64,000 bases of DNA from Lepidodermella squamata (Eukaryota > Animalia > Gastrotricha). The DNA is taken from positions 3,100,001-3,164,000 of the forward strand of contig JBLDXI010000007.1 in assembly GCA_047495785.1 (NCBI GenBank), read 5' to 3'. The notes beneath the pieces are model-generated. The model saw nothing but the letters and a program-made list of their open reading frames with translations, had not been told where the DNA came from and did not search any database. Positions within the stretch are counted from its first letter, which is position 1, and each line of letters starts with the position of its first letter. Both the position numbers and the translations under genes were made by a program. Of the stretch, positions 1 through 64,000 are shown one piece after another.

Positions 1-1017
1 ATCAAGTAATTGGATACAGCTGGTAACAAAACAGAAGGGTGGTTGCGGTTGCACTATCAAATGAAGCAGCAAATTTTTTACTGCCCAGTTCAGATCGAGG
101 AAATCTTGGTCAAATAGTTGAAACCCATTCTCAGGTTCAACGGCACAGTATGATAGCATGGCGGAGAACAGGCAAGAGTAAGCCTCTGGAGAATTGATTG
201 CTGCTCGAAAAGCTTCTCCCGATGTCAGCGAAGCAAGAATTTCACAGATTATCAATTCAAACATGTCGAACCCCATTCTGCCACGGAACGTTGTAAGTTT
301 GTCATTCCCGGCGTCGAAAGCGAAGCAAAGTGTTCGAATTTGACTCGGTGTGAGCTTATCAAATGAAGAGGTCACCCATAAATCGTTGAGTTGAGAGTTG
401 GTCAAAGCATCGAACATCTTCAGCGCCTTCTCACGGTAATTTCTATCACCTTTTCTCGGCAACGATAACAAACATTGGCAGAGTTGGTAGGCAAACTCCT
501 CCCAGTCATTTGTTTCAGACAGGGACAATTCTTCAGCAGTAAATGAAAATAGCCTCTCACAACGAACAAAATCTGCAGCTTCCGAGGACGACATGCTATT
601 CGCGTAACGACTTCCGGTGTTAATACTTTCTTCCCAGCGACGCAACACCTCAGAATCTTCGAAGAAAAGTCTTGACATGAAGGTGAAATTGTACATAAGA
701 ACGGAGTCAGACGATTCACAAGCTGCTTCTGCTATTTGCTCGAAGAATTTTTCCGACCAGCCAAACATTGAATCGACGGTTTTCAGGGCCTTCAAAGCGT
801 CTTCGTAGCGTTTTTGCTGCATTAGAGTTTCACCTAGGCGCATCAAGCTCGATATTTTTCGTTGCCTCGCTTTCAGTTCTTCTCGACTGCCAATCGCTCG
901 ACTGCGAATTTCGGTCAAGAATTCTTGAACTGACGATTTAAGGTCGACCAGTTTCTGATGGACAGAAGATCCGCCAGGATGGACATCGGTGCCAAAAACG
1001 GTTTGGAAAACAGACAT
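1..1017 (-). CDS. Array family member (TPR-like + helical repeat protein), 3' end runs off the window
   Basis: Absent from the ORF track (no stop in window). Manual translation from ATG 1017: MSVFQTVFGTDVHPGGSSVHQKL...LGETLMQQKRYEDALKALKTVDSMFGWSE...DWEEF...LTPSQIR...SLTSGEAFR, which carries the family motifs. Confidence 0.85.
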   Translation of the reverse strand, partial: MSVFQTVFGTDVHPGGSSVHQKLVDLKSSVQEFLTEIRSRAIGSREELKARQRKISSLMRLGETLMQQKRYEDALKALKTVDSMFGWSEKFFEQIAEAACESSDSVLMYNFTFMSRLFFEDSEVLRRWEESINTGSRYANSMSSSEAADFVRCERLFSFTAEELSLSETNDWEEFAYQLCQCLLSLPRKGDRNYREKALKMFDALTNSQLNDLWVTSSFDKLTPSQIRTLCFAFDAGNDKLTTFRGRMGFDMFELIICEILASLTSGEAFRAAINSPEAYSCLFSAMLSYCAVEPENGFQLFDQDFLDLNWAVKNLLLHLIVQPQPPFCFVTSCIQLLD

Positions 1018-2114
1018 TTTTAAGGCTTTACGAAGTTTTTATCCTATAGAAATATTATAAATTTGACGTAACAAAGCGTCTCATTGCGAGATAATATTTA
1101 TGCCGGTCAGGATTGGGCACTTCAAAAACTTAATATTCACCCTGGAAATTCTGATTGAAGATTGATTGAAGTTGATGGTTTGAAAATGTTAGAAAAATAG
1201 AGGTTGAGGTCGCCATCTGGCGTCCACGGTGTAACACCTTTTCGTCATTCATGGCCTTCGCTTTTCGAGTAGGATTATCGCAACATGTCGCCTTACTGCG
1301 GCTGTGCTCTTTGGAATAGAGCTATTTTCTTCTCAACCGGCTGATAACAATGGCTGCTTGATTATGATGACTCATTGGCAATCTTGTAATTGATGAAAAT
1401 CAATAAAAAATCATTGCACATTTTAGAAATTATAAAGTATGTTTTATAATGCCTAATGGCTTCATGTGGTGCGGTAATTGGATCAGCCCTCAACCGTCCT
1501 GAACCTGGAACAATCTGAGTCGTCCAAAGAGATAGCTGTAAATTCATCACAGCGCAAAAGTTGCTTGAAAATAATGTAGGAACCCGGGATTAACTAGCTC
1601 AATTATCTGCATGAAACGACCGTCAGTGTTTATTCCTGTAGCCGGAGCATTTCAGGCTTCTTTTCTCACAAGACGCTTCACCAAAACATTTGAAATGACC
1701 TCCATTAGATCGATTCCGGATGACGGTAACTCTACAGAAATGCAACAGAGCAAATAATCATTAAATTCTGGTTAAGAGCTCAATTTCCCGATATAAAAAG
1801 CCGAAACAATATAATACAAATAACAGCCAGTGAGAAATTGTTCAATTAATAAGCAATAGTCACGTGGTTCCACTCATTACGTCTGCCAATCAGCCTCTCT
1901 TTTCAACGCAACATTTATTTGATTTCAACGCCTTTTTGAAAAATAAAAATAAATTTTCATCTCTGACCGATTCTGGACGGTTCAATTTCCAAGGATCAAA
2001 TGTCTGAAGGTTTGGTTTCTACGGTTTCAGCACTATGTTCTTGCTATGTCAGGATACACGAATTTATTGCTTAGAATTTATGCATTGTTTATTCTTAGAT
2101 TTTTCCTTTCAAAA

Positions 2115-4811
2115 ATGTCAATTTTCCAGCTCGTGTTTGGCGAAGGTACCACGCCAAGCTGTTTAAAGGCGCATGAAAAGCTTCTCGAATTGAATCAGGA
2201 CGATCGAGCTGTCAACAATTTTTTGAATAAAATTCGAATTCGAGCGTTCGGCGGTTTCAACGAATTTGAAGATCACGACCGAAAGGTACACAGTTTATTA
2301 CAGCTGAGCACACTTTTAATGCAAGAATATCGATTCAACGACGCTTTCAACGCCCTGATCAAAGTCGACTCGATGTTCGGCTGGTCTGAGCTGTTTTTCA
2401 GGCTCATCGCAAAAGCGGCACTCAAATCAGAAAATCTAACGATTTCCTACACATTTTCCTGGATTCTGAAGTACTTTTTCAACCGTGAATATCCGATGAA
2501 CAGCTGGAACAAATTTAGATCTGCTAGTGACGAATCTTTTACAAACTCGCCTCTGCAATATTTCTCGAACTTCGAGGGTGAAGACTGGGACGAATTTGCT
2601 ACCGAGGCTTTTCTGTCCCTAGCTGAATGTTCTCCTGATTTTTCGAACCAGATCTTTGCCGCCATTCAAAACTCTAAATTGAAAGATTTATTGCTGAATG
2701 TATCGATAGAAAATCTCTCCCCGAGTCTCGCCCGGTGTATTTGCTTACTCCTATCGATAAAATGCGGCGGGACATCTATCTTCAACGTAATGCAGGTGAT
2801 TGCCGTTAACATTCTGGTTTCCTTGGCTTCGGATCTTGGCTTTCGATGGGCCGTCAAAAACACCGAGGTGTATTCCATTATTTTCAACTCAATTGCGAAG
2901 TTTTGCAAGCGGGAGAAAGAATTCGATTTGAATGGCTTCAAATTTTACGATATAAATTGGGCGGTGAAAAATTTACTTCTCAATTTAACATCGAATACAT
3001 CGCGATTGAGCTTCTGCGTTCAACTGCTTCAAGAAACAACCGACAAGGTTGGGCAATTACAGGCTGAAACATTGGACTTGATTGCTATTTCTTTGCTAGC
3101 TATTGCGAAATCGAGTGATGGTACGATTCGCCGAAATTTCAGTTCTCTTAGCAAGTGTATTGAAATTCTCTTTTCCAATGAAAATCTTCGATCGGAAATT
3201 GCTCTGAATGGTTCTTTACCTTTGGCTCTTGCGATGTGTTACGACGCGACGAATTTCAAGCTGGTCGAAAAGATTTTCACAAATTTCCTATCTGAACTTG
3301 GCAAAGAAGATCGGTTGATTCTGGCGAATAATAAACTGTTCGCTAATCAATTTTTCAAGGCTATACCGTAACGAGTGGTAACTTTGGACAAAACGTGTTT
3401 TTCGAACATTAAAAATCAGCCTTTGCTTCTAAATTTCTGAAATTTTTACCAAAGGTGGGGACGGTCATTCTTGAATTTACTGCAAATTCCAGAAATTTTG
3501 AGAATTTTACCTGACCTTTGGCTAATTAATAGGTGTTCCGGTAACTTTGGACAATTAGAGGGTAGCTTTGGACACTCATTTGCATATGCAATTTCATTGC
3601 GATTTCATTGTGAATTATCTGTTTTTCATGGTTTTTCATTTTATCTTGGGTCAGATTTCGAAAAAAATTATGAACAGATGGCGCATCATCTGTTTCTCGG
3701 AAGTTCAATAAAATACGTTTCTGCGCAGCAGCATACTTAACCCGTCCAAAAGTGTCCAAAATTACCCCAATTTTCACCCGTTTTTCAGGTGAATGCCCTG
3801 CTAAAACGCGTCGACAGATTCCCATTTTATCTTCGATTATAGGGATAGTATAGATAGGAGAATACTCATGCCAACTTTCATTGAAAACTGATCGATTATT
3901 AGAAAGATAGAAGGGGGGTCCCAAAACGGCACCCAAAGTCTTACTGCTTGTAACGTTTTCTGAAATTCAATTTCAGCTCCAATCGTCTTGATTTTTATTT
4001 CAAACGAAAGCTGAAGAGACGGAGAATTTTAAGCAAAAACCCCCATGATTTGAACGTTCAACCCTGAAAAGCTAAACACCTGCAAAGCCGAAAGTGTCCA
4101 AAGTTACCGTGTCCACAATCACCACACGTTACGGTAGATGCTTTTTATCATAAAGGCGAGCAAGCTGTGTTTCGAGCCCGGCCAGCTCTTCAAATCTCGC
4201 ATCTGCTTCATGCTGATTTGGACAGGGATGAAAATTCGTATTTTTCTAAACTAATCCTCGGCCATTTTCATTTCATCAGATCTCTGTTCGTAAAAACGGC
4301 TTATGGGCCTTGTGTTGGCCTGCTTTATGCCGTACTGCGAAGTGCTAAAACTGAAATGCGTGAAAAATGGCGAAAAATATATCCCGTGAAGATCTTCGCG
4401 AAATTAGCCGTAAAAGCGATGTGTCATATCTTGCAAAAGAAGGATTTTTCTCAATTCATTCTCAACATCTTCAATGGAACTCACGACCTCGGTGTACTCA
4501 ACGAAATCTGCTCAATCGCCCCTGAAGTCGCGGAAAAATTCACGTTGCATCAAATGCTGTCGATGATTCGAGTTTTCGATCAGGATCTTGGAATTTGCCA
4601 CGTCCTGAATGAATTTGAGGAGGATTTTATTCAAGAACGCGATCTGGCTCTTGGCATCTTCTTATCGGCCGTTGCCTCGTTAAATGAACAGGTTAAATTT
4701 GGCTTGGTTCGAAATAGGTCGATTCTTCGAAGCGTGATTACGAAGATGAAAATATCCTTGAGTGAACTTGATGAAAAATCGCGGAACCTAGAGGAATTCA
4801 TTGTCGACTGA
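2115..4811 (+). pseudogene. Array family member disrupted by a MITE (3366-4134); 641 aa when the insertion is removed
   Basis: Starts MSIFQLVFGE at 2115. Removing 3366-4136 (element plus one TA) joins ...FFKAI in frame to DAFYHKGEQAVFRARP... and on to the stop at 4811. Confidence 0.85.
3366..4134. mobile_element. Non-autonomous Tc1/mariner-pogo-type element (MITE) with TA target duplication
   Basis: TA|CCGTAACGAGTGGTAACTTTGGACA ... TGTCCACAATCACCACACGTTACGG|TA. Internal subterminal copies of CTTTGGACA/TGTCCAAA. Confidence 0.9.
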
Positions 4812-5358
4812 TTGGGACTTGAACATTTGATTAATTTACGAATTAATATTAAAATAAATTGCCATTCTTTTAAACTTTTGATTATTTTTTTATTTTTCTT
4901 CAACAGTTCTTCAAGAACGCATTTGACAAACAGCAATACAAGGGAACTCTGATGACTTTCTATGGAAAGCAGCATCAAAATCTCTCAGCAAATACACAAT
5001 GTCAAAAACTATGCGATACACCTCACCGCACTTTTCACTTTTTCATGGCCTATTGTAAATTTTTGAAATTCATAGTTAGCTATATATTGTTGGTTATTCG
5101 ATGGTAGCCATATATATTTTGATAATTATGGTTTTTCTAGCTCTCGCTTCAAATCGACCGATCGATCACCGAGGTTTTATGGGAATTTATTCCGAATTTT
5201 ATTATAACATTGTGGTAAAATAAATTTGCCTACAACAGTTGGCTGTTTATTTGCTTTTACAGGTTCAACCCATAGAGCTAGTTCTTGAAACTATAATCGC
5301 ATAGTTGTGGTTCAAATGACCACCTGACGTCTTCCTGACGTCTCGATTGAGCTGTGTC

Positions 5359-5413
5359 CATAGAGCTAGTTTTAGGTTTCTAAGTTTTTAAGTTTCTTAA
5401 AACTAGCTCTATG
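5359..5413. mobile_element. 55-bp micro-MITE with 16-bp TIRs and 8-bp TSD (P- or hAT-like)
   Basis: GCTGTGTC|CATAGAGCTAGTTTTA...TAAAACTAGCTCTATG|GCTGTGTC. A second CATAGAGCTAGTT end lies at ~5271. Confidence 0.8.
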
Positions 5414-5785
5414 GCTGTGTCTATTTGAGCTCAGCCACCTGACACAACTATTAACTCGTAAATTTCCGCATTACACTCGAGTTGGAATTTCTTACCTTTC
5501 CTATTATCCAAATGTACCATGAATTGACCTAATATGGTTTTCAGTTTCTTTCTGGCGATCAGGCACGCGGCTAACAAGGCGAAGATACACAAATTCAGTT
5601 TTACCACGCCATTTGTATCTAGTTTCTATTCTAGCCGTTCACCTCGCGAAATCTAAGTGATGATTTTACCCGCATTTGCTCTAACCCTGGGCCTGATTCT
5701 TCGTGAAATTTGGGAAATTTTTATTTCCAAATACTTCCAAATGAATCAGTTTTATTTTTCGTCCTCCGTAGGGATGTGATGTTAA

Positions 5786-6553
5786 CCCTTTCATGGCGGA
5801 ATTATTTATCTGCCGTGGAAATAATATTTGACGGCAGTTATAGGGGTTTTCGAAGGCCCTGATCACGATTTTGAAATCCGTTTGTTTTTATCTATCACCG
5901 TTGAGGCTGTACGAAAACTGGCCGAAATCGTCCTATCCGCCCAGCTGATTTCAGCTGATTTTTCGAGCACCCTAATTTCTGAGTCAGATGCCTTCACCTT
6001 TGGAATTTTAGATTCTAAATTACTCCCATGAATGTTCTCAAGATTCTCCCTCACCGAAAAAATTTAGTTTAAAGAAGTTTAAGAGGCTCAGCATTCAGAT
6101 CTGAATTCAGCTTTTCCAGTTTTTCATCGCGACAGTTTTTGCAGCACAAAAATCACGCACTCCGCCCTTAAAGTCCTGGCGGATAGGACGAATTCGGCCG
6201 ACTTGATTAAATCTCAATAACGTCGCCATTTTTAATTTCCAACTCGAAAAAATTTACACAGAGGTCAATGGGACTATGGCGGACACGGTGATATTTTTTG
6301 TTGGATCAACAAATGATCAGGACCCTATGCAATTTCTAGTTGAAAAAAATCGAAATTTCAATGTCAGGTTGACTATTTTCAAATTGCTAGTATGTTCTGA
6401 CCATGCTAGATAACGGTGTTCTGGTCTCAGAACCTTGTAGCCAACATCGAAGAGCAATATTCCTCAAAAGGGCGATCAAGAATTCATCAAATTCGATTTT
6501 CTGCGAATTTTCAAAGTCGAAATTCCGAAATCGTCGTTCCCGCCGTGAAAGGG
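5786..6553. mobile_element. piggyBac-like non-autonomous element
   Basis: TTAA|CCCTTTCATGGCGG ... CCGCCGTGAAAGGG|TTAT (13/14 TIR match). Internal inverted repeat at ~5920-5941 / ~6178-6199. The right target site is imperfect, where a LINE tail abuts it. Confidence 0.65.
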
Positions 6554-6974
6554 TTATTATCAGAGAGTAGAAAAAAGCCTTACCCGTGAGGGTTTAGGGG
6601 ACGGCTGACGACAGGCGATCGGCTTCAGGAGCCGACAGATCGGTCGCGAACAACCTGCTTTTTCCCAAAAATGCATAATTTTCGATGCTATTACACACTA
6701 ATTGCCATTCATCCCGATCTCTGGCAGTAATTTCCGCTAATTCTAGATTCGCAATTTTAAGAATTTCAGTGCGTCGCATTAACAGGGTCGACTTACGAGG
6801 TCTCCCGCGTCTAACTGGCTCATTTGGGTTTTTAATATATTTCACATGAATATCGAACAAACCAATTTTAAGAAGACTCCTTTTCAAGCTATCGGTCCAG
6901 CGGGTTGGCGGTTTACCGCGAGGCAAGCACCAACTCGGGTCGACCTCTTTCCAATGATATATGGCATTCTTCAT
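6554..6974 (-). mobile_element. 5'-truncated RTE-clade LINE (C-terminal region plus 3' tail)
   Basis: ORF 6594-6974 contains W..PRGKPPTRWTDSL...ARDRDEW, typical of RTE ORF2 C-termini. It ends in an ATAATAA tail. Confidence 0.75.
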
Positions 6975-7689
6975 TGCCTTCGTCAGTTGCTTCTATTCTC
7001 AGACCGGACAATTTGTCTAAAATATGCTCGCGAATTGCCCAGTTTCCACGAGACATTTCCTAGCTAGTTGCGAGTGCGTTTTCGTGACTGCTGGCAAGCT
7101 GAAGGAATTCGAATCGCTTGTGCTGCTGCTTTGCAAACTTCTAGACCCTGCTTCGAAATGTCGAGAGTCACATTTTTCACGTGAATTCTTTTCCGGAGGC
7201 GATTCCAAGATTTTGAAAACCGTTGTCAGCTCTACTATCGATTTCAACCTGTCTGCCTCACTGCTTTTGCTGATCTTTCGAATCGCCGATGAGGAAACAA
7301 TGCGAAAATGCATTGAATTGTATGCCAACGAGTTTCCTCGGCTGGTTAACGCTGCCCTTCGGAAGTTTTTCGAAAAGCCTGAGAAATCTGAATCACAACT
7401 TGAGAAGAGATGCCGAGATATCCAGTGTTTGACCCTAGTTTTTAAGCTGGTGACTCTGCACGTTCAAGCAATTCAAATCAATCTAGAAAAGAGAGCTGAT
7501 ATTTTCTCGGCTTATTTTGACGAGCTTCAGCTGTCATTTACGATATTGCTAGTCGCACTTCTGCCGGGCAATGCTGATATCCTTACGACTTTAAAACGGA
7601 ACAAACAGTTTCTCAGAAAAATACTTGGAAATTCTTCGAAATCTCTGAAAGAACTGATTGCTACGCGACCCAACGCTTGTGATCAATAA
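6971..7689 (+). pseudogene. 3' fragment of an array family member, closest to 8154-10169
   Basis: RESHFSR..F..G.S and EKPE..ESQLEK..RDIQCLTL are shared with 8154-10169. Homology begins at ~6971 (SLPSSVASILRPDN vs TLPICIASVLKCDN) at the LINE junction, with an internal deletion/frameshift. Confidence 0.85.
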
Positions 7690-8153
7690 TTATTACCCAA
7701 CTTGAAAACAACATTTTTTCGAATTTCCTTCCTCCAATTGAATTCAATGTGTTAACCATGTTGTTTTAATTGTGATTTAACCCTTTGATAAATGATTACT
7801 TACTCATTTCGTTTCCATAATTATTAGATTTTTTAATTAAATGATGCACTTGTTGAAGCTGTCAATCGGAAGTTGCAACGATCGATCATCTGTAAACTGA
7901 AATGTTGTAACGAGTGCCCGAGCCACGTTTTGAGTTTTCGCTGTTGCTTTCAAAATGAACAAAACAAAGCTCTACATAAAATCAGCAAAGCTATTGCCAA
8001 ATGAGTTCTTGTAGGATCAGAAACGCTCCCACCGAAGTCATTGAAAATACCTGTTTCTCTCGATTTTTTCGATTGATTCCTATATTCTCATGAGATGACC
8101 TTAATTTTTTCGTTTAATCATTTTCATTTCCATTAATAGGTAGCCGTTGTTTA

Positions 8154-10169
8154 ATGAAATTGTTAAATTTGTTATTCGGCAACGGCTGTGATGTCGGTTC
8201 TGTTGATCTTCAGCATAAAATTCTGTCGCTCAAATCTCCCGATGACGTATCAAAATTCTGCGAGGAGGTTCCAATTCGATTTCTAGGTGGTTTCAAAGCT
8301 TCGGAGGAAAGCAAACGGCACATCTTGGATTTGCTGAAGCGTGGCGAGGCTTGTATGCTGGAGCAAAACTACGAAGAGGCTTACATTTCTTTCGAGAAAG
8401 CCGTGGAAGCGGGTAACTTTTTTTCGAGTGAAATCGCTTTACTAATGGCTGAAGCAGCACTCAAACTTGAGCGATATAAAACTGCGATTGCTCTGCTCCA
8501 CGCTACATCAGGCTCCCCGAAATCTACTATGCTGACGACTGAAGCGTATGCAAAACTCGGTTACAAATTTATCGGCGAGATCGGCGTTGAAACAAGCAAA
8601 GGATTCAATTTACAAGACCTCAACATCAGCCTTACTCATCTTGAGAAAACCGAAATTGAAGACTGGGACGAATTTTTATTTCTCGCTCTGCATGTTTTGT
8701 ATTATTTCCAAATTTTTCCGACAAAGCGTAACGAGTTCGCACGAAGGCTCGTCGAATCGATTTTCGCGAACGTCAGTTTCAAACAATTCATGAAAGAAAT
8801 CGACTTTGGGCACTTGACTCCTGCTCAAACACGTTTTTTCAGCTGGTATCTTCTATTCATGAGTACCCAGTGGATTCCCTCCCTGGTAGAAAGAAGCGCG
8901 AAGCTGTGGTTCGACGCTCTTGGCCTTAGACTTATCAGCAGTTTTGTGAGTGATGCCGGATTCCGCAGAGCAATCCTATTGCCCGAAGTCTTCACTTATT
9001 TCAATCAGATTCTCTCTCTGAAATTCTCCTACAAGCAGATCTTCGATTTCATCGGTCGTGGAGCATTAGTTTTTGTCTCTCGTTTAGCTGCTCTGCATAT
9101 TATATGCTACCCAAAACCGGTTTTCGATTACATCGAAGGATTGTCCTCAGGTTATCGCGAATTTGCGAACCAGCAGTTGCTACCCAGCGAAAAAGAGTCG
9201 ATAACAGAGGCAATCGAACTCCTCTCATTCTGCGCCGTTGTACTTTCGTGTTATGGCGGCGAGGGGAAAGAAGCTCTTTCCGACTTGTTTGCGTTAATGT
9301 TCCTACTTACCTCGAAGCCTGGTATTACATCTGTATTGGAAACTGGTTCAACGCTGCCGATCTGCATTGCTTCTGTTCTCAAATGCGACAACATTGCCTT
9401 GGTATGCGAAGTTTTGTATGGATCGGTCGTTCAAGGAAAAACTTGCCATTCAACTGTCAACAACCTCACTTTCACAAAGCACTTTTTGATGAATTTCCAG
9501 CTGGCCATCTCAAGCGAAATCAGCGAGAGAAAGGCCGAGGTGCCGATTGTACTGCTGCTGCTGCCGCTGTTGCTGCCGAATTTTCCGAGTGGACCTACAG
9601 AGCTGAGGGAATCGCATTTTTCGCGCCAACTCTTCACTCGCGGAAATTCTACATTTGCTAGAGCCGTTTTCACTACTACTACAAATTTCAACATCGTCTC
9701 TCCGCTGATTCTGATAATGCTAAGACTTGCAGATGAAGAAACGAAGCGTAGATGGGTGAAGCTGTATTCCAGCCAGTTTCCCAGAATCGTCAAAACTGCC
9801 ATTGATAAATTCTATGAAAAGCCTGAGAGATTTGAATCGCAACTTGAGAAAGGATATCGTGATATTCAATGCTTGACTCTCATCCGTGAATTGGTGAGAC
9901 TATCACCACAGGCTGCAAGGGTTATCAACTTTCTGCACATTGAATCCATGTTAAATCACTTGGACAAGAAGGCAGATCACTGCAGATCTATAGCAGATCT
10001 TCAACTGGCTTTTGCGTCCATGTTGGCCGCGGCTTTACCAGGGGTAAATAACATCCGTGTGAATTTGAAGCGCAACAAGCGATTGCTACGAAAAATTATT
10101 GCACAAACAGCGAAATCTTCGCAAGAAATCGAATCAATTATTGCGAAATGTGAAAGTTCCATTGAATGA
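8154..10169 (+). CDS. Array family member, 671 aa
   Basis: Intronless ORF with LFGN..., TPR-like GEACMLEQNYEEAYISFEKA, WDEF, TPAQTR, SDAGFR, NN..F and LKRNKRLL motifs. Confidence 0.9.
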   Translation: MKLLNLLFGNGCDVGSVDLQHKILSLKSPDDVSKFCEEVPIRFLGGFKASEESKRHILDLLKRGEACMLEQNYEEAYISFEKAVEAGNFFSSEIALLMAEAALKLERYKTAIALLHATSGSPKSTMLTTEAYAKLGYKFIGEIGVETSKGFNLQDLNISLTHLEKTEIEDWDEFLFLALHVLYYFQIFPTKRNEFARRLVESIFANVSFKQFMKEIDFGHLTPAQTRFFSWYLLFMSTQWIPSLVERSAKLWFDALGLRLISSFVSDAGFRRAILLPEVFTYFNQILSLKFSYKQIFDFIGRGALVFVSRLAALHIICYPKPVFDYIEGLSSGYREFANQQLLPSEKESITEAIELLSFCAVVLSCYGGEGKEALSDLFALMFLLTSKPGITSVLETGSTLPICIASVLKCDNIALVCEVLYGSVVQGKTCHSTVNNLTFTKHFLMNFQLAISSEISERKAEVPIVLLLLPLLLPNFPSGPTELRESHFSRQLFTRGNSTFARAVFTTTTNFNIVSPLILIMLRLADEETKRRWVKLYSSQFPRIVKTAIDKFYEKPERFESQLEKGYRDIQCLTLIRELVRLSPQAARVINFLHIESMLNHLDKKADHCRSIADLQLAFASMLAAALPGVNNIRVNLKRNKRLLRKIIAQTAKSSQEIESIIAKCESSIE

Positions 10170-10847
10170 TCATCGTGATTCATGTTCATCCGCAACCCTA
10201 TCCAATAATAATCCATGATTCATGATATCTCTCATTTTTTATCTCTTTTTTTATGTTTATACCAATGGTTTTGACGTGACGTTAAACAGTACACCACACG
10301 GATCTTTGATTTGAAAATAAAATAAAACGAATGCAGAAACTTAATTAGGGATTTTCTGAAACGAAATACCATCGGGCGTCGCTTTTTTACTGTAATTTGT
10401 TAAAAATATGAAAAGCAAGTCTTAGTCACATTTTTGGTTGTCGGATGAAATAAGACATTAGTCGGATAAAAAAATTATTTCCCTCAAATCAAAAAATTCA
10501 ATTCAGGTCAAATGAGAGTCAAAAATGGACTTGATGAATGCGACATAATTGCTCCTGGAAAGAAGCTATTTCGAGCATGCACTTTCCCACGCGTGATGCT
10601 TGATTTCCATCAATCGGCCACATGTTTTGGCAACCGTTTTACTAAACAATGCTCGAGGCTATGAAAGCAGCACTTATGCCCCTACTAATAAATATTATAG
10701 TACGAAACTTGAAATTAAATTCACATTTCATAAAAATGGCGAATCATCAAACAAAAATTGAGTGACAAATCGATGAGCCTCAGGAAGCAAACTTTTCTGC
10801 TCACATTCTAGATTCTAGAAAAATATCAGATCAGATATATCAGAAAC

Positions 10848-13139
10848 ATGTCAACTCGTGGTCACTGGAGAATGGCTATTGCCCTTTTCGTAGTCTCAGC
10901 TATGTCCGCAAACAGCCAATCGCCAGATACTAGTGTCTTACCTCTCCCGTGTTCCTGGTCTGGCAATCTTTCATATGATTCAAGTGTATCTTTCGACATC
11001 GCAATCAACGGAAACAATTACATTGGATCCGGCCTGTTGGCGGTCGGTTCAAGAATAATGTATACTAACAGTTCTAATGTGACTACAAAGCTTCGAGCCT
11101 ACTACGTATGGATTAGCTTTTTTCGTTATGCTAAAACTATTTAGATCGCCATTCTTGAAATCATAGGGAAGAGCTTCGTGGACGAATTTCAGAGCGGAAA
11201 TCGACATGAAGTTGAATTATGACATCACGAATAACAACACATGGTTTGGATTGGAGCTGACGCATAAGAGCTGGAGTAAGACTTTGTTTGATCGCACACT
11301 CCTTTGAAGCTTTGGAACTTTTTAACCTAGATTACAGAGGCATATTTTTCTGGTTAAGGATTGGACTTGGAGGAGAAGCAGTTGTAAGCTTCGAACCCAA
11401 TGCTACATCTCTTCGTGCGCCATCAGACTTGATGAACCTAGCAAGATCGAATCCAGCCTGTGGGAGGCAAGATACCTTGACTTCAACCGGCAGCAGTGAT
11501 GTTAAATTCGTTATTCAAGTTATCAATGAACTCATCACGGTAAGAGCTAGATAATGGACTGGAATGTTCTTCTAATGCGTTTTTGAGTGATAGGTAGCAT
11601 TGGTGAACCTTCAAGACAGCAACTCAACTACGAGATCAAGCATCTGCCTCGAGAATATCGTGGCTCCTGGGCTTACAGCAATGTTTTCTGATAGGAATTA
11701 TTCAGAATTGTACTTGACAGCCCGAGGAGCTGGTGTCACATCAACATCACTGCAAAAGTTCTTCATATTTGCGTTTGACTATAATTCAACGTCATTCCCA
11801 ACAACAAGTAACGCTGGCCCTCCTTGCTTCCCAACTCCGTCGTCGCAGCTGCCATCAACAACCGATCCTAGCACTAAACCTACCCTTGCTGCTGTAAATA
11901 ATTCTATGAAAGATTCTAATACCGATTTCACGAAAGCTCCGAATACCGATTTCACGAAAGCTCCGAATACCGGTTTTATGAAAGATCCGAATACCGGGTT
12001 TCCGATTCCTGTTTTGATAGACGGCAGCCGTATTCCGATAATCAAAGTTAGCGATCTAACTGTGTGCGAAGATTTGGATCCTTCGGTTAGGTAAGCTCTA
12101 CCTACGTCGTAGTAATCAGCTTCAAGGATTCCCTAACAGGTCCCCCGCATTCGACACGAAGCTTTATGTTACAGTGACAGTTGAGCGGCTAAATCAACTG
12201 GATGCCATGAACCAAGAAATATCCCTACTAGCCACGTTACGAATTCAATGGGTTGTTACGACCTGTAAAAGCTCACTGACAGCCCCCGGCGCCTTAAATG
12301 AGGAAAGAATCTATACTACAAAAAGAAGTGAAGTCTGGACACCCAATGTCCAGCTCGCGAACAGCACCAACGATTTCTACATGGTTACGAGCACAGAAAG
12401 CGACGTAGTTCAAATTGTCTACTATCCAACTACCCCGAACCGGACCTTGTTTTTCCACTGGAATCGACTAGTCACTCTCAACGCGAAATGTGACATGAAC
12501 ATGCGAAAATTCCCCTTTGATACCCAAGAATGTGAGCTAGCGTTTTTGACCGAGGAAACGACCACGTTTATGTCTTTCGCCGGCGCGATGCTGAGAATAA
12601 GAAGTCGCATGTCTAATGGCATATGGAACTTCATCGGGTCAACAACTTCGACAGGAACGATGGCGACGAATGTTGACAAAGTAGGATCAGTCAGTTATGT
12701 GAAATTGAAACTGAAATATGCTCGTGAGCCGTGGCGTTACGTTGTTAATTCCATCTTGCCGTGTTGGTTTCTGCTAGTTCTGGTCTTCGCTTCTTTCCTA
12801 ATGCCTCCCGATTGCCCAGATCGACCTATATTTTGTGGGACGATTATTTTAGCGCTTATCGTAGCGCAATCAGCCGTCTTCGACCAAATGCCTGTTACAT
12901 CAGATAAAATATTGCTTGCTGAGTATATGACACTTCTCACGGCTTCAACAATCGTCACAACTATTTACGATATGCTTATTTTGCTGATTCATCAGAAATA
13001 CGGTAGTCTGATAGCGCTGAAAGTAGCGTTCTCAAGAACCAAATTAACTATTGGATCTTGCTGCGATCTCATTGTTGCCCTGCTCTCGGCTGAGATTTTT
13101 CTAGTTAGCACAATTTATGGACTTATTAATATTGCTTGA
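10848..13139 (+). CDS. Cys-loop ligand-gated ion channel subunit with an extra N-terminal beta-rich domain and S/T/P stalk (690 aa, 5 exons)
   Basis: Exons 10848-11105, 11167-11275, 11331-11539, 11594-12090 and 12140-13139 are joined by GT-AG introns of 61, 55, 54 and 49 nt, all phase-compatible. Signal peptide, WTP, Cys-loop CDMNMRKFPFDTQEC and 4 TM helices are present. Confidence 0.85.
11906..12001 (+). repeat. Coding 24-bp minisatellite (~4 units, NTDFTKAP/NTGFMKDP)
   Basis: AATACCGATTTCACGAAAGCTCCG x2 plus diverged flanking units, in the receptor stalk. Confidence 0.9.
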
Positions 13140-13518
13140 TGCGTCCCTTGGAGATGAAACAACCCTTATCGCTCTTCTGTAACATGATTCTTGCTAGGTG
13201 GTTTTCAGTTGGCTGAATTCGCCTTGAATTCGTGACATAGCTCTTTCTCTTGTTCTACTGCATTTAAATGTAATTTTAATTGAATTTCAATAAAAAATCG
13301 TATGGGTCGCACGACTGTATGTTTCATCGGAGAGTCATAGCAACGAGATCGATTGACCAATCAACATGCACACATCAGAATCGGACTTTCCAGTGGTTGC
13401 ACAATGAAGTTGCAAAATTTCGTTTTTCCAGTTAATATCTTCACAGCACGGGATCTCTGCCATTTGCCATATCTCTTGGAAACTCGATAGAGTACAGATC
13501 ACAATTTTGTGAAAAAAA

Positions 13519-15801
13519 ATGCTGACAAGGGTTCTGCTTGTTATAGTTTCAACCGGCTTCATAGAAATTTCGACTCAAGAGAAAAACGAGCAGCTCCAAG
13601 TTCTGACATTGCTGCCCATCACCGGAGATGAGCCACGGAAAGGCCAAGCGTGCAAAGCCGCTATACAAATGGTTTTTGACGAGGCTAACAATCGAAGCGA
13701 TATTCTACCGAATTACCGCTTGAAGCCCTCTTATCAAGATGAAGGACCTTTCGGGCGCAATATGCCGAGTTTAGCAGTTCAGTTTCAGAGGAACATCGAA
13801 ACAGGGCTGAAATCTCCTTTAATTGTTGGCGGATGGTGGGTCGGTGGTTGTGTTGCCCTTGCTCCGATCTTGCATCATTTGAACATGGTTCAAAGCGTTG
13901 TTGGCTGCGGCTCCCCAGGGTTGAACGCAAATCGAATTCGCTACCCGAATTTCTACAAAGTTCGTAGTGCTGGCGACCTGATGTGTTTTGCCCATCTTCG
14001 TTTCATTCAATCTATTGGAAAATGGCGCCGATTTTCCATCGTAGCCGACGCAACTAGCGCGTTTGATTACTCGATAGGGATTTTCCTGCTAAGGCAAGCT
14101 ATTTACAACGGCTTCACCATTCCATACTTCGGCCTAACCCCGAGTTTCGACGATCCAGTGATGCTAGAGCTCGTGCAAGCCAACGCTCGAGTGATTTACA
14201 TAAGTTCGACCTCTCAAATCATCCGATTTCTGTGCCAAGCTTTCAAATTCGGCATAACTGGGGCGAGGTATGTCTTCATTGTCAACTATAGCTCGTATTT
14301 CGACCCAGATCTATTGGCCGATGTGATTTACCCCGGCTGCACTCGAGCTGTTGTGCGAGAGCAGGCTAAATTCACTGTGTGGATCGCGTGGACATCGACG
14401 ACTGATGAACCGGCACAAAAATCTTCGCTAGGCATAACATTCAACGATTTCGTCGAAAAATTTGACAGGAATTTCGGGCAAGTAGCTGATATATCAGCTG
14501 ATCTGGAGAAAAGAGCCATCTGCCATGATGTAGCTCTCCAAGCTGTTTTGACGCTGAATGAAACTGATAATAGACTTCAAACCCAGCATAATCTATCACT
14601 GAGCAACTACTCAACCTTTCCAAGCTTGGTATCGAATGTGGTGAATCAGACTATTTTTCAAACTGAATTTCAAGGTTTCAGGCTCAGTAAGCCATTCAAG
14701 TACTCATCAAGGGCTGAACACGACGATGAAACTTACATTGCGGTTCAATGGCATCCAGTGAAAAAACGGCAATTCCTATTCAGCATCGGTCTTCAGGACA
14801 AAGAAAAATCAAATGCATATAACTTGGGCGATTATATTATCACTAAAACATTCAACCAACCCATATGGCTAACTTCTGACGGCTCTCCGCCCAGAGATGA
14901 TTGGGCAGTCCTCAATACCTCAGCAGAGGTCCCCATGACTTTTTTCTGGGCCATTTTAATTTCAGTTGTGTCCCTTGTCATATTTCAAGCTATTTTACTC
15001 CGGAAATTGCATTCGAATGGGCTAACACAAAACCATATTCTGACTTGTTTTGGATGTTTTTTCTTCGATGCAGCTGCCTTGATTTTTGCGATCAACTGGA
15101 ACAGAAGTGATTGGTCAAAAGTCAGTTCAGGAGTGATTTGTTGCCTTGAGCGATGCGTACCGGCTGCAGCGATGGTGTTCATTCAATCGCAAACCTTTTT
15201 GAGGCTGATGCTCAATCACGGCGAAGTGCAACGAAAACGGAAACGCGCGAACGTTAGTTCAAATTCGACGAAATTTAAGATATCTGCCAATAAAATGCCG
15301 GTTGCTGACAATGAAGGGCGAGCCTTGAGCGATTTCAAGCGGAAGACTACTTACGGAACTATATTTATGTCTGTGATAACGCTCATCTATGTCACGATTT
15401 GGTTCACGTTGGACACTCCTGCCCTCGAAATTCAAGTGCTAGGAGAACCGGGCGGAGTTTTCGTTGCTGAAATCGATACGCTTGTCCTTACCCAGGTCGC
15501 GCTTTGTCATTCGAAATACGAAACTGTATGGGTTTCGGCTGTCACTGGATTTCACGCACTCGCTTTGTTTTTCGGCTGCATTTTCGCGTACGGTTTGAGG
15601 GGCAAGATCAGCTCTCATCTCATCAGTGAAAAGCCTAGTCTTAGCCGTGTTAGACTTCTCACCGTTTGCTTGGCGTCGCTGTTCATTGGGGGTGCTTTTG
15701 TTGTTTTACTAATGCGAGAATTGCCTCACGTTCAGTCAATTGTTATTTCGCTGGTTTCACTTGTTGGATCGGGGGCCACTTCCATCCTACTGCTGACGTG
15801 A
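13519..15801 (+). CDS. Class C GPCR, GABA-B-receptor-like (Venus flytrap + 7TM), 760 aa, intronless
   Basis: Signal peptide; A.QM...EANNRSDILPNYRL (ANF-receptor/VFT start); RYPNFYKV; IW..DG.PPRD linker with no cysteine-rich domain; seven hydrophobic segments. Confidence 0.85.
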   Translation: MLTRVLLVIVSTGFIEISTQEKNEQLQVLTLLPITGDEPRKGQACKAAIQMVFDEANNRSDILPNYRLKPSYQDEGPFGRNMPSLAVQFQRNIETGLKSPLIVGGWWVGGCVALAPILHHLNMVQSVVGCGSPGLNANRIRYPNFYKVRSAGDLMCFAHLRFIQSIGKWRRFSIVADATSAFDYSIGIFLLRQAIYNGFTIPYFGLTPSFDDPVMLELVQANARVIYISSTSQIIRFLCQAFKFGITGARYVFIVNYSSYFDPDLLADVIYPGCTRAVVREQAKFTVWIAWTSTTDEPAQKSSLGITFNDFVEKFDRNFGQVADISADLEKRAICHDVALQAVLTLNETDNRLQTQHNLSLSNYSTFPSLVSNVVNQTIFQTEFQGFRLSKPFKYSSRAEHDDETYIAVQWHPVKKRQFLFSIGLQDKEKSNAYNLGDYIITKTFNQPIWLTSDGSPPRDDWAVLNTSAEVPMTFFWAILISVVSLVIFQAILLRKLHSNGLTQNHILTCFGCFFFDAAALIFAINWNRSDWSKVSSGVICCLERCVPAAAMVFIQSQTFLRLMLNHGEVQRKRKRANVSSNSTKFKISANKMPVADNEGRALSDFKRKTTYGTIFMSVITLIYVTIWFTLDTPALEIQVLGEPGGVFVAEIDTLVLTQVALCHSKYETVWVSAVTGFHALALFFGCIFAYGLRGKISSHLISEKPSLSRVRLLTVCLASLFIGGAFVVLLMRELPHVQSIVISLVSLVGSGATSILLLT

Positions 15802-16209
15802 AGAGAGGATATTTACCTGATGGCTTTTTGGCTAACCCGTCAGGAATAGATATGACCCATTTAACCCTTGAGACCGCATTCACGGTTTCATAATAAGTTA
15901 GTATCCGGCGATGATTGTGATTTGTTATTTGAAAAACCTTTAAACGTTAAACCGTGAGTGGCACTTCTGCAGGATGTATTCGGTACAACTATGATGCAGT
16001 AAATTTGTCTTATTGCTCGTACACACGGCCTAGTTGTGTGATTTGACTCGTATCAACTCAAACGCAAGAAGATCAAGCAAGCCAGCCGCATCAGCTTTCT
16101 CGAGAGAATGCACTGAACCAAACATATATTGTAATAACGAACTGATAGTTTTATTTTGATCAGGTAACAACAACAAAAAGGCAAATGTCACACGTGAATA
16201 GTCAATTGT

Positions 16210-18141
16210 TCAGTCAACCGTTGAAACTTTCGACAACTCACAAATAGCAACTCTCATTCTTTCAATAATATTGTGAAGTGAAGTTTTCTCACGCTTCATC
16301 TCAGCTGCAAATGTGACATTTCGCTGAGCAATAGTCATCACGAGTTTGCCTAGAATCAACTCACGACATAGATAGCTACGCGCTAAGCTTTTCGATTTTA
16401 CGCCCATAGCTTTGATCATCGACTTCATTCTGTTAAAATTGATCTCGAGAGATAAAGCTGGAAAAAACAAGTAAAGTTCGGTTATAACAGCTAAATTGGC
16501 ACAATCGAAAGACAGCTCTTTAGCTGAAGTGACGCGATCACGAGCCGAAATTCGCGACAAATGGCCAAGTCCTTCGCGAAACGTCAACCGGGCATTATCT
16601 CGATTGCCGATCGATTTAAGCCATCGGCTTCGAGCTGATTTATCGGACAATCGAAGGAAAGGAATCATCGCCAGCCAGAGAGGTTCATTGTGGTCATAGT
16701 GTACAAGAATGAATTCGAAAAATTCGGCTTCTTTGTAAATCTGGCGATGGACAGGTTTTTCGGGGAATCGGCACAAAATTGCCATAAGTCTTGACAAAAC
16801 GTCCACGCCTTCGTAAGTCTCCATTGCAGGACAAAGTGTTGCCGTAAATAGCCCTGCAAATATCTGGTTATTCGACAGACGACTCTGTTGCTCTAAGCTT
16901 AGCCCAGTCAGCATCGTATGCAATATTTCGAGGCTTCTTACGAAGCTGCGTTTCTCGAGGCCATGAAGTAAAGCGATGAATAAAGAATGGCTATTAATAA
17001 GTTTTTTCTCGACGGCTGGTTCTTCCAATAAGATCTCCAGTAGATCGAGAATTGTTTCGTGAGCTCCTGGCGGAAAGGCATAAGCTCCGGACGTCATCAG
17101 CACCATGCCAAGTGAAAGCAAGTCGGGAGTATCCTCGATAATTTTCTGACCAGTCCAGTCGACCAGTCCAGTTGACGATCCTTTTCTATAAAAATTCATC
17201 AGCAATTGGAGAAGTAAAAGCCGAATTATGCAATCAAAATCGAGGAAATCAGGACTGTTTTCGCATCTCTGGAGAAAGAAGCTCACAATATGAGCGTATC
17301 CGTTGTTGTTCATCATCACCTGTTTGAAGCCTTCATCAGAAGTAGGAAATTTGACAGCCTGACGAAGCACGGCATCGAGCCATTTAAGCCTCTCATTTAA
17401 CGAAGATTTCAATACAAGTGAAACCAGGGTCAACAGCCGGATTTGACTTGGCGAGGGTGATGTATAATCGGCTTCCAACACTTTTTGACGAAATACTGAA
17501 TTTCTTTTCAGCTCAGAAAACGCCTTGTCAGTTGTGTCCGAAGACAGCTCTGTGTTACTTGACAGACGAGCTGCGACGAGGACAATAAAAGCCAACTCAT
17601 CAACGCCCTCGCTGCAGTTGAAATTTTTGAAGATTTCAGCACATTTCGGCAGGATGTAGTTGTCAAGAATCTCAAAAAGCTCATCGCCATTATCCTTCTC
17701 TTCTCCTGAGAACGGACTGTTGTAGTAGTTCATTAGCGAATACGCTTCATTCACGAAAGGAATGAACGCTTTGCTTCGGTAAATTAGGTAGCCAAGCCAG
17801 CTATACACCAAGGCGGTTCGAGGTCGGTTGGTATTCAGAGCACACTTAGCGATCCGCTCGTAGACTTGTTCAGACGGCGAGTAGGTATCGGCTAATTTGA
17901 TGAAAGCACCGAATGCTTCTTCATAATGACCTTCGAGCATATGAGCTATTCCTTTTGCCTGCAGGATTGATGCCGAGGCCTTTCCATTTTCAAACTCAGG
18001 ATAGCCACCAAAAGCGCGAATACGGACTTCGTTTGCAAATTTTTCCACATCTTCCTTTGTGTGGATCGCGGCGATTTTACGTTGGACAATTATCGATCCA
18101 GACGTTGCATCGTTTCCAAAAAGAAGCTTGACTAAGCTCAT
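16210..18141 (-). CDS. Array family member, 643 aa
   Basis: MSLVKLLFGND; G...MLEGHYEEAF; PSQIR; TSDEGFK; ELILGKL. Confidence 0.9.
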   Translation of the reverse strand: MSLVKLLFGNDATSGSIIVQRKIAAIHTKEDVEKFANEVRIRAFGGYPEFENGKASASILQAKGIAHMLEGHYEEAFGAFIKLADTYSPSEQVYERIAKCALNTNRPRTALVYSWLGYLIYRSKAFIPFVNEAYSLMNYYNSPFSGEEKDNGDELFEILDNYILPKCAEIFKNFNCSEGVDELAFIVLVAARLSSNTELSSDTTDKAFSELKRNSVFRQKVLEADYTSPSPSQIRLLTLVSLVLKSSLNERLKWLDAVLRQAVKFPTSDEGFKQVMMNNNGYAHIVSFFLQRCENSPDFLDFDCIIRLLLLQLLMNFYRKGSSTGLVDWTGQKIIEDTPDLLSLGMVLMTSGAYAFPPGAHETILDLLEILLEEPAVEKKLINSHSLFIALLHGLEKRSFVRSLEILHTMLTGLSLEQQSRLSNNQIFAGLFTATLCPAMETYEGVDVLSRLMAILCRFPEKPVHRQIYKEAEFFEFILVHYDHNEPLWLAMIPFLRLSDKSARSRWLKSIGNRDNARLTFREGLGHLSRISARDRVTSAKELSFDCANLAVITELYLFFPALSLEINFNRMKSMIKAMGVKSKSLARSYLCRELILGKLVMTIAQRNVTFAAEMKREKTSLHNIIERMRVAICELSKVSTVD

Positions 18142-18715
18142 CGAAATTCAATGAAAGCTTATTAAGACGTTTAAATCCTAAAATTGAGAAATAGATGAAG
18201 TAAGTGATAACTGACAGTTGATTATTGAGATATGATAAACTTCACTAGCGTGATGAAGTATCGAAAATGTTTTACATATAACTGTTAATTTTCAATTCCC
18301 GCTGTAAGCAGCCAGCACTAAATAATAAAAGCTGTAAGCCAATCGAAACATCGAGATATTTATCATGTCAAATATGTGCTCCTCGCGACCAGATTTGATT
18401 TCAAGTGAGGTTTCGTACCATTATTTGAAACATCAACATGAGAATGGTGCCATGTTTTTGCTTGCGAACAGCTGACATTATGGAAAAGAGTCAACATTTT
18501 GCAGCCAGACCAATACATGCTTCTCAAAATTAACGTGACTGGGCTACGAATCAAGTATTGGGCTAATTTCCTTGAGGTGCAAAGTGAAAGTGTTTATTCC
18601 ACGCTTTTCTGATTCTCTTATACTTTCTCAATTTTTCTTCCTCATTGGTCTTCTACCAGTCCAGATGAGGCAAAATTGATAAGATGTCTGTGACGTCCTT
18701 TCGATATAGGTGAAT

Positions 18716-20305
18716 ATGTCGAATCTGATTAAAGTTTTGTTTGGAAACGATTGCACACCAGGCTGTCCGGCTATTCAACGAACGTTGTCCAGTCCTGATT
18801 TTAGGAGAAATTTCTCACAATTACGCAAGGACATTTTCGAGCGAGCCTGCGGCGGTTACCACGCTCATCAAGCCTGGATTCATCAAAAAATGTACGACTT
18901 TGATGACGGCGAAAGCTGCTACGAAAAAGGTCGTTATGAAGAGGCTTATGAATATTTCCTGAAATACGTTAACAATCACGGTTGGACTTCGCAAGCTTTC
19001 ATTAGATTGGCTCAATGTGCTCTGGAACTGAAAAAACCTCGAACAGCAGTGGTCTACCTGTGGCTGAATTCGCTCACCTACTCGCATCATCTTGTTGGCG
19101 AATTGATTTTCAAAGCTTACGAAGATCTTGGAATGACTGGGATCAATTACATGAGCGGATATTACGAAGACTTTTCGAAGGTTATTCAAGTTTTCGACAA
19201 AAAGCTACTACCGAAATGCGAGGATCTTCTAGCCGAATTGGAATCTGAAGGCGAAGATGATCTAGCGTTTTTCGCAATGTTGGCTTTCCGTACGAAAGAC
19301 TTGCGATGCCGAATTTCCGACTTAATCACAAAGAAACTCGACGAAAACCGAATCGATGCATCTTCACCATCCAGAATTCGATTAACGACTCTCCTGCTGG
19401 TGTCTCTGGATGAAGAGAAACAGCAATCTATCGAGATGGCTTGGTTCAAGGGTTTGGTAGGAGAATTTTGGAAATTTGCAACCTCGGATGAAGGCTTCAA
19501 ATTGGTTATTCAACTCGACTATGATGTTTTCCCTGTTCTAATCAGGCTGTTACCTCACCTTGATCCAAGTCTCTATAGTGACGGCAATCTTTCTGCGCCC
19601 ATTCGATTTTTATTGCTTCATTTCTTGCCATCGTATTGTGATTCTGAGACGTTGCTTTTGAAAAGCGTTGTCGCCTCGCTTATGATAATTGAGGCTATTT
19701 CTAAAGCTGAATCGTGCAACTTCGGCCAAAATCCTGGCGAAACTCTTGATATGCTTTCGTTCTGTTTGCGTAATATGAATGCTGGAACATTGCTGAATCC
19801 TCTTTTTGACGCGATTTCTCAACTCGCCGTGAAGCCGGAATGCGTTGAGGAGATGAATGACAACTCTACCCTGTTTGTCGTTTTGACTCAATTGATGGAT
19901 TCATGTGAATTTTTCGAGGTTTTAGCCGTAGTGAATAAAATTCTGATACAAGCGAGCTCATACCAGCTCGAAACTTTGATGAATAATCAAGTTTTTGTGA
20001 ATTGTTTCATTAAGATATTTGAGAGATATGTCTCAAAAAAGATGTCACATCTTCAAGCTGAACAACTGTCAAACTTTTTAGCTTTAGCTTTGAAGCCTAG
20101 CAATACGCTGTTTTGTCGGTATTTCTACTCGAATGTTTCCTTCTTAAAAACTGCCTTGTCCAAGTATGAAGACGCGAGTTATACAATTTCGCCTATTTTG
20201 GTACCGATTTTCAAATTCGCCGACGTTGAAAGCCAAAAGAAGCTGTCGAAATGCTTTACAAAAGATGAAGTGGTCAGGATTATGACCAAGTTGGCGCAAT
20301 CGTAA
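18716..20305 (+). CDS. Array family member, C-terminally truncated (529 aa), possibly a pseudogene
   Basis: MSNLIKVLFGND, G..CYEKGRYEEAY, PSRIR and TSDEGFK are present. It stops ~110 aa short of its paralogues; residual C-terminal-like sequence (KVFFASVFLILARE) lies at ~20490-20590. Confidence 0.75.
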   Translation: MSNLIKVLFGNDCTPGCPAIQRTLSSPDFRRNFSQLRKDIFERACGGYHAHQAWIHQKMYDFDDGESCYEKGRYEEAYEYFLKYVNNHGWTSQAFIRLAQCALELKKPRTAVVYLWLNSLTYSHHLVGELIFKAYEDLGMTGINYMSGYYEDFSKVIQVFDKKLLPKCEDLLAELESEGEDDLAFFAMLAFRTKDLRCRISDLITKKLDENRIDASSPSRIRLTTLLLVSLDEEKQQSIEMAWFKGLVGEFWKFATSDEGFKLVIQLDYDVFPVLIRLLPHLDPSLYSDGNLSAPIRFLLLHFLPSYCDSETLLLKSVVASLMIIEAISKAESCNFGQNPGETLDMLSFCLRNMNAGTLLNPLFDAISQLAVKPECVEEMNDNSTLFVVLTQLMDSCEFFEVLAVVNKILIQASSYQLETLMNNQVFVNCFIKIFERYVSKKMSHLQAEQLSNFLALALKPSNTLFCRYFYSNVSFLKTALSKYEDASYTISPILVPIFKFADVESQKKLSKCFTKDEVVRIMTKLAQS

Positions 20306-20826
20306 TGGCTCACAAACCTCCTTCTTACATTTTGGCTTTCGGGTCGATTTTATAGAATGTGATGGGTTTTGCAGTCACGTGTCACGTCCAGTTTGCGATG
20401 GGTTATTCTGTTATAATGCGACTTGTATTGCCATTGTATCATGTTCGTAGTTTCCCATAATTTTACAAATTTGAGTAATAATTTCCAGCTTGAAGAATGG
20501 AGTCAATAAAGTGTTCGAAACCTCATGTTTCCTCAAGGTCTTTTTTGCATCAGTGTTCCTCATTTTAGCAAGAGAACGTTTTTCATTTTGGATTCCAGGA
20601 CTGTACCTGTTATCTGATCAAATCTATTTCCGGCAAAATCGATATTTTGAGCAAAATGTTCTGGAGCCTTCTGCTTTCTGCTTTCCGAAATCTTTAGTGG
20701 CCTTGAGCTTTCAAAGCTTGTAGTAAATATGGCTGCAGGTAAAGTAGCTCCAGTTTGCCGTGAAGAAAACAATAACTATCCCAATCATTCACAATTTATT
20801 ACTCGCAAGCATCGTGTAACAAAATA

Positions 20827-22770
20827 TCATTGAATTAGAGCAGATCGCATTCTAGATATAATTTCAGTCAATAATTTTCTGTCACGCCGTACATTTTTTG
20901 CAAAGCGATCACTTTTCGAAACAAGTAAAGCTATCAATTTGCCGAACAAAAGTTCCCGTCTCGTGTAAACCTCTGATTTCGACACGCTGATTCTTCTTGA
21001 ATTTTTCACCAGAGATCGATTCAGGGTCACCAATTCGAGAAAATTTACACGCTTCGAAACATCGGGGGCAATCTCAACAATTTCGATAAGAAGAGCTAAA
21101 TCCAAAATATCGCGAGTCCAAGCAGCAACTACATCTCCTGATGGTCGATTGGCCTGGCGAATCAAGCTTCCAAAAGCCGAGTCGAAAATTGCCACAATAT
21201 CGTTAAATTCAAGACGTTGGACTACTTCAGCGGTAGAATTTCGCAGAATTACGATGATCATCATTAAAGTGCCACCACTAGCCGCGGTTTTGTAAGACAA
21301 TGCCGTTTCGATCAACTCTGAATTTTCCCCACTGTAGAAAAATCGATAGAAATACGTATTCTGGCCACATTCCGTCAAAAATAGGTTCACAATCGAAACG
21401 AGAAATGCTGCCGAATTTTTCAGCTGCACAAAATTCAATTTTTTCACGAAAATCTTGCAAAAAATCGAACTATTTGCTAAACAACTCAGCTGTTCGCGAG
21501 AAGTGTTACAGTAGTAGAATTCGAAAATTTCCGAAAATATTCCAAGGTCATTAACGGTTTCCAGAAGTTTCGAAATAACAATTGGTAGAGTGACATTTTT
21601 GAGGAATATTTTCAAAATTTTCGGTTTACGGCACAGAGCTAGAATCGCATCGAGATATCTCTTGCCTGGCTCTTCAAATTTCGCCGCAAGAATCAACAGC
21701 GCGAAACTCAACATATCAACAGCCTCGTCTGAATTGTGTTGCCAAGGAAACGGCTTTTCGGCAGCTGCGACTAGCAGCACAATCGTGATTTCGAAAAATC
21801 TGAAAGTCTTCGCCAAAGTTAGCCCGGATGAAAGCAACGATCGAAGAGTTATTCGAGTTAACAGCGCAAAATTCGAAAATTCAACCTCAGCAAGTTTCAT
21901 GCGTAGCTCGAAAATGCTGGGGAAAATCGATGAAATTGCCTCGCGATGAATCATAGAAATTCGAAATCCGTCATCACTCGCCAGAGATTCAAGCAATTTA
22001 TGGATCATCGATCTGAACCAATCGAGTTCAAAAGCTACAGCATTCAATTTCCCGAGAGAACACGACACGAATAAATTGATTAAAAGTCGAATTTGGCTCG
22101 GTGTTATTGTTTCGATGGAAATTTTATCAGCGAAATCTCGAAAAAGGACATTCGAGCCTAGGGCATCGAACGTTTTTCTAGTTGATTCAATTCTTTCATC
22201 GGACTGACATGCTAATAAAGCAACACCTACTAAATAGGTCAAATTGTCCCAATTTTCATTCGACCATTGAGAAATTCGATCAGCTTGTAGGTTGAAATCC
22301 AATTGTTTCGTATCAACGTGTACCATCGAACACTTGTCAGCTTGCACTTTCGAAAATTGCTCACGAGTTTCATTAATCATAGGATTAAATGGGTGATAGC
22401 TGTAGACAAAGGTTAACGTCCAGTTCAGCATCATCGCCGTTGAAAATCGGCCGGATTTCAAGGCGCAATTAGCCATTTTGTCGAGAAATGCTGCCGACCA
22501 GGCAAATAAATCGTCAGCTTTTGAAAATGCTTTGAAGGCTTCTTCGTATCGACTCTTCGCCATCAATTCGTCTCCGATTCTAATCAATTGTGAGATTTGT
22601 TGTTGCCGTTTTTCAGCAGCGTCGATTTCGCTCATCAAATTCGCTCGATTGCAGATTCTTTCGATGAAATTATCAATGTCCTCTGCATTGTTTAAATTAG
22701 ACAGTGTTTCATGTACTTGCGTTGAATTCGGCATGACATCTACACCAAATATAAGCTGGAAAACTCTCAT
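20827..22770 (-). CDS. Array family member, 647 aa (subfamily with 27235 and 30149)
   Basis: WDNLTY, PSQIR, SDDGFR, RPSGDVVAAWTRDILDLA, RRDRKLL. Confidence 0.9.
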   Translation of the reverse strand: MRVFQLIFGVDVMPNSTQVHETLSNLNNAEDIDNFIERICNRANLMSEIDAAEKRQQQISQLIRIGDELMAKSRYEEAFKAFSKADDLFAWSAAFLDKMANCALKSGRFSTAMMLNWTLTFVYSYHPFNPMINETREQFSKVQADKCSMVHVDTKQLDFNLQADRISQWSNENWDNLTYLVGVALLACQSDERIESTRKTFDALGSNVLFRDFADKISIETITPSQIRLLINLFVSCSLGKLNAVAFELDWFRSMIHKLLESLASDDGFRISMIHREAISSIFPSIFELRMKLAEVEFSNFALLTRITLRSLLSSGLTLAKTFRFFEITIVLLVAAAEKPFPWQHNSDEAVDMLSFALLILAAKFEEPGKRYLDAILALCRKPKILKIFLKNVTLPIVISKLLETVNDLGIFSEIFEFYYCNTSREQLSCLANSSIFCKIFVKKLNFVQLKNSAAFLVSIVNLFLTECGQNTYFYRFFYSGENSELIETALSYKTAASGGTLMMIIVILRNSTAEVVQRLEFNDIVAIFDSAFGSLIRQANRPSGDVVAAWTRDILDLALLIEIVEIAPDVSKRVNFLELVTLNRSLVKNSRRISVSKSEVYTRRELLFGKLIALLVSKSDRFAKNVRRDRKLLTEIISRMRSALIQ

Positions 22771-22958
22771 TATTTTCTTGAAAAAACCTAGCCGGCTGGG
22801 TAAATCAGCGAAATAAAATTAAAACGACCAAAGACCCCAAAAAAAACGAAATAATTTTACAGAATATCTTTTAGCGGAACGAAATGTACAGGATCGGAAC
22901 CAAATATGCTGTAGTGGAACCAAAGTCAAAATTTGCCACGGGTCACTTTTTAAATATA

Positions 22959-23140
22959 CCGTATTTGTTTCTAGAGCCCTGGCTACTAAAATTTCAGCTA
23001 AAATCTTAAAAATTCGAAAATTAATTTTTGGCAAAAAATGGTTCATTTTTGACGTTTCGAACCGACCTGACCCCTCAGCCCAGGGCTACTATTAGGGATG
23101 GGCGATTATTAGCGAATGGGCAACTTAGGAACTAATACGG
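22959..23140. mobile_element. MITE with CCGTA termini and TA TSD (Tc1/mariner-pogo type)
   Basis: TA|CCGTATTTGTTTCTA ... TAGGAACTAATACGG|TA (13/15 match). Confidence 0.7.
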
Positions 23141-23580
23141 TAACTATGAAATTGAGTTTTTTCAGAATTATTGTTATCAATCTTGATACCCAAGAATATC
23201 GGAAAAGTTAGAAAATTCCAAAATCTGATTCCGCTGCAGCAAATTAGGTGCCGCTCACCGTAAATTTTTTTCCGGTGAAAGGAAGACCCATAATTTCACC
23301 CAATAATTAATAAATTATACATGGCTCTCGAAAATCAAGAAATTTATTGATATATTTCTCCTTTTGCCGCAACGAAGCTGTGCGTATAGCAAATAAGATT
23401 CGACACATTAAAGCCCCGCTCCTACCTGAGAATTAAACATTCAGGCTGGCAAAGGCATGTAAAATTGATCGGAGGATTTTAAAAGAAAATTGAATTCTTT
23501 TGTCAGTTTTCTCAAATAATTAAAAGGGTTAATCTTTAAAAAATGTAATTAAAATTAAAAATTAAAAGCTATGGCGATGT

Positions 23581-23635
23581 GACCTCCCGATTATGAGACT
23601 GGCGCTCTTCATTCAGCCAACTGAGACAATGAGGC
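23581..23635 (-). pseudogene. tRNA-Met(CAT)-derived fragment (tRNA pseudogene or SINE head)
   Basis: Minus strand GCCTC..CAGTTGG...AGCGCCAGTCTCATAATCGGGAGGTC resembles the 5' two-thirds of eukaryotic elongator tRNA-Met. No T-arm or 3' acceptor strand. Confidence 0.5.
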
Positions 23636-24229
23636 TGCCCTAAAACTCCTCATGCATCGCTCGATTTTTTTCATTGAGGGCAAATGGAAACAGGTACAAT
23701 CCAGAGCCAGAATGAAATCGATTGGATGAAATAAACAGCTTGCACATCAAAACAAACGAATGAACAACGAATACCGTTCAAGATTTAAAATGGATGCTGA
23801 GTTGTATATAATAAAATCAATGAAAATCACACCACTAAAATTGAGTTTCTTGAGAGCGTTTGTCTGATTTGTGCGATTTTCCACGTTACGCTTTTTGGCC
23901 ATGGATAACCGCATGCACCGCATGAACTCACGGTTTTTCAGTGAGCCACATTTTTTCATCTATTGTCGGTGTAAAAAAAAACATTCTCGATTCTCGTATC
24001 GCATTTTCTGACAGTTCATTTTAAATTAGCAAATGCAAGATCGACCAAGCACCAATCGAATCAGCATCTTGTTAATTATGAAACGATGAGCTATTTCGGA
24101 AATTTCAAGCCCAGGCTTGATTGAGGCAATTTTTAGAAACATCATCCCAGCTTGGATTTCTCTCAAGAATTTTCGGATGATTTCCAGAATGAAACCAGTG
24201 ATCAAGTATTGAGTTGAGTTGAAACCGCG

Positions 24230-24283
24230 AAGTTGCGAATTGGGCGTAGCATTCTCGCCGAATATGATCTGAAAAACTCCCAT
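24230..24283 (-). pseudogene. Isolated N-terminal remnant of an array family member
   Basis: MGVFQIIFGENATPNSQ matches MRVFQLIFGENALPNSP of 27235-29190, after which homology is lost. Confidence 0.7.
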
Positions 24284-24314
24284 ATCCCATAATAAGGTAA
24301 CGAATGTGCTATTT

Positions 24315-24364
24315 GCACCCACGCGCGGCATGAGACGTAGCTACGTCTCATGACGCGCGGGTGC
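24315..24364. repeat. Perfect 24-bp palindrome with imperfect extension
   Basis: CATGAGACGTAGCTACGTCTCATG (24329-24352), flanked by GCACCCACGCGCG / CGCGCGGGTGC. Confidence 0.9.
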
Positions 24365-25026
24365 GTCCGATTTGCTAGCTACACCTTAAGGGTGTAACAA
24401 CTATGCTCGCTACACCCTATGCCACACGTTAGTGCGGGTGCGACGATTACACTCGCCACACCCTATACATTTAAAAACAATAAGGAATTAGGAAAAAGCC
24501 GGCTGTCGGTGCGGCGAGGTGTACAGTGTACAGCAATCTCTATTTAGCAACGTGCAAAAAAACTCACCCAAACTTGCTAAACCCAATTCTCTGACGACCC
24601 AAAATTTTATAAAAGTCTTAACAAAAGGTTTTATTGAATTTTCGGCTTCACGCGGGCTCTAGAGAGAGAGAGATGCAGCGAGCCAATTTCGATATTTTAC
24701 TGCTAAAATTATTGAAGGTGACAATTTTGTTCTGCTTCTTCCAGTAAAATTGATTATTAAATAATCAAGCGTCGAAAAATTTAATAAATTAAAGCTGACC
24801 GAAACTCGGAAAGAAATCCCAGAAATTCCCAAAAATTGAGTTTCGACAGCTTTGGTTTCACATTTTTCCCGATTTCTGCGCTTCGATTTTGCATTGATAA
24901 TGATGCACCGTATTATAGCCCCATTTATATCAAAATTATCATTTCAGCAGCGAATAAATCATAATTTTTATTTCCTGTCTTGCGTAATAGCATCACGCGT
25001 AGCATCACAATCAGAAAATATTAGAA

Positions 25027-25218
25027 TATTAGAAATCTAGTCCGTGGCTCCTGTCATTTTTCTCACGAGACCTGTTATCGAAGGTCAAAGGTGTGTCTAA
25101 CTAAACCGGGAGACTCGGCCTTCGACACGGCTGTGGCGTCTCGTCTTTGGTAACGACGCGTAACATGGCTTAATTCTCTTGCGAAAAATGACTCGGGTTA
25201 CGGACTAGGTTTCTAATA
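25027..25218. mobile_element. Foldback/MITE-like element with ~40-bp imperfect TIRs
   Basis: TATTAGAAATCTAGTCCGTGGCTCCTGTCATTTTTC vs the reverse complement of the right end, TATTAGAAACCTAGTCCGTAACCCGAGTCATTTTTC. Confidence 0.65.
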
Positions 25219-25347
25219 ACCGAAAACCGTGTTAATAGGTCTTAGAGTTGATGTATCAATCAGGATACAGGCGGTTTCTGAATCTGAATAATTGTCACCG
25301 AATGAATTTTCGAAAAATTCATGAAAATCCATGATGTGTGTTTGAGC

Positions 25348-26493
25348 TCAGATGAAACCGGTGTTCCTCGCAACCGTCACGGCGTAGGCATTGATTACAA
25401 TGAAGAAGACAATCACCAACGCGAGCGCGAGGAGATCAATAAATCTGCCAATCGTCATCCCAGTTTTACCGAGAAATAGCGTGCAATTCGCTGGTTTATT
25501 GAAGAATGGTTTGTAAGCCCTTGCAAAGCCACATGAGGCCAAGGAATATATGGTGCACGCCCAAGCGAAAATCGAGCATAGATCCGTGTAGTTGCTCAAG
25601 AAGACTCGTTGCGGCTTCGGCGGGATTCGGCTAATAACACTCGCTTGCATAAAAGTCATAGCCAGTAGGATAGTGACCGCAAAAACCGGCCTATCTGGTA
25701 TATCCGGCAGTAATAAGAAAGCAGCGATCTCAAGGCTGGACAGAACGAAACATGGGATCATCAGGTTGTTGATGAAGAATTGAGGCTTCCGTCGGAAATA
25801 GAGCGTGTAATGAGCTACGCTTCGATTGCCGAAGACAACTATTGTAGTGATAACCTGATCCCAGCCGAGGTATTCCCATTCCAAACCGGGACTCGTGAAT
25901 AATCCGTCGACAGCCGAATCTCCAGAGGAAGTCCATACGCAGGCCCTAATATCCTCTGACAAGATGAATGAAACTGTGCACGATTGGGTATCGAAGGGGA
26001 ATAATGTGAAATCCATAGGGCAAAGTGAGGTGAAAACGCCCACCCGCTGCCAATAGCTTCTGACTGCACCCTTTGGGGTTTTAAAATCACGCAAAAGAAT
26101 GAGCCGCTCCGCAAAGCCATCTGCCACTGAGAAGTCTGAAATTGCGTTCTTGTGAATAAAATGAGGCGTCCATGTTTGATCCTTCCCGACATAGACTGTG
26201 TGATTAGCGGGTCTAGTGTAGTTAGGGCATGGCGCCACCCAGCGTAGGGTCAAAGCGGCTGACATGGTCAAGGTTTCATCAGCATCGATTATCGAGTGAA
26301 AGCGATGTGGCTGAAAACCAATCGACACCTGCTGCGTGTTACATGGCACGGGGGATTCGTAATTTCCTTCCGGGCAGGTTGGGTTGTAGGCGCCAAATCG
26401 CAAGCTCATACATGAATCAAGCATTTCGTTGAGAATGTCGGCTGAACAGCTAGTTATCATAACGGTGAGATATAAAGCTGGCCCGAAAACCAT
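25348..26493 (-). CDS. Cys-loop ligand-gated ion channel subunit, conventional length (381 aa), intronless
   Basis: Probable start MVFGPALYLTVMITSCSA (signal peptide); WTP; CPMDFTLFPFDTQSC; RRKPQFF pre-M1; 4 TM; short M3-M4 loop. Confidence 0.9.
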   Translation of the reverse strand: MVFGPALYLTVMITSCSADILNEMLDSCMSLRFGAYNPTCPEGNYESPVPCNTQQVSIGFQPHRFHSIIDADETLTMSAALTLRWVAPCPNYTRPANHTVYVGKDQTWTPHFIHKNAISDFSVADGFAERLILLRDFKTPKGAVRSYWQRVGVFTSLCPMDFTLFPFDTQSCTVSFILSEDIRACVWTSSGDSAVDGLFTSPGLEWEYLGWDQVITTIVVFGNRSVAHYTLYFRRKPQFFINNLMIPCFVLSSLEIAAFLLLPDIPDRPVFAVTILLAMTFMQASVISRIPPKPQRVFLSNYTDLCSIFAWACTIYSLASCGFARAYKPFFNKPANCTLFLGKTGMTIGRFIDLLALALVIVFFIVINAYAVTVARNTGFI

Positions 26494-27234
26494 TGTTAGC
26501 AATGAAATATTAGTCGCTATCAGAATGATAAATAAATAAATTACTTTTAGTACAAATCTTTTTTTCATCTACATTGATAAGAATTATCGATTGAAATCGT
26601 TATGATTCCATTAACTCAGGAATTTCCGGCTTTTCATCATATTGTTTTGTCAATTATGGTTCTCGTCTCGGTGTACAGGTAAAAGCCAGGACCACTGCGG
26701 GTTGTTAGCGGAATAGTTCCGCGTCCCATAACAACAGGCATGATAAAACTGGACAATTATTCAAGGCTTGTTAGAGCCCATGCTGTGTTAAAAACACCAA
26801 GCAATTGGAGGCTGAGCATGTTCGTAACACTGTCAGCAATGGATGGGTGGGAACCGGTTTGGGACAAGTCTAAATGATCCATAGCTATGAGGGCACCGAC
26901 AATCAGTCCGGATCACCGGGCTCAGCCGTGGATTAAGATTCAATCAGCGTTGACAGGATTTTCCATGGATTGTAAGCTTTGAAAAGTCCTGCACAAAACT
27001 AAGAAAACTTCAAATATTCTGTTTTTCTTATTTGTCTGTTATTTGTCTCAAAGGCTTAGTGGCAAATTCCAAATTGTTTGTCATATCAACATTAAAAAAG
27101 CTAAAACAAAAAATACCAAACAGCCAAAGTATTTTATTAATAGAAATAATAGGTAGCAAAGATCAAACACAAAACTTGTTCAAATACTGGAAAGATCATC
27201 CCTTTTGCTGCCAAAAACCCTCATGCATCGAACT

Positions 27235-29190
27235 TCATTGAATTAGAACAGATCGCATTCTCGAGATTATTTCGCTCAACAATTTCCTATCACGCCGCAA
27301 ACATTTCGCAAGGCCATGATTTTTTGAAACAAGTGTAGCAATCAATCGGCCAAACATGAGCTCTCTGCGCACGTAGCAATCGAATCTTTCAGACGATCGA
27401 TTGTTATTTTTGTGATTTCTCGCCAAAGCTCGGTTCAAGGTCTTAAATTCAAGAGAATTAAATCGATTCGAAATTTCTGGAACAATCCTGATTATTTCGA
27501 TTAGAACAGCTAGATCTACAATGTCCCGAGTCCATGACGTCACCACATCTCCAGGCGGTCGATTCACCTGGCGAAGCAAATTGCCAAGAGCCGAGTCGAA
27601 AAACTGTTCAAAAACTTCAATGCCGAAATCTCGGGCCGATTCAGTGGTAAAATTTCGCAAAAATACGAGAATAAACCACGAATTGTTAGCCGTTCTAAGG
27701 TTTATTGTCGTCAAATTAATGAACAACGAATTATCAGCGCTGTAGAAATATCGATAGAACACCGAATCTCGCCCTCCTTCTCGCAAAAACAAGCTAAAAA
27801 TCGGAACGAGAATCAATAAACCATTCGCCACGTAAACCATACTTAATTTCTTCAAGAATATTTTAGCGAAAATCGCACTGTTGACCAGAGAATGCAACGC
27901 ATCCCGAGTAAGCTTGGAGGTGATGAATTTGTAAAACTTTAAAATTATCAAGGATTCGTCCTCCAAGCGCCGAACTTTCGCCAAAACAATAGGTAGCGTG
28001 ACACTTTTCACAAAAATGTCCCCAATTTCCGATTTCAAACACATAAAGTAAACGGCTTCCAGAAATCGTTTGCCTTGTTCTTGGAACTTCAATGTAAGAA
28101 ACAGAAGAGCTAAACTGAGCAAATCAACAGTCTCGTCAGAATTGTGTTGTAACGGAAGCGGCTTATCCGCGGCTACAACCATCAGCACTATCATTGATTC
28201 GAATTTTTCTGAAAGCTGCGTCAAAATTAGGCCGGATGAAAATAACGATCGAACAATCACTCGAGCTAAGAGCGAAAAATTAATAAAATCCACCATAACG
28301 AGTTCAAATCGCAGCTCAAAAATGCTGAGAAAAATCGACGAAATTGCCTCGTGATTAACCAGAGAAATTCGAAATCCGTCATCACTTGTTAGAGATTCGA
28401 GCAATTTACGGATCATTGACTTGAACCAATCCAGCGCAAAGGCGACACAACGTAGCTTGCCAATCGAACAAGTGATGAATAAACAGATTACAAGTCGAAT
28501 TTGGCTTGGTTTAATCGTTTCAATCGAAATATTGTCAGCGAAATCTCGAAAATGGCTATTCGAGCCCAGGGCATCAAGAGTGATTTTCGCACCAGTTATT
28601 GCTTCGGATCCTATCTTCGACTGGCAGGCAAGTAGAGCGACTGACGCTAGATACGTCAAATTGTCCCAATTTTGATTGTCCCATTTCGAAATTCGATCAG
28701 CTTGAAGTTTAAAATCGATAGTTTTCGCGTCGACGTGAGCCATTGAGCAATTGTCAACATTCATTTTCCGAAACTCTTCACGAACTTCGTCCATCAAAGG
28801 ATTTCGGGACGGAAGGTTGTAAACAAAGTTCAACGTCCAACATATAACCATTGCGGTTGAACATCGACCAGATCTCAGGGCGGAAACCGCAAATCTTAGA
28901 AGAAATCCTTCCGACCATGCGAATAAATCGTCAGCTGTTGAAAATGCTTTGAAGGCTTCTTCGTACCGGTAATGGTTCTTTACCATCAATTGGTCTCCGA
29001 TTCGGTTAAGTTGTAAGATTTGCTGCTGCCGTTGTTCAGCGTCGATTTCGCTCATCAAATTCGCTCGAATGCAGATTTTTTCGATGAAATCATCGATATC
29101 TTCGTGGCTTTTCAAATTAAGCAATGTTTCATGCACTTGCGGGGAATTCGGCAAGGCATTTTCGCCGAATATCAGTTGGAAAACCCTCAT
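27235..29190 (-). CDS. Array family member, 651 aa
   Basis: Close paralogue of 20827-22770 (RANLMSEIDA, WDNLTY, RPPGDVVTSWTRDI). Confidence 0.9.
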   Translation of the reverse strand: MRVFQLIFGENALPNSPQVHETLLNLKSHEDIDDFIEKICIRANLMSEIDAEQRQQQILQLNRIGDQLMVKNHYRYEEAFKAFSTADDLFAWSEGFLLRFAVSALRSGRCSTAMVICWTLNFVYNLPSRNPLMDEVREEFRKMNVDNCSMAHVDAKTIDFKLQADRISKWDNQNWDNLTYLASVALLACQSKIGSEAITGAKITLDALGSNSHFRDFADNISIETIKPSQIRLVICLFITCSIGKLRCVAFALDWFKSMIRKLLESLTSDDGFRISLVNHEAISSIFLSIFELRFELVMVDFINFSLLARVIVRSLFSSGLILTQLSEKFESMIVLMVVAADKPLPLQHNSDETVDLLSLALLFLTLKFQEQGKRFLEAVYFMCLKSEIGDIFVKSVTLPIVLAKVRRLEDESLIILKFYKFITSKLTRDALHSLVNSAIFAKIFLKKLSMVYVANGLLILVPIFSLFLREGGRDSVFYRYFYSADNSLFINLTTINLRTANNSWFILVFLRNFTTESARDFGIEVFEQFFDSALGNLLRQVNRPPGDVVTSWTRDIVDLAVLIEIIRIVPEISNRFNSLEFKTLNRALARNHKNNNRSSERFDCYVRRELMFGRLIATLVSKNHGLAKCLRRDRKLLSEIISRMRSVLIQ

Positions 29191-30148
29191 TATATTCAAA
29201 ACAACCTAAACATGCTACAAAAATTAGCCTTAAAAATAAAAAATATTTTACTAAATTTTATATAACGCAAAATTTCGGGAAAACATAAATCCTGAAAATT
29301 GGGCAATTGCTGCTCAGTCTTGATCGCCATCAAATAAATGAAACCATAGTGAAAAAGAGGTTTTGTATCGTAACAACGGTTGGGTTGCCCACCTCAAATG
29401 GTATACCACGTGAAAGGGCAGCTCGCGTTCTATACGCATGCAAAATTTGGTAAAAAACGGAGATATCAGTTTTGAAAAATTCAACTTTGAATAATAATGA
29501 AGATTCTGAAATTTTAGCTTGAGTGCTTATTTGATTGGTCATTTTTTTCTCTATATGCCATCAATCAATAAATTTTTCCATGAAATATTGTTCAGAGTTG
29601 ATTATATTCATGGCCATATTTTTTGTCCCAGGCCCTTACTTCTTCCCTAGGGAGAGGTTCTACTTGTTACAACTATGTGTAACCAATGAAGCTTCTTATT
29701 AGAGAATCTCAAAAATCAACAGTCGGCAAAATTTGAAAAATTATAGCTGCCTAGAAGAAAAAGGTCTCGGCAGTACATATTGGGCTTTCAAGAAAACACG
29801 TGGCTTCGTACACAAATTCATTCGTTTTCATTCATTCGGATTATAATTAATTTTCTATCAAGACATGAAAGGATACCTGGGTTACAGATTTTTTTGCGAT
29901 TTCCGGACTTTTCGGATTTGAAATATGAGTCCTTTTTATAGCATTACCAAATTTTGGAATTCTCTAGCGGCGTGAAATAAATTCTCGGGAATTTCTTGCG
30001 CGTCAAAATTTCAGGACATATTTCGCAAAATGCTAATTTGATTCTGCTAAAGATATTCTGACTTGAAATGACGCATTCCATTCACTATCTAAGTAAACAT
30101 TTTATTAAAAATGACATTCATAGTATTCCCTGTCTCAATCGGCTGACT

Positions 30149-32089
30149 TCAAAACAGAACAGATCGCATTCTCGAGGTTATTTCACTCAACAATTTCCTA
30201 TCACAGCGTAAATTGTTCGCAAAATTATCATTTTTCGAAACAACTGAAGCAATAAATTTCCCGAGAATAAGTTCCCGTTTCACGTAAATCTCAGCAACGT
30301 CAGAAGATCGCGTTTTTCTAACATTTTTCGACAACGCCCGATTCAAGTCGATTAATCGGTTGATACTGTACCTGTTCGAAATATATGGAAATAGCTCCAT
30401 AATTTCGATAAGAACGGCCAAATCCAGAATATCCCGTGTCCATGCCGCAATCACATCTCCAGGCGGCCGTTTGGCCTGCCGAATCAAACTCTCAGAAGCA
30501 AAGCCGAAAATCGCCGAAAAAACGCCAAGGCTAAAGCGTTCAACCAATTTAGTCATGAAATCGACATCGGAATTCCGTAAAATCACGAGGTAGAGCAAAT
30601 AATATTTATCGTAATCTGAATATTTGCAGGACATCATATTGCCCAAAATCGACGATTTCTCGCTGCTGATGTAGAAACAGTGGTAAAATACCGAATTTCG
30701 CCCGCCTTCTCGCAAAAACCAATGCAGAATTGGTAGAAAATGCCCAGCATTGCTAACTTGAAGAATGGCCGTCAAATTCCTCAAAAAAATCGTCGTAAAA
30801 CGCGAATAATTGACTAAACGTCCCAGCTGATCTCGGGACATTTCACGAGTGAAAAAACCGAAAATTTTCGAAATTTCGTCGTGGCCCGAGTTGAGAAATT
30901 CTGCCAGAACGCACGGCAGAGTGATGTTTTTCGAAAAAATTCCAGAAAGTTTCGAACTTGAAAGAAACTGGATTGCATTCAGAAATTTTGCGCCTCGCTC
31001 GGGAAATTTTCGCAAAAGCATCACAAGTCCGAAGCTTAGAAAATCAACGTCTTCGGGCGAGTTTTCTGGCTTCAAATTCGCGGCTAAGTTCAGCCAGACC
31101 ATCATAGATTCGAATTCCTTCAATGTCTTCTTCAAAATTAAGCCGGATGAGCATAGCGATCGAACAGTGATCCGAGTTAAATCCGTAAAATTGAACAAAT
31201 CAATCTCGAATAATTTCTCCCGAAGTTCGAAAATGCTTGGGAAAATCGAAGAAATCGCCTCGTGGTTGATAATAGAAATTCGAAATCCGCCATCACTCGC
31301 CAGAGATTCCAGCAATTTCCTAATCATCGATTTGAACCAATCGAATTCGAAAGCTACGCAATGCAACTTTCCGCCCGAACACGCCACGAATAAATTGATC
31401 AGAAATCGAATTTGGCCTGGTTCTAGAGTTTCGATCGAGATTTTAGCCGCGAATTCTCGCAAGTGGCTATTTGAGCCAAGGGCATTGAAAGTCAATCTGA
31501 TAGGATTTCTCGCCTGGGATCCTTTCTCGCCTCTGCATGCCATCAAAGATTTCGACATCACATAGGTCAAATTGTCCCAATTGCGATTGTCCCATTTCGA
31601 AATTCGATCAGCTTGCAATTCGAAATCGATATTCCTCACGTCGATAAAATCCATCGAATCAGTGTCGATCTTCGCCTCCGAAAATTTCCATTGAGCCACG
31701 TCCAATAACGGATTTTTAGGTGGAAAGTTGTAAACATAGGTGAGGGTCCAGCTCACAACCATTGCGGTTGAAAATCGGCCCGATTTAACAGCTGAATACC
31801 CGAATTTATGGAGAAATTGCTCCGACCAGGCGAATAAATCGTCCGCTTTTGAATAGGCCTTGAAGGCCTCTTCGAAACGTTTCTGAGTCGTCAATGTGTC
31901 CCCGAGGTAGATCAGTTGCGAGATTTGTTTTCCAGCGTCATTTTTATCATGATTTTCACAGGCTCGAAGTCGAATTGTTTGAATAAAATCATTGACTTCG
32001 ACCGCAGTTTTCAAGGCCAGCAATTGCTCGTGCACAGCCGATGAGTTGGGCAAAGCATTTTTGCCGAAGACAAGTTCAAAAAGTCTCAT
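30149..32089 (-). CDS. Array family member, 646 aa
   Basis: Same subfamily (ADDLFAWSE, WDNLTY, RPPGDVIAAWTRDILDLA). Confidence 0.9.
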   Translation of the reverse strand: MRLFELVFGKNALPNSSAVHEQLLALKTAVEVNDFIQTIRLRACENHDKNDAGKQISQLIYLGDTLTTQKRFEEAFKAYSKADDLFAWSEQFLHKFGYSAVKSGRFSTAMVVSWTLTYVYNFPPKNPLLDVAQWKFSEAKIDTDSMDFIDVRNIDFELQADRISKWDNRNWDNLTYVMSKSLMACRGEKGSQARNPIRLTFNALGSNSHLREFAAKISIETLEPGQIRFLINLFVACSGGKLHCVAFEFDWFKSMIRKLLESLASDGGFRISIINHEAISSIFPSIFELREKLFEIDLFNFTDLTRITVRSLCSSGLILKKTLKEFESMMVWLNLAANLKPENSPEDVDFLSFGLVMLLRKFPERGAKFLNAIQFLSSSKLSGIFSKNITLPCVLAEFLNSGHDEISKIFGFFTREMSRDQLGRLVNYSRFTTIFLRNLTAILQVSNAGHFLPILHWFLREGGRNSVFYHCFYISSEKSSILGNMMSCKYSDYDKYYLLYLVILRNSDVDFMTKLVERFSLGVFSAIFGFASESLIRQAKRPPGDVIAAWTRDILDLAVLIEIMELFPYISNRYSINRLIDLNRALSKNVRKTRSSDVAEIYVKRELILGKFIASVVSKNDNFANNLRCDRKLLSEITSRMRSVLF

Positions 32090-32240
32090 CAATGATGTAA
32101 AAGTTGAAAATCTAAATCATTTAACAAAAGCGAGAAGTTATCAGCGGTGTTGGAGCCAAAATGTAGGGTATGATTGGCAAGCGAAGAAAATACACTGAAA
32201 AGGGTTCGAAAACTCTAAAATGAGAAACAAAGTCTCATTT

Positions 32241-32440
32241 CATGGCCAGAAAAATTTTAGAAAAATTCAACAAATTAGGAGAGTATTAATCAAGTAATTT
32301 TATATCAGTTGGCAATGGGATTGAATGTCCCGAGAAGTTTTGTCCAGTCCAGTAAAATACCGGAAATTACCGAACCAGTAACCATCGGGTTTTTCCGGGT
32401 TTTCTTCTGTAAATGTCCCATTTCTTCGATTAAATCGCGG
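32241..32440 (+). repeat. Dispersed repeat, diverged copy of 36788-36958
   Basis: Shared blocks CATGGCCAGAAAA, GTAAAATACCG.AAATTACC, CCATCGGG and TTTCTTCG.TTAAATCGCGG. Confidence 0.7.
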
Positions 32441-33472
32441 TTAAAAGACAGGACTTTTCTCTCGCAGATTCTTCATGTCTAGAGCTACCTTTTGATACTC
32501 GGAGCGATCTTGGATGATTTTTCCTGATTTTCTGGAAATTTCGCAAATCTCAGACAAAGGCGAATTTTAACACTGACAGTGCGCTGGATTATTTTCAACT
32601 ATGCACCATGTGCTTAAGCATTTGGAACATGCAGACACTGGTTCAATTTTGACTGGATTGATAAATCTTCTATTTAACACTAAATCATTTTTTCAAGATT
32701 TGAATAGAGCAGAATTATCTCATTTCGGCCGCTTCCTAAATTCAGCCGCTGCGACCAAACCTGGTTGACAAAGAAGGAAAACCCCGAATTTAGGACGCGA
32801 TACTCTACCTCACTCGCCTGCTGCGAAAAATACAATAAATGAAAAGTTTTGTGCACCGTAATTTTTACTTGGAACCACCAACTAATCTTTCGAAAAAAAC
32901 ATTTTCGATTTTGGCCATTTTAGCCGCGCAATTTAAAAATATCTAGCGACCTAGATAAATAACTTTCAAACTTCTGGAACTCTGATAATTTTTGAAAAAT
33001 GAAAAATTGCTTTTGACATTAGGCCTGGTTAGATTCGAGTCGATTTACGTCTACGATTTTCACCATAAAAAGCTTGGGCTTTCCAGCCTGAACCTGTAAA
33101 CCTAGAAATCTTTCGCCTACTTCCCACCTTTACGCAATCGTAATTATGTTTTCTTCGACAATTCAAAATTCGAAGCCATTTTTTCTAGAAAATTTCATAG
33201 TATCAGTGAAGTAAGGTATTTTACCATTAGTACCAGAGACGATTTTCAATCCGATTATAGCATTCGCCGAGAATTTTCCTGAATCGTATAGTCATTTTAG
33301 TAACATAAAATTGAAAAAACTAGAAGAGAAAAGAACCCATTTTGATTGTTGAAAACGAAATTTTACTCAACAATTCGGAAAACACAGTTTTGAATCACCC
33401 ATACTTATCGAAGTGAAAAAATGAACATCAAGGACTAACAACGCGAAACAAAGAAATTGATAAGGATCTCGT

Positions 33473-35431
33473 TCATTCGAGAATCGGCCCGTCTTTCTTC
33501 TCGCAAATCTGAACAGCAGCTCGAGTTTTCGCGATCATTTCAGCCAACAACTTTTTATCCCGCTTCAACCCGAGTCGAATTTTTGGATTTTGATACGCAA
33601 AAATAGCGACCAAATTGGCGAATGAAAGTTGAACACACGCCGTAAAATCATCCATTTTCTTCGCATGAAATCGCTTGGCAAGAGCTTCAACATGTAAATA
33701 ATTGAATTGAACCAAAATTTCAGGCGAAATCGAACAAATTTCGGTCAACACGAAAAACGACTGAATCGTAGCCGAACTGGGCGAGTCTTGAAATTGCCGA
33801 TCCAACAGAATTTTCGCAATATTCGGAAATAAATTTGCCGAAAACAACTTGCCCCATCGTCGTTTCGTCTCGCTATCAGCCAATTTCAGCAAAATAACCA
33901 GAAAAGGCAGCAAAGAATCAATTTTTGTCACTGAATTTTCGAAAATTATTTTCGCCAGTGAAGAATTGCCACGGGCGAGAAATTGGCGGAAAAAGTAGGA
34001 ATCGAACGGTTTCTTCGCGTTTTTCTCCAGCAAAATAACCAGAAATAATTCGGCCAATTGATTCGAATCTTTCGAACTTTTCGAAGCAATAACAGCCCCG
34101 GTATTTGCCAATAATAATTTGACAAATAACTGATTATTCGCATGTAAATTGCGGCCCTGGCAATGGGTTTCGATGTAAGCCTTCAAAATTTGGCTCAATT
34201 CTTCGAAATTATCCGGTTTGAAGCAATGAACTAAAGCGATTGACAGGGTCAAATCTTTGGCGAGAAAATCGTGAATTTCCGGTATTTTCATCATTTCATT
34301 GATTGAATCGATCAAATATCCCATGGCTTGATTTTCATTCCGAATTTTCAAAATATTAAAAATCAGCGATAAAATCGAAATTAGTTGAGGCAGATTTTTC
34401 CAAGGAATCGGCCAATGCACAACAACTGAATCAGCTTTATAAAGAAACGGCGGGAATAACAGCTTCCATTGGTCAGAAATAACGACCAGCAGCGTGAATC
34501 GAAGCATCCAAGTCAGATCGCAAAAATCATGGTAGTAAATTTCGTCCAAGAAAAACGAATGATAATTCAGGAGTAAATTGATGAAAAGCAGGAAAAACGC
34601 CTCGTTGCATTCAACCGCCCGGCGGAACCCAGTTTCAGTGCCGAATGACCGAATTAATTTGACAAATAAATCATCAAACCATTTTCGACCTTTAACCGAT
34701 AGCTCCAAATGTTCGAAAGACGCGAGGAGAATTGTTAAAAATCGAATTTGACCGGAATCCAATTTTTCGAATGAAATGTTCGATTTCAAAATTTTGAAAT
34801 TCGGATGTAGATCAAGGACGTCGAGTACAAATTGCGTGATTTTCACGCCTTCGGTTTTGTCTTTCGCGTAGAGTAGGACGTGGTTAACCATACTAGCCAA
34901 TTCGTCCCAATTTTCGTTCGCTCGACACGCGTCTTCGAGAATTTGGAAAACGCGCGGAATTTCGCGGTTGTTAACGCTGACCATGCCGCGCAGACCGGGC
35001 GGGTAGAACACGTCGAAGCCGAGTGATTTGAAGCAATCACTTCGAATCTGCGTCATTCGATCGCTCGGCTTCAGCCGGTATCGCATGAATGAAAAAGTCA
35101 TCGCCTGGCGGTATTTTTTCAATGCCATCGCGCTTTCGGCTAATTTGTCGCAAACAGCGGATGAAAAATCGAAATCGTTAGCTGCTTTGAGCAGGGATTC
35201 ATAGGCTTTTGCGTGGTTGCCTTCTTGCATTGACGATTCAGCGACTGCGTGGTAGCTGTTGATTTTACGGCGGCGTTCTTCAGATTTAACAAATCCGCCT
35301 CGCGATCGAATTCGAATGTCTTCGAGAAATCGGGAGATATCGTCCTCGTTCGTTAAAGCGACCAGTTTTTGGTGTAAATGAACTGAACCTGGTTCAGCGT
35401 CGTTTCCGAAAACCAGTTTCACAAAATCCAT
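33473..35431 (-). CDS. Array family member, 652 aa (subfamily with 37405)
   Basis: MDFVKLVFGNDA; NWDELASMVNH; GQIRFLT; KKPFDSYFFRQ. Confidence 0.9.
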   Translation of the reverse strand: MDFVKLVFGNDAEPGSVHLHQKLVALTNEDDISRFLEDIRIRSRGGFVKSEERRRKINSYHAVAESSMQEGNHAKAYESLLKAANDFDFSSAVCDKLAESAMALKKYRQAMTFSFMRYRLKPSDRMTQIRSDCFKSLGFDVFYPPGLRGMVSVNNREIPRVFQILEDACRANENWDELASMVNHVLLYAKDKTEGVKITQFVLDVLDLHPNFKILKSNISFEKLDSGQIRFLTILLASFEHLELSVKGRKWFDDLFVKLIRSFGTETGFRRAVECNEAFFLLFINLLLNYHSFFLDEIYYHDFCDLTWMLRFTLLVVISDQWKLLFPPFLYKADSVVVHWPIPWKNLPQLISILSLIFNILKIRNENQAMGYLIDSINEMMKIPEIHDFLAKDLTLSIALVHCFKPDNFEELSQILKAYIETHCQGRNLHANNQLFVKLLLANTGAVIASKSSKDSNQLAELFLVILLEKNAKKPFDSYFFRQFLARGNSSLAKIIFENSVTKIDSLLPFLVILLKLADSETKRRWGKLFSANLFPNIAKILLDRQFQDSPSSATIQSFFVLTEICSISPEILVQFNYLHVEALAKRFHAKKMDDFTACVQLSFANLVAIFAYQNPKIRLGLKRDKKLLAEMIAKTRAAVQICEKKDGPILE

Positions 35432-35801
35432 TGCTGAATTTAAGTTAAAACGCCTATACAAATGAAAATAATAGCCATTTAAGGATCAGAATAACTATTC
35501 GTAAACCACAGAAACAAATTTCAATCTCATTTTTGAAATAATTTCATTAAATTAAAGTGAGGCCCAATTTATACGGAACTCATCACGAATTTTATTGGAT
35601 TTTGGAGTCTTGTAATTTTTCATAAAATCTTTAAAAATCTTCGAAATTCGAAAAGCCTTGCTGTTAAATATACCCAATCAACTAATTTTATCATAAAATA
35701 AAGGATAAGAAATTTATGACAATTCGCTTGACAAATACAAGAAATGACAAGATTTTTCACGGTTTTATCAATGAATAAATAAAACACAAGCGTAATTCAT
35801 T

Positions 35802-36041
35802 AGATGGCAGACCCCAGAAGGTTGAGTCAGGCCAGTAGGAAAACCTCAAATATATTGGTTAAAATGCGTAGAAAGAAGCCTAATTAAATTAGGCCTCGCA
35901 TCAAAAACATCTATTAGGAAAAAACCCGACGGCTCTCGAGGACGACCCAAGAAAGATGGGTCAAACTCGATTGAAATAATAGTAGAAGACGTAGACTGGC
36001 ACGCCACAGAATTAACGGCATTAAATAGAGATGAATGGTAA
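35802..36041 (+). mobile_element. Degenerate RTE-clade LINE 3' fragment
   Basis: RWQTPEG*VRPVGKPQIYWLKCVERSLIKLGL...SRGRPKK...TALNRDEW* is homologous to ORF 6594-6974. Confidence 0.7.
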
Positions 36042-36787
36042 GCAAAGGTTTCAGAATGGGAAAATTATGAATTTTATGGTAAAAGCAAATTGCTAACTGC
36101 GGGGGTGGGCGTTTTTTCTTAAATTTTGCCTTCCTTCGCCTTCCACAAAAACCGAAAGGGTATAGACGCCTTAGTCGCGTGGAAGTCAAATAAAATCATT
36201 CATATTCATAATCATATTCAATTAATTACACATTTGAGTGAACAAATAATAGAAGAGATAATAATAGAATAGAGTTACAAAGCTTATGTTAACGTACCTA
36301 TAGCTGGTGTCAACATCTAATTCGGCTCGCTTAAATAAACTTTTTCAAATGAAATTTTCTTCACAATTGCGAGTCATTTTTTGTAATATTCATGCCGATG
36401 AGAAAGGTAATAATAGCAATTTTTAAGCTACCAAAATATATCAATTCCCGAAATGAAAACCATGCCGTTAAGCATTTTCAAATTACCCAGCAACCGGGTA
36501 ACTGAGAAACGTTCAGAAAAGAGGGTCCCAGGTCCCTAAATTATTTTGACATTATTTTCGGGAAGCGCGGTAATCTAACCGGGTTTTACCTGTTTTTGAA
36601 TGTCATTCTCATTGATTGCATCCTCAGCCTCCGGGATTAGTTTCTTGGATAATTTTAGCTCTGTTATTAGCAGGGTGGTTAAAAACCATCATCCAATCAC
36701 CTGTAACAGGGTGTTCAAACAGCGGAAAATCTGAAAAGAACAGCTTACGCCAATCGAATAATTATTTAGAAACCTGAATCAAAACTC

Positions 36788-36958
36788 ATGGCCAGAAAAT
36801 ATAAAAAATCAAGATAATAGTATTCAAGAATGTCACTTGTCAATAGGATTAAAAAACCGGAGAAATTTGAGCCAATTAGGTAAAATACCGAAAATTACCA
36901 TCGGGGTTTTCCTGGTTTTATACGGAAAATTTTTTCAATTTCTTCGGTTAAATCGCGG
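36788..36958 (+). repeat. Dispersed repeat, copy of 32241-32440
   Basis: Same shared blocks as 32241-32440. Confidence 0.7.
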
Positions 36959-37404
36959 ATGGTATATTCTCTTGGTAGGTTTAATTTAAAAAATTAGTTA
37001 AAATTTCTACAAACATTTGCCCAATTAAAAAATAGTTAACATTTGCTCTTAAAATAGTTGCGCAACTTCTGGGACGCGCTGGTAACATTTTCGAAAAAAG
37101 TCGCCAAGACCAATTATCATGATGAAATTCTCGAGAACAAAAAGAATCCGAAGGCCAACGGATCAAACAGGGCTTGTTTTAGTCTCCGATAAATCCGGTG
37201 AATATTATTCGTATTAAGCTCTAAAAACAAACTAGATTAATTTTCCAAGATTTCATTTAAAATTTATTCTCTCCATCTCTCTCTGCAATAATACGGATAT
37301 ATAATCCGATTAAAAGTTTCACATTATATTATATTTCATATAATTCAGCAGATAATTCGGCAAGATCTTGGAAAATGAGATTCTCAATGAGATTCAATCA
37401 CATA

Positions 37405-39324
37405 TTAGTCCACACAGATTTCTCGACTGTCAAAACTCTCCAGCGACGAGCGCATCCTGTGCAAAATTCTACCCCGAACCTTCCCATTTCGAATCAAATA
37501 ACTTCGAATTCCTGGATTCCGATCGGCAATCAACGCGAGCAGAATTCCGAATCTCAATTCAGCAGCAGCAACAAAATCATTCATTTTTAGTTGATGCAAG
37601 CGGCGAGCAATCGCCTCAACCAAAGTCGAATCGAACAGACTCGAAATTTCGGGTAACATGCAGGAAAACTCGTACAGCACAAGAAAAGATCGAATATAAT
37701 GCTCAGCCTCATCGTCGTCAGCGCCGCCGAAACACCGAAAAAGTCCGTTGATGATACTTTCGACTAAGTCGGAATTTTTAATCAATTTTTTCCAGCGTTT
37801 TTTCGTCTCCGAATTCGCAATTTTCAGCACAACAGCGAGAAGAGACAGTTTCTCGTTAACAAGGCGGGAATCGCTGAATAACTGAGCCAAAATTGTTGAA
37901 TTAGCGAACAGCTGACGAGAAAAAAACGAATCAAACGGCTTTTTGTTGTCATCAACGAGCAGAGATTCGAAAATGTCCGGCAGAATGTCGAGATACAGCG
38001 AAATTTCCGAGCATTTCGATAGAAATAATTTGACGAAAACCTGATTTTTCGCATGATTGATTCGCGTATCAAATCCGATTTTCAAAATATCGTTGAGACA
38101 TTTCAAAGCATTTCTGCCCATCGAATTTTTAACGCAGAATAGCAGTGCGATGGAGAGAGTAACGTCTTGAGCTAAAAATGACCTAATTTCGGACAGCGCG
38201 ACGAGTTTTTTCGTGAAAAACAGCAGATTCGCGACAATCAACTCGTTTTCGCTGCAAATTACTGTCAGAAGAGAAAAAATTGCCATCGATTGGCCGAGTG
38301 CAGCGCCACCAGGTAACGGCTTTTTAATAGTTTCCTCGATTTTACTCAACGCGAAATGCAAAGATTCAGACTGATTTGGGACAATCAATAACAGCAGACA
38401 AAATCGAACAAGCCATGGGAAATCGCTGAGTTGCGACTCAATCATAGAATCAGTCAAAAGTCGAGGGCAATGAGCTGAAATTCCGGCGAAAAGATGGCCA
38501 AAAAATTGCAGATTAGAAAAGGCCTTTCGAAAACCGGCCTCGCCTCCAATCGATATGATCAGAGCCGTTGCGATGTGAGACAGCAATTTATTATTCGACA
38601 CATTTTTGGGGTCAACCGATTCGAATAAAACCGTGAGAAATCGAATTTGGCTCGGCGCCAAGGTGCAGAAATCGATATTCGATTTTAATTTATCGAATTG
38701 AGGATTGCTTTCCAGGGCGCCGAAAACTTGGCCGATGAATGCCGGCCCTTGGTCCGGCGATTTGCCGTACCACAGCGCGTGGTTGACCATTGCCGATAAT
38801 TCGTCCCAATTGTCGCAGGTCCAATTTTGTATAAAATCGAGGCAATTTGAAAAGTCGCTGTATTTCACGCCGAGTTTTCGAGCTTTCGCTTGGTCAATGT
38901 AGTCGAAATTGAGAAGTTTCAACGCCTTGGTTCGAATTTCTACAACGCTGTCGCTTTTTTCTGCGATACAGCATCGCAGATAGGCAAAAGTCAACGCAAT
39001 TCGAGGTTTGGTAACTTTCAGCGCTGTTTTAGCTAGTTTTTCGTAAATTTCAGCCGAAATTTCAAATTTATCAGCGATTTCCAGCAGGTTGTCGAAAGCT
39101 TTTTGGTAGTCTCTGTTTCGCAAAAATGAATCAGCACAGGTTCGATGATGTTCGAGTTCGCCACGATTTTTCTCGAATTTCAAAACGCCTCCCATTGCTC
39201 GTATTCGCATGTCGAAGAAAAATTTCGAAATACTCTCGTCGCTAGTTAGTGAAACGAGACTTTGGTGTAACCTGACAGATGCCATAGGAGCATCGTTGCC
39301 GAAAATAATTTTAACAAGATCCAT
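37405..39324 (-). CDS. Array family member, 639 aa
   Basis: MDLVKIIFGNDA; NWDELSAMVNH; PSQIRFLT; KKPFDSFFSRQ; ELRFG. Confidence 0.9.
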   Translation of the reverse strand: MDLVKIIFGNDAPMASVRLHQSLVSLTSDESISKFFFDMRIRAMGGVLKFEKNRGELEHHRTCADSFLRNRDYQKAFDNLLEIADKFEISAEIYEKLAKTALKVTKPRIALTFAYLRCCIAEKSDSVVEIRTKALKLLNFDYIDQAKARKLGVKYSDFSNCLDFIQNWTCDNWDELSAMVNHALWYGKSPDQGPAFIGQVFGALESNPQFDKLKSNIDFCTLAPSQIRFLTVLFESVDPKNVSNNKLLSHIATALIISIGGEAGFRKAFSNLQFFGHLFAGISAHCPRLLTDSMIESQLSDFPWLVRFCLLLLIVPNQSESLHFALSKIEETIKKPLPGGAALGQSMAIFSLLTVICSENELIVANLLFFTKKLVALSEIRSFLAQDVTLSIALLFCVKNSMGRNALKCLNDILKIGFDTRINHAKNQVFVKLFLSKCSEISLYLDILPDIFESLLVDDNKKPFDSFFSRQLFANSTILAQLFSDSRLVNEKLSLLAVVLKIANSETKKRWKKLIKNSDLVESIINGLFRCFGGADDDEAEHYIRSFLVLYEFSCMLPEISSLFDSTLVEAIARRLHQLKMNDFVAAAELRFGILLALIADRNPGIRSYLIRNGKVRGRILHRMRSSLESFDSREICVD

Positions 39325-41399
39325 TATTATTTTGAATCTAAAAATTTTCCTGAAAAAAACGCGGTAATAAATGTAAATTTAATTCGCAAAAATGAAGTTT
39401 TAAAAAGGCCGCCTTAATAATTTAATCTTATTGTTTTTATCCCGAAAAATGCAAGTTAAAGAAATCTGCATGAGTGATTTGCAAAATGCAAAATTAATAA
39501 ATTTGATAAAATTCGAACAAGCTTGCTAGCAGAAAAACTCACTAATGAAAAGCGAGCCACGAAGTCAAGGTCAGTCGCAAACAAATTTTTTTTACGTCGC
39601 ACACACACACACGCGCGTCAGATTAGGGCAAAATGATTAACAAAACATTTCCTGTCATAGCTAGAAAATAAAAAAGCTAGAAAATCAGAGCATTGCCTGA
39701 GTCAGACATGAGCAAAAGTTAGATGGCCGAGGCATTGGAAATCAAGAACTCTGAAAGAGCCAAAATAATTGGAGTAGTAAGTAGTAGCGTATTTCCTGCT
39801 TGGTATTTTCCATTCTCCAAGACCAGAAGAAGCCGAAAAAAAGATCATTTTTCGGTGAATTTTTCCGTAATTTTTCTCAGCTTCGGCTATTGATAGGGAA
39901 GCATCCAATAGAACCCTTCAAATAATACTTACCAAGATTGCGAATTTCTACGATTACCCATCGAGATCACCGGTGATATCGCGTGGCCCCGCATGTGCCA
40001 TATGCCAAGTCATGCACCAGCTGTTGGTGTAAACGAGAGATCACAGTTGAACTGCATGAATGTCCGAAGTTTTTCATAAATAAAACTGGCCGAGGAAGCT
40101 GAGTGCGATAATAGATACCTAAATGCCATCGATGATCAAGTACTAAGCCAACGAAAATTGTGGAAGAAGAAACTAGTAATCGGGTTTCTAAGGGCGGCTT
40201 TTTATTACTTTGACCTCGAACAGGCGGTAGCGATGACCCAGCGCTCATCGCGAAATAAAACGCCACGAGCGAGCGGTGCTATCTCTAATTATGTTCTCTA
40301 ATTATCAGGTCATCGTAAAACGGCAGCCATTAATTCGAACGCTGAAAAAAATAAAAATCCTCGTCGGTTTGAATGCAAAATTTCTAAGTGCAGTGGTGAA
40401 CTGCTACTATTACTGATCAGAGAAAAAAGATGACTCGTGAACAGTTTAAACGGCCGCTGCTTTTACGTAATCTAAAAGTACCTCAGGCGATTTTAGATCG
40501 ATTGCAACGATAAGATCGATGATTGAGCTCAACATCAAAAGAAAGATTATATGTAATGATAGGGATCTGACATGAAGGAGAACCTGAACCTATTTCCAGC
40601 AATACTGTTTTCCTAACAACGGCAGTTAAGCAATTACCTTGGCGTGGGATAGCTTGGCCGGGAAGCCTGTGTCGAGTTTAAGATTAGACATCCCAAATTC
40701 TGCAAAAAACCACGTTTATTCTCGATGGGAAGATCAAATCACAGCAGACAAGCGACAAGCGATGAAATCAAGTAAATAAAAGCGATCGGGACTGCTGAGT
40801 AGGGAGTAGGGTGTTCGAGCGAGATTTTCGAGGAGTGAGTATTGAACGATAATGTGTTGATATTGCGAAGTGAATGGTTACCAGTGCGTTGACTGTCTTG
40901 TTGAACATCTCAAATAAGCTGCGACGAATAGGTGGAAGTTGACTGAGAACGGGCAGTTTAATGCATGAACTCACTGGAACTTCGCAATTTCTAGCCAACT
41001 GGCTGCCAGACATCACCGGAAAGCAACTTTTCGCAAGATTTATGGAATAATAATGGCTAATTTATCCCTGTCCGAGGCATTCCTATCCGAGCCCTCCGTT
41101 TACGTGAGAACATCCTGACAATCATTTTTTTGCACCTAATTTGTCCATAAATTATGATCTTTAAATAGCTCTCAATGGCGCAACATTCACTCCAGTGCGT
41201 TTTGCCAAATCCCTCGGTACGTTTTACACAAAGCAGCTGTTCAAAATCTTGTGCGACGATTAAAATTCATTGGTCAGCTGCAAAACATGTTTGATCAAGG
41301 AAGTCGTATTCAGGCGGGATCCCTCAGGTTCCTCGTCATTTGTTGAATTTTATTTCTCTCTTCTCATCTCTTTCAAAACTCCCAATTAAAGCAGCATCA

Positions 41400-41638
41400 A
41401 TGCTGGCTTCAGTTTTCTTTATCGCCTTACTGGTAATTTCGTGCTTTCGTCTCTAATCATTTATCATCTATTCCGCGCCTTATAGGTTTGCTCTGTCGCT
41501 GCCGACCCAATTGTCGGCGAAGACACTGGTTTGAGCGCCGCAGCTCGCAATCAAGAAGAGCCGGCGGTGATCCCGATGGCACGCAGCCAAACCTTCAGCG
41601 AACATAGTCGGTTTAGATTCGACCCTTATGGGTTTTGA
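41400..41638 (+). CDS. Small secreted peptide precursor, 61 aa, 2 exons
   Basis: Exon 41400-41432, 53-nt GT-AG intron, exon 41486-41638: MLASVFFIALLVCSVAADPIVGEDTGLSAAARNQEEPAVIPMARSQTFSEHSRFRFDPYGF*. AATAAA at ~41810. Confidence 0.65.
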
Positions 41639-42165
41639 AACGTCAATACTCTTCGAGAAAGCATCAGTGGCCACAGAACTGCAAAAGTAACCTGCAACCT
41701 GCACTATTATATCACCTACCCGCTTCATCTTAATAATTAATCGTGCGTGCGTGCGTGTGGAAATTGAAAATAATGTTAATTCAACGTGATTATGATTTAA
41801 TTTGTGTGAAATAAATGGTGGTTGTTGCTTGGCACATAACTACATGAGAGCGACTCGCTGTCCGGGGCTCAGGCCATGGTATACTTAATAGATTCCTTAA
41901 TTAGAGCAATATTTGATTGCCTTCAACTTCGCGTTGTCGCGCTCAAAACAGGCGATCTGCACCTTCGCTACTAAGCCTAGTCGCTAGTTGATACGCAACG
42001 TTCGTTCAGCCCTGTTGTTCTCGGGCGCCTGTCACGTCGCTGAATCTGTGAACACCCCAGCGTTTTGACGCCCGCAACATTCATGCGCGACATCGCCGAG
42101 TCCGCAAACCCAGCTTTAAAAATAATGTCTTCAGAATTGTCTTAATTTGTCTATCGTTCTTAATG

Positions 42166-42275
42166 CACGTTGAGGCACGTGGAGGCCTGATCTTCAGCTT
42201 TGTCTTCTTGATCAGTGCCTATTGCAGGAAAGTCTACTGATCAGGAAGACAAAGCTGAAGATCAGCCTCAACGTG
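42166..42275. repeat. Long hairpin (30-bp stem, ~19-nt loop, 10-bp outer stem)
   Basis: CTGATCTTCAGCTTTGTCTTCTTGATCAGT pairs with ACTGATCAGGAAGACAAAGCTGAAGATCAG (one G-U). Outer arms CACGTTGAGG / CCTCAACGTG. Confidence 0.85.
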
Positions 42276-42736
42276 TAGTCGGACTCTATTAGATTGAAGC
42301 TATTTTAATTTTGCTTTGATTTGCTTTGTTGTGATTTTTTTCGTAATTACCTTTGTTTAGTTTTTGTTGTAGCATGATGATGGAACAAGGAAGTTCCGAA
42401 ACGTCACTTGTTAAATTGAGAATAAAATCGAACCCGCTAATTTTCTTGTTCTTAGCAATTCTATGAAATACGTTCACTATCTGCGAAGAATGAGAACGTT
42501 GAAGTTGAAACTTGTGTCGCGGGATTCGCCTCGGGATTAAGATCAAATTTCTCCATGGCTAGCCTTGAAAGAGAATTTTGTCAGTTCGTGTTAAAAGTAT
42601 TGATATGGTTCTGCTAATTCCATCTCAAAAAAAGAAGGCAACACGGTTATTATTTCTGAAATCGGCATCATTTCTGTCACGGACATTTTTTATTGTGCCG
42701 AATTAGCTTTTGTCTGAAGAAGTCAAATGTTGACAA

Positions 42737-43010
42737 AAAGCTACCGAATGATTCAGCTTAAGAAATCGTTCAGAAGATTATGCAGCCCTTGAACTCGTCG
42801 ACGTCAGCGAGTCTTAATTCGAATACAACGCCAATTATTTTACGTCTCAGCAATTTTACTTGATCTTATTGCGTTGTCCTAAGAAGGTTTTACGTGATTT
42901 TTGATAGGAACATGAGCGCTATAAATAAAACTAATGACTTATTGCTGATGACTCAGCTTCTTGTACTATAAACTTCAGGGTAAAATGAGAGGTATCAGTT
43001 GGATACGATG
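42737..43010 (-). pseudogene. Duplicated 3' end and 3' flank of the class C GPCR at 44913
   Basis: Aligns to ~44686-44948. Encodes IQLIPLILP* vs LQLIPRILP*; shared downstream AAAAAGCTACCGAATGATTCAGC and similar blocks. Confidence 0.8.
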
Positions 43011-43237
43011 CAAAAACACTTCATTTAATATGGATTTTTATTATCGTATTTTCCTATATAAATGGCATGCAAGATCACTTTTTCTTGCATATTCCAGCTG
43101 CATTTCTCCGAGTTTTTAGCAGATACAGAGGAGAAAAGCTCCATGTAGAAACACGACCGCAACGAACCCGAACCTCGGCCTCCTGTCCAGCACTCAGCGA
43201 TTTTTATCACTGAGCAACAGAAGGAAGCTGTTTTTTT

Positions 43238-43580
43238 TTAAATCGGTGATCTTCCATTCTTGGCGTAGACATTGAAGCCGCTCGGAACGCTCGTGCTCGT
43301 AATAGTGCATTGCGTACTCAACTGGCAAACTTTCGTGGTTTCACTGTAAGCGTAGCCACGGCAGCTCTTGCCAGCCCAGTAGCAGGCATCTCTACAGTTA
43401 ATAGCGTAGTCGGCGTTAAGAGTCGAGTAGACCGAGCCGCACGCGTAATTCACCTCGTTGAAGTCGATAAGAACAGCATCTATCAAGTACGAATGAAAGC
43501 AGTCGGGTTAAGACACCAATCTATCAGAACTCACCAACAAAGGCGACTACAGCAAAAACAGTGATGAGCTTGGAAAGCAT
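43238..43580 (-). CDS. Secreted single PAN/apple-domain protein, 95 aa, 2 exons
   Basis: Exon 43580-43535 (MLSKLITVFAVVAFV), 55-nt GT-AG intron, exon 43479-43238. C...C-x3-C-x6-C.GYAY-x6-C.L pattern. Confidence 0.8.
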
Positions 43581-44912
43581 ATTCAACGGCAAAATGATCT
43601 AAAACTTATGAGGAAAAAGGATGCGAATTGAAAACTGAAAGGAATCCGCCAGCTTTTATCGGCTATGCCACGTGGTTTCGAACTTTGTTTTTACCACGTG
43701 CAAAACAACATCATGGAATGCTGTCATAGGGTGATCACAACGGTGGCATCGGTGTAACAATTTCAGCTGTCCCGGCTTGTTTGAACTACGCGGCAGGCTA
43801 CGAGCATGGAGCATTCAGCCTACGCTTGTTGAGTTATCGCGAAATAATTTATTATATTAATATTAAACAATATCTGGGAGATTTGAAGCGGATAGCGGGA
43901 AATATTTGCCTGAAGGCCAGCTATGGAGACCTTAGGCGCAGCCGAAGGTCGAAATAGCGGCCTGAAGTTTGTAGCTGGGTCTTGTTGCCCGTCTTCAACA
44001 TGAATCGCATCAATTTCGGCAAAACGGAAAATCTACGCTCGGATGGCGAATTCAACACTAGACCGTTCTTAGAAGCCGGGCTTCCAATGCGCAAGAAACA
44101 TTTCCAGGCTCAGCGGTGGCAGCGAAATGTCTCGGCTTGCGACTTGTTTGCTGTTACATCCTCTCTCTGTCTTTGCGGCAAATCCTTCAACTTTGTTAAT
44201 GTTCTCGTATAATTACGGAATAATAAAATCTAGGGGGTCGCGGGGGTTCCATATATTCGTAAATTTTGTTTTCGTACTCGAATAAATCGAAAATAGGGGT
44301 GAATTCTGCCGAAATTTTGAGCCGTGACTTGATATCTATTGATATTGATACTTGATACTTGATATCCCGGCTCAAACGGCCCCCGGGTTAGCAGAAAATT
44401 CGGGCTGTTTTACGGCATATTTTCCACTATGATCCGGATAATACAGCCAACGTGGGGCGTGTGGCTGAACCAGAGTGCGATCTTGGATCCCCGAGCTCCC
44501 AGGGATGGTAAAAAGTTTTTGCTGTATTTGCCAAGATAACAAGTCATTTCGGGGTTATTAGTCCTACCCTGCTGGGTAGATATATTAGTTATCTGCAAAA
44601 CATGTTTGATCGATAAGGAAGGCGTATTCACACAGGATTTTTTATTGTACCGAATTAGATGTTGCCTGAAGGAGTTCAATTTTGAAAAAGCTACCGAATG
44701 ATTCAGCCCATGAAATCGTTGGGAAGATCAGACCTTGAACGCGTTGACGTCATTGAGTCTTAATTGGAAACCTACAAACGCCAATTATTCTGCGCATCAG
44801 CAAGTTTACATGAGTCTTTCTACGTAGTCTTGAGAAGTTGTTACGTGATTTTTGATGAGCGATTCAAATAATGAATAGTGAGTCAGCTACTTGTATCACG
44901 TATTGATTAACA

Positions 44913-47228
44913 TCAGGGTAAAATGCGAGGTATCAGTTGCAATAATGCTGTCGAATTCGAGTAAATCAAAATGCCGAAAGCGAGAATTGAGGTTCGCAGT
45001 ACAACGCGATCCAGAGGTAATAAAACCATCAGGCTCAGGACAACAGCCATAATTGTAAGACCGTTGACAGTTGCAAGTTTCGTCGCAGTGAAATCTCTCT
45101 TGTTCCCCAATACTTTCAGCTCGTATGCGAAAATAGCCCCTACTATGAGGACTGCCACGTGAATAACAGCTAGCAAGGGTGCCCAAGTTGACAAATAACC
45201 AGAACCGCATACTTGTTGCAAGTTTGCCGTGTAAGAATCGATTGTTGGATTATATTGAACCGGGCTACTTCTTTCAATCATCATAACAGGATCAGCAATC
45301 AGAAACCCAGCCATAACAGCTAGATTCAGAGCAATGAAAACTAAGCATTCGAAAACGCTGCTCATGTGAATCTTCCAGGGTTTTAGGACGATGTCGCCAT
45401 GATGTTGAAGGTTGCTGCTAGAAGTTACGGAAGTGTCCGCCCCAACTTTGAAAAGACTCATCTTTGCAGAACTGCGTTTCCGCCCGCCATTGGGATTCGC
45501 AGATCTTGTCTGCGTCCGAAACCAAATGAAGAGAGAAGCGAGACGAGAAAAGAACGATCCATTTACAACAGCTATGCCAATAACTGCTAAAATTACCTGA
45601 GATTGACAAAGTTCATTTGATAGGGCATTATCGAAGGTAGCAACTAAGCATAAAGCTGCGGCATCAGACAAGATACACCCAAACAACACCAAGAAGCTCA
45701 AGATCGCATCAGGTAGCTTGGGCACCTTCTTTGCCAAGCGATAACAGGCGAAAATCTTTGCGATGACAGTAACACAAACAAACGCTAATATCGTGCTGAA
45801 AACACCTATGGGAACGCTATCGTAATTGTAATTAATCTCTGAGAGGTCTTTTGGGATTAGGCCATCAGCAGTGAGCCAGATTGGCTCGTTCAACCTTTCA
45901 ACTTTGTAGCTCCCTAAATCATAAGTCGAACTGGAGCTGTTACCGATGAAAGTTGCGCGTATTATGATGCGCATGCCTTCAGCGGAGGTCCATTGAGTAA
46001 GGTACAAAGGCTCGTAGTCAAGTTCTAGCCTAGGGGTATACTTGATTCGCCCGATTCTTAATCCGATAAAATCGGACGCAGCTGCGCTCTCGTTCACTGC
46101 TTTCCAAACGAGATCGGGCTCATCGCCGAAATCCTTCAGAGTTTTGTTCTTAGCCCTCAGTATCCTATCTCCGCCATCCAATGACAAAACAGCCTGCATC
46201 ATTGAATCGAAACACCTGTGACGACGGACGTAGTCAGCTGACCGGGAGTTGGTCGTCAGATTGTCCAGAAGTAAGTCAAATCCACGCTGGTCGTATCCGA
46301 AACTCGTATTTCCATGGTCTTCAATCGCGAAGTCGAAAGGGCCGCTCCAGAAAGTGTGTCGAACTTGTTCTGTTAAGATTGGTCTCGTGCAATTGCCTGG
46401 GAGCTTCAGATCGCTAGCAGTTGGATCGACAAATCCTGACGATACGGCAAAAAACACGAACAGCGGGGGTCTTATCTCAGCATGCCAAGCCATGCACAAA
46501 AATTGGGTGCTCTGAGCTACAGAGCCACTTCCAACCACTAGTATTCTAGCGTCACTTCTTCGTATTTCCCACAGCATCCGATCATTTACAACGTCCGAGG
46601 TGATATAGAAAACCGATCGCTTGCCGAATGGCCGAACGTTGCGGGCAAATAAATCGTTGGCAAATTTGTCAGCTGCCGATGAAAACCCGATAGATCCATA
46701 CTGACGCCATCGATTTGCCATAGCTACGAAAGCAGCTTGCGGAATCTCCTGAGTGTCAGACGGGATACGATTTCGGTACAAGTGCGGGTAAACCGTACGA
46801 AGTGCCGTAAATTGAGGCCCGCTGCAACCTGGCGTAAACTGTATCTGCTTCAGAGATCGAGAAATTCCTGTGATGGTGTTGCAGGTCTGGGCTGTTCCTA
46901 CAATGACCGGAGCGAGGAAGGTTTGTTTCTTCGAGTCTTTGGAAATCGCTACCTCAGCATCGCGTAAGAAGTTAACATACGCCCTTGGGGCGAGCGAGGC
47001 TTGACTACCTTCGTCGCGGAAGTCTGTTACCAGTTCATATTCAGGCAGAAGGTCTTTCCTCGAATTTGCAGTGTTCACTGCAACTTGCATCGCTGCCTGG
47101 CAAACCCGGCCATCTCTAGGCTCATAACCGGTGTAAGTCGCAGCGGCGTAGACGAGCAGTTTGTATGGCTTCTGTGCGCGAGTTTCACATACTAGAAGCA
47201 ATAAGATGAGGAAATGTTTGATCATCAT
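44913..47228 (-). CDS. Class C GPCR, GABA-B-receptor-like, 771 aa, intronless
   Basis: Signal peptide; AAMQVAVNTANSRKDLLPEYEL; YPHLYR; IWLTADGLIPKD; 7TM ending LIPRILP*. Paralogue of 13519-15801. Confidence 0.85.
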   Translation of the reverse strand: MMIKHFLILLLLVCETRAQKPYKLLVYAAATYTGYEPRDGRVCQAAMQVAVNTANSRKDLLPEYELVTDFRDEGSQASLAPRAYVNFLRDAEVAISKDSKKQTFLAPVIVGTAQTCNTITGISRSLKQIQFTPGCSGPQFTALRTVYPHLYRNRIPSDTQEIPQAAFVAMANRWRQYGSIGFSSAADKFANDLFARNVRPFGKRSVFYITSDVVNDRMLWEIRRSDARILVVGSGSVAQSTQFLCMAWHAEIRPPLFVFFAVSSGFVDPTASDLKLPGNCTRPILTEQVRHTFWSGPFDFAIEDHGNTSFGYDQRGFDLLLDNLTTNSRSADYVRRHRCFDSMMQAVLSLDGGDRILRAKNKTLKDFGDEPDLVWKAVNESAAASDFIGLRIGRIKYTPRLELDYEPLYLTQWTSAEGMRIIIRATFIGNSSSSTYDLGSYKVERLNEPIWLTADGLIPKDLSEINYNYDSVPIGVFSTILAFVCVTVIAKIFACYRLAKKVPKLPDAILSFLVLFGCILSDAAALCLVATFDNALSNELCQSQVILAVIGIAVVNGSFFSRLASLFIWFRTQTRSANPNGGRKRSSAKMSLFKVGADTSVTSSSNLQHHGDIVLKPWKIHMSSVFECLVFIALNLAVMAGFLIADPVMMIERSSPVQYNPTIDSYTANLQQVCGSGYLSTWAPLLAVIHVAVLIVGAIFAYELKVLGNKRDFTATKLATVNGLTIMAVVLSLMVLLPLDRVVLRTSILAFGILIYSNSTALLQLIPRILP

Positions 47229-48177
47229 TTTTCGCCGTCTGAAATTATACTTTCTGATGAACTATTAAGTTTATGGACAAATACAACCAGTGACTATGCC
47301 TTTGGCAAAGAACTGAAGAGTAATTAGTCCTTTTTGCCCAATTTAACACGCATTGAATCAGACGACTTCGACAAAAACGAAGGATAATGACACCTCTGTA
47401 TACATCGCCGTGGAGTAACTGAAATACAATAATTACCCATAATTTGTCCATGGCTAAAACACAAGCTGACATTTGCGGCGCAGTAAAATTACGAGAAGTT
47501 TCCACTTTAATTGAACCTTGAGTTATATTCTGCCTAGCTTTATAACACCAGCAGAAAAACGCATGTGTACATTTGAACTCATCGCTTTCGGATTCTAACT
47601 GTGAAGAACTAGCGCCTTGTTGGATGTGTCTGACAACCATATTCAGTAACTTCACACTGCTCCTAATTGCCACCCTTCGACCTTCGACGCTGTCTCTGGA
47701 ATAGGAAGCCAACGTCGCTAAATGGGTCGAATCAATTCAATTATAAGGCATCATTTTTATTTGAAATTCGGAACAGAACGACCAAAATAATCTAATTTAT
47801 TTTTGCCCGGGCAGATCTCATTCAAGGCCATTTTAGCTTCAAAAGAATCGATCGATTTCAGAGCGAATCGGACGCAAAAGGCAAGAGAAAGAAATCTGTC
47901 TTGCGATAAAGCTTCGCCTCCCGTTTTCTTGCTCAGCAAGATCAGTAAGATAGGTCGAAAATTGTCCAGAGTCCTTTTTTCACCGTCCGACTAATTACAC
48001 TGATGACTCCAAAATCTCTTTGCTGTTTGTTCATCAACTTAAGATGTATACTTAATTTGTGAACGAGATTTTAATGAGGAAATACTGCAATCAAAAACAA
48101 CGTATATGGCTCCTTTGAGATAATTGTTCAAGGCTGAAGTTGCAACGAAAAATACAAAGGATGGATTTTGATTCGTC

Positions 48178-49999
48178 TCATCCGCTGCTTTCTGCTACTT
48201 TCGCATACAAGTCGGATAGGTGTACGAACACGGAATGTGGGCAACGCTGATGCATATAAACGCCGACGCGAAATTGTAGCTGCAAAGAGTTATCGCAATA
48301 TCGTGCGATCAGTTGCGCAGCATTGGCGTGAAATCGAATTGTCGCTTCCATGTTGTTTTTCTCCTGGTCGTAAATGCTATCATAGTACAACAGGCTGCTT
48401 ATCGTCAACGCCGCCCATTCGCAACCGTCATTGTTGCTAGAATGCGAGAGTTGAACCGCGAATTCGTAATTCTGATTTCTTCGGACGAGATTATACGAAT
48501 AGGTCACTGTTGCCGTAGCCATGAAGTGAAGGAAAACTGTTCGAACAGTGACACCCGAAATCTCCGGAGCCGAAGCGTAGAGGTCCCTTGGATATCTTCG
48601 GTATTCTCCTAGGATCAGTTGGCTTCGCCCGTGCTCGCATCGATAAAGAGCCGTGAGGTCTGCTTCAACGGTATATTTCGGACCCGAGACAAGTTTGTCA
48701 ATGTACGACTTATTCTCTCCATCTGGCGAGACGTGCCACTTGTACCTATCACGGGAAGATCATACAATGTAAGATGTAAGTAGGGAAATGTGTTGTGGAA
48801 TCGTAAATCATGTTATTCGGGATGGGTTGCACGCTTTAAAAAAGTTTTGAAAGGCACAATTATCCATGCTATACATGAATCTAGACTCTTCACTATGGGG
48901 AAGGTTCAAAAATCTCCTGAGCTGAACTATTCTTCATTCAAGTTCTTTCGTTTAAGGTAGAAAGAGGAAGTTCTTACGAATCGAGTAATGTTTCTTCAAG
49001 AGAGCGCAGCGTAGCACCGTAGTTTGAGCAATCCAACTCCATGGCCTCAGCATGGGCAAAACTAAATCTGGGAGTCATCGAAGGATTCGGAGGGCAGTCT
49101 GCCGTTTCTAATTGTTCGTTATACAAATAGTTGCACTGCCACCACTGCATGAAACGCGCTTGAGGCATCCGACAAGAATATTCATTTGCCACTAACTGAC
49201 TAAGCCGATTAGATTCAAGAAAATAGGGTAGGCAATTTTGAGAGCAGAAGAGTTTTGATAATTCTTGAAAGAAATTAGCAACAGCGACTTGAGTGATGTC
49301 GACCCCAATTTTGAACTCGTCAAGCAACTTGCCGTATGCTGTGTGAACGGTCTCATCTTCTGCTTCACTGTGCGCCACAACAATGTAATGGTCGTCTTCT
49401 TCTGCTATCATCGGCTCATCTTCAACATCATCCGTCACAATTTGAAGACTGTCCAGCCGAGCAACATACGATTTACCTCCTTCGATGCAGTAGATCGGAA
49501 GTATCACGTCAAAGGGCGGAGAGTCAGGTGGGAAATATGTAACGGAGAAAAAATGCTCGCCTTTAGTAATTGTTGGACTCGTAAGGACGTTAAGGACTAA
49601 GCCTCGCGTGAATCCCGGTAGATTTACTGTATGCTCTCCTGCTCCGGAGTCAGCCGAAATTTCCGGGGTAGAGTGACATTCAGGCAGACCGAAATGCCCA
49701 TGGGTGGACAGGTAACTGATACTTTGCTTCTTAATCAGTAAATCCACCGCGAATAGCTGAAAGGGAGCCAATCGACCATCTACTTTCTTGAAGATAGACC
49801 AAGCTAGGCGGCAGCGAAGAGCGAGACTGTAGTCGTACAAATGGTTGAAAATAATGCCCAACTGGCTTATTTCAGGTTTTTCTTTGAAGTGAATAGCCAT
49901 TCTAGCATCGGTAACGTTGAGAAAGCCGAAATGTCCGTTCAATATTATTTCGCAGCAACTCGATGCCATTAGAATACAAAAAACGGAGTAGAACAACAT
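48178..49999 (-). CDS. Putative multi-exon secreted protein of unknown function (exon structure unresolved)
   Basis: A 341-aa ORF with a signal peptide ends at a GTAAG donor (48977). A downstream open frame ~48746-48178 reads YKWHVSPDG...DLTALYRC...; the middle exon is not resolved. Confidence 0.45.
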
Positions 50000-50197
50000 G
50001 ATCCAATGTCAAAAGTAGAAAATACTTGAATCTTCAAATTTAGGATTGAAAAATGCGTTAAGGAGGATTTATTATTATTTTCAAGTCATCCTTAGCGTCA
50101 AATTATAAATGCTACTCACTCCTTAGCGATGATAAGTTCTTGAAATTCCATTTATAGCTTTATTTTCAGAATTCTGGATTCATGGGAAGATAGAAAA

Positions 50198-50668
50198 CTA
50201 TGCAAAGCTTGTCTTCAAAATCAACAGAATCAAAAGAACAAAAGTGATTGTTACTGCTGAAAGTAGTCCCGAATCTAAAAAGCGAGATGAACTATTTTTG
50301 GCGGCGGTACTTGAAGCAGTTGTAATAGTTGCTTGATCGCAGATATCAGGCCCTAGGTAACTACTGCACCATTCGTCTCCCAATGACGCGTTTTTTGGCT
50401 TGCACTTGATGATCCAACTCCCAGTCAAATCAAGATCTTCGTCGTACATGAGATTTTGAAGCGAATCAGTGTGAGAAGTTAGTCCTTTCCGACAAAAGAC
50501 GCGTAGAATCGATAAGTCATCTTTGACAGTCACTCGGCAATCCTTGCGGTCGGGAAGTATTCCATCCGCAGTCATTAGAAAGCATAGCCAATCATTTGGT
50601 TTGTAGTCGGAAGTAGAAAACTCTTGATTCAACATGTCAAAGCGACCTTTCGCAACATAAACTTGCAT
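50198..50668 (-). CDS. Last exon of a putative membrane- or GPI-anchored cysteine-containing protein
   Basis: 156-aa ORF with Cys residues, a S/T linker and a C-terminal hydrophobic tail. A short intron lies upstream; the 5' exon cannot be read cleanly. Confidence 0.45.
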   Translation of the reverse strand: MQVYVAKGRFDMLNQEFSTSDYKPNDWLCFLMTADGILPDRKDCRVTVKDDLSILRVFCRKGLTSHTDSLQNLMYDEDLDLTGSWIIKCKPKNASLGDEWCSSYLGPDICDQATITTASSTAAKNSSSRFLDSGLLSAVTITFVLLILLILKTSFA

Positions 50669-52355
50669 TAATGAGAATGGAAGTACTACTAAATTTTCGA
50701 GAGAGCAAAATTTTACCTTAATTAACTACGATTATGCCATTCGAGCATCTCCAAGTCTCACACACCACTGGTACCTGGTTATCCTATTACACCTGGATCT
50801 CATTATACTTCAGTGGTTCAATTATATTTGCTCTGAATGGCTCTGTTGTAGCTCGGTGATTGAGAGTTGAGAGCACTATGAATAAGAAGTAGATGCCATG
50901 ACGGCTTTTGCTCTTTTTGCCCATTTTTATACATCAAGAATAATGATCGGAAATATACCTGCGATAAAATTGGTGTACTAATAGGTACTGCTTGATCATG
51001 ATATTATCCGACAAGGATTAACAACCACGTGGGGGACCAAAACTTCGAAGAGGCTGCTTTTTCTCATAAATGAAAGCCTTACTCATATCTCTTCAGTACT
51101 AAATTATTATTGAGAACCCCAATTGGGTCTTCTAGCACCGATTCGATATCCAAAATCAAGACCCTTCCGAGAAACAAATCAGAATTATTATCTCAACTCG
51201 GAAAATTCTATTTGGGCAACTCAGTTTTCACAACTATTTCAAATAGCCCTTCTGGGAACTGGGCTCCAGGTTAAGTTAATCCGGCTCGAACGTATAATAA
51301 TGCATGCTCGTACTACGCTTTGGCTCTCATAGCATTAACTGATTCTGTTTCCTCAACGTACGCGTTGAGACCATAGATATAGCCTGAAGTGGTAATGTAG
51401 TTAAGGTTAAGCCGTTGTTATATATTATCTATTTCGTTTGGGTAAATTTTGTCTGTGGAGAGCCCAAGATGTTCAAATAGTTGCTTTTCACTAGACAACT
51501 AGGCCTACGCACATGATACATATTGATTGACCGCGGATAACGACTGCGATGCAAATGGCATCGGTGGGAGATGAGACCTTGCTTTCAAAAGCAAGGGTCA
51601 TGATGAGTACGAACATTTTACACACTTTTATCGACTGTGTAAGCAACACATGATCTTAAGAGCTAGTCCCACGAAAAAAAGAGAGTTGATTTATAAATTA
51701 CTTATTATTTGATCGGTCATCCGGCCCAAACTCAAAACTCGAAGCTGCTGCATATCGCAAAAGTAACTTGCCAGGTATTCAGAAGAAGATTTCCCCGAAT
51801 ATAGTCCTCATTTACTGCGTTAATGGCGAGTGCTAATACCAGGAAATAGTTGCCAACAGGGCTATTAATTTATTAAAAACCATTTTTGTCGTCAACAATT
51901 TCTGCAGCCTCACGCATCACCGATCAATTATATGCCTAGTTCACCTGGCTCTCAAAATTGTGAAACTAAGATGGTCTTCACGTTTGAACGTTCATCGCCT
52001 TTTGGTTGCTGTCAGCTAAGCCTTTTCGCTCCGCAGAGAAGAGCTTTATGCCGCTTGAGAAGTCCAGGATGTTCCATTAGTGACTTTCGGACAGAAAATT
52101 AGATGACGCAAACTGACAGAGAGTTGAATCGATTGCAACGCAAATGGCGATAATGGCTTTTCCATCGAGGAACATTCGCGAACATTAAGGCCATTTCCTC
52201 AATTTTGTAAACATCACATGGTCTAAAGAGCAATTACCTGGAACAGGGCATTATCTCAGGGTTGACTCGTGAATTATTATTGTCTTGTTTCGCTGAGCAA
52301 AGGTAATATTGTGGCCTCCTCTCAAACAATATCGACGCGTATTTTTGAATAAAAA

Positions 52356-55300
52356 ATGAGACTATATATTATAGTCATCGCATTCCTTATTGGGGAAGGT
52401 AAGATCTTCGTTGAAGTGTATGCATATAGAACACGTTTCATCGAATGAAGGATATGGACAGAGCCCTGATGTAGCATCACTGCCTTTGCCATACCTTTAC
52501 GCTGGGACTCCAACTTATTCATCAACCAATTCGTTCGATGGCCCAACAGTCAGCACTAGCTCTTTCAGCTCGTATTACGCTACACAAACATCATCTGGAA
52601 TCTTGATGATCGAGGATTATCCTAATTGCGACTCTTGCATGGGAAAGTTAAGCTTTTCTAGCTATGCACCTTCCAGCAGTGCAAATTACCGAATTGAATT
52701 CGACCTTCAAGCTAATTACGGGTCATCAGGTGGCACGTCGTGGTTCGGGATCACGTATTCCTCTTCATCTTTCAACACAGGTAAAAATTACGTATATACC
52801 CTTTCAAATTTCTATTGTTCTTTTATTCTGTCCAGATGGGGACTGTGCGCTTCAGCCGATACAAGCAGGTTCTGGGGTAACTGGTCCTTACTTTTGGCAG
52901 GAGATCATACCGAATGGTAGAACATACGCAGGGGTTGGTTCTTCCACTGCCGGATTCCCGCCACTGTCGCCAACTCTGACATCTTTACCAGCTTGCGGCA
53001 GTTCCAGCCTATTCAACCCGATTAGCACGAGTTCAGCTTACCGTTTGTTTATTCAGGTTTACAGTGGAAAAATCACGATTGCAATGGCGGCTTTGCCAGC
53101 TGGTGGCAGTGCGCCAACTGACATTTGCTTCTCCGACGCCGATCTACCTGGCGCCGGAATCAGCAGTTCTCACAAAGCGCGGTTGTTATCTACTTGCCTT
53201 GAATACGGTAATTGAATTTGAAATTTCCTTATTACTTCTGAGACGTCCCATTCGTTGAATGTATCAGCCATGGGCTCTAGATCAGTAGTGATAAGTGGAG
53301 GCTAAGTGAAGTGGAGTGAGTGCCTAATTCAGAGTTTCCCAAACAGCGTGGTTATGATTTCTTGTATATTTTCGGCACAAAATGTTCGATTTTACGAGTC
53401 GGGCCACTGCTAAGAAACTATGCATTTTTAGACCATTTTCACGTGTAAAAACGATGAGAAAAACCATTTTCAATGCGGCGCTGCGGTGAAACCTACCATC
53501 TTGCCCTTTACATTAAAATATATATCACTCTTGAGAACAATAGTGAGTTAGAATTACCGTCAAATAGCGCAATGAATGATAGCATGAGAGCACATTTTCA
53601 GGCCCGCCTAAGATTCCTCCACACGCGTGCTCCTATTGGCTGGCATTTTGTGCGCGCGTCACTAAGTTTGGAATCGATAGAGTTTTTTTTACGCGTGATG
53701 AACATTTGTCGTCTGAATTGTCCTTAACCCTTTTAGTGCCGACGGACAATTTTGTCCTTCTCTGCAGAGAACGCGAGTTAATTATTAATAATAATATTTA
53801 TACGCAACACATAATATATACAGTATACAGGACGCATGCGTGCGCAAAAGTTGCGCAATCACTTGTCCTCGAGGGCTGCGCGCGCGTCGGTGGTTGCGCC
53901 GTCTCGGAGGGCGCGCATCAAGAATGATCTCTTGAAAGGCGAATCAAACTCTTGCATGATTTACAAAGGCGGTCGAGGAAATGATAATAAGCCTCTTGAA
54001 AAAACTGGATCGCAAACTTTCTCTACAATTCTACAAAAAGTATGCGCCAACATTTTGCCGTCGAAATTTTTGTTGAAGGCCGCTTTTCGTGAAAGCAGCC
54101 TTCTTTCAGATCAATGTAATTCGGAAATTCAAAAACTTTGCGCAAACCATGCATAATGTAGGATGATTCGAGAAAGGCGGCGCAATGGCAAAGATTGTTC
54201 CCATGTATGTGTTACATTGAGAGTGTCGAATCGTTGAGAGTTAACTCTCAATGGGCCTTTTTTCATTGAAAGTGAGAAAAAGTGAACTTTCAATATTGAA
54301 AGTACACTTTTCCCCATGGAGAGTATACTTTCAATAAAAAGACGCTCATTGAGAGTTTACATTCCACGATATCACTTATTGAATGTGAACTTTCCATGCT
54401 AAAGAACCTCGATCATTTCATGGAGAGTATACTTTCCACGCAAAAGATGTTCCATCCTTTTATTGAGAGTACTCTTTCGGCTGCTCAAGACGGGAAAAAC
54501 AATGGACATTTGTTAGCGTCTACTCTCAATGCATATCTTTTTATTGAGAGTATACTTTCCATGGGGGATAGTATACTTTCAATATTGAAAGTTCACTTTC
54601 AATGGAAATTCGTGCGTGGAAAGTGCACTTTCAACGATTCGACACTCTCAATGTAACATATGCAATGCGTTTTGCGCTACGACGCACATGCGCGTAATTG
54701 GGCCGCGCTCGACGCGTGGATTCTCGCTTAGTGATTTTTTCTTTACCGGCGCTTGCTGCCTGGCATCTAATTTGGACCCTTGGCTATCGAATGACATAAA
54801 TAAATCGAGAATCAACCGGGCGGTTAGGGAGCAACCGGGCGCCAAAGAGTCACCCTTTTATAGGCTTAGGGTGAAAATCACGCGAAATTGGTGTTTGCAC
54901 AAAAGATAAGTAAACAATAGCAAAAGCCGAAAACCGAATTTCACCTGCGAAATACAAATAGCTAATGAAAAGGCTTGATTCACTGCAGAGAATAAATTCT
55001 CGGTCGAGAAAACGTCAGCACGGAAAGGGTTAACGCACGCGCTCGCAAGTTATTAGTGCGCGCGCGCATTACTTTGAATGCAAGCAAAGCATTTTCGCTT
55101 TGCACTATAAAATTCTTGAGCTGTCACGTCCAATCGGGTTAATACGAAATACGGTGAAATTCTAGGCATGTTCGAAGGCGTGGTGAGAATGCCTGAGAGC
55201 CTCGCCTTGGCTGGACAGCATTAATAGGGAATAGAGACTGAATCAGTGGTCCGAGAAGGATTTGGCCTGAGGGCGATAAGGCAATAATCTTCACAAAATT

Positions 55301-57932
55301 TCCATTAGCAAGACTGCGTTTTCGACGTCTATTGCCGTCTATTTAGGTGCCGAAATGATTTAGTGAGAGCGGTTTGCAAATTAGGTGAACGCGCTCTCAA
55401 ATTTAGTGCTTGAACCTCATTTTAGGTGGTGCACTTATTTAGACCAGTTTGAAACTTAATGAATTATGATTATGTTGTTTATCCAATTTAAAGGGAACAT
55501 AACAATCAAGGCTATGAAATTTTGGAAACTGACGACGAGTCCCTCTACGGCATATGTTTCTACCACGACGTCCACATTATCCACATCAACATCAACACCC
55601 TCCACGACTTTATCAAGTACGACAACTACGCCTTCGACGACGTCGACTACTGCCAGTACTACTTCGAGCAAAACCAGCACACAGTCGACTTCCACAAGTA
55701 CTACAACTACAGTACCATCGACAGCTCCAACAACGACGACTACTGTCACCACTACATCGACGACCACTCCAACAACTACAACTGCGACTACAGCCACGCC
55801 ATTCACATCGTCGACTTCAGTGACTAAAACCATAACAACCGCCCCAACTTCTACTACCACTGTTTCTACATCTACAACCACGTCAACAACTAGTCAGGCC
55901 TCGACCACACAACAGACAAGCATTACACTGCCTCAGCCAGATTTGAATTTGCTTGCCTTGCCTTACATGTTCTCGGGCGATCCGACTTACCTACCAAGTA
56001 ACTCATTCGACGCAACCAGTGGAACCTTGTCTTTGAACCAGGGGGCAGTGGCAGACTCATCTGGTCTTAAATTGAATGAGTACCCAGCTATTGATTACGG
56101 ATCGGCTAGCGTTGGAGATTATCTGCCGGCTAGTCTCAGCTCTGAAGGCTTTCGCATCGAAATGAATGTAAGTTCGAAATACGACCCGAATTCCTCGGGA
56201 TTTTTTGTCATAGGATTGACAAGCCAGCCTGCGACTGTTGGTAAGTAAATGACGTACTCATCGCAAATTTGAAGCTAATCGTTCATTTCTTCAGCTGCTG
56301 ACTCGAGCGGACACATGGGCAGCTTCAGTAATTTTTCTGGTGTTCATCTGTCGTTGCAGCTTGGTCAAGACGGCAAAATCTACCTATCGTATGAACCTGA
56401 TCTCACGACAAACAGTCAAACGGTTCCTTTAGGCTACGACCCCGCAACTAACCCGATTCTGAATGTTTTCGATGGATCTGGAATTGCCAATTTTAAGCTG
56501 GTCATTCAAAGCTCAGGCGATAAAATAACAGCCTCAATTGCACCTAATGTCATCAATGCAACGAGTTCGATCCTGCTTCAAGACGAAAGCATGCCAGGAT
56601 TTAGCGCGAAACAACTGGCAACAGGGAAAGCGAAAATCCAGCTCTATGGAATCGACGGCTCGAATGCTGATGTAACTGTTGAGGGCATGCATGTATGGGC
56701 TTTGAAGAGCTCGCCGTCAACCACAGCAATGCCTACAACCGCTGCGGCGCGAACTTACGATTTCAGCTCGAATACGTCTTTTAATATTCCAAACTTGATT
56801 GACGGAAATCTCATTCCACTACTAAAACTCAGCGACCTGACGACTTGCTCATTCATCCAACCCAAAGTCAGGTATATTGCAAATTGCTCGAAATCTTAAT
56901 TTTCTGAAAATTGTATCTTACAGATCTCCGGCTTTCGGGACTCAGATTTTTATTACACTGGAGTTCAAAGAATTGTTCGACATTGATGCAAGTGCTCGGG
57001 AGATAGCTGCTGGGACCGAACTGCTAGTACAATGGGTCGTTACTGGGTGTCCTAAAGAAGTGACGGCGCCTGATGTCAACGAAGCCGATCGTGTTTACAC
57101 AGTCAAACGCAGTGATGTATGGGTTCCGAGCATCCGATTCGCCAACACAACATCCGACCTGTACATGGAGAATGGAATGTTCTGGAAGGAACAGGTCCAC
57201 ATCGCCTACTACCCAACAAGCCCGAACCGCACGCTGTTTTTCCATTGGATTCGGCTCGGTATGATGACATCTAAATGCATATTAAAGCTGCGAAAGTTCC
57301 CGTTTGACTCGCAACGATGCGATTTCACGTTTTTACTCGATGAGTCAGATAAATTTCTGTTCTTTGGCGGCTCGCGATTCGCCTTCGATGGCTCGTTCGA
57401 TAGCGAAATGTGGAAATTCGATGCCGCTTCAAACAAACACGGCATTACCACGTCGCTGTTGCGAAAGAATGGAACATCTGGCTATGCCATTTTCACTGTT
57501 GGCTTCTCCCGTGAGCCAGCGCCGTACCTCATCAACAACATGGCGCCGTGTGCCATCATACTGACCCTGGTCTTCGGGTCACTGCTTTTTGATCCCGACT
57601 GTCCTGACCGTCCGGCATTCTCCGGGACGCTCCTTCTCAGTATGATTGTAATCCAATCCCAAGTATTAGATAAGATTCCGGAAACCTCGGAATCTGTTCT
57701 CATGGCTGAGTATATTCTGATTCTGTGCGGGCTGTGTTCGATGATTACCCTATACGCTGCAATAATGTTCACAGCTACGTGCAGATACACTTACCTTTTA
57801 GAAAGTGATGGAAGATTCTCTGTCTTCAAGGCACGAATCAGCTATGCTCGAGCTATGGATGTGGCAACGTTCTGTCTGGGCATCGATGCTGTTCTGATTC
57901 TAAACATCTATGCATCGCTGGTGGTCTTCTAG
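52356..57932 (+). CDS. Cys-loop channel subunit with two N-terminal beta-rich domains separated by a mucin-like Thr stalk (1025 aa, 6 exons)
   Basis: Exons 52356-52398, 52451-52780, 52836-53207, 55494-56240, 56295-56871 and 56924-57932; all introns GT-AG and phase-compatible. Cys-loop CILKLRKFPFDSQRC; 4 TM. Confidence 0.8.
53728..55029. mobile_element. piggyBac-like non-autonomous element in intron 3
   Basis: TTAA|CCCTTTTAGTGCCGACG ... CGTCAGCACGGAAAGGG|TTAA (14/17 TIR match). Confidence 0.75.
54210..54658. mobile_element. Ginger-like MITE nested in the piggyBac-like element
   Basis: TATG|TGTTACATTGAGAGTGTCGAATCGTTGA ... TCAACGATTCGACACTCTCAATGTAACA|TATG: perfect 28-bp TIR, TGT..ACA ends, 4-bp TSD, long internal inverted repeats. 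Confidence 0.85.
55531..55929 (+). repeat. Thr/Ser-rich low-complexity coding region (mucin-like stalk)
   Basis: ~130 aa of T/S/P (TTTSTLSTSTSTPSTT...). Confidence 0.9.
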
Positions 57933-58250
57933 ATGCATCCTGCGACCACACCCTGCAATATGGATTATGACTGAAAGAAGCTATTTACTACGTTATTCAT
58001 CACACTTCATGGCATATTGTAATATGGTTACTCTAGTCTAGAAAGGAAAGAAATGTTAGGCCCTTTGATAACGGTGGATAGCCAAAAATCTGGCTACGTA
58101 GGATTTTCTTTTATCCTCTTATAGTGAGGCGTTTGACGAAAAATGTTCAGTGAAATTGTCAAATAGCCCTTGACACTATTAATTTTGCCATCTTAGATGT
58201 TATCGGCATAGATTGTTCTTTTCCAAGTCATTCAGATTGCATATTTCCGC

Positions 58251-58433
58251 TAGCGTCGTTGAATAACTCGTTGATTTAGGCTTGTATACATCTTTTTCAA
58301 GGCGAGAGGTGACAAGTAAGAAGTCTTTTGTTTTTGCCGCTTCATTCACGTTAAAAAAGCCGCTGTTTACTTGCCACCCGTGGCCTTGAAATGGATGTAG
58401 AAAAGCCTAAATCCGAGTTATTCAACGTCGCTA
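58251..58433. mobile_element. Foldback/MITE-like element with ~50-bp imperfect arms
   Basis: TAGCGTCGTTGAATAACTCG..GATTTAGGCTT vs AAGCCTAAATCCGAGTTATTCAACGTCGCTA. No clear TSD. Confidence 0.65.
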
Positions 58434-59328
58434 ACGATTTTTCCCCGTTTCATTCCGAAGACAGATGCCACTGTTTTTTTCTGTTCATTTCGTGAAGTCG
58501 TGTCTCATTCGTTGTTTTGTCACGCAGTCTAAGACCTTTGAAATTCGAAATATAACGAAGGGAGTTTTATTTTGATAATATCGCTGCAGGAAATCTTTTT
58601 CATTGTAGGCCGGGTTTGCAGGGTCGAAGTCCATTTTTATTTGCTGCGTCGATGGTGTGGTGGTGAGGTGGTGCATTTTGTTGTGGTAGTAGTTTTTGCA
58701 AATATTTTACATTCATCTCCATCTAATTAATCAGCTAAAAAAATAACCGACCGCTCGACCGCACCACCATCACCACATAACAAGCCAAGAAAAAACATGG
58801 ATGTGATTCATCACTGAGTTCACTATGCTAAACACCACCTACAATGTTCGACGCTGTCATTGTTTTCCAGCTCGCATTGTCGAGTACGTTCGAGGCACCG
58901 ACATTGAAGTCAATAAATATTGAATATCTGGCTGTTGCTATGTGTACTTATATCATGTCCCTTGATTGTTTTGCTTCTCGAGCAGTTCGACGCAGGCATT
59001 ATAACCTGGCGATCTCCGGATGAATTTAGTATGCCATAATGTATATGTCTTTTCGTCATTCTATTATTCATTCCATTTACTGTCGAGCGACCAGTCAGCA
59101 TGGAAACGTCAGGAAACTGTTGTTAAGAAAATTGTTGACCAGATGCTAGATGTCATTGACATAACTAGATTCATTGAAAGATTTGATTTGAATTGTTCAC
59201 GCTTGCATGCTTGCACGCTTGCACGAATGCAGATAAAACCAGCTAAGCAGCAGAGTTCATTTGCATTACTTTTATAGTGCAGCTTTTGTAGTGTGTTACC
59301 TTTCTTCGTTGATCTTGGAACGTTGAGC

Positions 59329-59949
59329 CTATTGAGTTGTTGACAGAACGATGCGGTAGTTGTCGCTGGATGGTGAGATTTTCAGCGGCTGGCTTGGACT
59401 GCCAAACATCGAAGGGAACGATCCACCAGAAATGCTCCCATCAAATGCATAGGTATAGTTGAATTGGCTTGTCAGTTGGGACATCATGTCCAAACCTAAC
59501 CAATACTCCCCGTTCGGATTACCGAAGAATTGCTGGTACTCATCAAGTCGACGATTGCTGAACCTTGTGATCCCATTATTTCGATTGGCCAGAATCGTCC
59601 AACCTCTGTTGTTTGCAGTATCCATTTCACAGTAAGTCATAGTTGCTATTGAATATAACGTTGATTGGATTAGGTAGGTTCCACTTGCCCTATAGCCATT
59701 GGTGAATAGGCTGGAGCAATCTCGAGGCATGTAGCAACTCTGACGGGGCTCTAAACATTTGCAGACATACATGTCCGTATGTGGCATGGCGACGCAGTTT
59801 CGGGTTAAAGTGCATCGGTAAATCGAGACACAATAGTGACAAAGTGATCTTCCGTAGTGACAAAAACATTTCGGGCCAAGAGAAATTCTTACCCACAGTT
59901 GAAGATCTTGCTTTTTCCGAAAATTCTTAGTTTTCAATCGGGTTAACAA
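59329..59949 (-). pseudogene. Fibrinogen C-terminal domain (FReD) gene fragment with a preceding cysteine-rich/EGF-like segment
   Basis: PRDC...SGTYLI...YCEMDT...GWT...Y..FFGNPNGEYWLGLD. A stop truncates the domain; no signal peptide or GGWWY end was found. Confidence 0.65.
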
Positions 59950-60807
59950 TCATGCGCCATTCATCTTTTTCAAAAGACACCATTTCAGCTAACCATTCAG
60001 TTGAGAATCGGGTATAATTTTGATTTCAAACTCCTTTTTCGCCGGATTTTTCCTTCTCTTTTTTCTTTGGCGCTTTGCCCTTCTTATCCTTGGCCTTATT
60101 CTTAGTGCTTAGTTTTGGTCAATTCCCTACGAATGTATTGTACAAATCGTAGACGAAGATATCTCTGCCATGTGCTAAGAGGGCTAGAACAACCCTGTTG
60201 CCGCCATTTACCGCTCCTCACCAACTTGGGAGAAAGACGGTCAGGGGTTAAAGTTAGAATCTCATTGTTCATTCTCGACTTGAGAAAAACAATAAGGGGG
60301 TGTGGGGGGGGGGGCGAAGCCCCCCCAATAAAAAGAAAACAACAACAAAAAATAAATTAAAAACCACTAAAATTTTTTGAGAAAAAAAACCTGAAAAAAC
60401 TCTAGCCCTGGCAGCACTGTTGTCTAAGGTTATTATAATTACCCTATCAATAGGATAAATGATCAGTGTGAAACGACCAGTGTCAGACCGGTTTCGTGGT
60501 CTGTGGTCAGCAGAACTCATCAGTGACGTTTTGTTTCGTGCCTAACTAATAAGCTTAAAATTTTGGTGTGCCTAATCTTTTTTGCTGATATCGATTTTTT
60601 GTTAGGGCACGTGTCTGAATGTTCATTCATACATCGTGCTAAAATAGTGTGCTGAAAATTTTTCAGCTTTTCCAACCTGCCCGATGGCCGTCAGCAACAT
60701 TCAACCCCACCTCAGCGTTCCGAATTCCAAACATACACCGCAGAATTCTGTTGCATATCAGGTGTGCGAAAAATGTATTGCCAAACCAAGGTAGGTAAGG
60801 AAGGGCA

Positions 60808-61000
60808 CTACAACGAGGCTTCGCCCAATGATTTTTCCTTCTCTTTTTTCTTTGGCGCTTTGCCCTTCTTATCCTTGGCTTTATTCTTAGTGCTAGTGTT
60901 CTTTATCCGACGCCATTCCTTAGTCAGTCCTACTTTTATTAAACTTCTATGCACTCCGTGGATCCATCTAGTTCGGGGTCGTCCTCTAGGTGCAAACCAT
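60808..61000 (-). mobile_element. RTE-clade LINE 3' fragment (a ~65-bp piece is repeated at ~60046-60110)
   Basis: WFAPRGRPRTRWIHGVHRSLIKVGL...KNKAKDKKGKAPKKKEKEK* is homologous to 6594-6974. Confidence 0.65.
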
Positions 61001-63172
61001 AATTGAATAATTGAGTGAATCTAAGAAATACATTTATGGTATGGCCCTTTTTGTCAACGATAAGTGATGTGTTCGGAGCAACTGCATGTCATAGTTTTCA
61101 CCTCCTAAAAACTCGAGAATTAGGGATGGACTTTCACGCTGATCGGGATCTACGTCAGGATTGTTTCCAGGCGTTAATGACATTTTACGGAATTTCAAGT
61201 TTTCAAATGTGGATGGCTCGAAAATTTGAATGGGGGTTTGAAAAACCGTCCAAAGTAAATTTGTTCAATAATCAGCTGTAGTTTGATTTTTCTTCGCTGT
61301 TATACTGCACGTAAAGTGGCATCTATAAGTTTAAGCCGTGTACACAACCAATGCTTGATTCAATGTTCTGTTTATGAAATAAAGATTTGGAGTATTGTCT
61401 GGCCAAGTTTTTCCGTTTCTGGAGAGGTGTTTCGACGCGACCTGAAAAGTCATTGTTAGAACATTCTAGACATTATATAAATAGCTTTCATTTCTTTACG
61501 TTAGGCGCAGGCAAATAACAAGGGACACTTATATCGCACACAGTTCCGAAAGCTCCATAGCCTAGTCTTAACTTCAACTTAAAACTAACTCTATGCTCTG
61601 AATGCTCTGAAAGACGCAGTTTTTCGGTGATAGTTCTTTATAATGAACAATTTTAGCTAGTATTCCTTTCCTTTGCATGTTGGATTAGCCAAATGCCCTG
61701 CTTTGATAGCCCAATCAAGTTCCATGTATTATTTTAGCTCCAAATAACAAAGAGGAGATTATCCTCATGGGAACTTTACATCGTTTAATAGCTCGGACCT
61801 CCGCTCACTTTCGAGATTTTCATATTTTTACCGCCGGTACAGTGAACTATGCCCGATTCTTCTTTCCGCCCACAAAGCTATTCATTCAGGCGGGCATGAT
61901 TTTTCGATGCGAAACGCCTCAAGTCGTAATCAGGTCTGTATCCGAGTTATTTATGTATGCAGGTATTTTCAGAAGTTCGTGACGACAACGGTAGCTCTGA
62001 GAAATTGCACGCACATTGATTATTTCGGCCTAGTGCAAGCAGTAAATGTCCTCTCTCTTTTGCTATTTGTCTACGACTATAGGACAGAATGATGATGACA
62101 TGTCGCAAGTAAGAATCAACAAGTGTGCACTGAAGCTCTTTGTTTCGATTTAATATACAGAACTGCTTCATATCGACTCGAGCATCGAGGCCCATTTTTA
62201 GCGTCCTTATTTCGATCTAGAATGATTACGCTACTAGCATAACAGCCACGTAGCATCGCACTGATGAATGAGAATAAGCAATTTGTTGCATATTTGTTGT
62301 TGTTGATATTCACGTCAAGTGATCGTAATTCGGATAAGTTTAAAATTATACATTAAGGCAAGTCTGTTCAAAACCTTTTATTTTACCCAACAAATAAATA
62401 AAGAAAATGCCGAGTTTGAAGTTGTAATTTTTTAAATATTTTTTTAACCTAGCCAGCCGGACGTCGTGGCCCTAATTTTCAGTTTATTTCTAGATTTCAC
62501 GTAGCTCTCAGCTGAGAGTCTTCCGTTAAATAGAGCTCAAATTTTAGTGAAACTTACGCGACTGATTTTTCGCAGAGCTTCCTAACTTGATTATAAAAGT
62601 GTCTCTTTACCTTTTGCATACCTTGCCTATAATTCATCTCGAAGTGAATGATAAATGATAATACAGGGTGTTCAAGAAATAATGGTTGGGCTATTTTTAG
62701 TGATGAACTTTGGCCAGACGCCACGCGAATTGTATTTTTTCAAGCACGAGCTGAGCGTGAAAATTTTTTGATCGAGTTCGGCGCTAAATTTTGTCTTGAC
62801 CTTGATTTTTTGTCCATTTTCGTTATATGGACAATTGTGGAATGAATGAAATTTTGAATGAAAATGATCGAGAAAAAAGAGCTGAAATTAAAGGAAAAAA
62901 ACCTCATTTCTTCCAAGTTCCAAGTTTATGTTTTTCGAGACTCACCTTCATTCCTCTCATCTGTGAATTTCACGATAAGACTCGTGAACAGCAGCAATAT
63001 TAAAAAGTTCATCACATAAACTATGGCGTAAATCTCTCCCGATCTTAGTAACTGCTTATCAGGTGATTCATAATTCATGAAAAAACGCAAGTGGATTCAA
63101 AGTTAATATTATTTATTTGATTCCGTCTTCATCATTGCTCGTCACAGAAAGAAAACTGATTTGAAAAAAAAT

Positions 63173-63938
63173 TTAAGATCGATATTTGGCCTTAAGCCTT
63201 TCATTTATTAACATCTGCTGGGCTTTGTGGCAGATGGAAGATCCATCGCGGCAGGGCAATCGACGCAAAAATTTGGGGTCGCCGCCTTTCCCTAGCGGGG
63301 TCGCGCAGTAGAGGTCGAGCGTATATGTCGTAGCGCTTCGGCCCAGTTGGCGGCAGAATCGCACAAAATAGCTCAAGACTATCTTTTCTTTAGGACTCCA
63401 AGGCTGTTTGTGACGACCTGAAAGCAAAGGCAACAATTTTTTTAAAGGCTGAATAATAAATAATTGATTAATTTTACTCAATTCAAGAATTTGAGCAGAC
63501 GATAGTGGTTCAGGAGGTGGGCCAAGGTCGCTTGATTCCATTTCGTTGTCGTGGGTGGCGATTGGTTGCTCGTTCGACATCTTTGATTTTTTCGTATTTT
63601 TGTGTATTGTTTGTAATGCTCGTTTAATGGAACGGCTTCTAAGATCTAGAAGAGGTGTATTGCTACTAAGCATCAACTTACTAGACTTACTAAAGTTGGG
63701 ATTTTCGATAGATTCGCTTATAAAGGCCAAGGACAACAGCTTGTTACTGGCGGGAAACACGGCGGACCGGCGTTAGCTCGAAACCTTCTCTCTTCAGCAA
63801 GCGTCTGAGGTAGCTTCTCGGGACGAATGCAACAGAGTAAACTTTTTGTTGAATCAATCTCAAGCTAATGCGTGGATTTTCAGTCACCAAAGTCAAAGTG
63901 ATCAGTGTAATAAGGCGACGCTGGTCTACCGTCAACAT
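63173..63938 (-). mobile_element. Probable transposon-derived ORFs (Tc1-like HTH fragment; Myb/SANT-like motif)
   Basis: 63744-63938 LT.DQRRLI....ENPRISLR.IQ.....RSYLRRLLKREG resembles a Tc1 transposase HTH. 63173-63760 has KQPWSPKEKIVL. No DDE core is seen. Confidence 0.4.
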
Positions 63939-64000
63939 TTAATCAACATTGATCCTTACTGTCAACAAACCAGTTAGGGTTAACAGGGGACCACCAGCGA

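Follow-up and report, generated by a model that had tools for sequence, protein, structure and literature searches.

Tandem-Arrayed Genes for Predicted TPR and Armadillo-Like Solenoid Proteins, Held under Purifying Selection, in the Gastrotrich Lepidodermella squamata

Introduction

The first 39,324 nt of the window, as the whole analyzed stretch of 64,000 nt of Lepidodermella squamata DNA is called here, carry a row of genes of similar length and strongly divergent sequence. A sequence-only reading described about 12 unrecognized, fast-evolving genes for TPR-like helical solenoids and proposed an arms-race family (pathogen sensors, or toxin-antidote/drive genes) or client-specific chaperones. 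The locus thus raises the question of what these genes are, and whether their divergence is that of a race or of age.

Organization of the Array

When the family profile was compared with the window translated in six frames, 11 loci of a single family were found at 1-39324: seven intact ORFs, one intact copy cut by the window edge, one truncated copy, one copy interrupted by a MITE, and one fragment of the C-terminal part (Table 1). All seven ORFs of 639-671 aa were found exactly where the sequence-only reading had placed them, and the edge, truncated, and MITE-broken copies were each recovered by the family profile. The array as such stands, while the count of about 12 genes with two fragments is reduced to 11 with only one free-standing fragment; what had been counted as another was probably the 3' part of the split copy. 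The intact proteins aligned end to end are 19-29% identical to the first (8154-10169), and identity rises up to 60% within the subfamily of the trio 20827/27235/30149. The whole gene of the edge copy is C7:3099029-3101017, an intact ORF of 658 aa. The copy at 18722-20305 is possibly a pseudogene, or else a short form of the gene.

Each profile match lies in one single open frame, so the coding sequences, including those of the seven intact ORFs, are intronless, and the N-termini are non-hydrophobic (Kyte-Doolittle about 0.3), so a signal peptide is absent. Both properties had been noted in the sequence-only reading. The shared spaced motifs reported there are real in alignments, those common to the family being N-terminal FG...PGS, WDE, PSQIR, GFR, NxxF, and C-terminal RKLL..II.RMR. 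The proteins are predicted to be soluble, with a non-hydrophobic N-terminus and no conserved hydrophobic segment. In k-mer counts of the upstream regions for a common promoter motif, AT-rich words only were obtained. An acceptor-like site closely precedes each ATG and is a candidate point for the addition of a spliced leader.

The true start of the split copy is the Met of MSIFQLVFG. Its two pieces are in the same frame, and no coding sequence has been lost. The terminal inverted repeats of the inserted element start CCGTAACG..., and at least 40 copies with 85-96% identity are present elsewhere in the genome. Taken together with the TA flanks, the repeats and the copies justify the label MITE-broken. 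Pseudogenization, which had been called frequent, is modest and concerns 2-3 of the 11 window loci.

Contigs of sequencing run X1 cover ORF 30179-32048 continuously and not the intergenic flanks; in run X2, the same variants are present and intergenic DNA is covered as well. This contrast fits transcription of ORF 30149-32089, X1 being RNA by guess.

Table 1. Family loci and the inserted element in the window (window positions).
Feature	Position	Strand	Remarks
Edge-cut family copy	1..1038	-	N-terminal 335 profile positions inside window
5' piece of split copy	2115..3368	+	profile 1-447
Non-autonomous element, ~770 bp, Tc1/mariner-style MITE	~3366..4134	.	TA flanks and terminal inverted repeats
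3' piece of split copy	~4136..4808	+	profile 447-657
Free-standing C-terminal fragment	7021..7686	+	profile 432-654
Intact gene, 671 aa	8154..10169	+	ORF; protein used for structure model
Intact gene, 643 aa	16210..18141	-	ORF; long branch on tree
Divergent copy, 529-531 aa, C-terminally truncated	18722..20305	+	profile 2-545; profile match from 18710
Intact gene, 647 aa	20827..22770	-	trio subfamily with 27235 and 30149
Intact gene, 651 aa from conserved Met	27235..29190	-	listed ORF extends to TTG at 29199
Intact gene, 646 aa from conserved Met	30149..32089	-	listed ORF 30149-32092
Intact gene, 652 aa from conserved Met	33473..35431	-	listed ORF 33473-35461
Intact gene, 639 aa	37405..39324	-	ORF

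Family Size and Relatives

Genome-wide, at least 60 family loci were found (the genome searches gave 65 and 63 matches), with proteins of about 650-770 aa. They fall into two clades, A and B. The clades are homologous over the full length (640 columns, hhalign probability 100%, E 1.4e-44), and the split between them is ancient. Physical neighbors are sister genes on the tree, and the family has therefore grown by local tandem duplication.

That the family is unrecognized, as the sequence-only reading held, is borne out by the searches. Ten window, 13 clade B, and four divergent singleton proteins gave only sub-threshold TPR matches in Pfam, and word-index protein searches with one clade A member and one divergent singleton gave no matches. 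A profile search of 1.84e9 representative proteins returned four matches only, the relatives being two environmental sequences, and no long TPR-ARM protein of other animals was among them. One environmental protein (P0001) nests within clade B on the tree. A scan of JGI metagenomes with the pattern M[AS]FELIFG yielded 38 pattern matches and no relatives, and a literature search turned up no description of such a family. The family seems to be confined to the lineage of this animal, with relatives in at least one other organism. The cuticle families of arthropods and nematodes are missing from this genome. The family ranks among the genome's larger ones, yet no name or Pfam model exists for it, and public data contain almost no relatives.

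Protein Architecture

AF2 models, one of them of the protein of 8154-10169, have pLDDT of 87.5 and 88.2 and pTM of 0.85. The modeled fold is a continuous all-helical alpha-solenoid consisting of an N-cap, three TPRs, a helical linker, and about six armadillo-like repeats. A helical solenoid that starts with TPRs and continues as an armadillo-like body, a layout that had been said to recall UNC-45 and TTC12, is supported by the model and by superpositions. Foldseek searches of the PDB gave generic solenoids with TM of at most 0.27; the ESM Atlas shape search gave TM of at most 0.41.

The N-cap has 46 residues with consensus M-x-F-x-L-I-F-G-x4-P-G-S ... D-V-x-K-F ... R-x-R-A-x-G-G. Its identity between the clades is 31%, as against 13-14% in every other region; its dN/dS among close paralogs, 0.18-0.47, is not clearly below that of the rest of the protein. 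None of ten 60-residue N-caps matched a Pfam family, F-box and SOCS box being absent at E up to 10; full-length family proteins had no F-box or SOCS-box match in Pfam either, and the ESM Atlas feature search with the N-cap gave no usable match. Familiar TPR and armadillo-like blocks are here joined to a new, strongly conserved N-terminal cap.

The TPR is a 34-residue helix-turn-helix with small residues at positions 8, 20, and 27, and its copies stack into a right-handed superhelix. Model residues 54-145 superpose on CTPR, CHIP, FKBP38, UNC-45, PP5, and Tah1 with Z of 12-13.3 and rmsd of 1.5-2.8 Å, and the family TPR profile matches consensus TPR proteins with E of 2e-10. Of the signature residues, position 8 is G/A, and position 20 is Ala almost without exception (A76, A111). 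The three N-terminal repeats are genuine TPRs, though all Pfam TPR matches fall below the curated cut-offs and a PDB sequence search with the whole-family profile gave weak TPR matches only. Armadillo proteins consist of tandem three-helix repeats of about 42 residues that form a superhelix with a ligand groove. Model residues 389-670 can be read as six short-medium-long helix triplets, and residues 285-660, compared with beta-catenin/HMP-2, APC-ARM, Wapl, and axonemal ARM proteins, gave alignments of 293-337 residues at Z of 11-12.3, which is under the noise level stated by the tool for helical repeats (about 13). No Arm match was obtained for family members in Pfam.

Selection and Age

The closest paralogs have pairwise dN/dS of 0.27-0.36, and the recent duplicate blocks on contigs C45 and C59 (clade B) have 0.13-0.24 at dS of 0.125. 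Among strains, 26 variants in ORF 30149-32092 give pN/pS of 0.24. No domain and no 30-codon window exceeds 1, pN/pS included, these being crude pairwise counts with which a few positively selected sites are compatible. The genes are intact and held under purifying selection over long and short time scales. The youngest paralogs of the window are at dS of about 0.9, and the paralogs compared range from dS of 0.46 up to saturation, only the C45/C59 blocks being younger. As terminal branches of the tree are also long (median 0.85 changes per site), the strong divergence is a matter of age. The family is old and conserved, not racing, and high divergence in a tandem array here means age rather than an arms race.

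These values go against the fast-evolving arms-race family that had been proposed (dN/dS 0.13-0.36, pN/pS 0.24, no window above 1). Intracellular pathogen sensors or decoys diversifying by positive selection would agree with the at least 60 copies in tandem arrays, some of them broken, with lineage restriction, with dN/dS of about 0.3, which is above that of typical housekeeping genes, and with a neighborhood rich in expanded families (Cys-loop receptors, class C GPCR-like genes, a fibrinogen-domain gene, SOCS-box genes). However, even recent duplicates have low ratios, and within the arrays there are no young paralogs (smallest dS 0.46 besides the C45/C59 blocks). Clade A and B members also have no NTPase family of NLR/STAND type (NACHT, NB-ARC) in Pfam and no TIR, death-fold, or other effector domain. 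An immune or arms-race role is of low probability, and no evidence of a toxin-antidote or drive system was found.

Possible Functions

Somewhat better than even, in our judgment, are the chances that this is a lineage-restricted adaptor or scaffold family, in which the N-cap binds a common partner and the solenoid binds paralog-specific ligands. The logic is drawn solely from how conservation is distributed along the proteins. The invariant N-cap would dock all members to a single partner or machine, and the much more variable TPR groove with the armadillo-like body would provide each paralog with its own ligand, in a way akin to F-box, BTB, or SOCS-box receptor families. Dozens of selected copies point to a network of interactions specific to the lineage, possibly one linked to cullin-type ubiquitin ligases, and the partner of the N-cap, once defined, would give a function for at least 60 genes at once.

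One candidate partner is a subfamily of SOCS-box genes (Elongin BC/cullin adaptors). Such genes alternate with clade A genes at C7:2.87-2.91 and 3.04 Mb and with those of clade B on C45/C59, and some stop about 190 bp short of the start codon of a family gene. The best non-local relatives of the SOCS gene in the clade B array are almost only in the array at C7:2.87-3.07 Mb in which clade A is embedded, so the same SOCS subfamily accompanies both ancient clades. On the other hand, the window contains no SOCS box, nor do the listed parts of the C54 and C21 arrays, and since both families form large tandem arrays, independent co-occurrences are only two or three. That the family is the partner of this one subfamily in a two-part ubiquitin-ligase receptor system, the two duplicating together, is rather improbable. 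Equally doubtful as the immune role is the proposal that the TPR-armadillo proteins and the SOCS subfamily are undescribed two-component ubiquitin-ligase receptors, with docking by the N-cap and specificity by the solenoid, linked before the split of the clades and co-amplified since.

Client-specific co-chaperones of UNC-45/TTC12 type, with the TPR head recruiting Hsp70/Hsp90 by the EEVD tail and the ARM body holding a client, are an unlikely explanation. The module order is that of UNC-45 (TPR, helical center, ARM-like; 6qdk at Z of 12.4-12.5), plant TPR-ARM and UNC-45 clusters are the language-model neighbors (0.86-0.88), and many top TPR matches bind EEVD (CHIP, FKBP38, PP5, Tah1, RPAP3, Sti1). 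The two-carboxylate clamp of HOP TPR1/TPR2A, which we take to be TPR1 Lys5 and Asn9, TPR2 Asn6, and TPR3 Lys2 and Arg6, is nevertheless not kept when the family is aligned with the TPR consensus. In TPR1, position 5 varies, and at position 9, 13 of 17 members have Glu or Asp in place of Asn. In most members, Lys, Arg, or Leu replaces Asn at position 6 of TPR2, and Glu replaces Lys at position 2 of TPR3, the register of TPR3 being uncertain. A canonical Hsp70/Hsp90 co-chaperone role is therefore unlikely, and the proposal of client-specific chaperones is weakened. The TPR region is, moreover, among the least conserved parts, UNC45-central (PF11701) had no match in eight members at E up to 0.1, and at least 60 copies are, to our knowledge, unprecedented for co-chaperones of this class. 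A complex prediction for the N-terminal 170 residues with the tail of the animal's own Hsp90 (ending MEEVD) scored 0.00 and weighs neither way. From the sequence-only interpretation as a whole, the unrecognized TPR-ARM solenoids and their tandem growth remain, the arms race does not, and the co-chaperone has lost ground.

Accessory or trafficking factors for the interleaved, hugely expanded class C GPCR-like and Cys-loop receptors are very unlikely. Between the family genes of the window lie Cys-loop receptor genes (12174-13139, 25348-26568) and GPCR-like genes (13519-15801, 44913-47228). On L031, the only environmental contig with a relative, the family gene has class C GPCR-like genes as its neighbors on either side, and one of these is 43% identical to that of 44913-47228. 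However, no such receptors are present in the other family arrays fetched, and with more than 500 class C GPCR-like candidates in the genome, two per about 230 kb near the family is about the genome average. Transposon or virus cargo, or non-functional ORFs, are hardly credible: MITEs and high-copy repeats do lie between and within the genes, but these are separate small elements, the genes are bracketed by neither a transposase nor terminal repeats, their base composition is like that of the flanks, and purifying selection acts over both time scales.

Comparison with Known Systems

UNC-45/UCS proteins are marked by a UNC45-central domain (PF11701) and, at the C-terminus, by about 400 residues of UCS armadillo domain. 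Like them (4i2z, 6qdk), the proteins described here have a three-TPR head, a helical center, and armadillo-like repeats in one solenoid, and would be cytosolic. The UNC-45 TPRs superpose over 89 residues (Z 12.4, rmsd 2.7 Å), whereas the whole chain of 6qdk superposes poorly (219 residues, rmsd of about 20 Å). UNC-45 has about 900 aa or more as against about 650-770 aa, and the family differs in its unique, conserved 46-residue N-cap, in its number of tandem copies, at least 60 as against one or two, and in the non-conserved EEVD clamp.

TTC12 is similar to the family in size and in its TPR-then-ARM order, and it is likewise cytoplasmic. It is a cytoplasmic dynein-arm assembly factor with TPR plus ARM (PMC8836003). 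Unlike this tandem family, TTC12 is a conserved low-copy ciliary gene, and TTC12-type proteins were not retrieved by the family profile from the 1.84e9 representatives, a sequence relationship being undetected. The plant TPR/ARM_7 proteins (PF26524) are the nearest language-model clusters at 0.88, which is under the lead level of the tool (0.9). They are also TPR plus ARM, but belong to another kingdom, and the family has no ARM_7 match in Pfam.

From F-box and SOCS-box receptors, the family differs in that its N-cap matches no F-box or SOCS-box model, and a tie to ubiquitin ligases is here a proposal. It resembles F-box, BTB, and SOCS-box receptors in joining a small conserved terminal module to variable repeats, in forming large, lineage-specific tandem families, and in the physical mixing with SOCS-box genes in two of its arrays.

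Family loci in the window

The tandem gene family was confirmed as a whole. All seven long ORFs claimed in the sequence-only reading lie precisely where it placed them; they can be aligned end to end and are 19-29% identical to the first sequence. The window is C7:3100001-3164000 of an animal assembly of 121 Mb in 151 contigs. A profile built from 17 full-length members recognized 11 family loci in the six-frame translated window, each match within one open frame. One of two previously claimed fragments was found as a free C-terminal piece, while the second was not found in this search. Proteins start at a conserved Met, and no hydrophobic leader was found at the N-termini of the family. The split gene carries a 770 bp insertion with terminal inverted repeats CCGTAACG... 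and TA flanks, present in at least 40 genomic copies of 85-96% identity. These features bear out the claimed MITE-broken copy and mark the insertion as a young Tc1/mariner-style MITE in a gene otherwise open.

Features in the window and at other contigs (C) of the assembly; plain coordinates refer to the window
Feature	Location	Strand	Remark
Family, edge copy	1-1038		entire gene, extending beyond the window edge, is an intact 658 aa ORF
Family, free C-terminal fragment	7021-7686		profile match
Family, divergent copy	18710-20305		ends at profile position 545
Family, seven intact genes			full-length ORFs, including the trio 20827/27235/30149
Family, split gene			halves match profile 1-447 and 447-657, insertion in between
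Divergent Cys-loop (pentameric ligand-gated channel) gene	12174-13139	+	interleaved with family
Divergent Cys-loop gene	25348-26568	-	interleaved with family
Divergent Cys-loop gene	56877-57932	+	interleaved with family
Class C GPCR-like gene	13519-15801	+	ANF_receptor + 7tm_3, intronless
Class C GPCR-like gene	44913-47228	-	ANF_receptor + 7tm_3, intronless
ORF with fibrinogen C-terminal domain	59329-59949	-	E 4.5e-20
SOCS-box subfamily	C7:2.87-3.07 Mb; C45:881-902 kb; C59:0.7-22 kb		about 220-460 aa, box YPFSLQxLARxAILRxLPxGL, amid both clades
Three divergent singletons, 779-804 aa	C46:1328858-1330498; C2:2221175-2222761; C38:40527-41432		match family over their own length

Extent, clades, and relatives

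The family is far larger than its share in the window. The profile of the window type (clade A) has about 25 matching places on contig C7 at 2.88-3.18 Mb, and by its N-terminal third only it also matches numerous ORFs (700-780 aa) on C45, C59, C54, and C21, designated as clade B. An hhalign comparison shows the two clades to be homologous from end to end (probability 100%, E 1.4e-44, 640 aligned columns), and the profile of clade B itself has 63 matches in the genome. In the maximum-likelihood tree the clades are apart with full support, terminal branches are long (median 0.85 changes per site), and physical neighbours group as sister genes, as is characteristic of tandem duplication. The three dispersed single-copy singletons lack the extreme N-terminal motif (FELIFG start), and neither a Pfam family nor relatives by word search were found for them; they may be its founders.

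Outside this genome, Pfam gave only TPR matches, all under threshold, and a word-index protein search gave no match. When 1.84 billion representatives were searched exhaustively with a profile, four proteins were returned, two of them generic TPR matches and two environmental, P0001 (766 aa, E 4e-18) and P0002 (160 aa). With its best match in this genome P0001 shares only 23-25% identity, and the tree places it inside clade B; the clades therefore split before at least two organisms diverged. No further relatives turned up in a JGI metagenome scan.

Structure and conservation

The AlphaFold2 model computed from the family alignment is all-helical and confident (pLDDT 87.5, pTM 0.85), as is the N-terminal half modelled separately with 30 sequences (pLDDT 88.2). 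Residues 1-46, the N-cap, form three short helices in the model, and residues 54-145 a three-TPR domain that superposes on designed consensus TPRs, CHIP, FKBP38, UNC-45, PP5, Tah1, and others (Z 12.4-13.3, rmsd 1.5-2.8 A); the TPR profile of the family matches consensus TPR proteins with E 2e-10. For residues 285-660, whose helix pattern can be read as six three-helix repeats, structural alignment to beta-catenin/HMP-2, APC-ARM, Wapl, and axonemal armadillo proteins spans about 300 residues (Z 11-12.3). Because these scores are below the tool's stated background for helical repeats, "armadillo-like" describes a fold and not family membership. Nothing specific matched the first 46 residues or the linker 150-285 in structure, feature, and Pfam comparisons. 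The earlier proposal of an unrecognised family with TPR and an armadillo-like solenoid is thus supported by the confident model, the sub-threshold Pfam matches, and the four profile matches.

The N-cap is 31% identical between clades and all other regions 13-14%; within clades it reaches 38-43% versus 17-28% elsewhere. Few parts are less conserved than the TPR region.

Selection and age

Pairwise counting, which can miss a few sites under positive selection, gave Nei-Gojobori dN/dS of 0.27-0.36 among the closest clade A paralogs, at dS from 0.46 up to saturation. For three clade B genes shared by C45 and C59, dN/dS is 0.13-0.24 at a uniform dS of 0.125. In the trio, dN/dS exceeded 1 in no domain and no 30-codon window. 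Between the window and another haplotype or strain, the 26 best-supported differences in ORF 30149-32092 comprise 14 synonymous and 12 non-synonymous changes (pN/pS 0.24). Given these low ratios, the family consists of constrained protein-coding genes, and dissimilarity among paralogs is a matter of age. The fast-evolving, arms-race character and the frequent decay that had been suggested were not borne out.

Segments C45:884-921 kb and C59:3-41 kb have the same gene order, and since dS is uniformly about 0.125 in three gene pairs, they represent either divergent haplotypes or a block duplicated recently.

Expression and transcript starts

Sequencing run X1, called RNA by guess only, covers ORF 30179-32048 continuously and 27235-29199 in parts and leaves intergenic DNA uncovered, whereas run X2, with identical variant letters, covers intergenic DNA as well. 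The comparison is compatible with transcription of family genes, short of proof. Intergenic stretches 29244-29617 and 32049-32600 have X2 depth in thousands and are therefore high-copy repeats. In 23 of 29 family genes (from the window and loci L008-L041), a splice-acceptor-like YYNYAG precedes the ATG by at most 40 nt, compared to 28% of control windows (binomial P ~1e-8), which suggests a 5'-UTR intron or spliced-leader acceptor.

Neighbouring genes

Cys-loop receptor and class C GPCR-like genes lie among the family members in the window. First-look candidate counts genome-wide are 542 (7tm_3) and 1192 (ANF_receptor), which at a genome size of 121 Mb amounts to a very large expansion. Locus L031 (ENA metagenome contig k141_359024, 4949 bp), the sole environmental contig found with a full-length relative, has class C GPCR-like genes on either side of the family gene, one of them 43% identical to window gene 44913-47228. 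Both receptor types were absent from the other family arrays fetched, and because of this and of more than 500 candidate loci genome-wide, the link is given little weight.

Clade A (C7:2.87-2.91 and 3.04 Mb) and clade B (C45/C59) both have SOCS-box genes interspersed among their members, some stopping about 190 bp ahead of the ATG of a family gene; no SOCS box was found within this window. The closest non-local relatives of the SOCS gene from the clade B array are nearly all in the C7:2.87-3.07 Mb array, so one SOCS subfamily accompanies both ancient clades. As independent co-occurrences are few, we treat this association as a hypothesis.

Putative function

Most likely, these are adaptor or scaffold proteins, in which the shared N-cap would be a common docking module and the surfaces specific to each paralog would be individual binding sites. 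For comparison with HOP-type TPR domains, the family was aligned to the TPR consensus (G64 as position 8, A76 as position 20) and inspected at the EEVD carboxylate clamp positions. TPR1 position 5 varies, 13 of 17 members have Glu or Asp at TPR1 position 9, and most have Lys, Arg, or Leu at TPR2 position 6 and Glu at TPR3 position 2. Such acidic groove residues speak against the binding of an acidic tail as in the HOP-type clamp.
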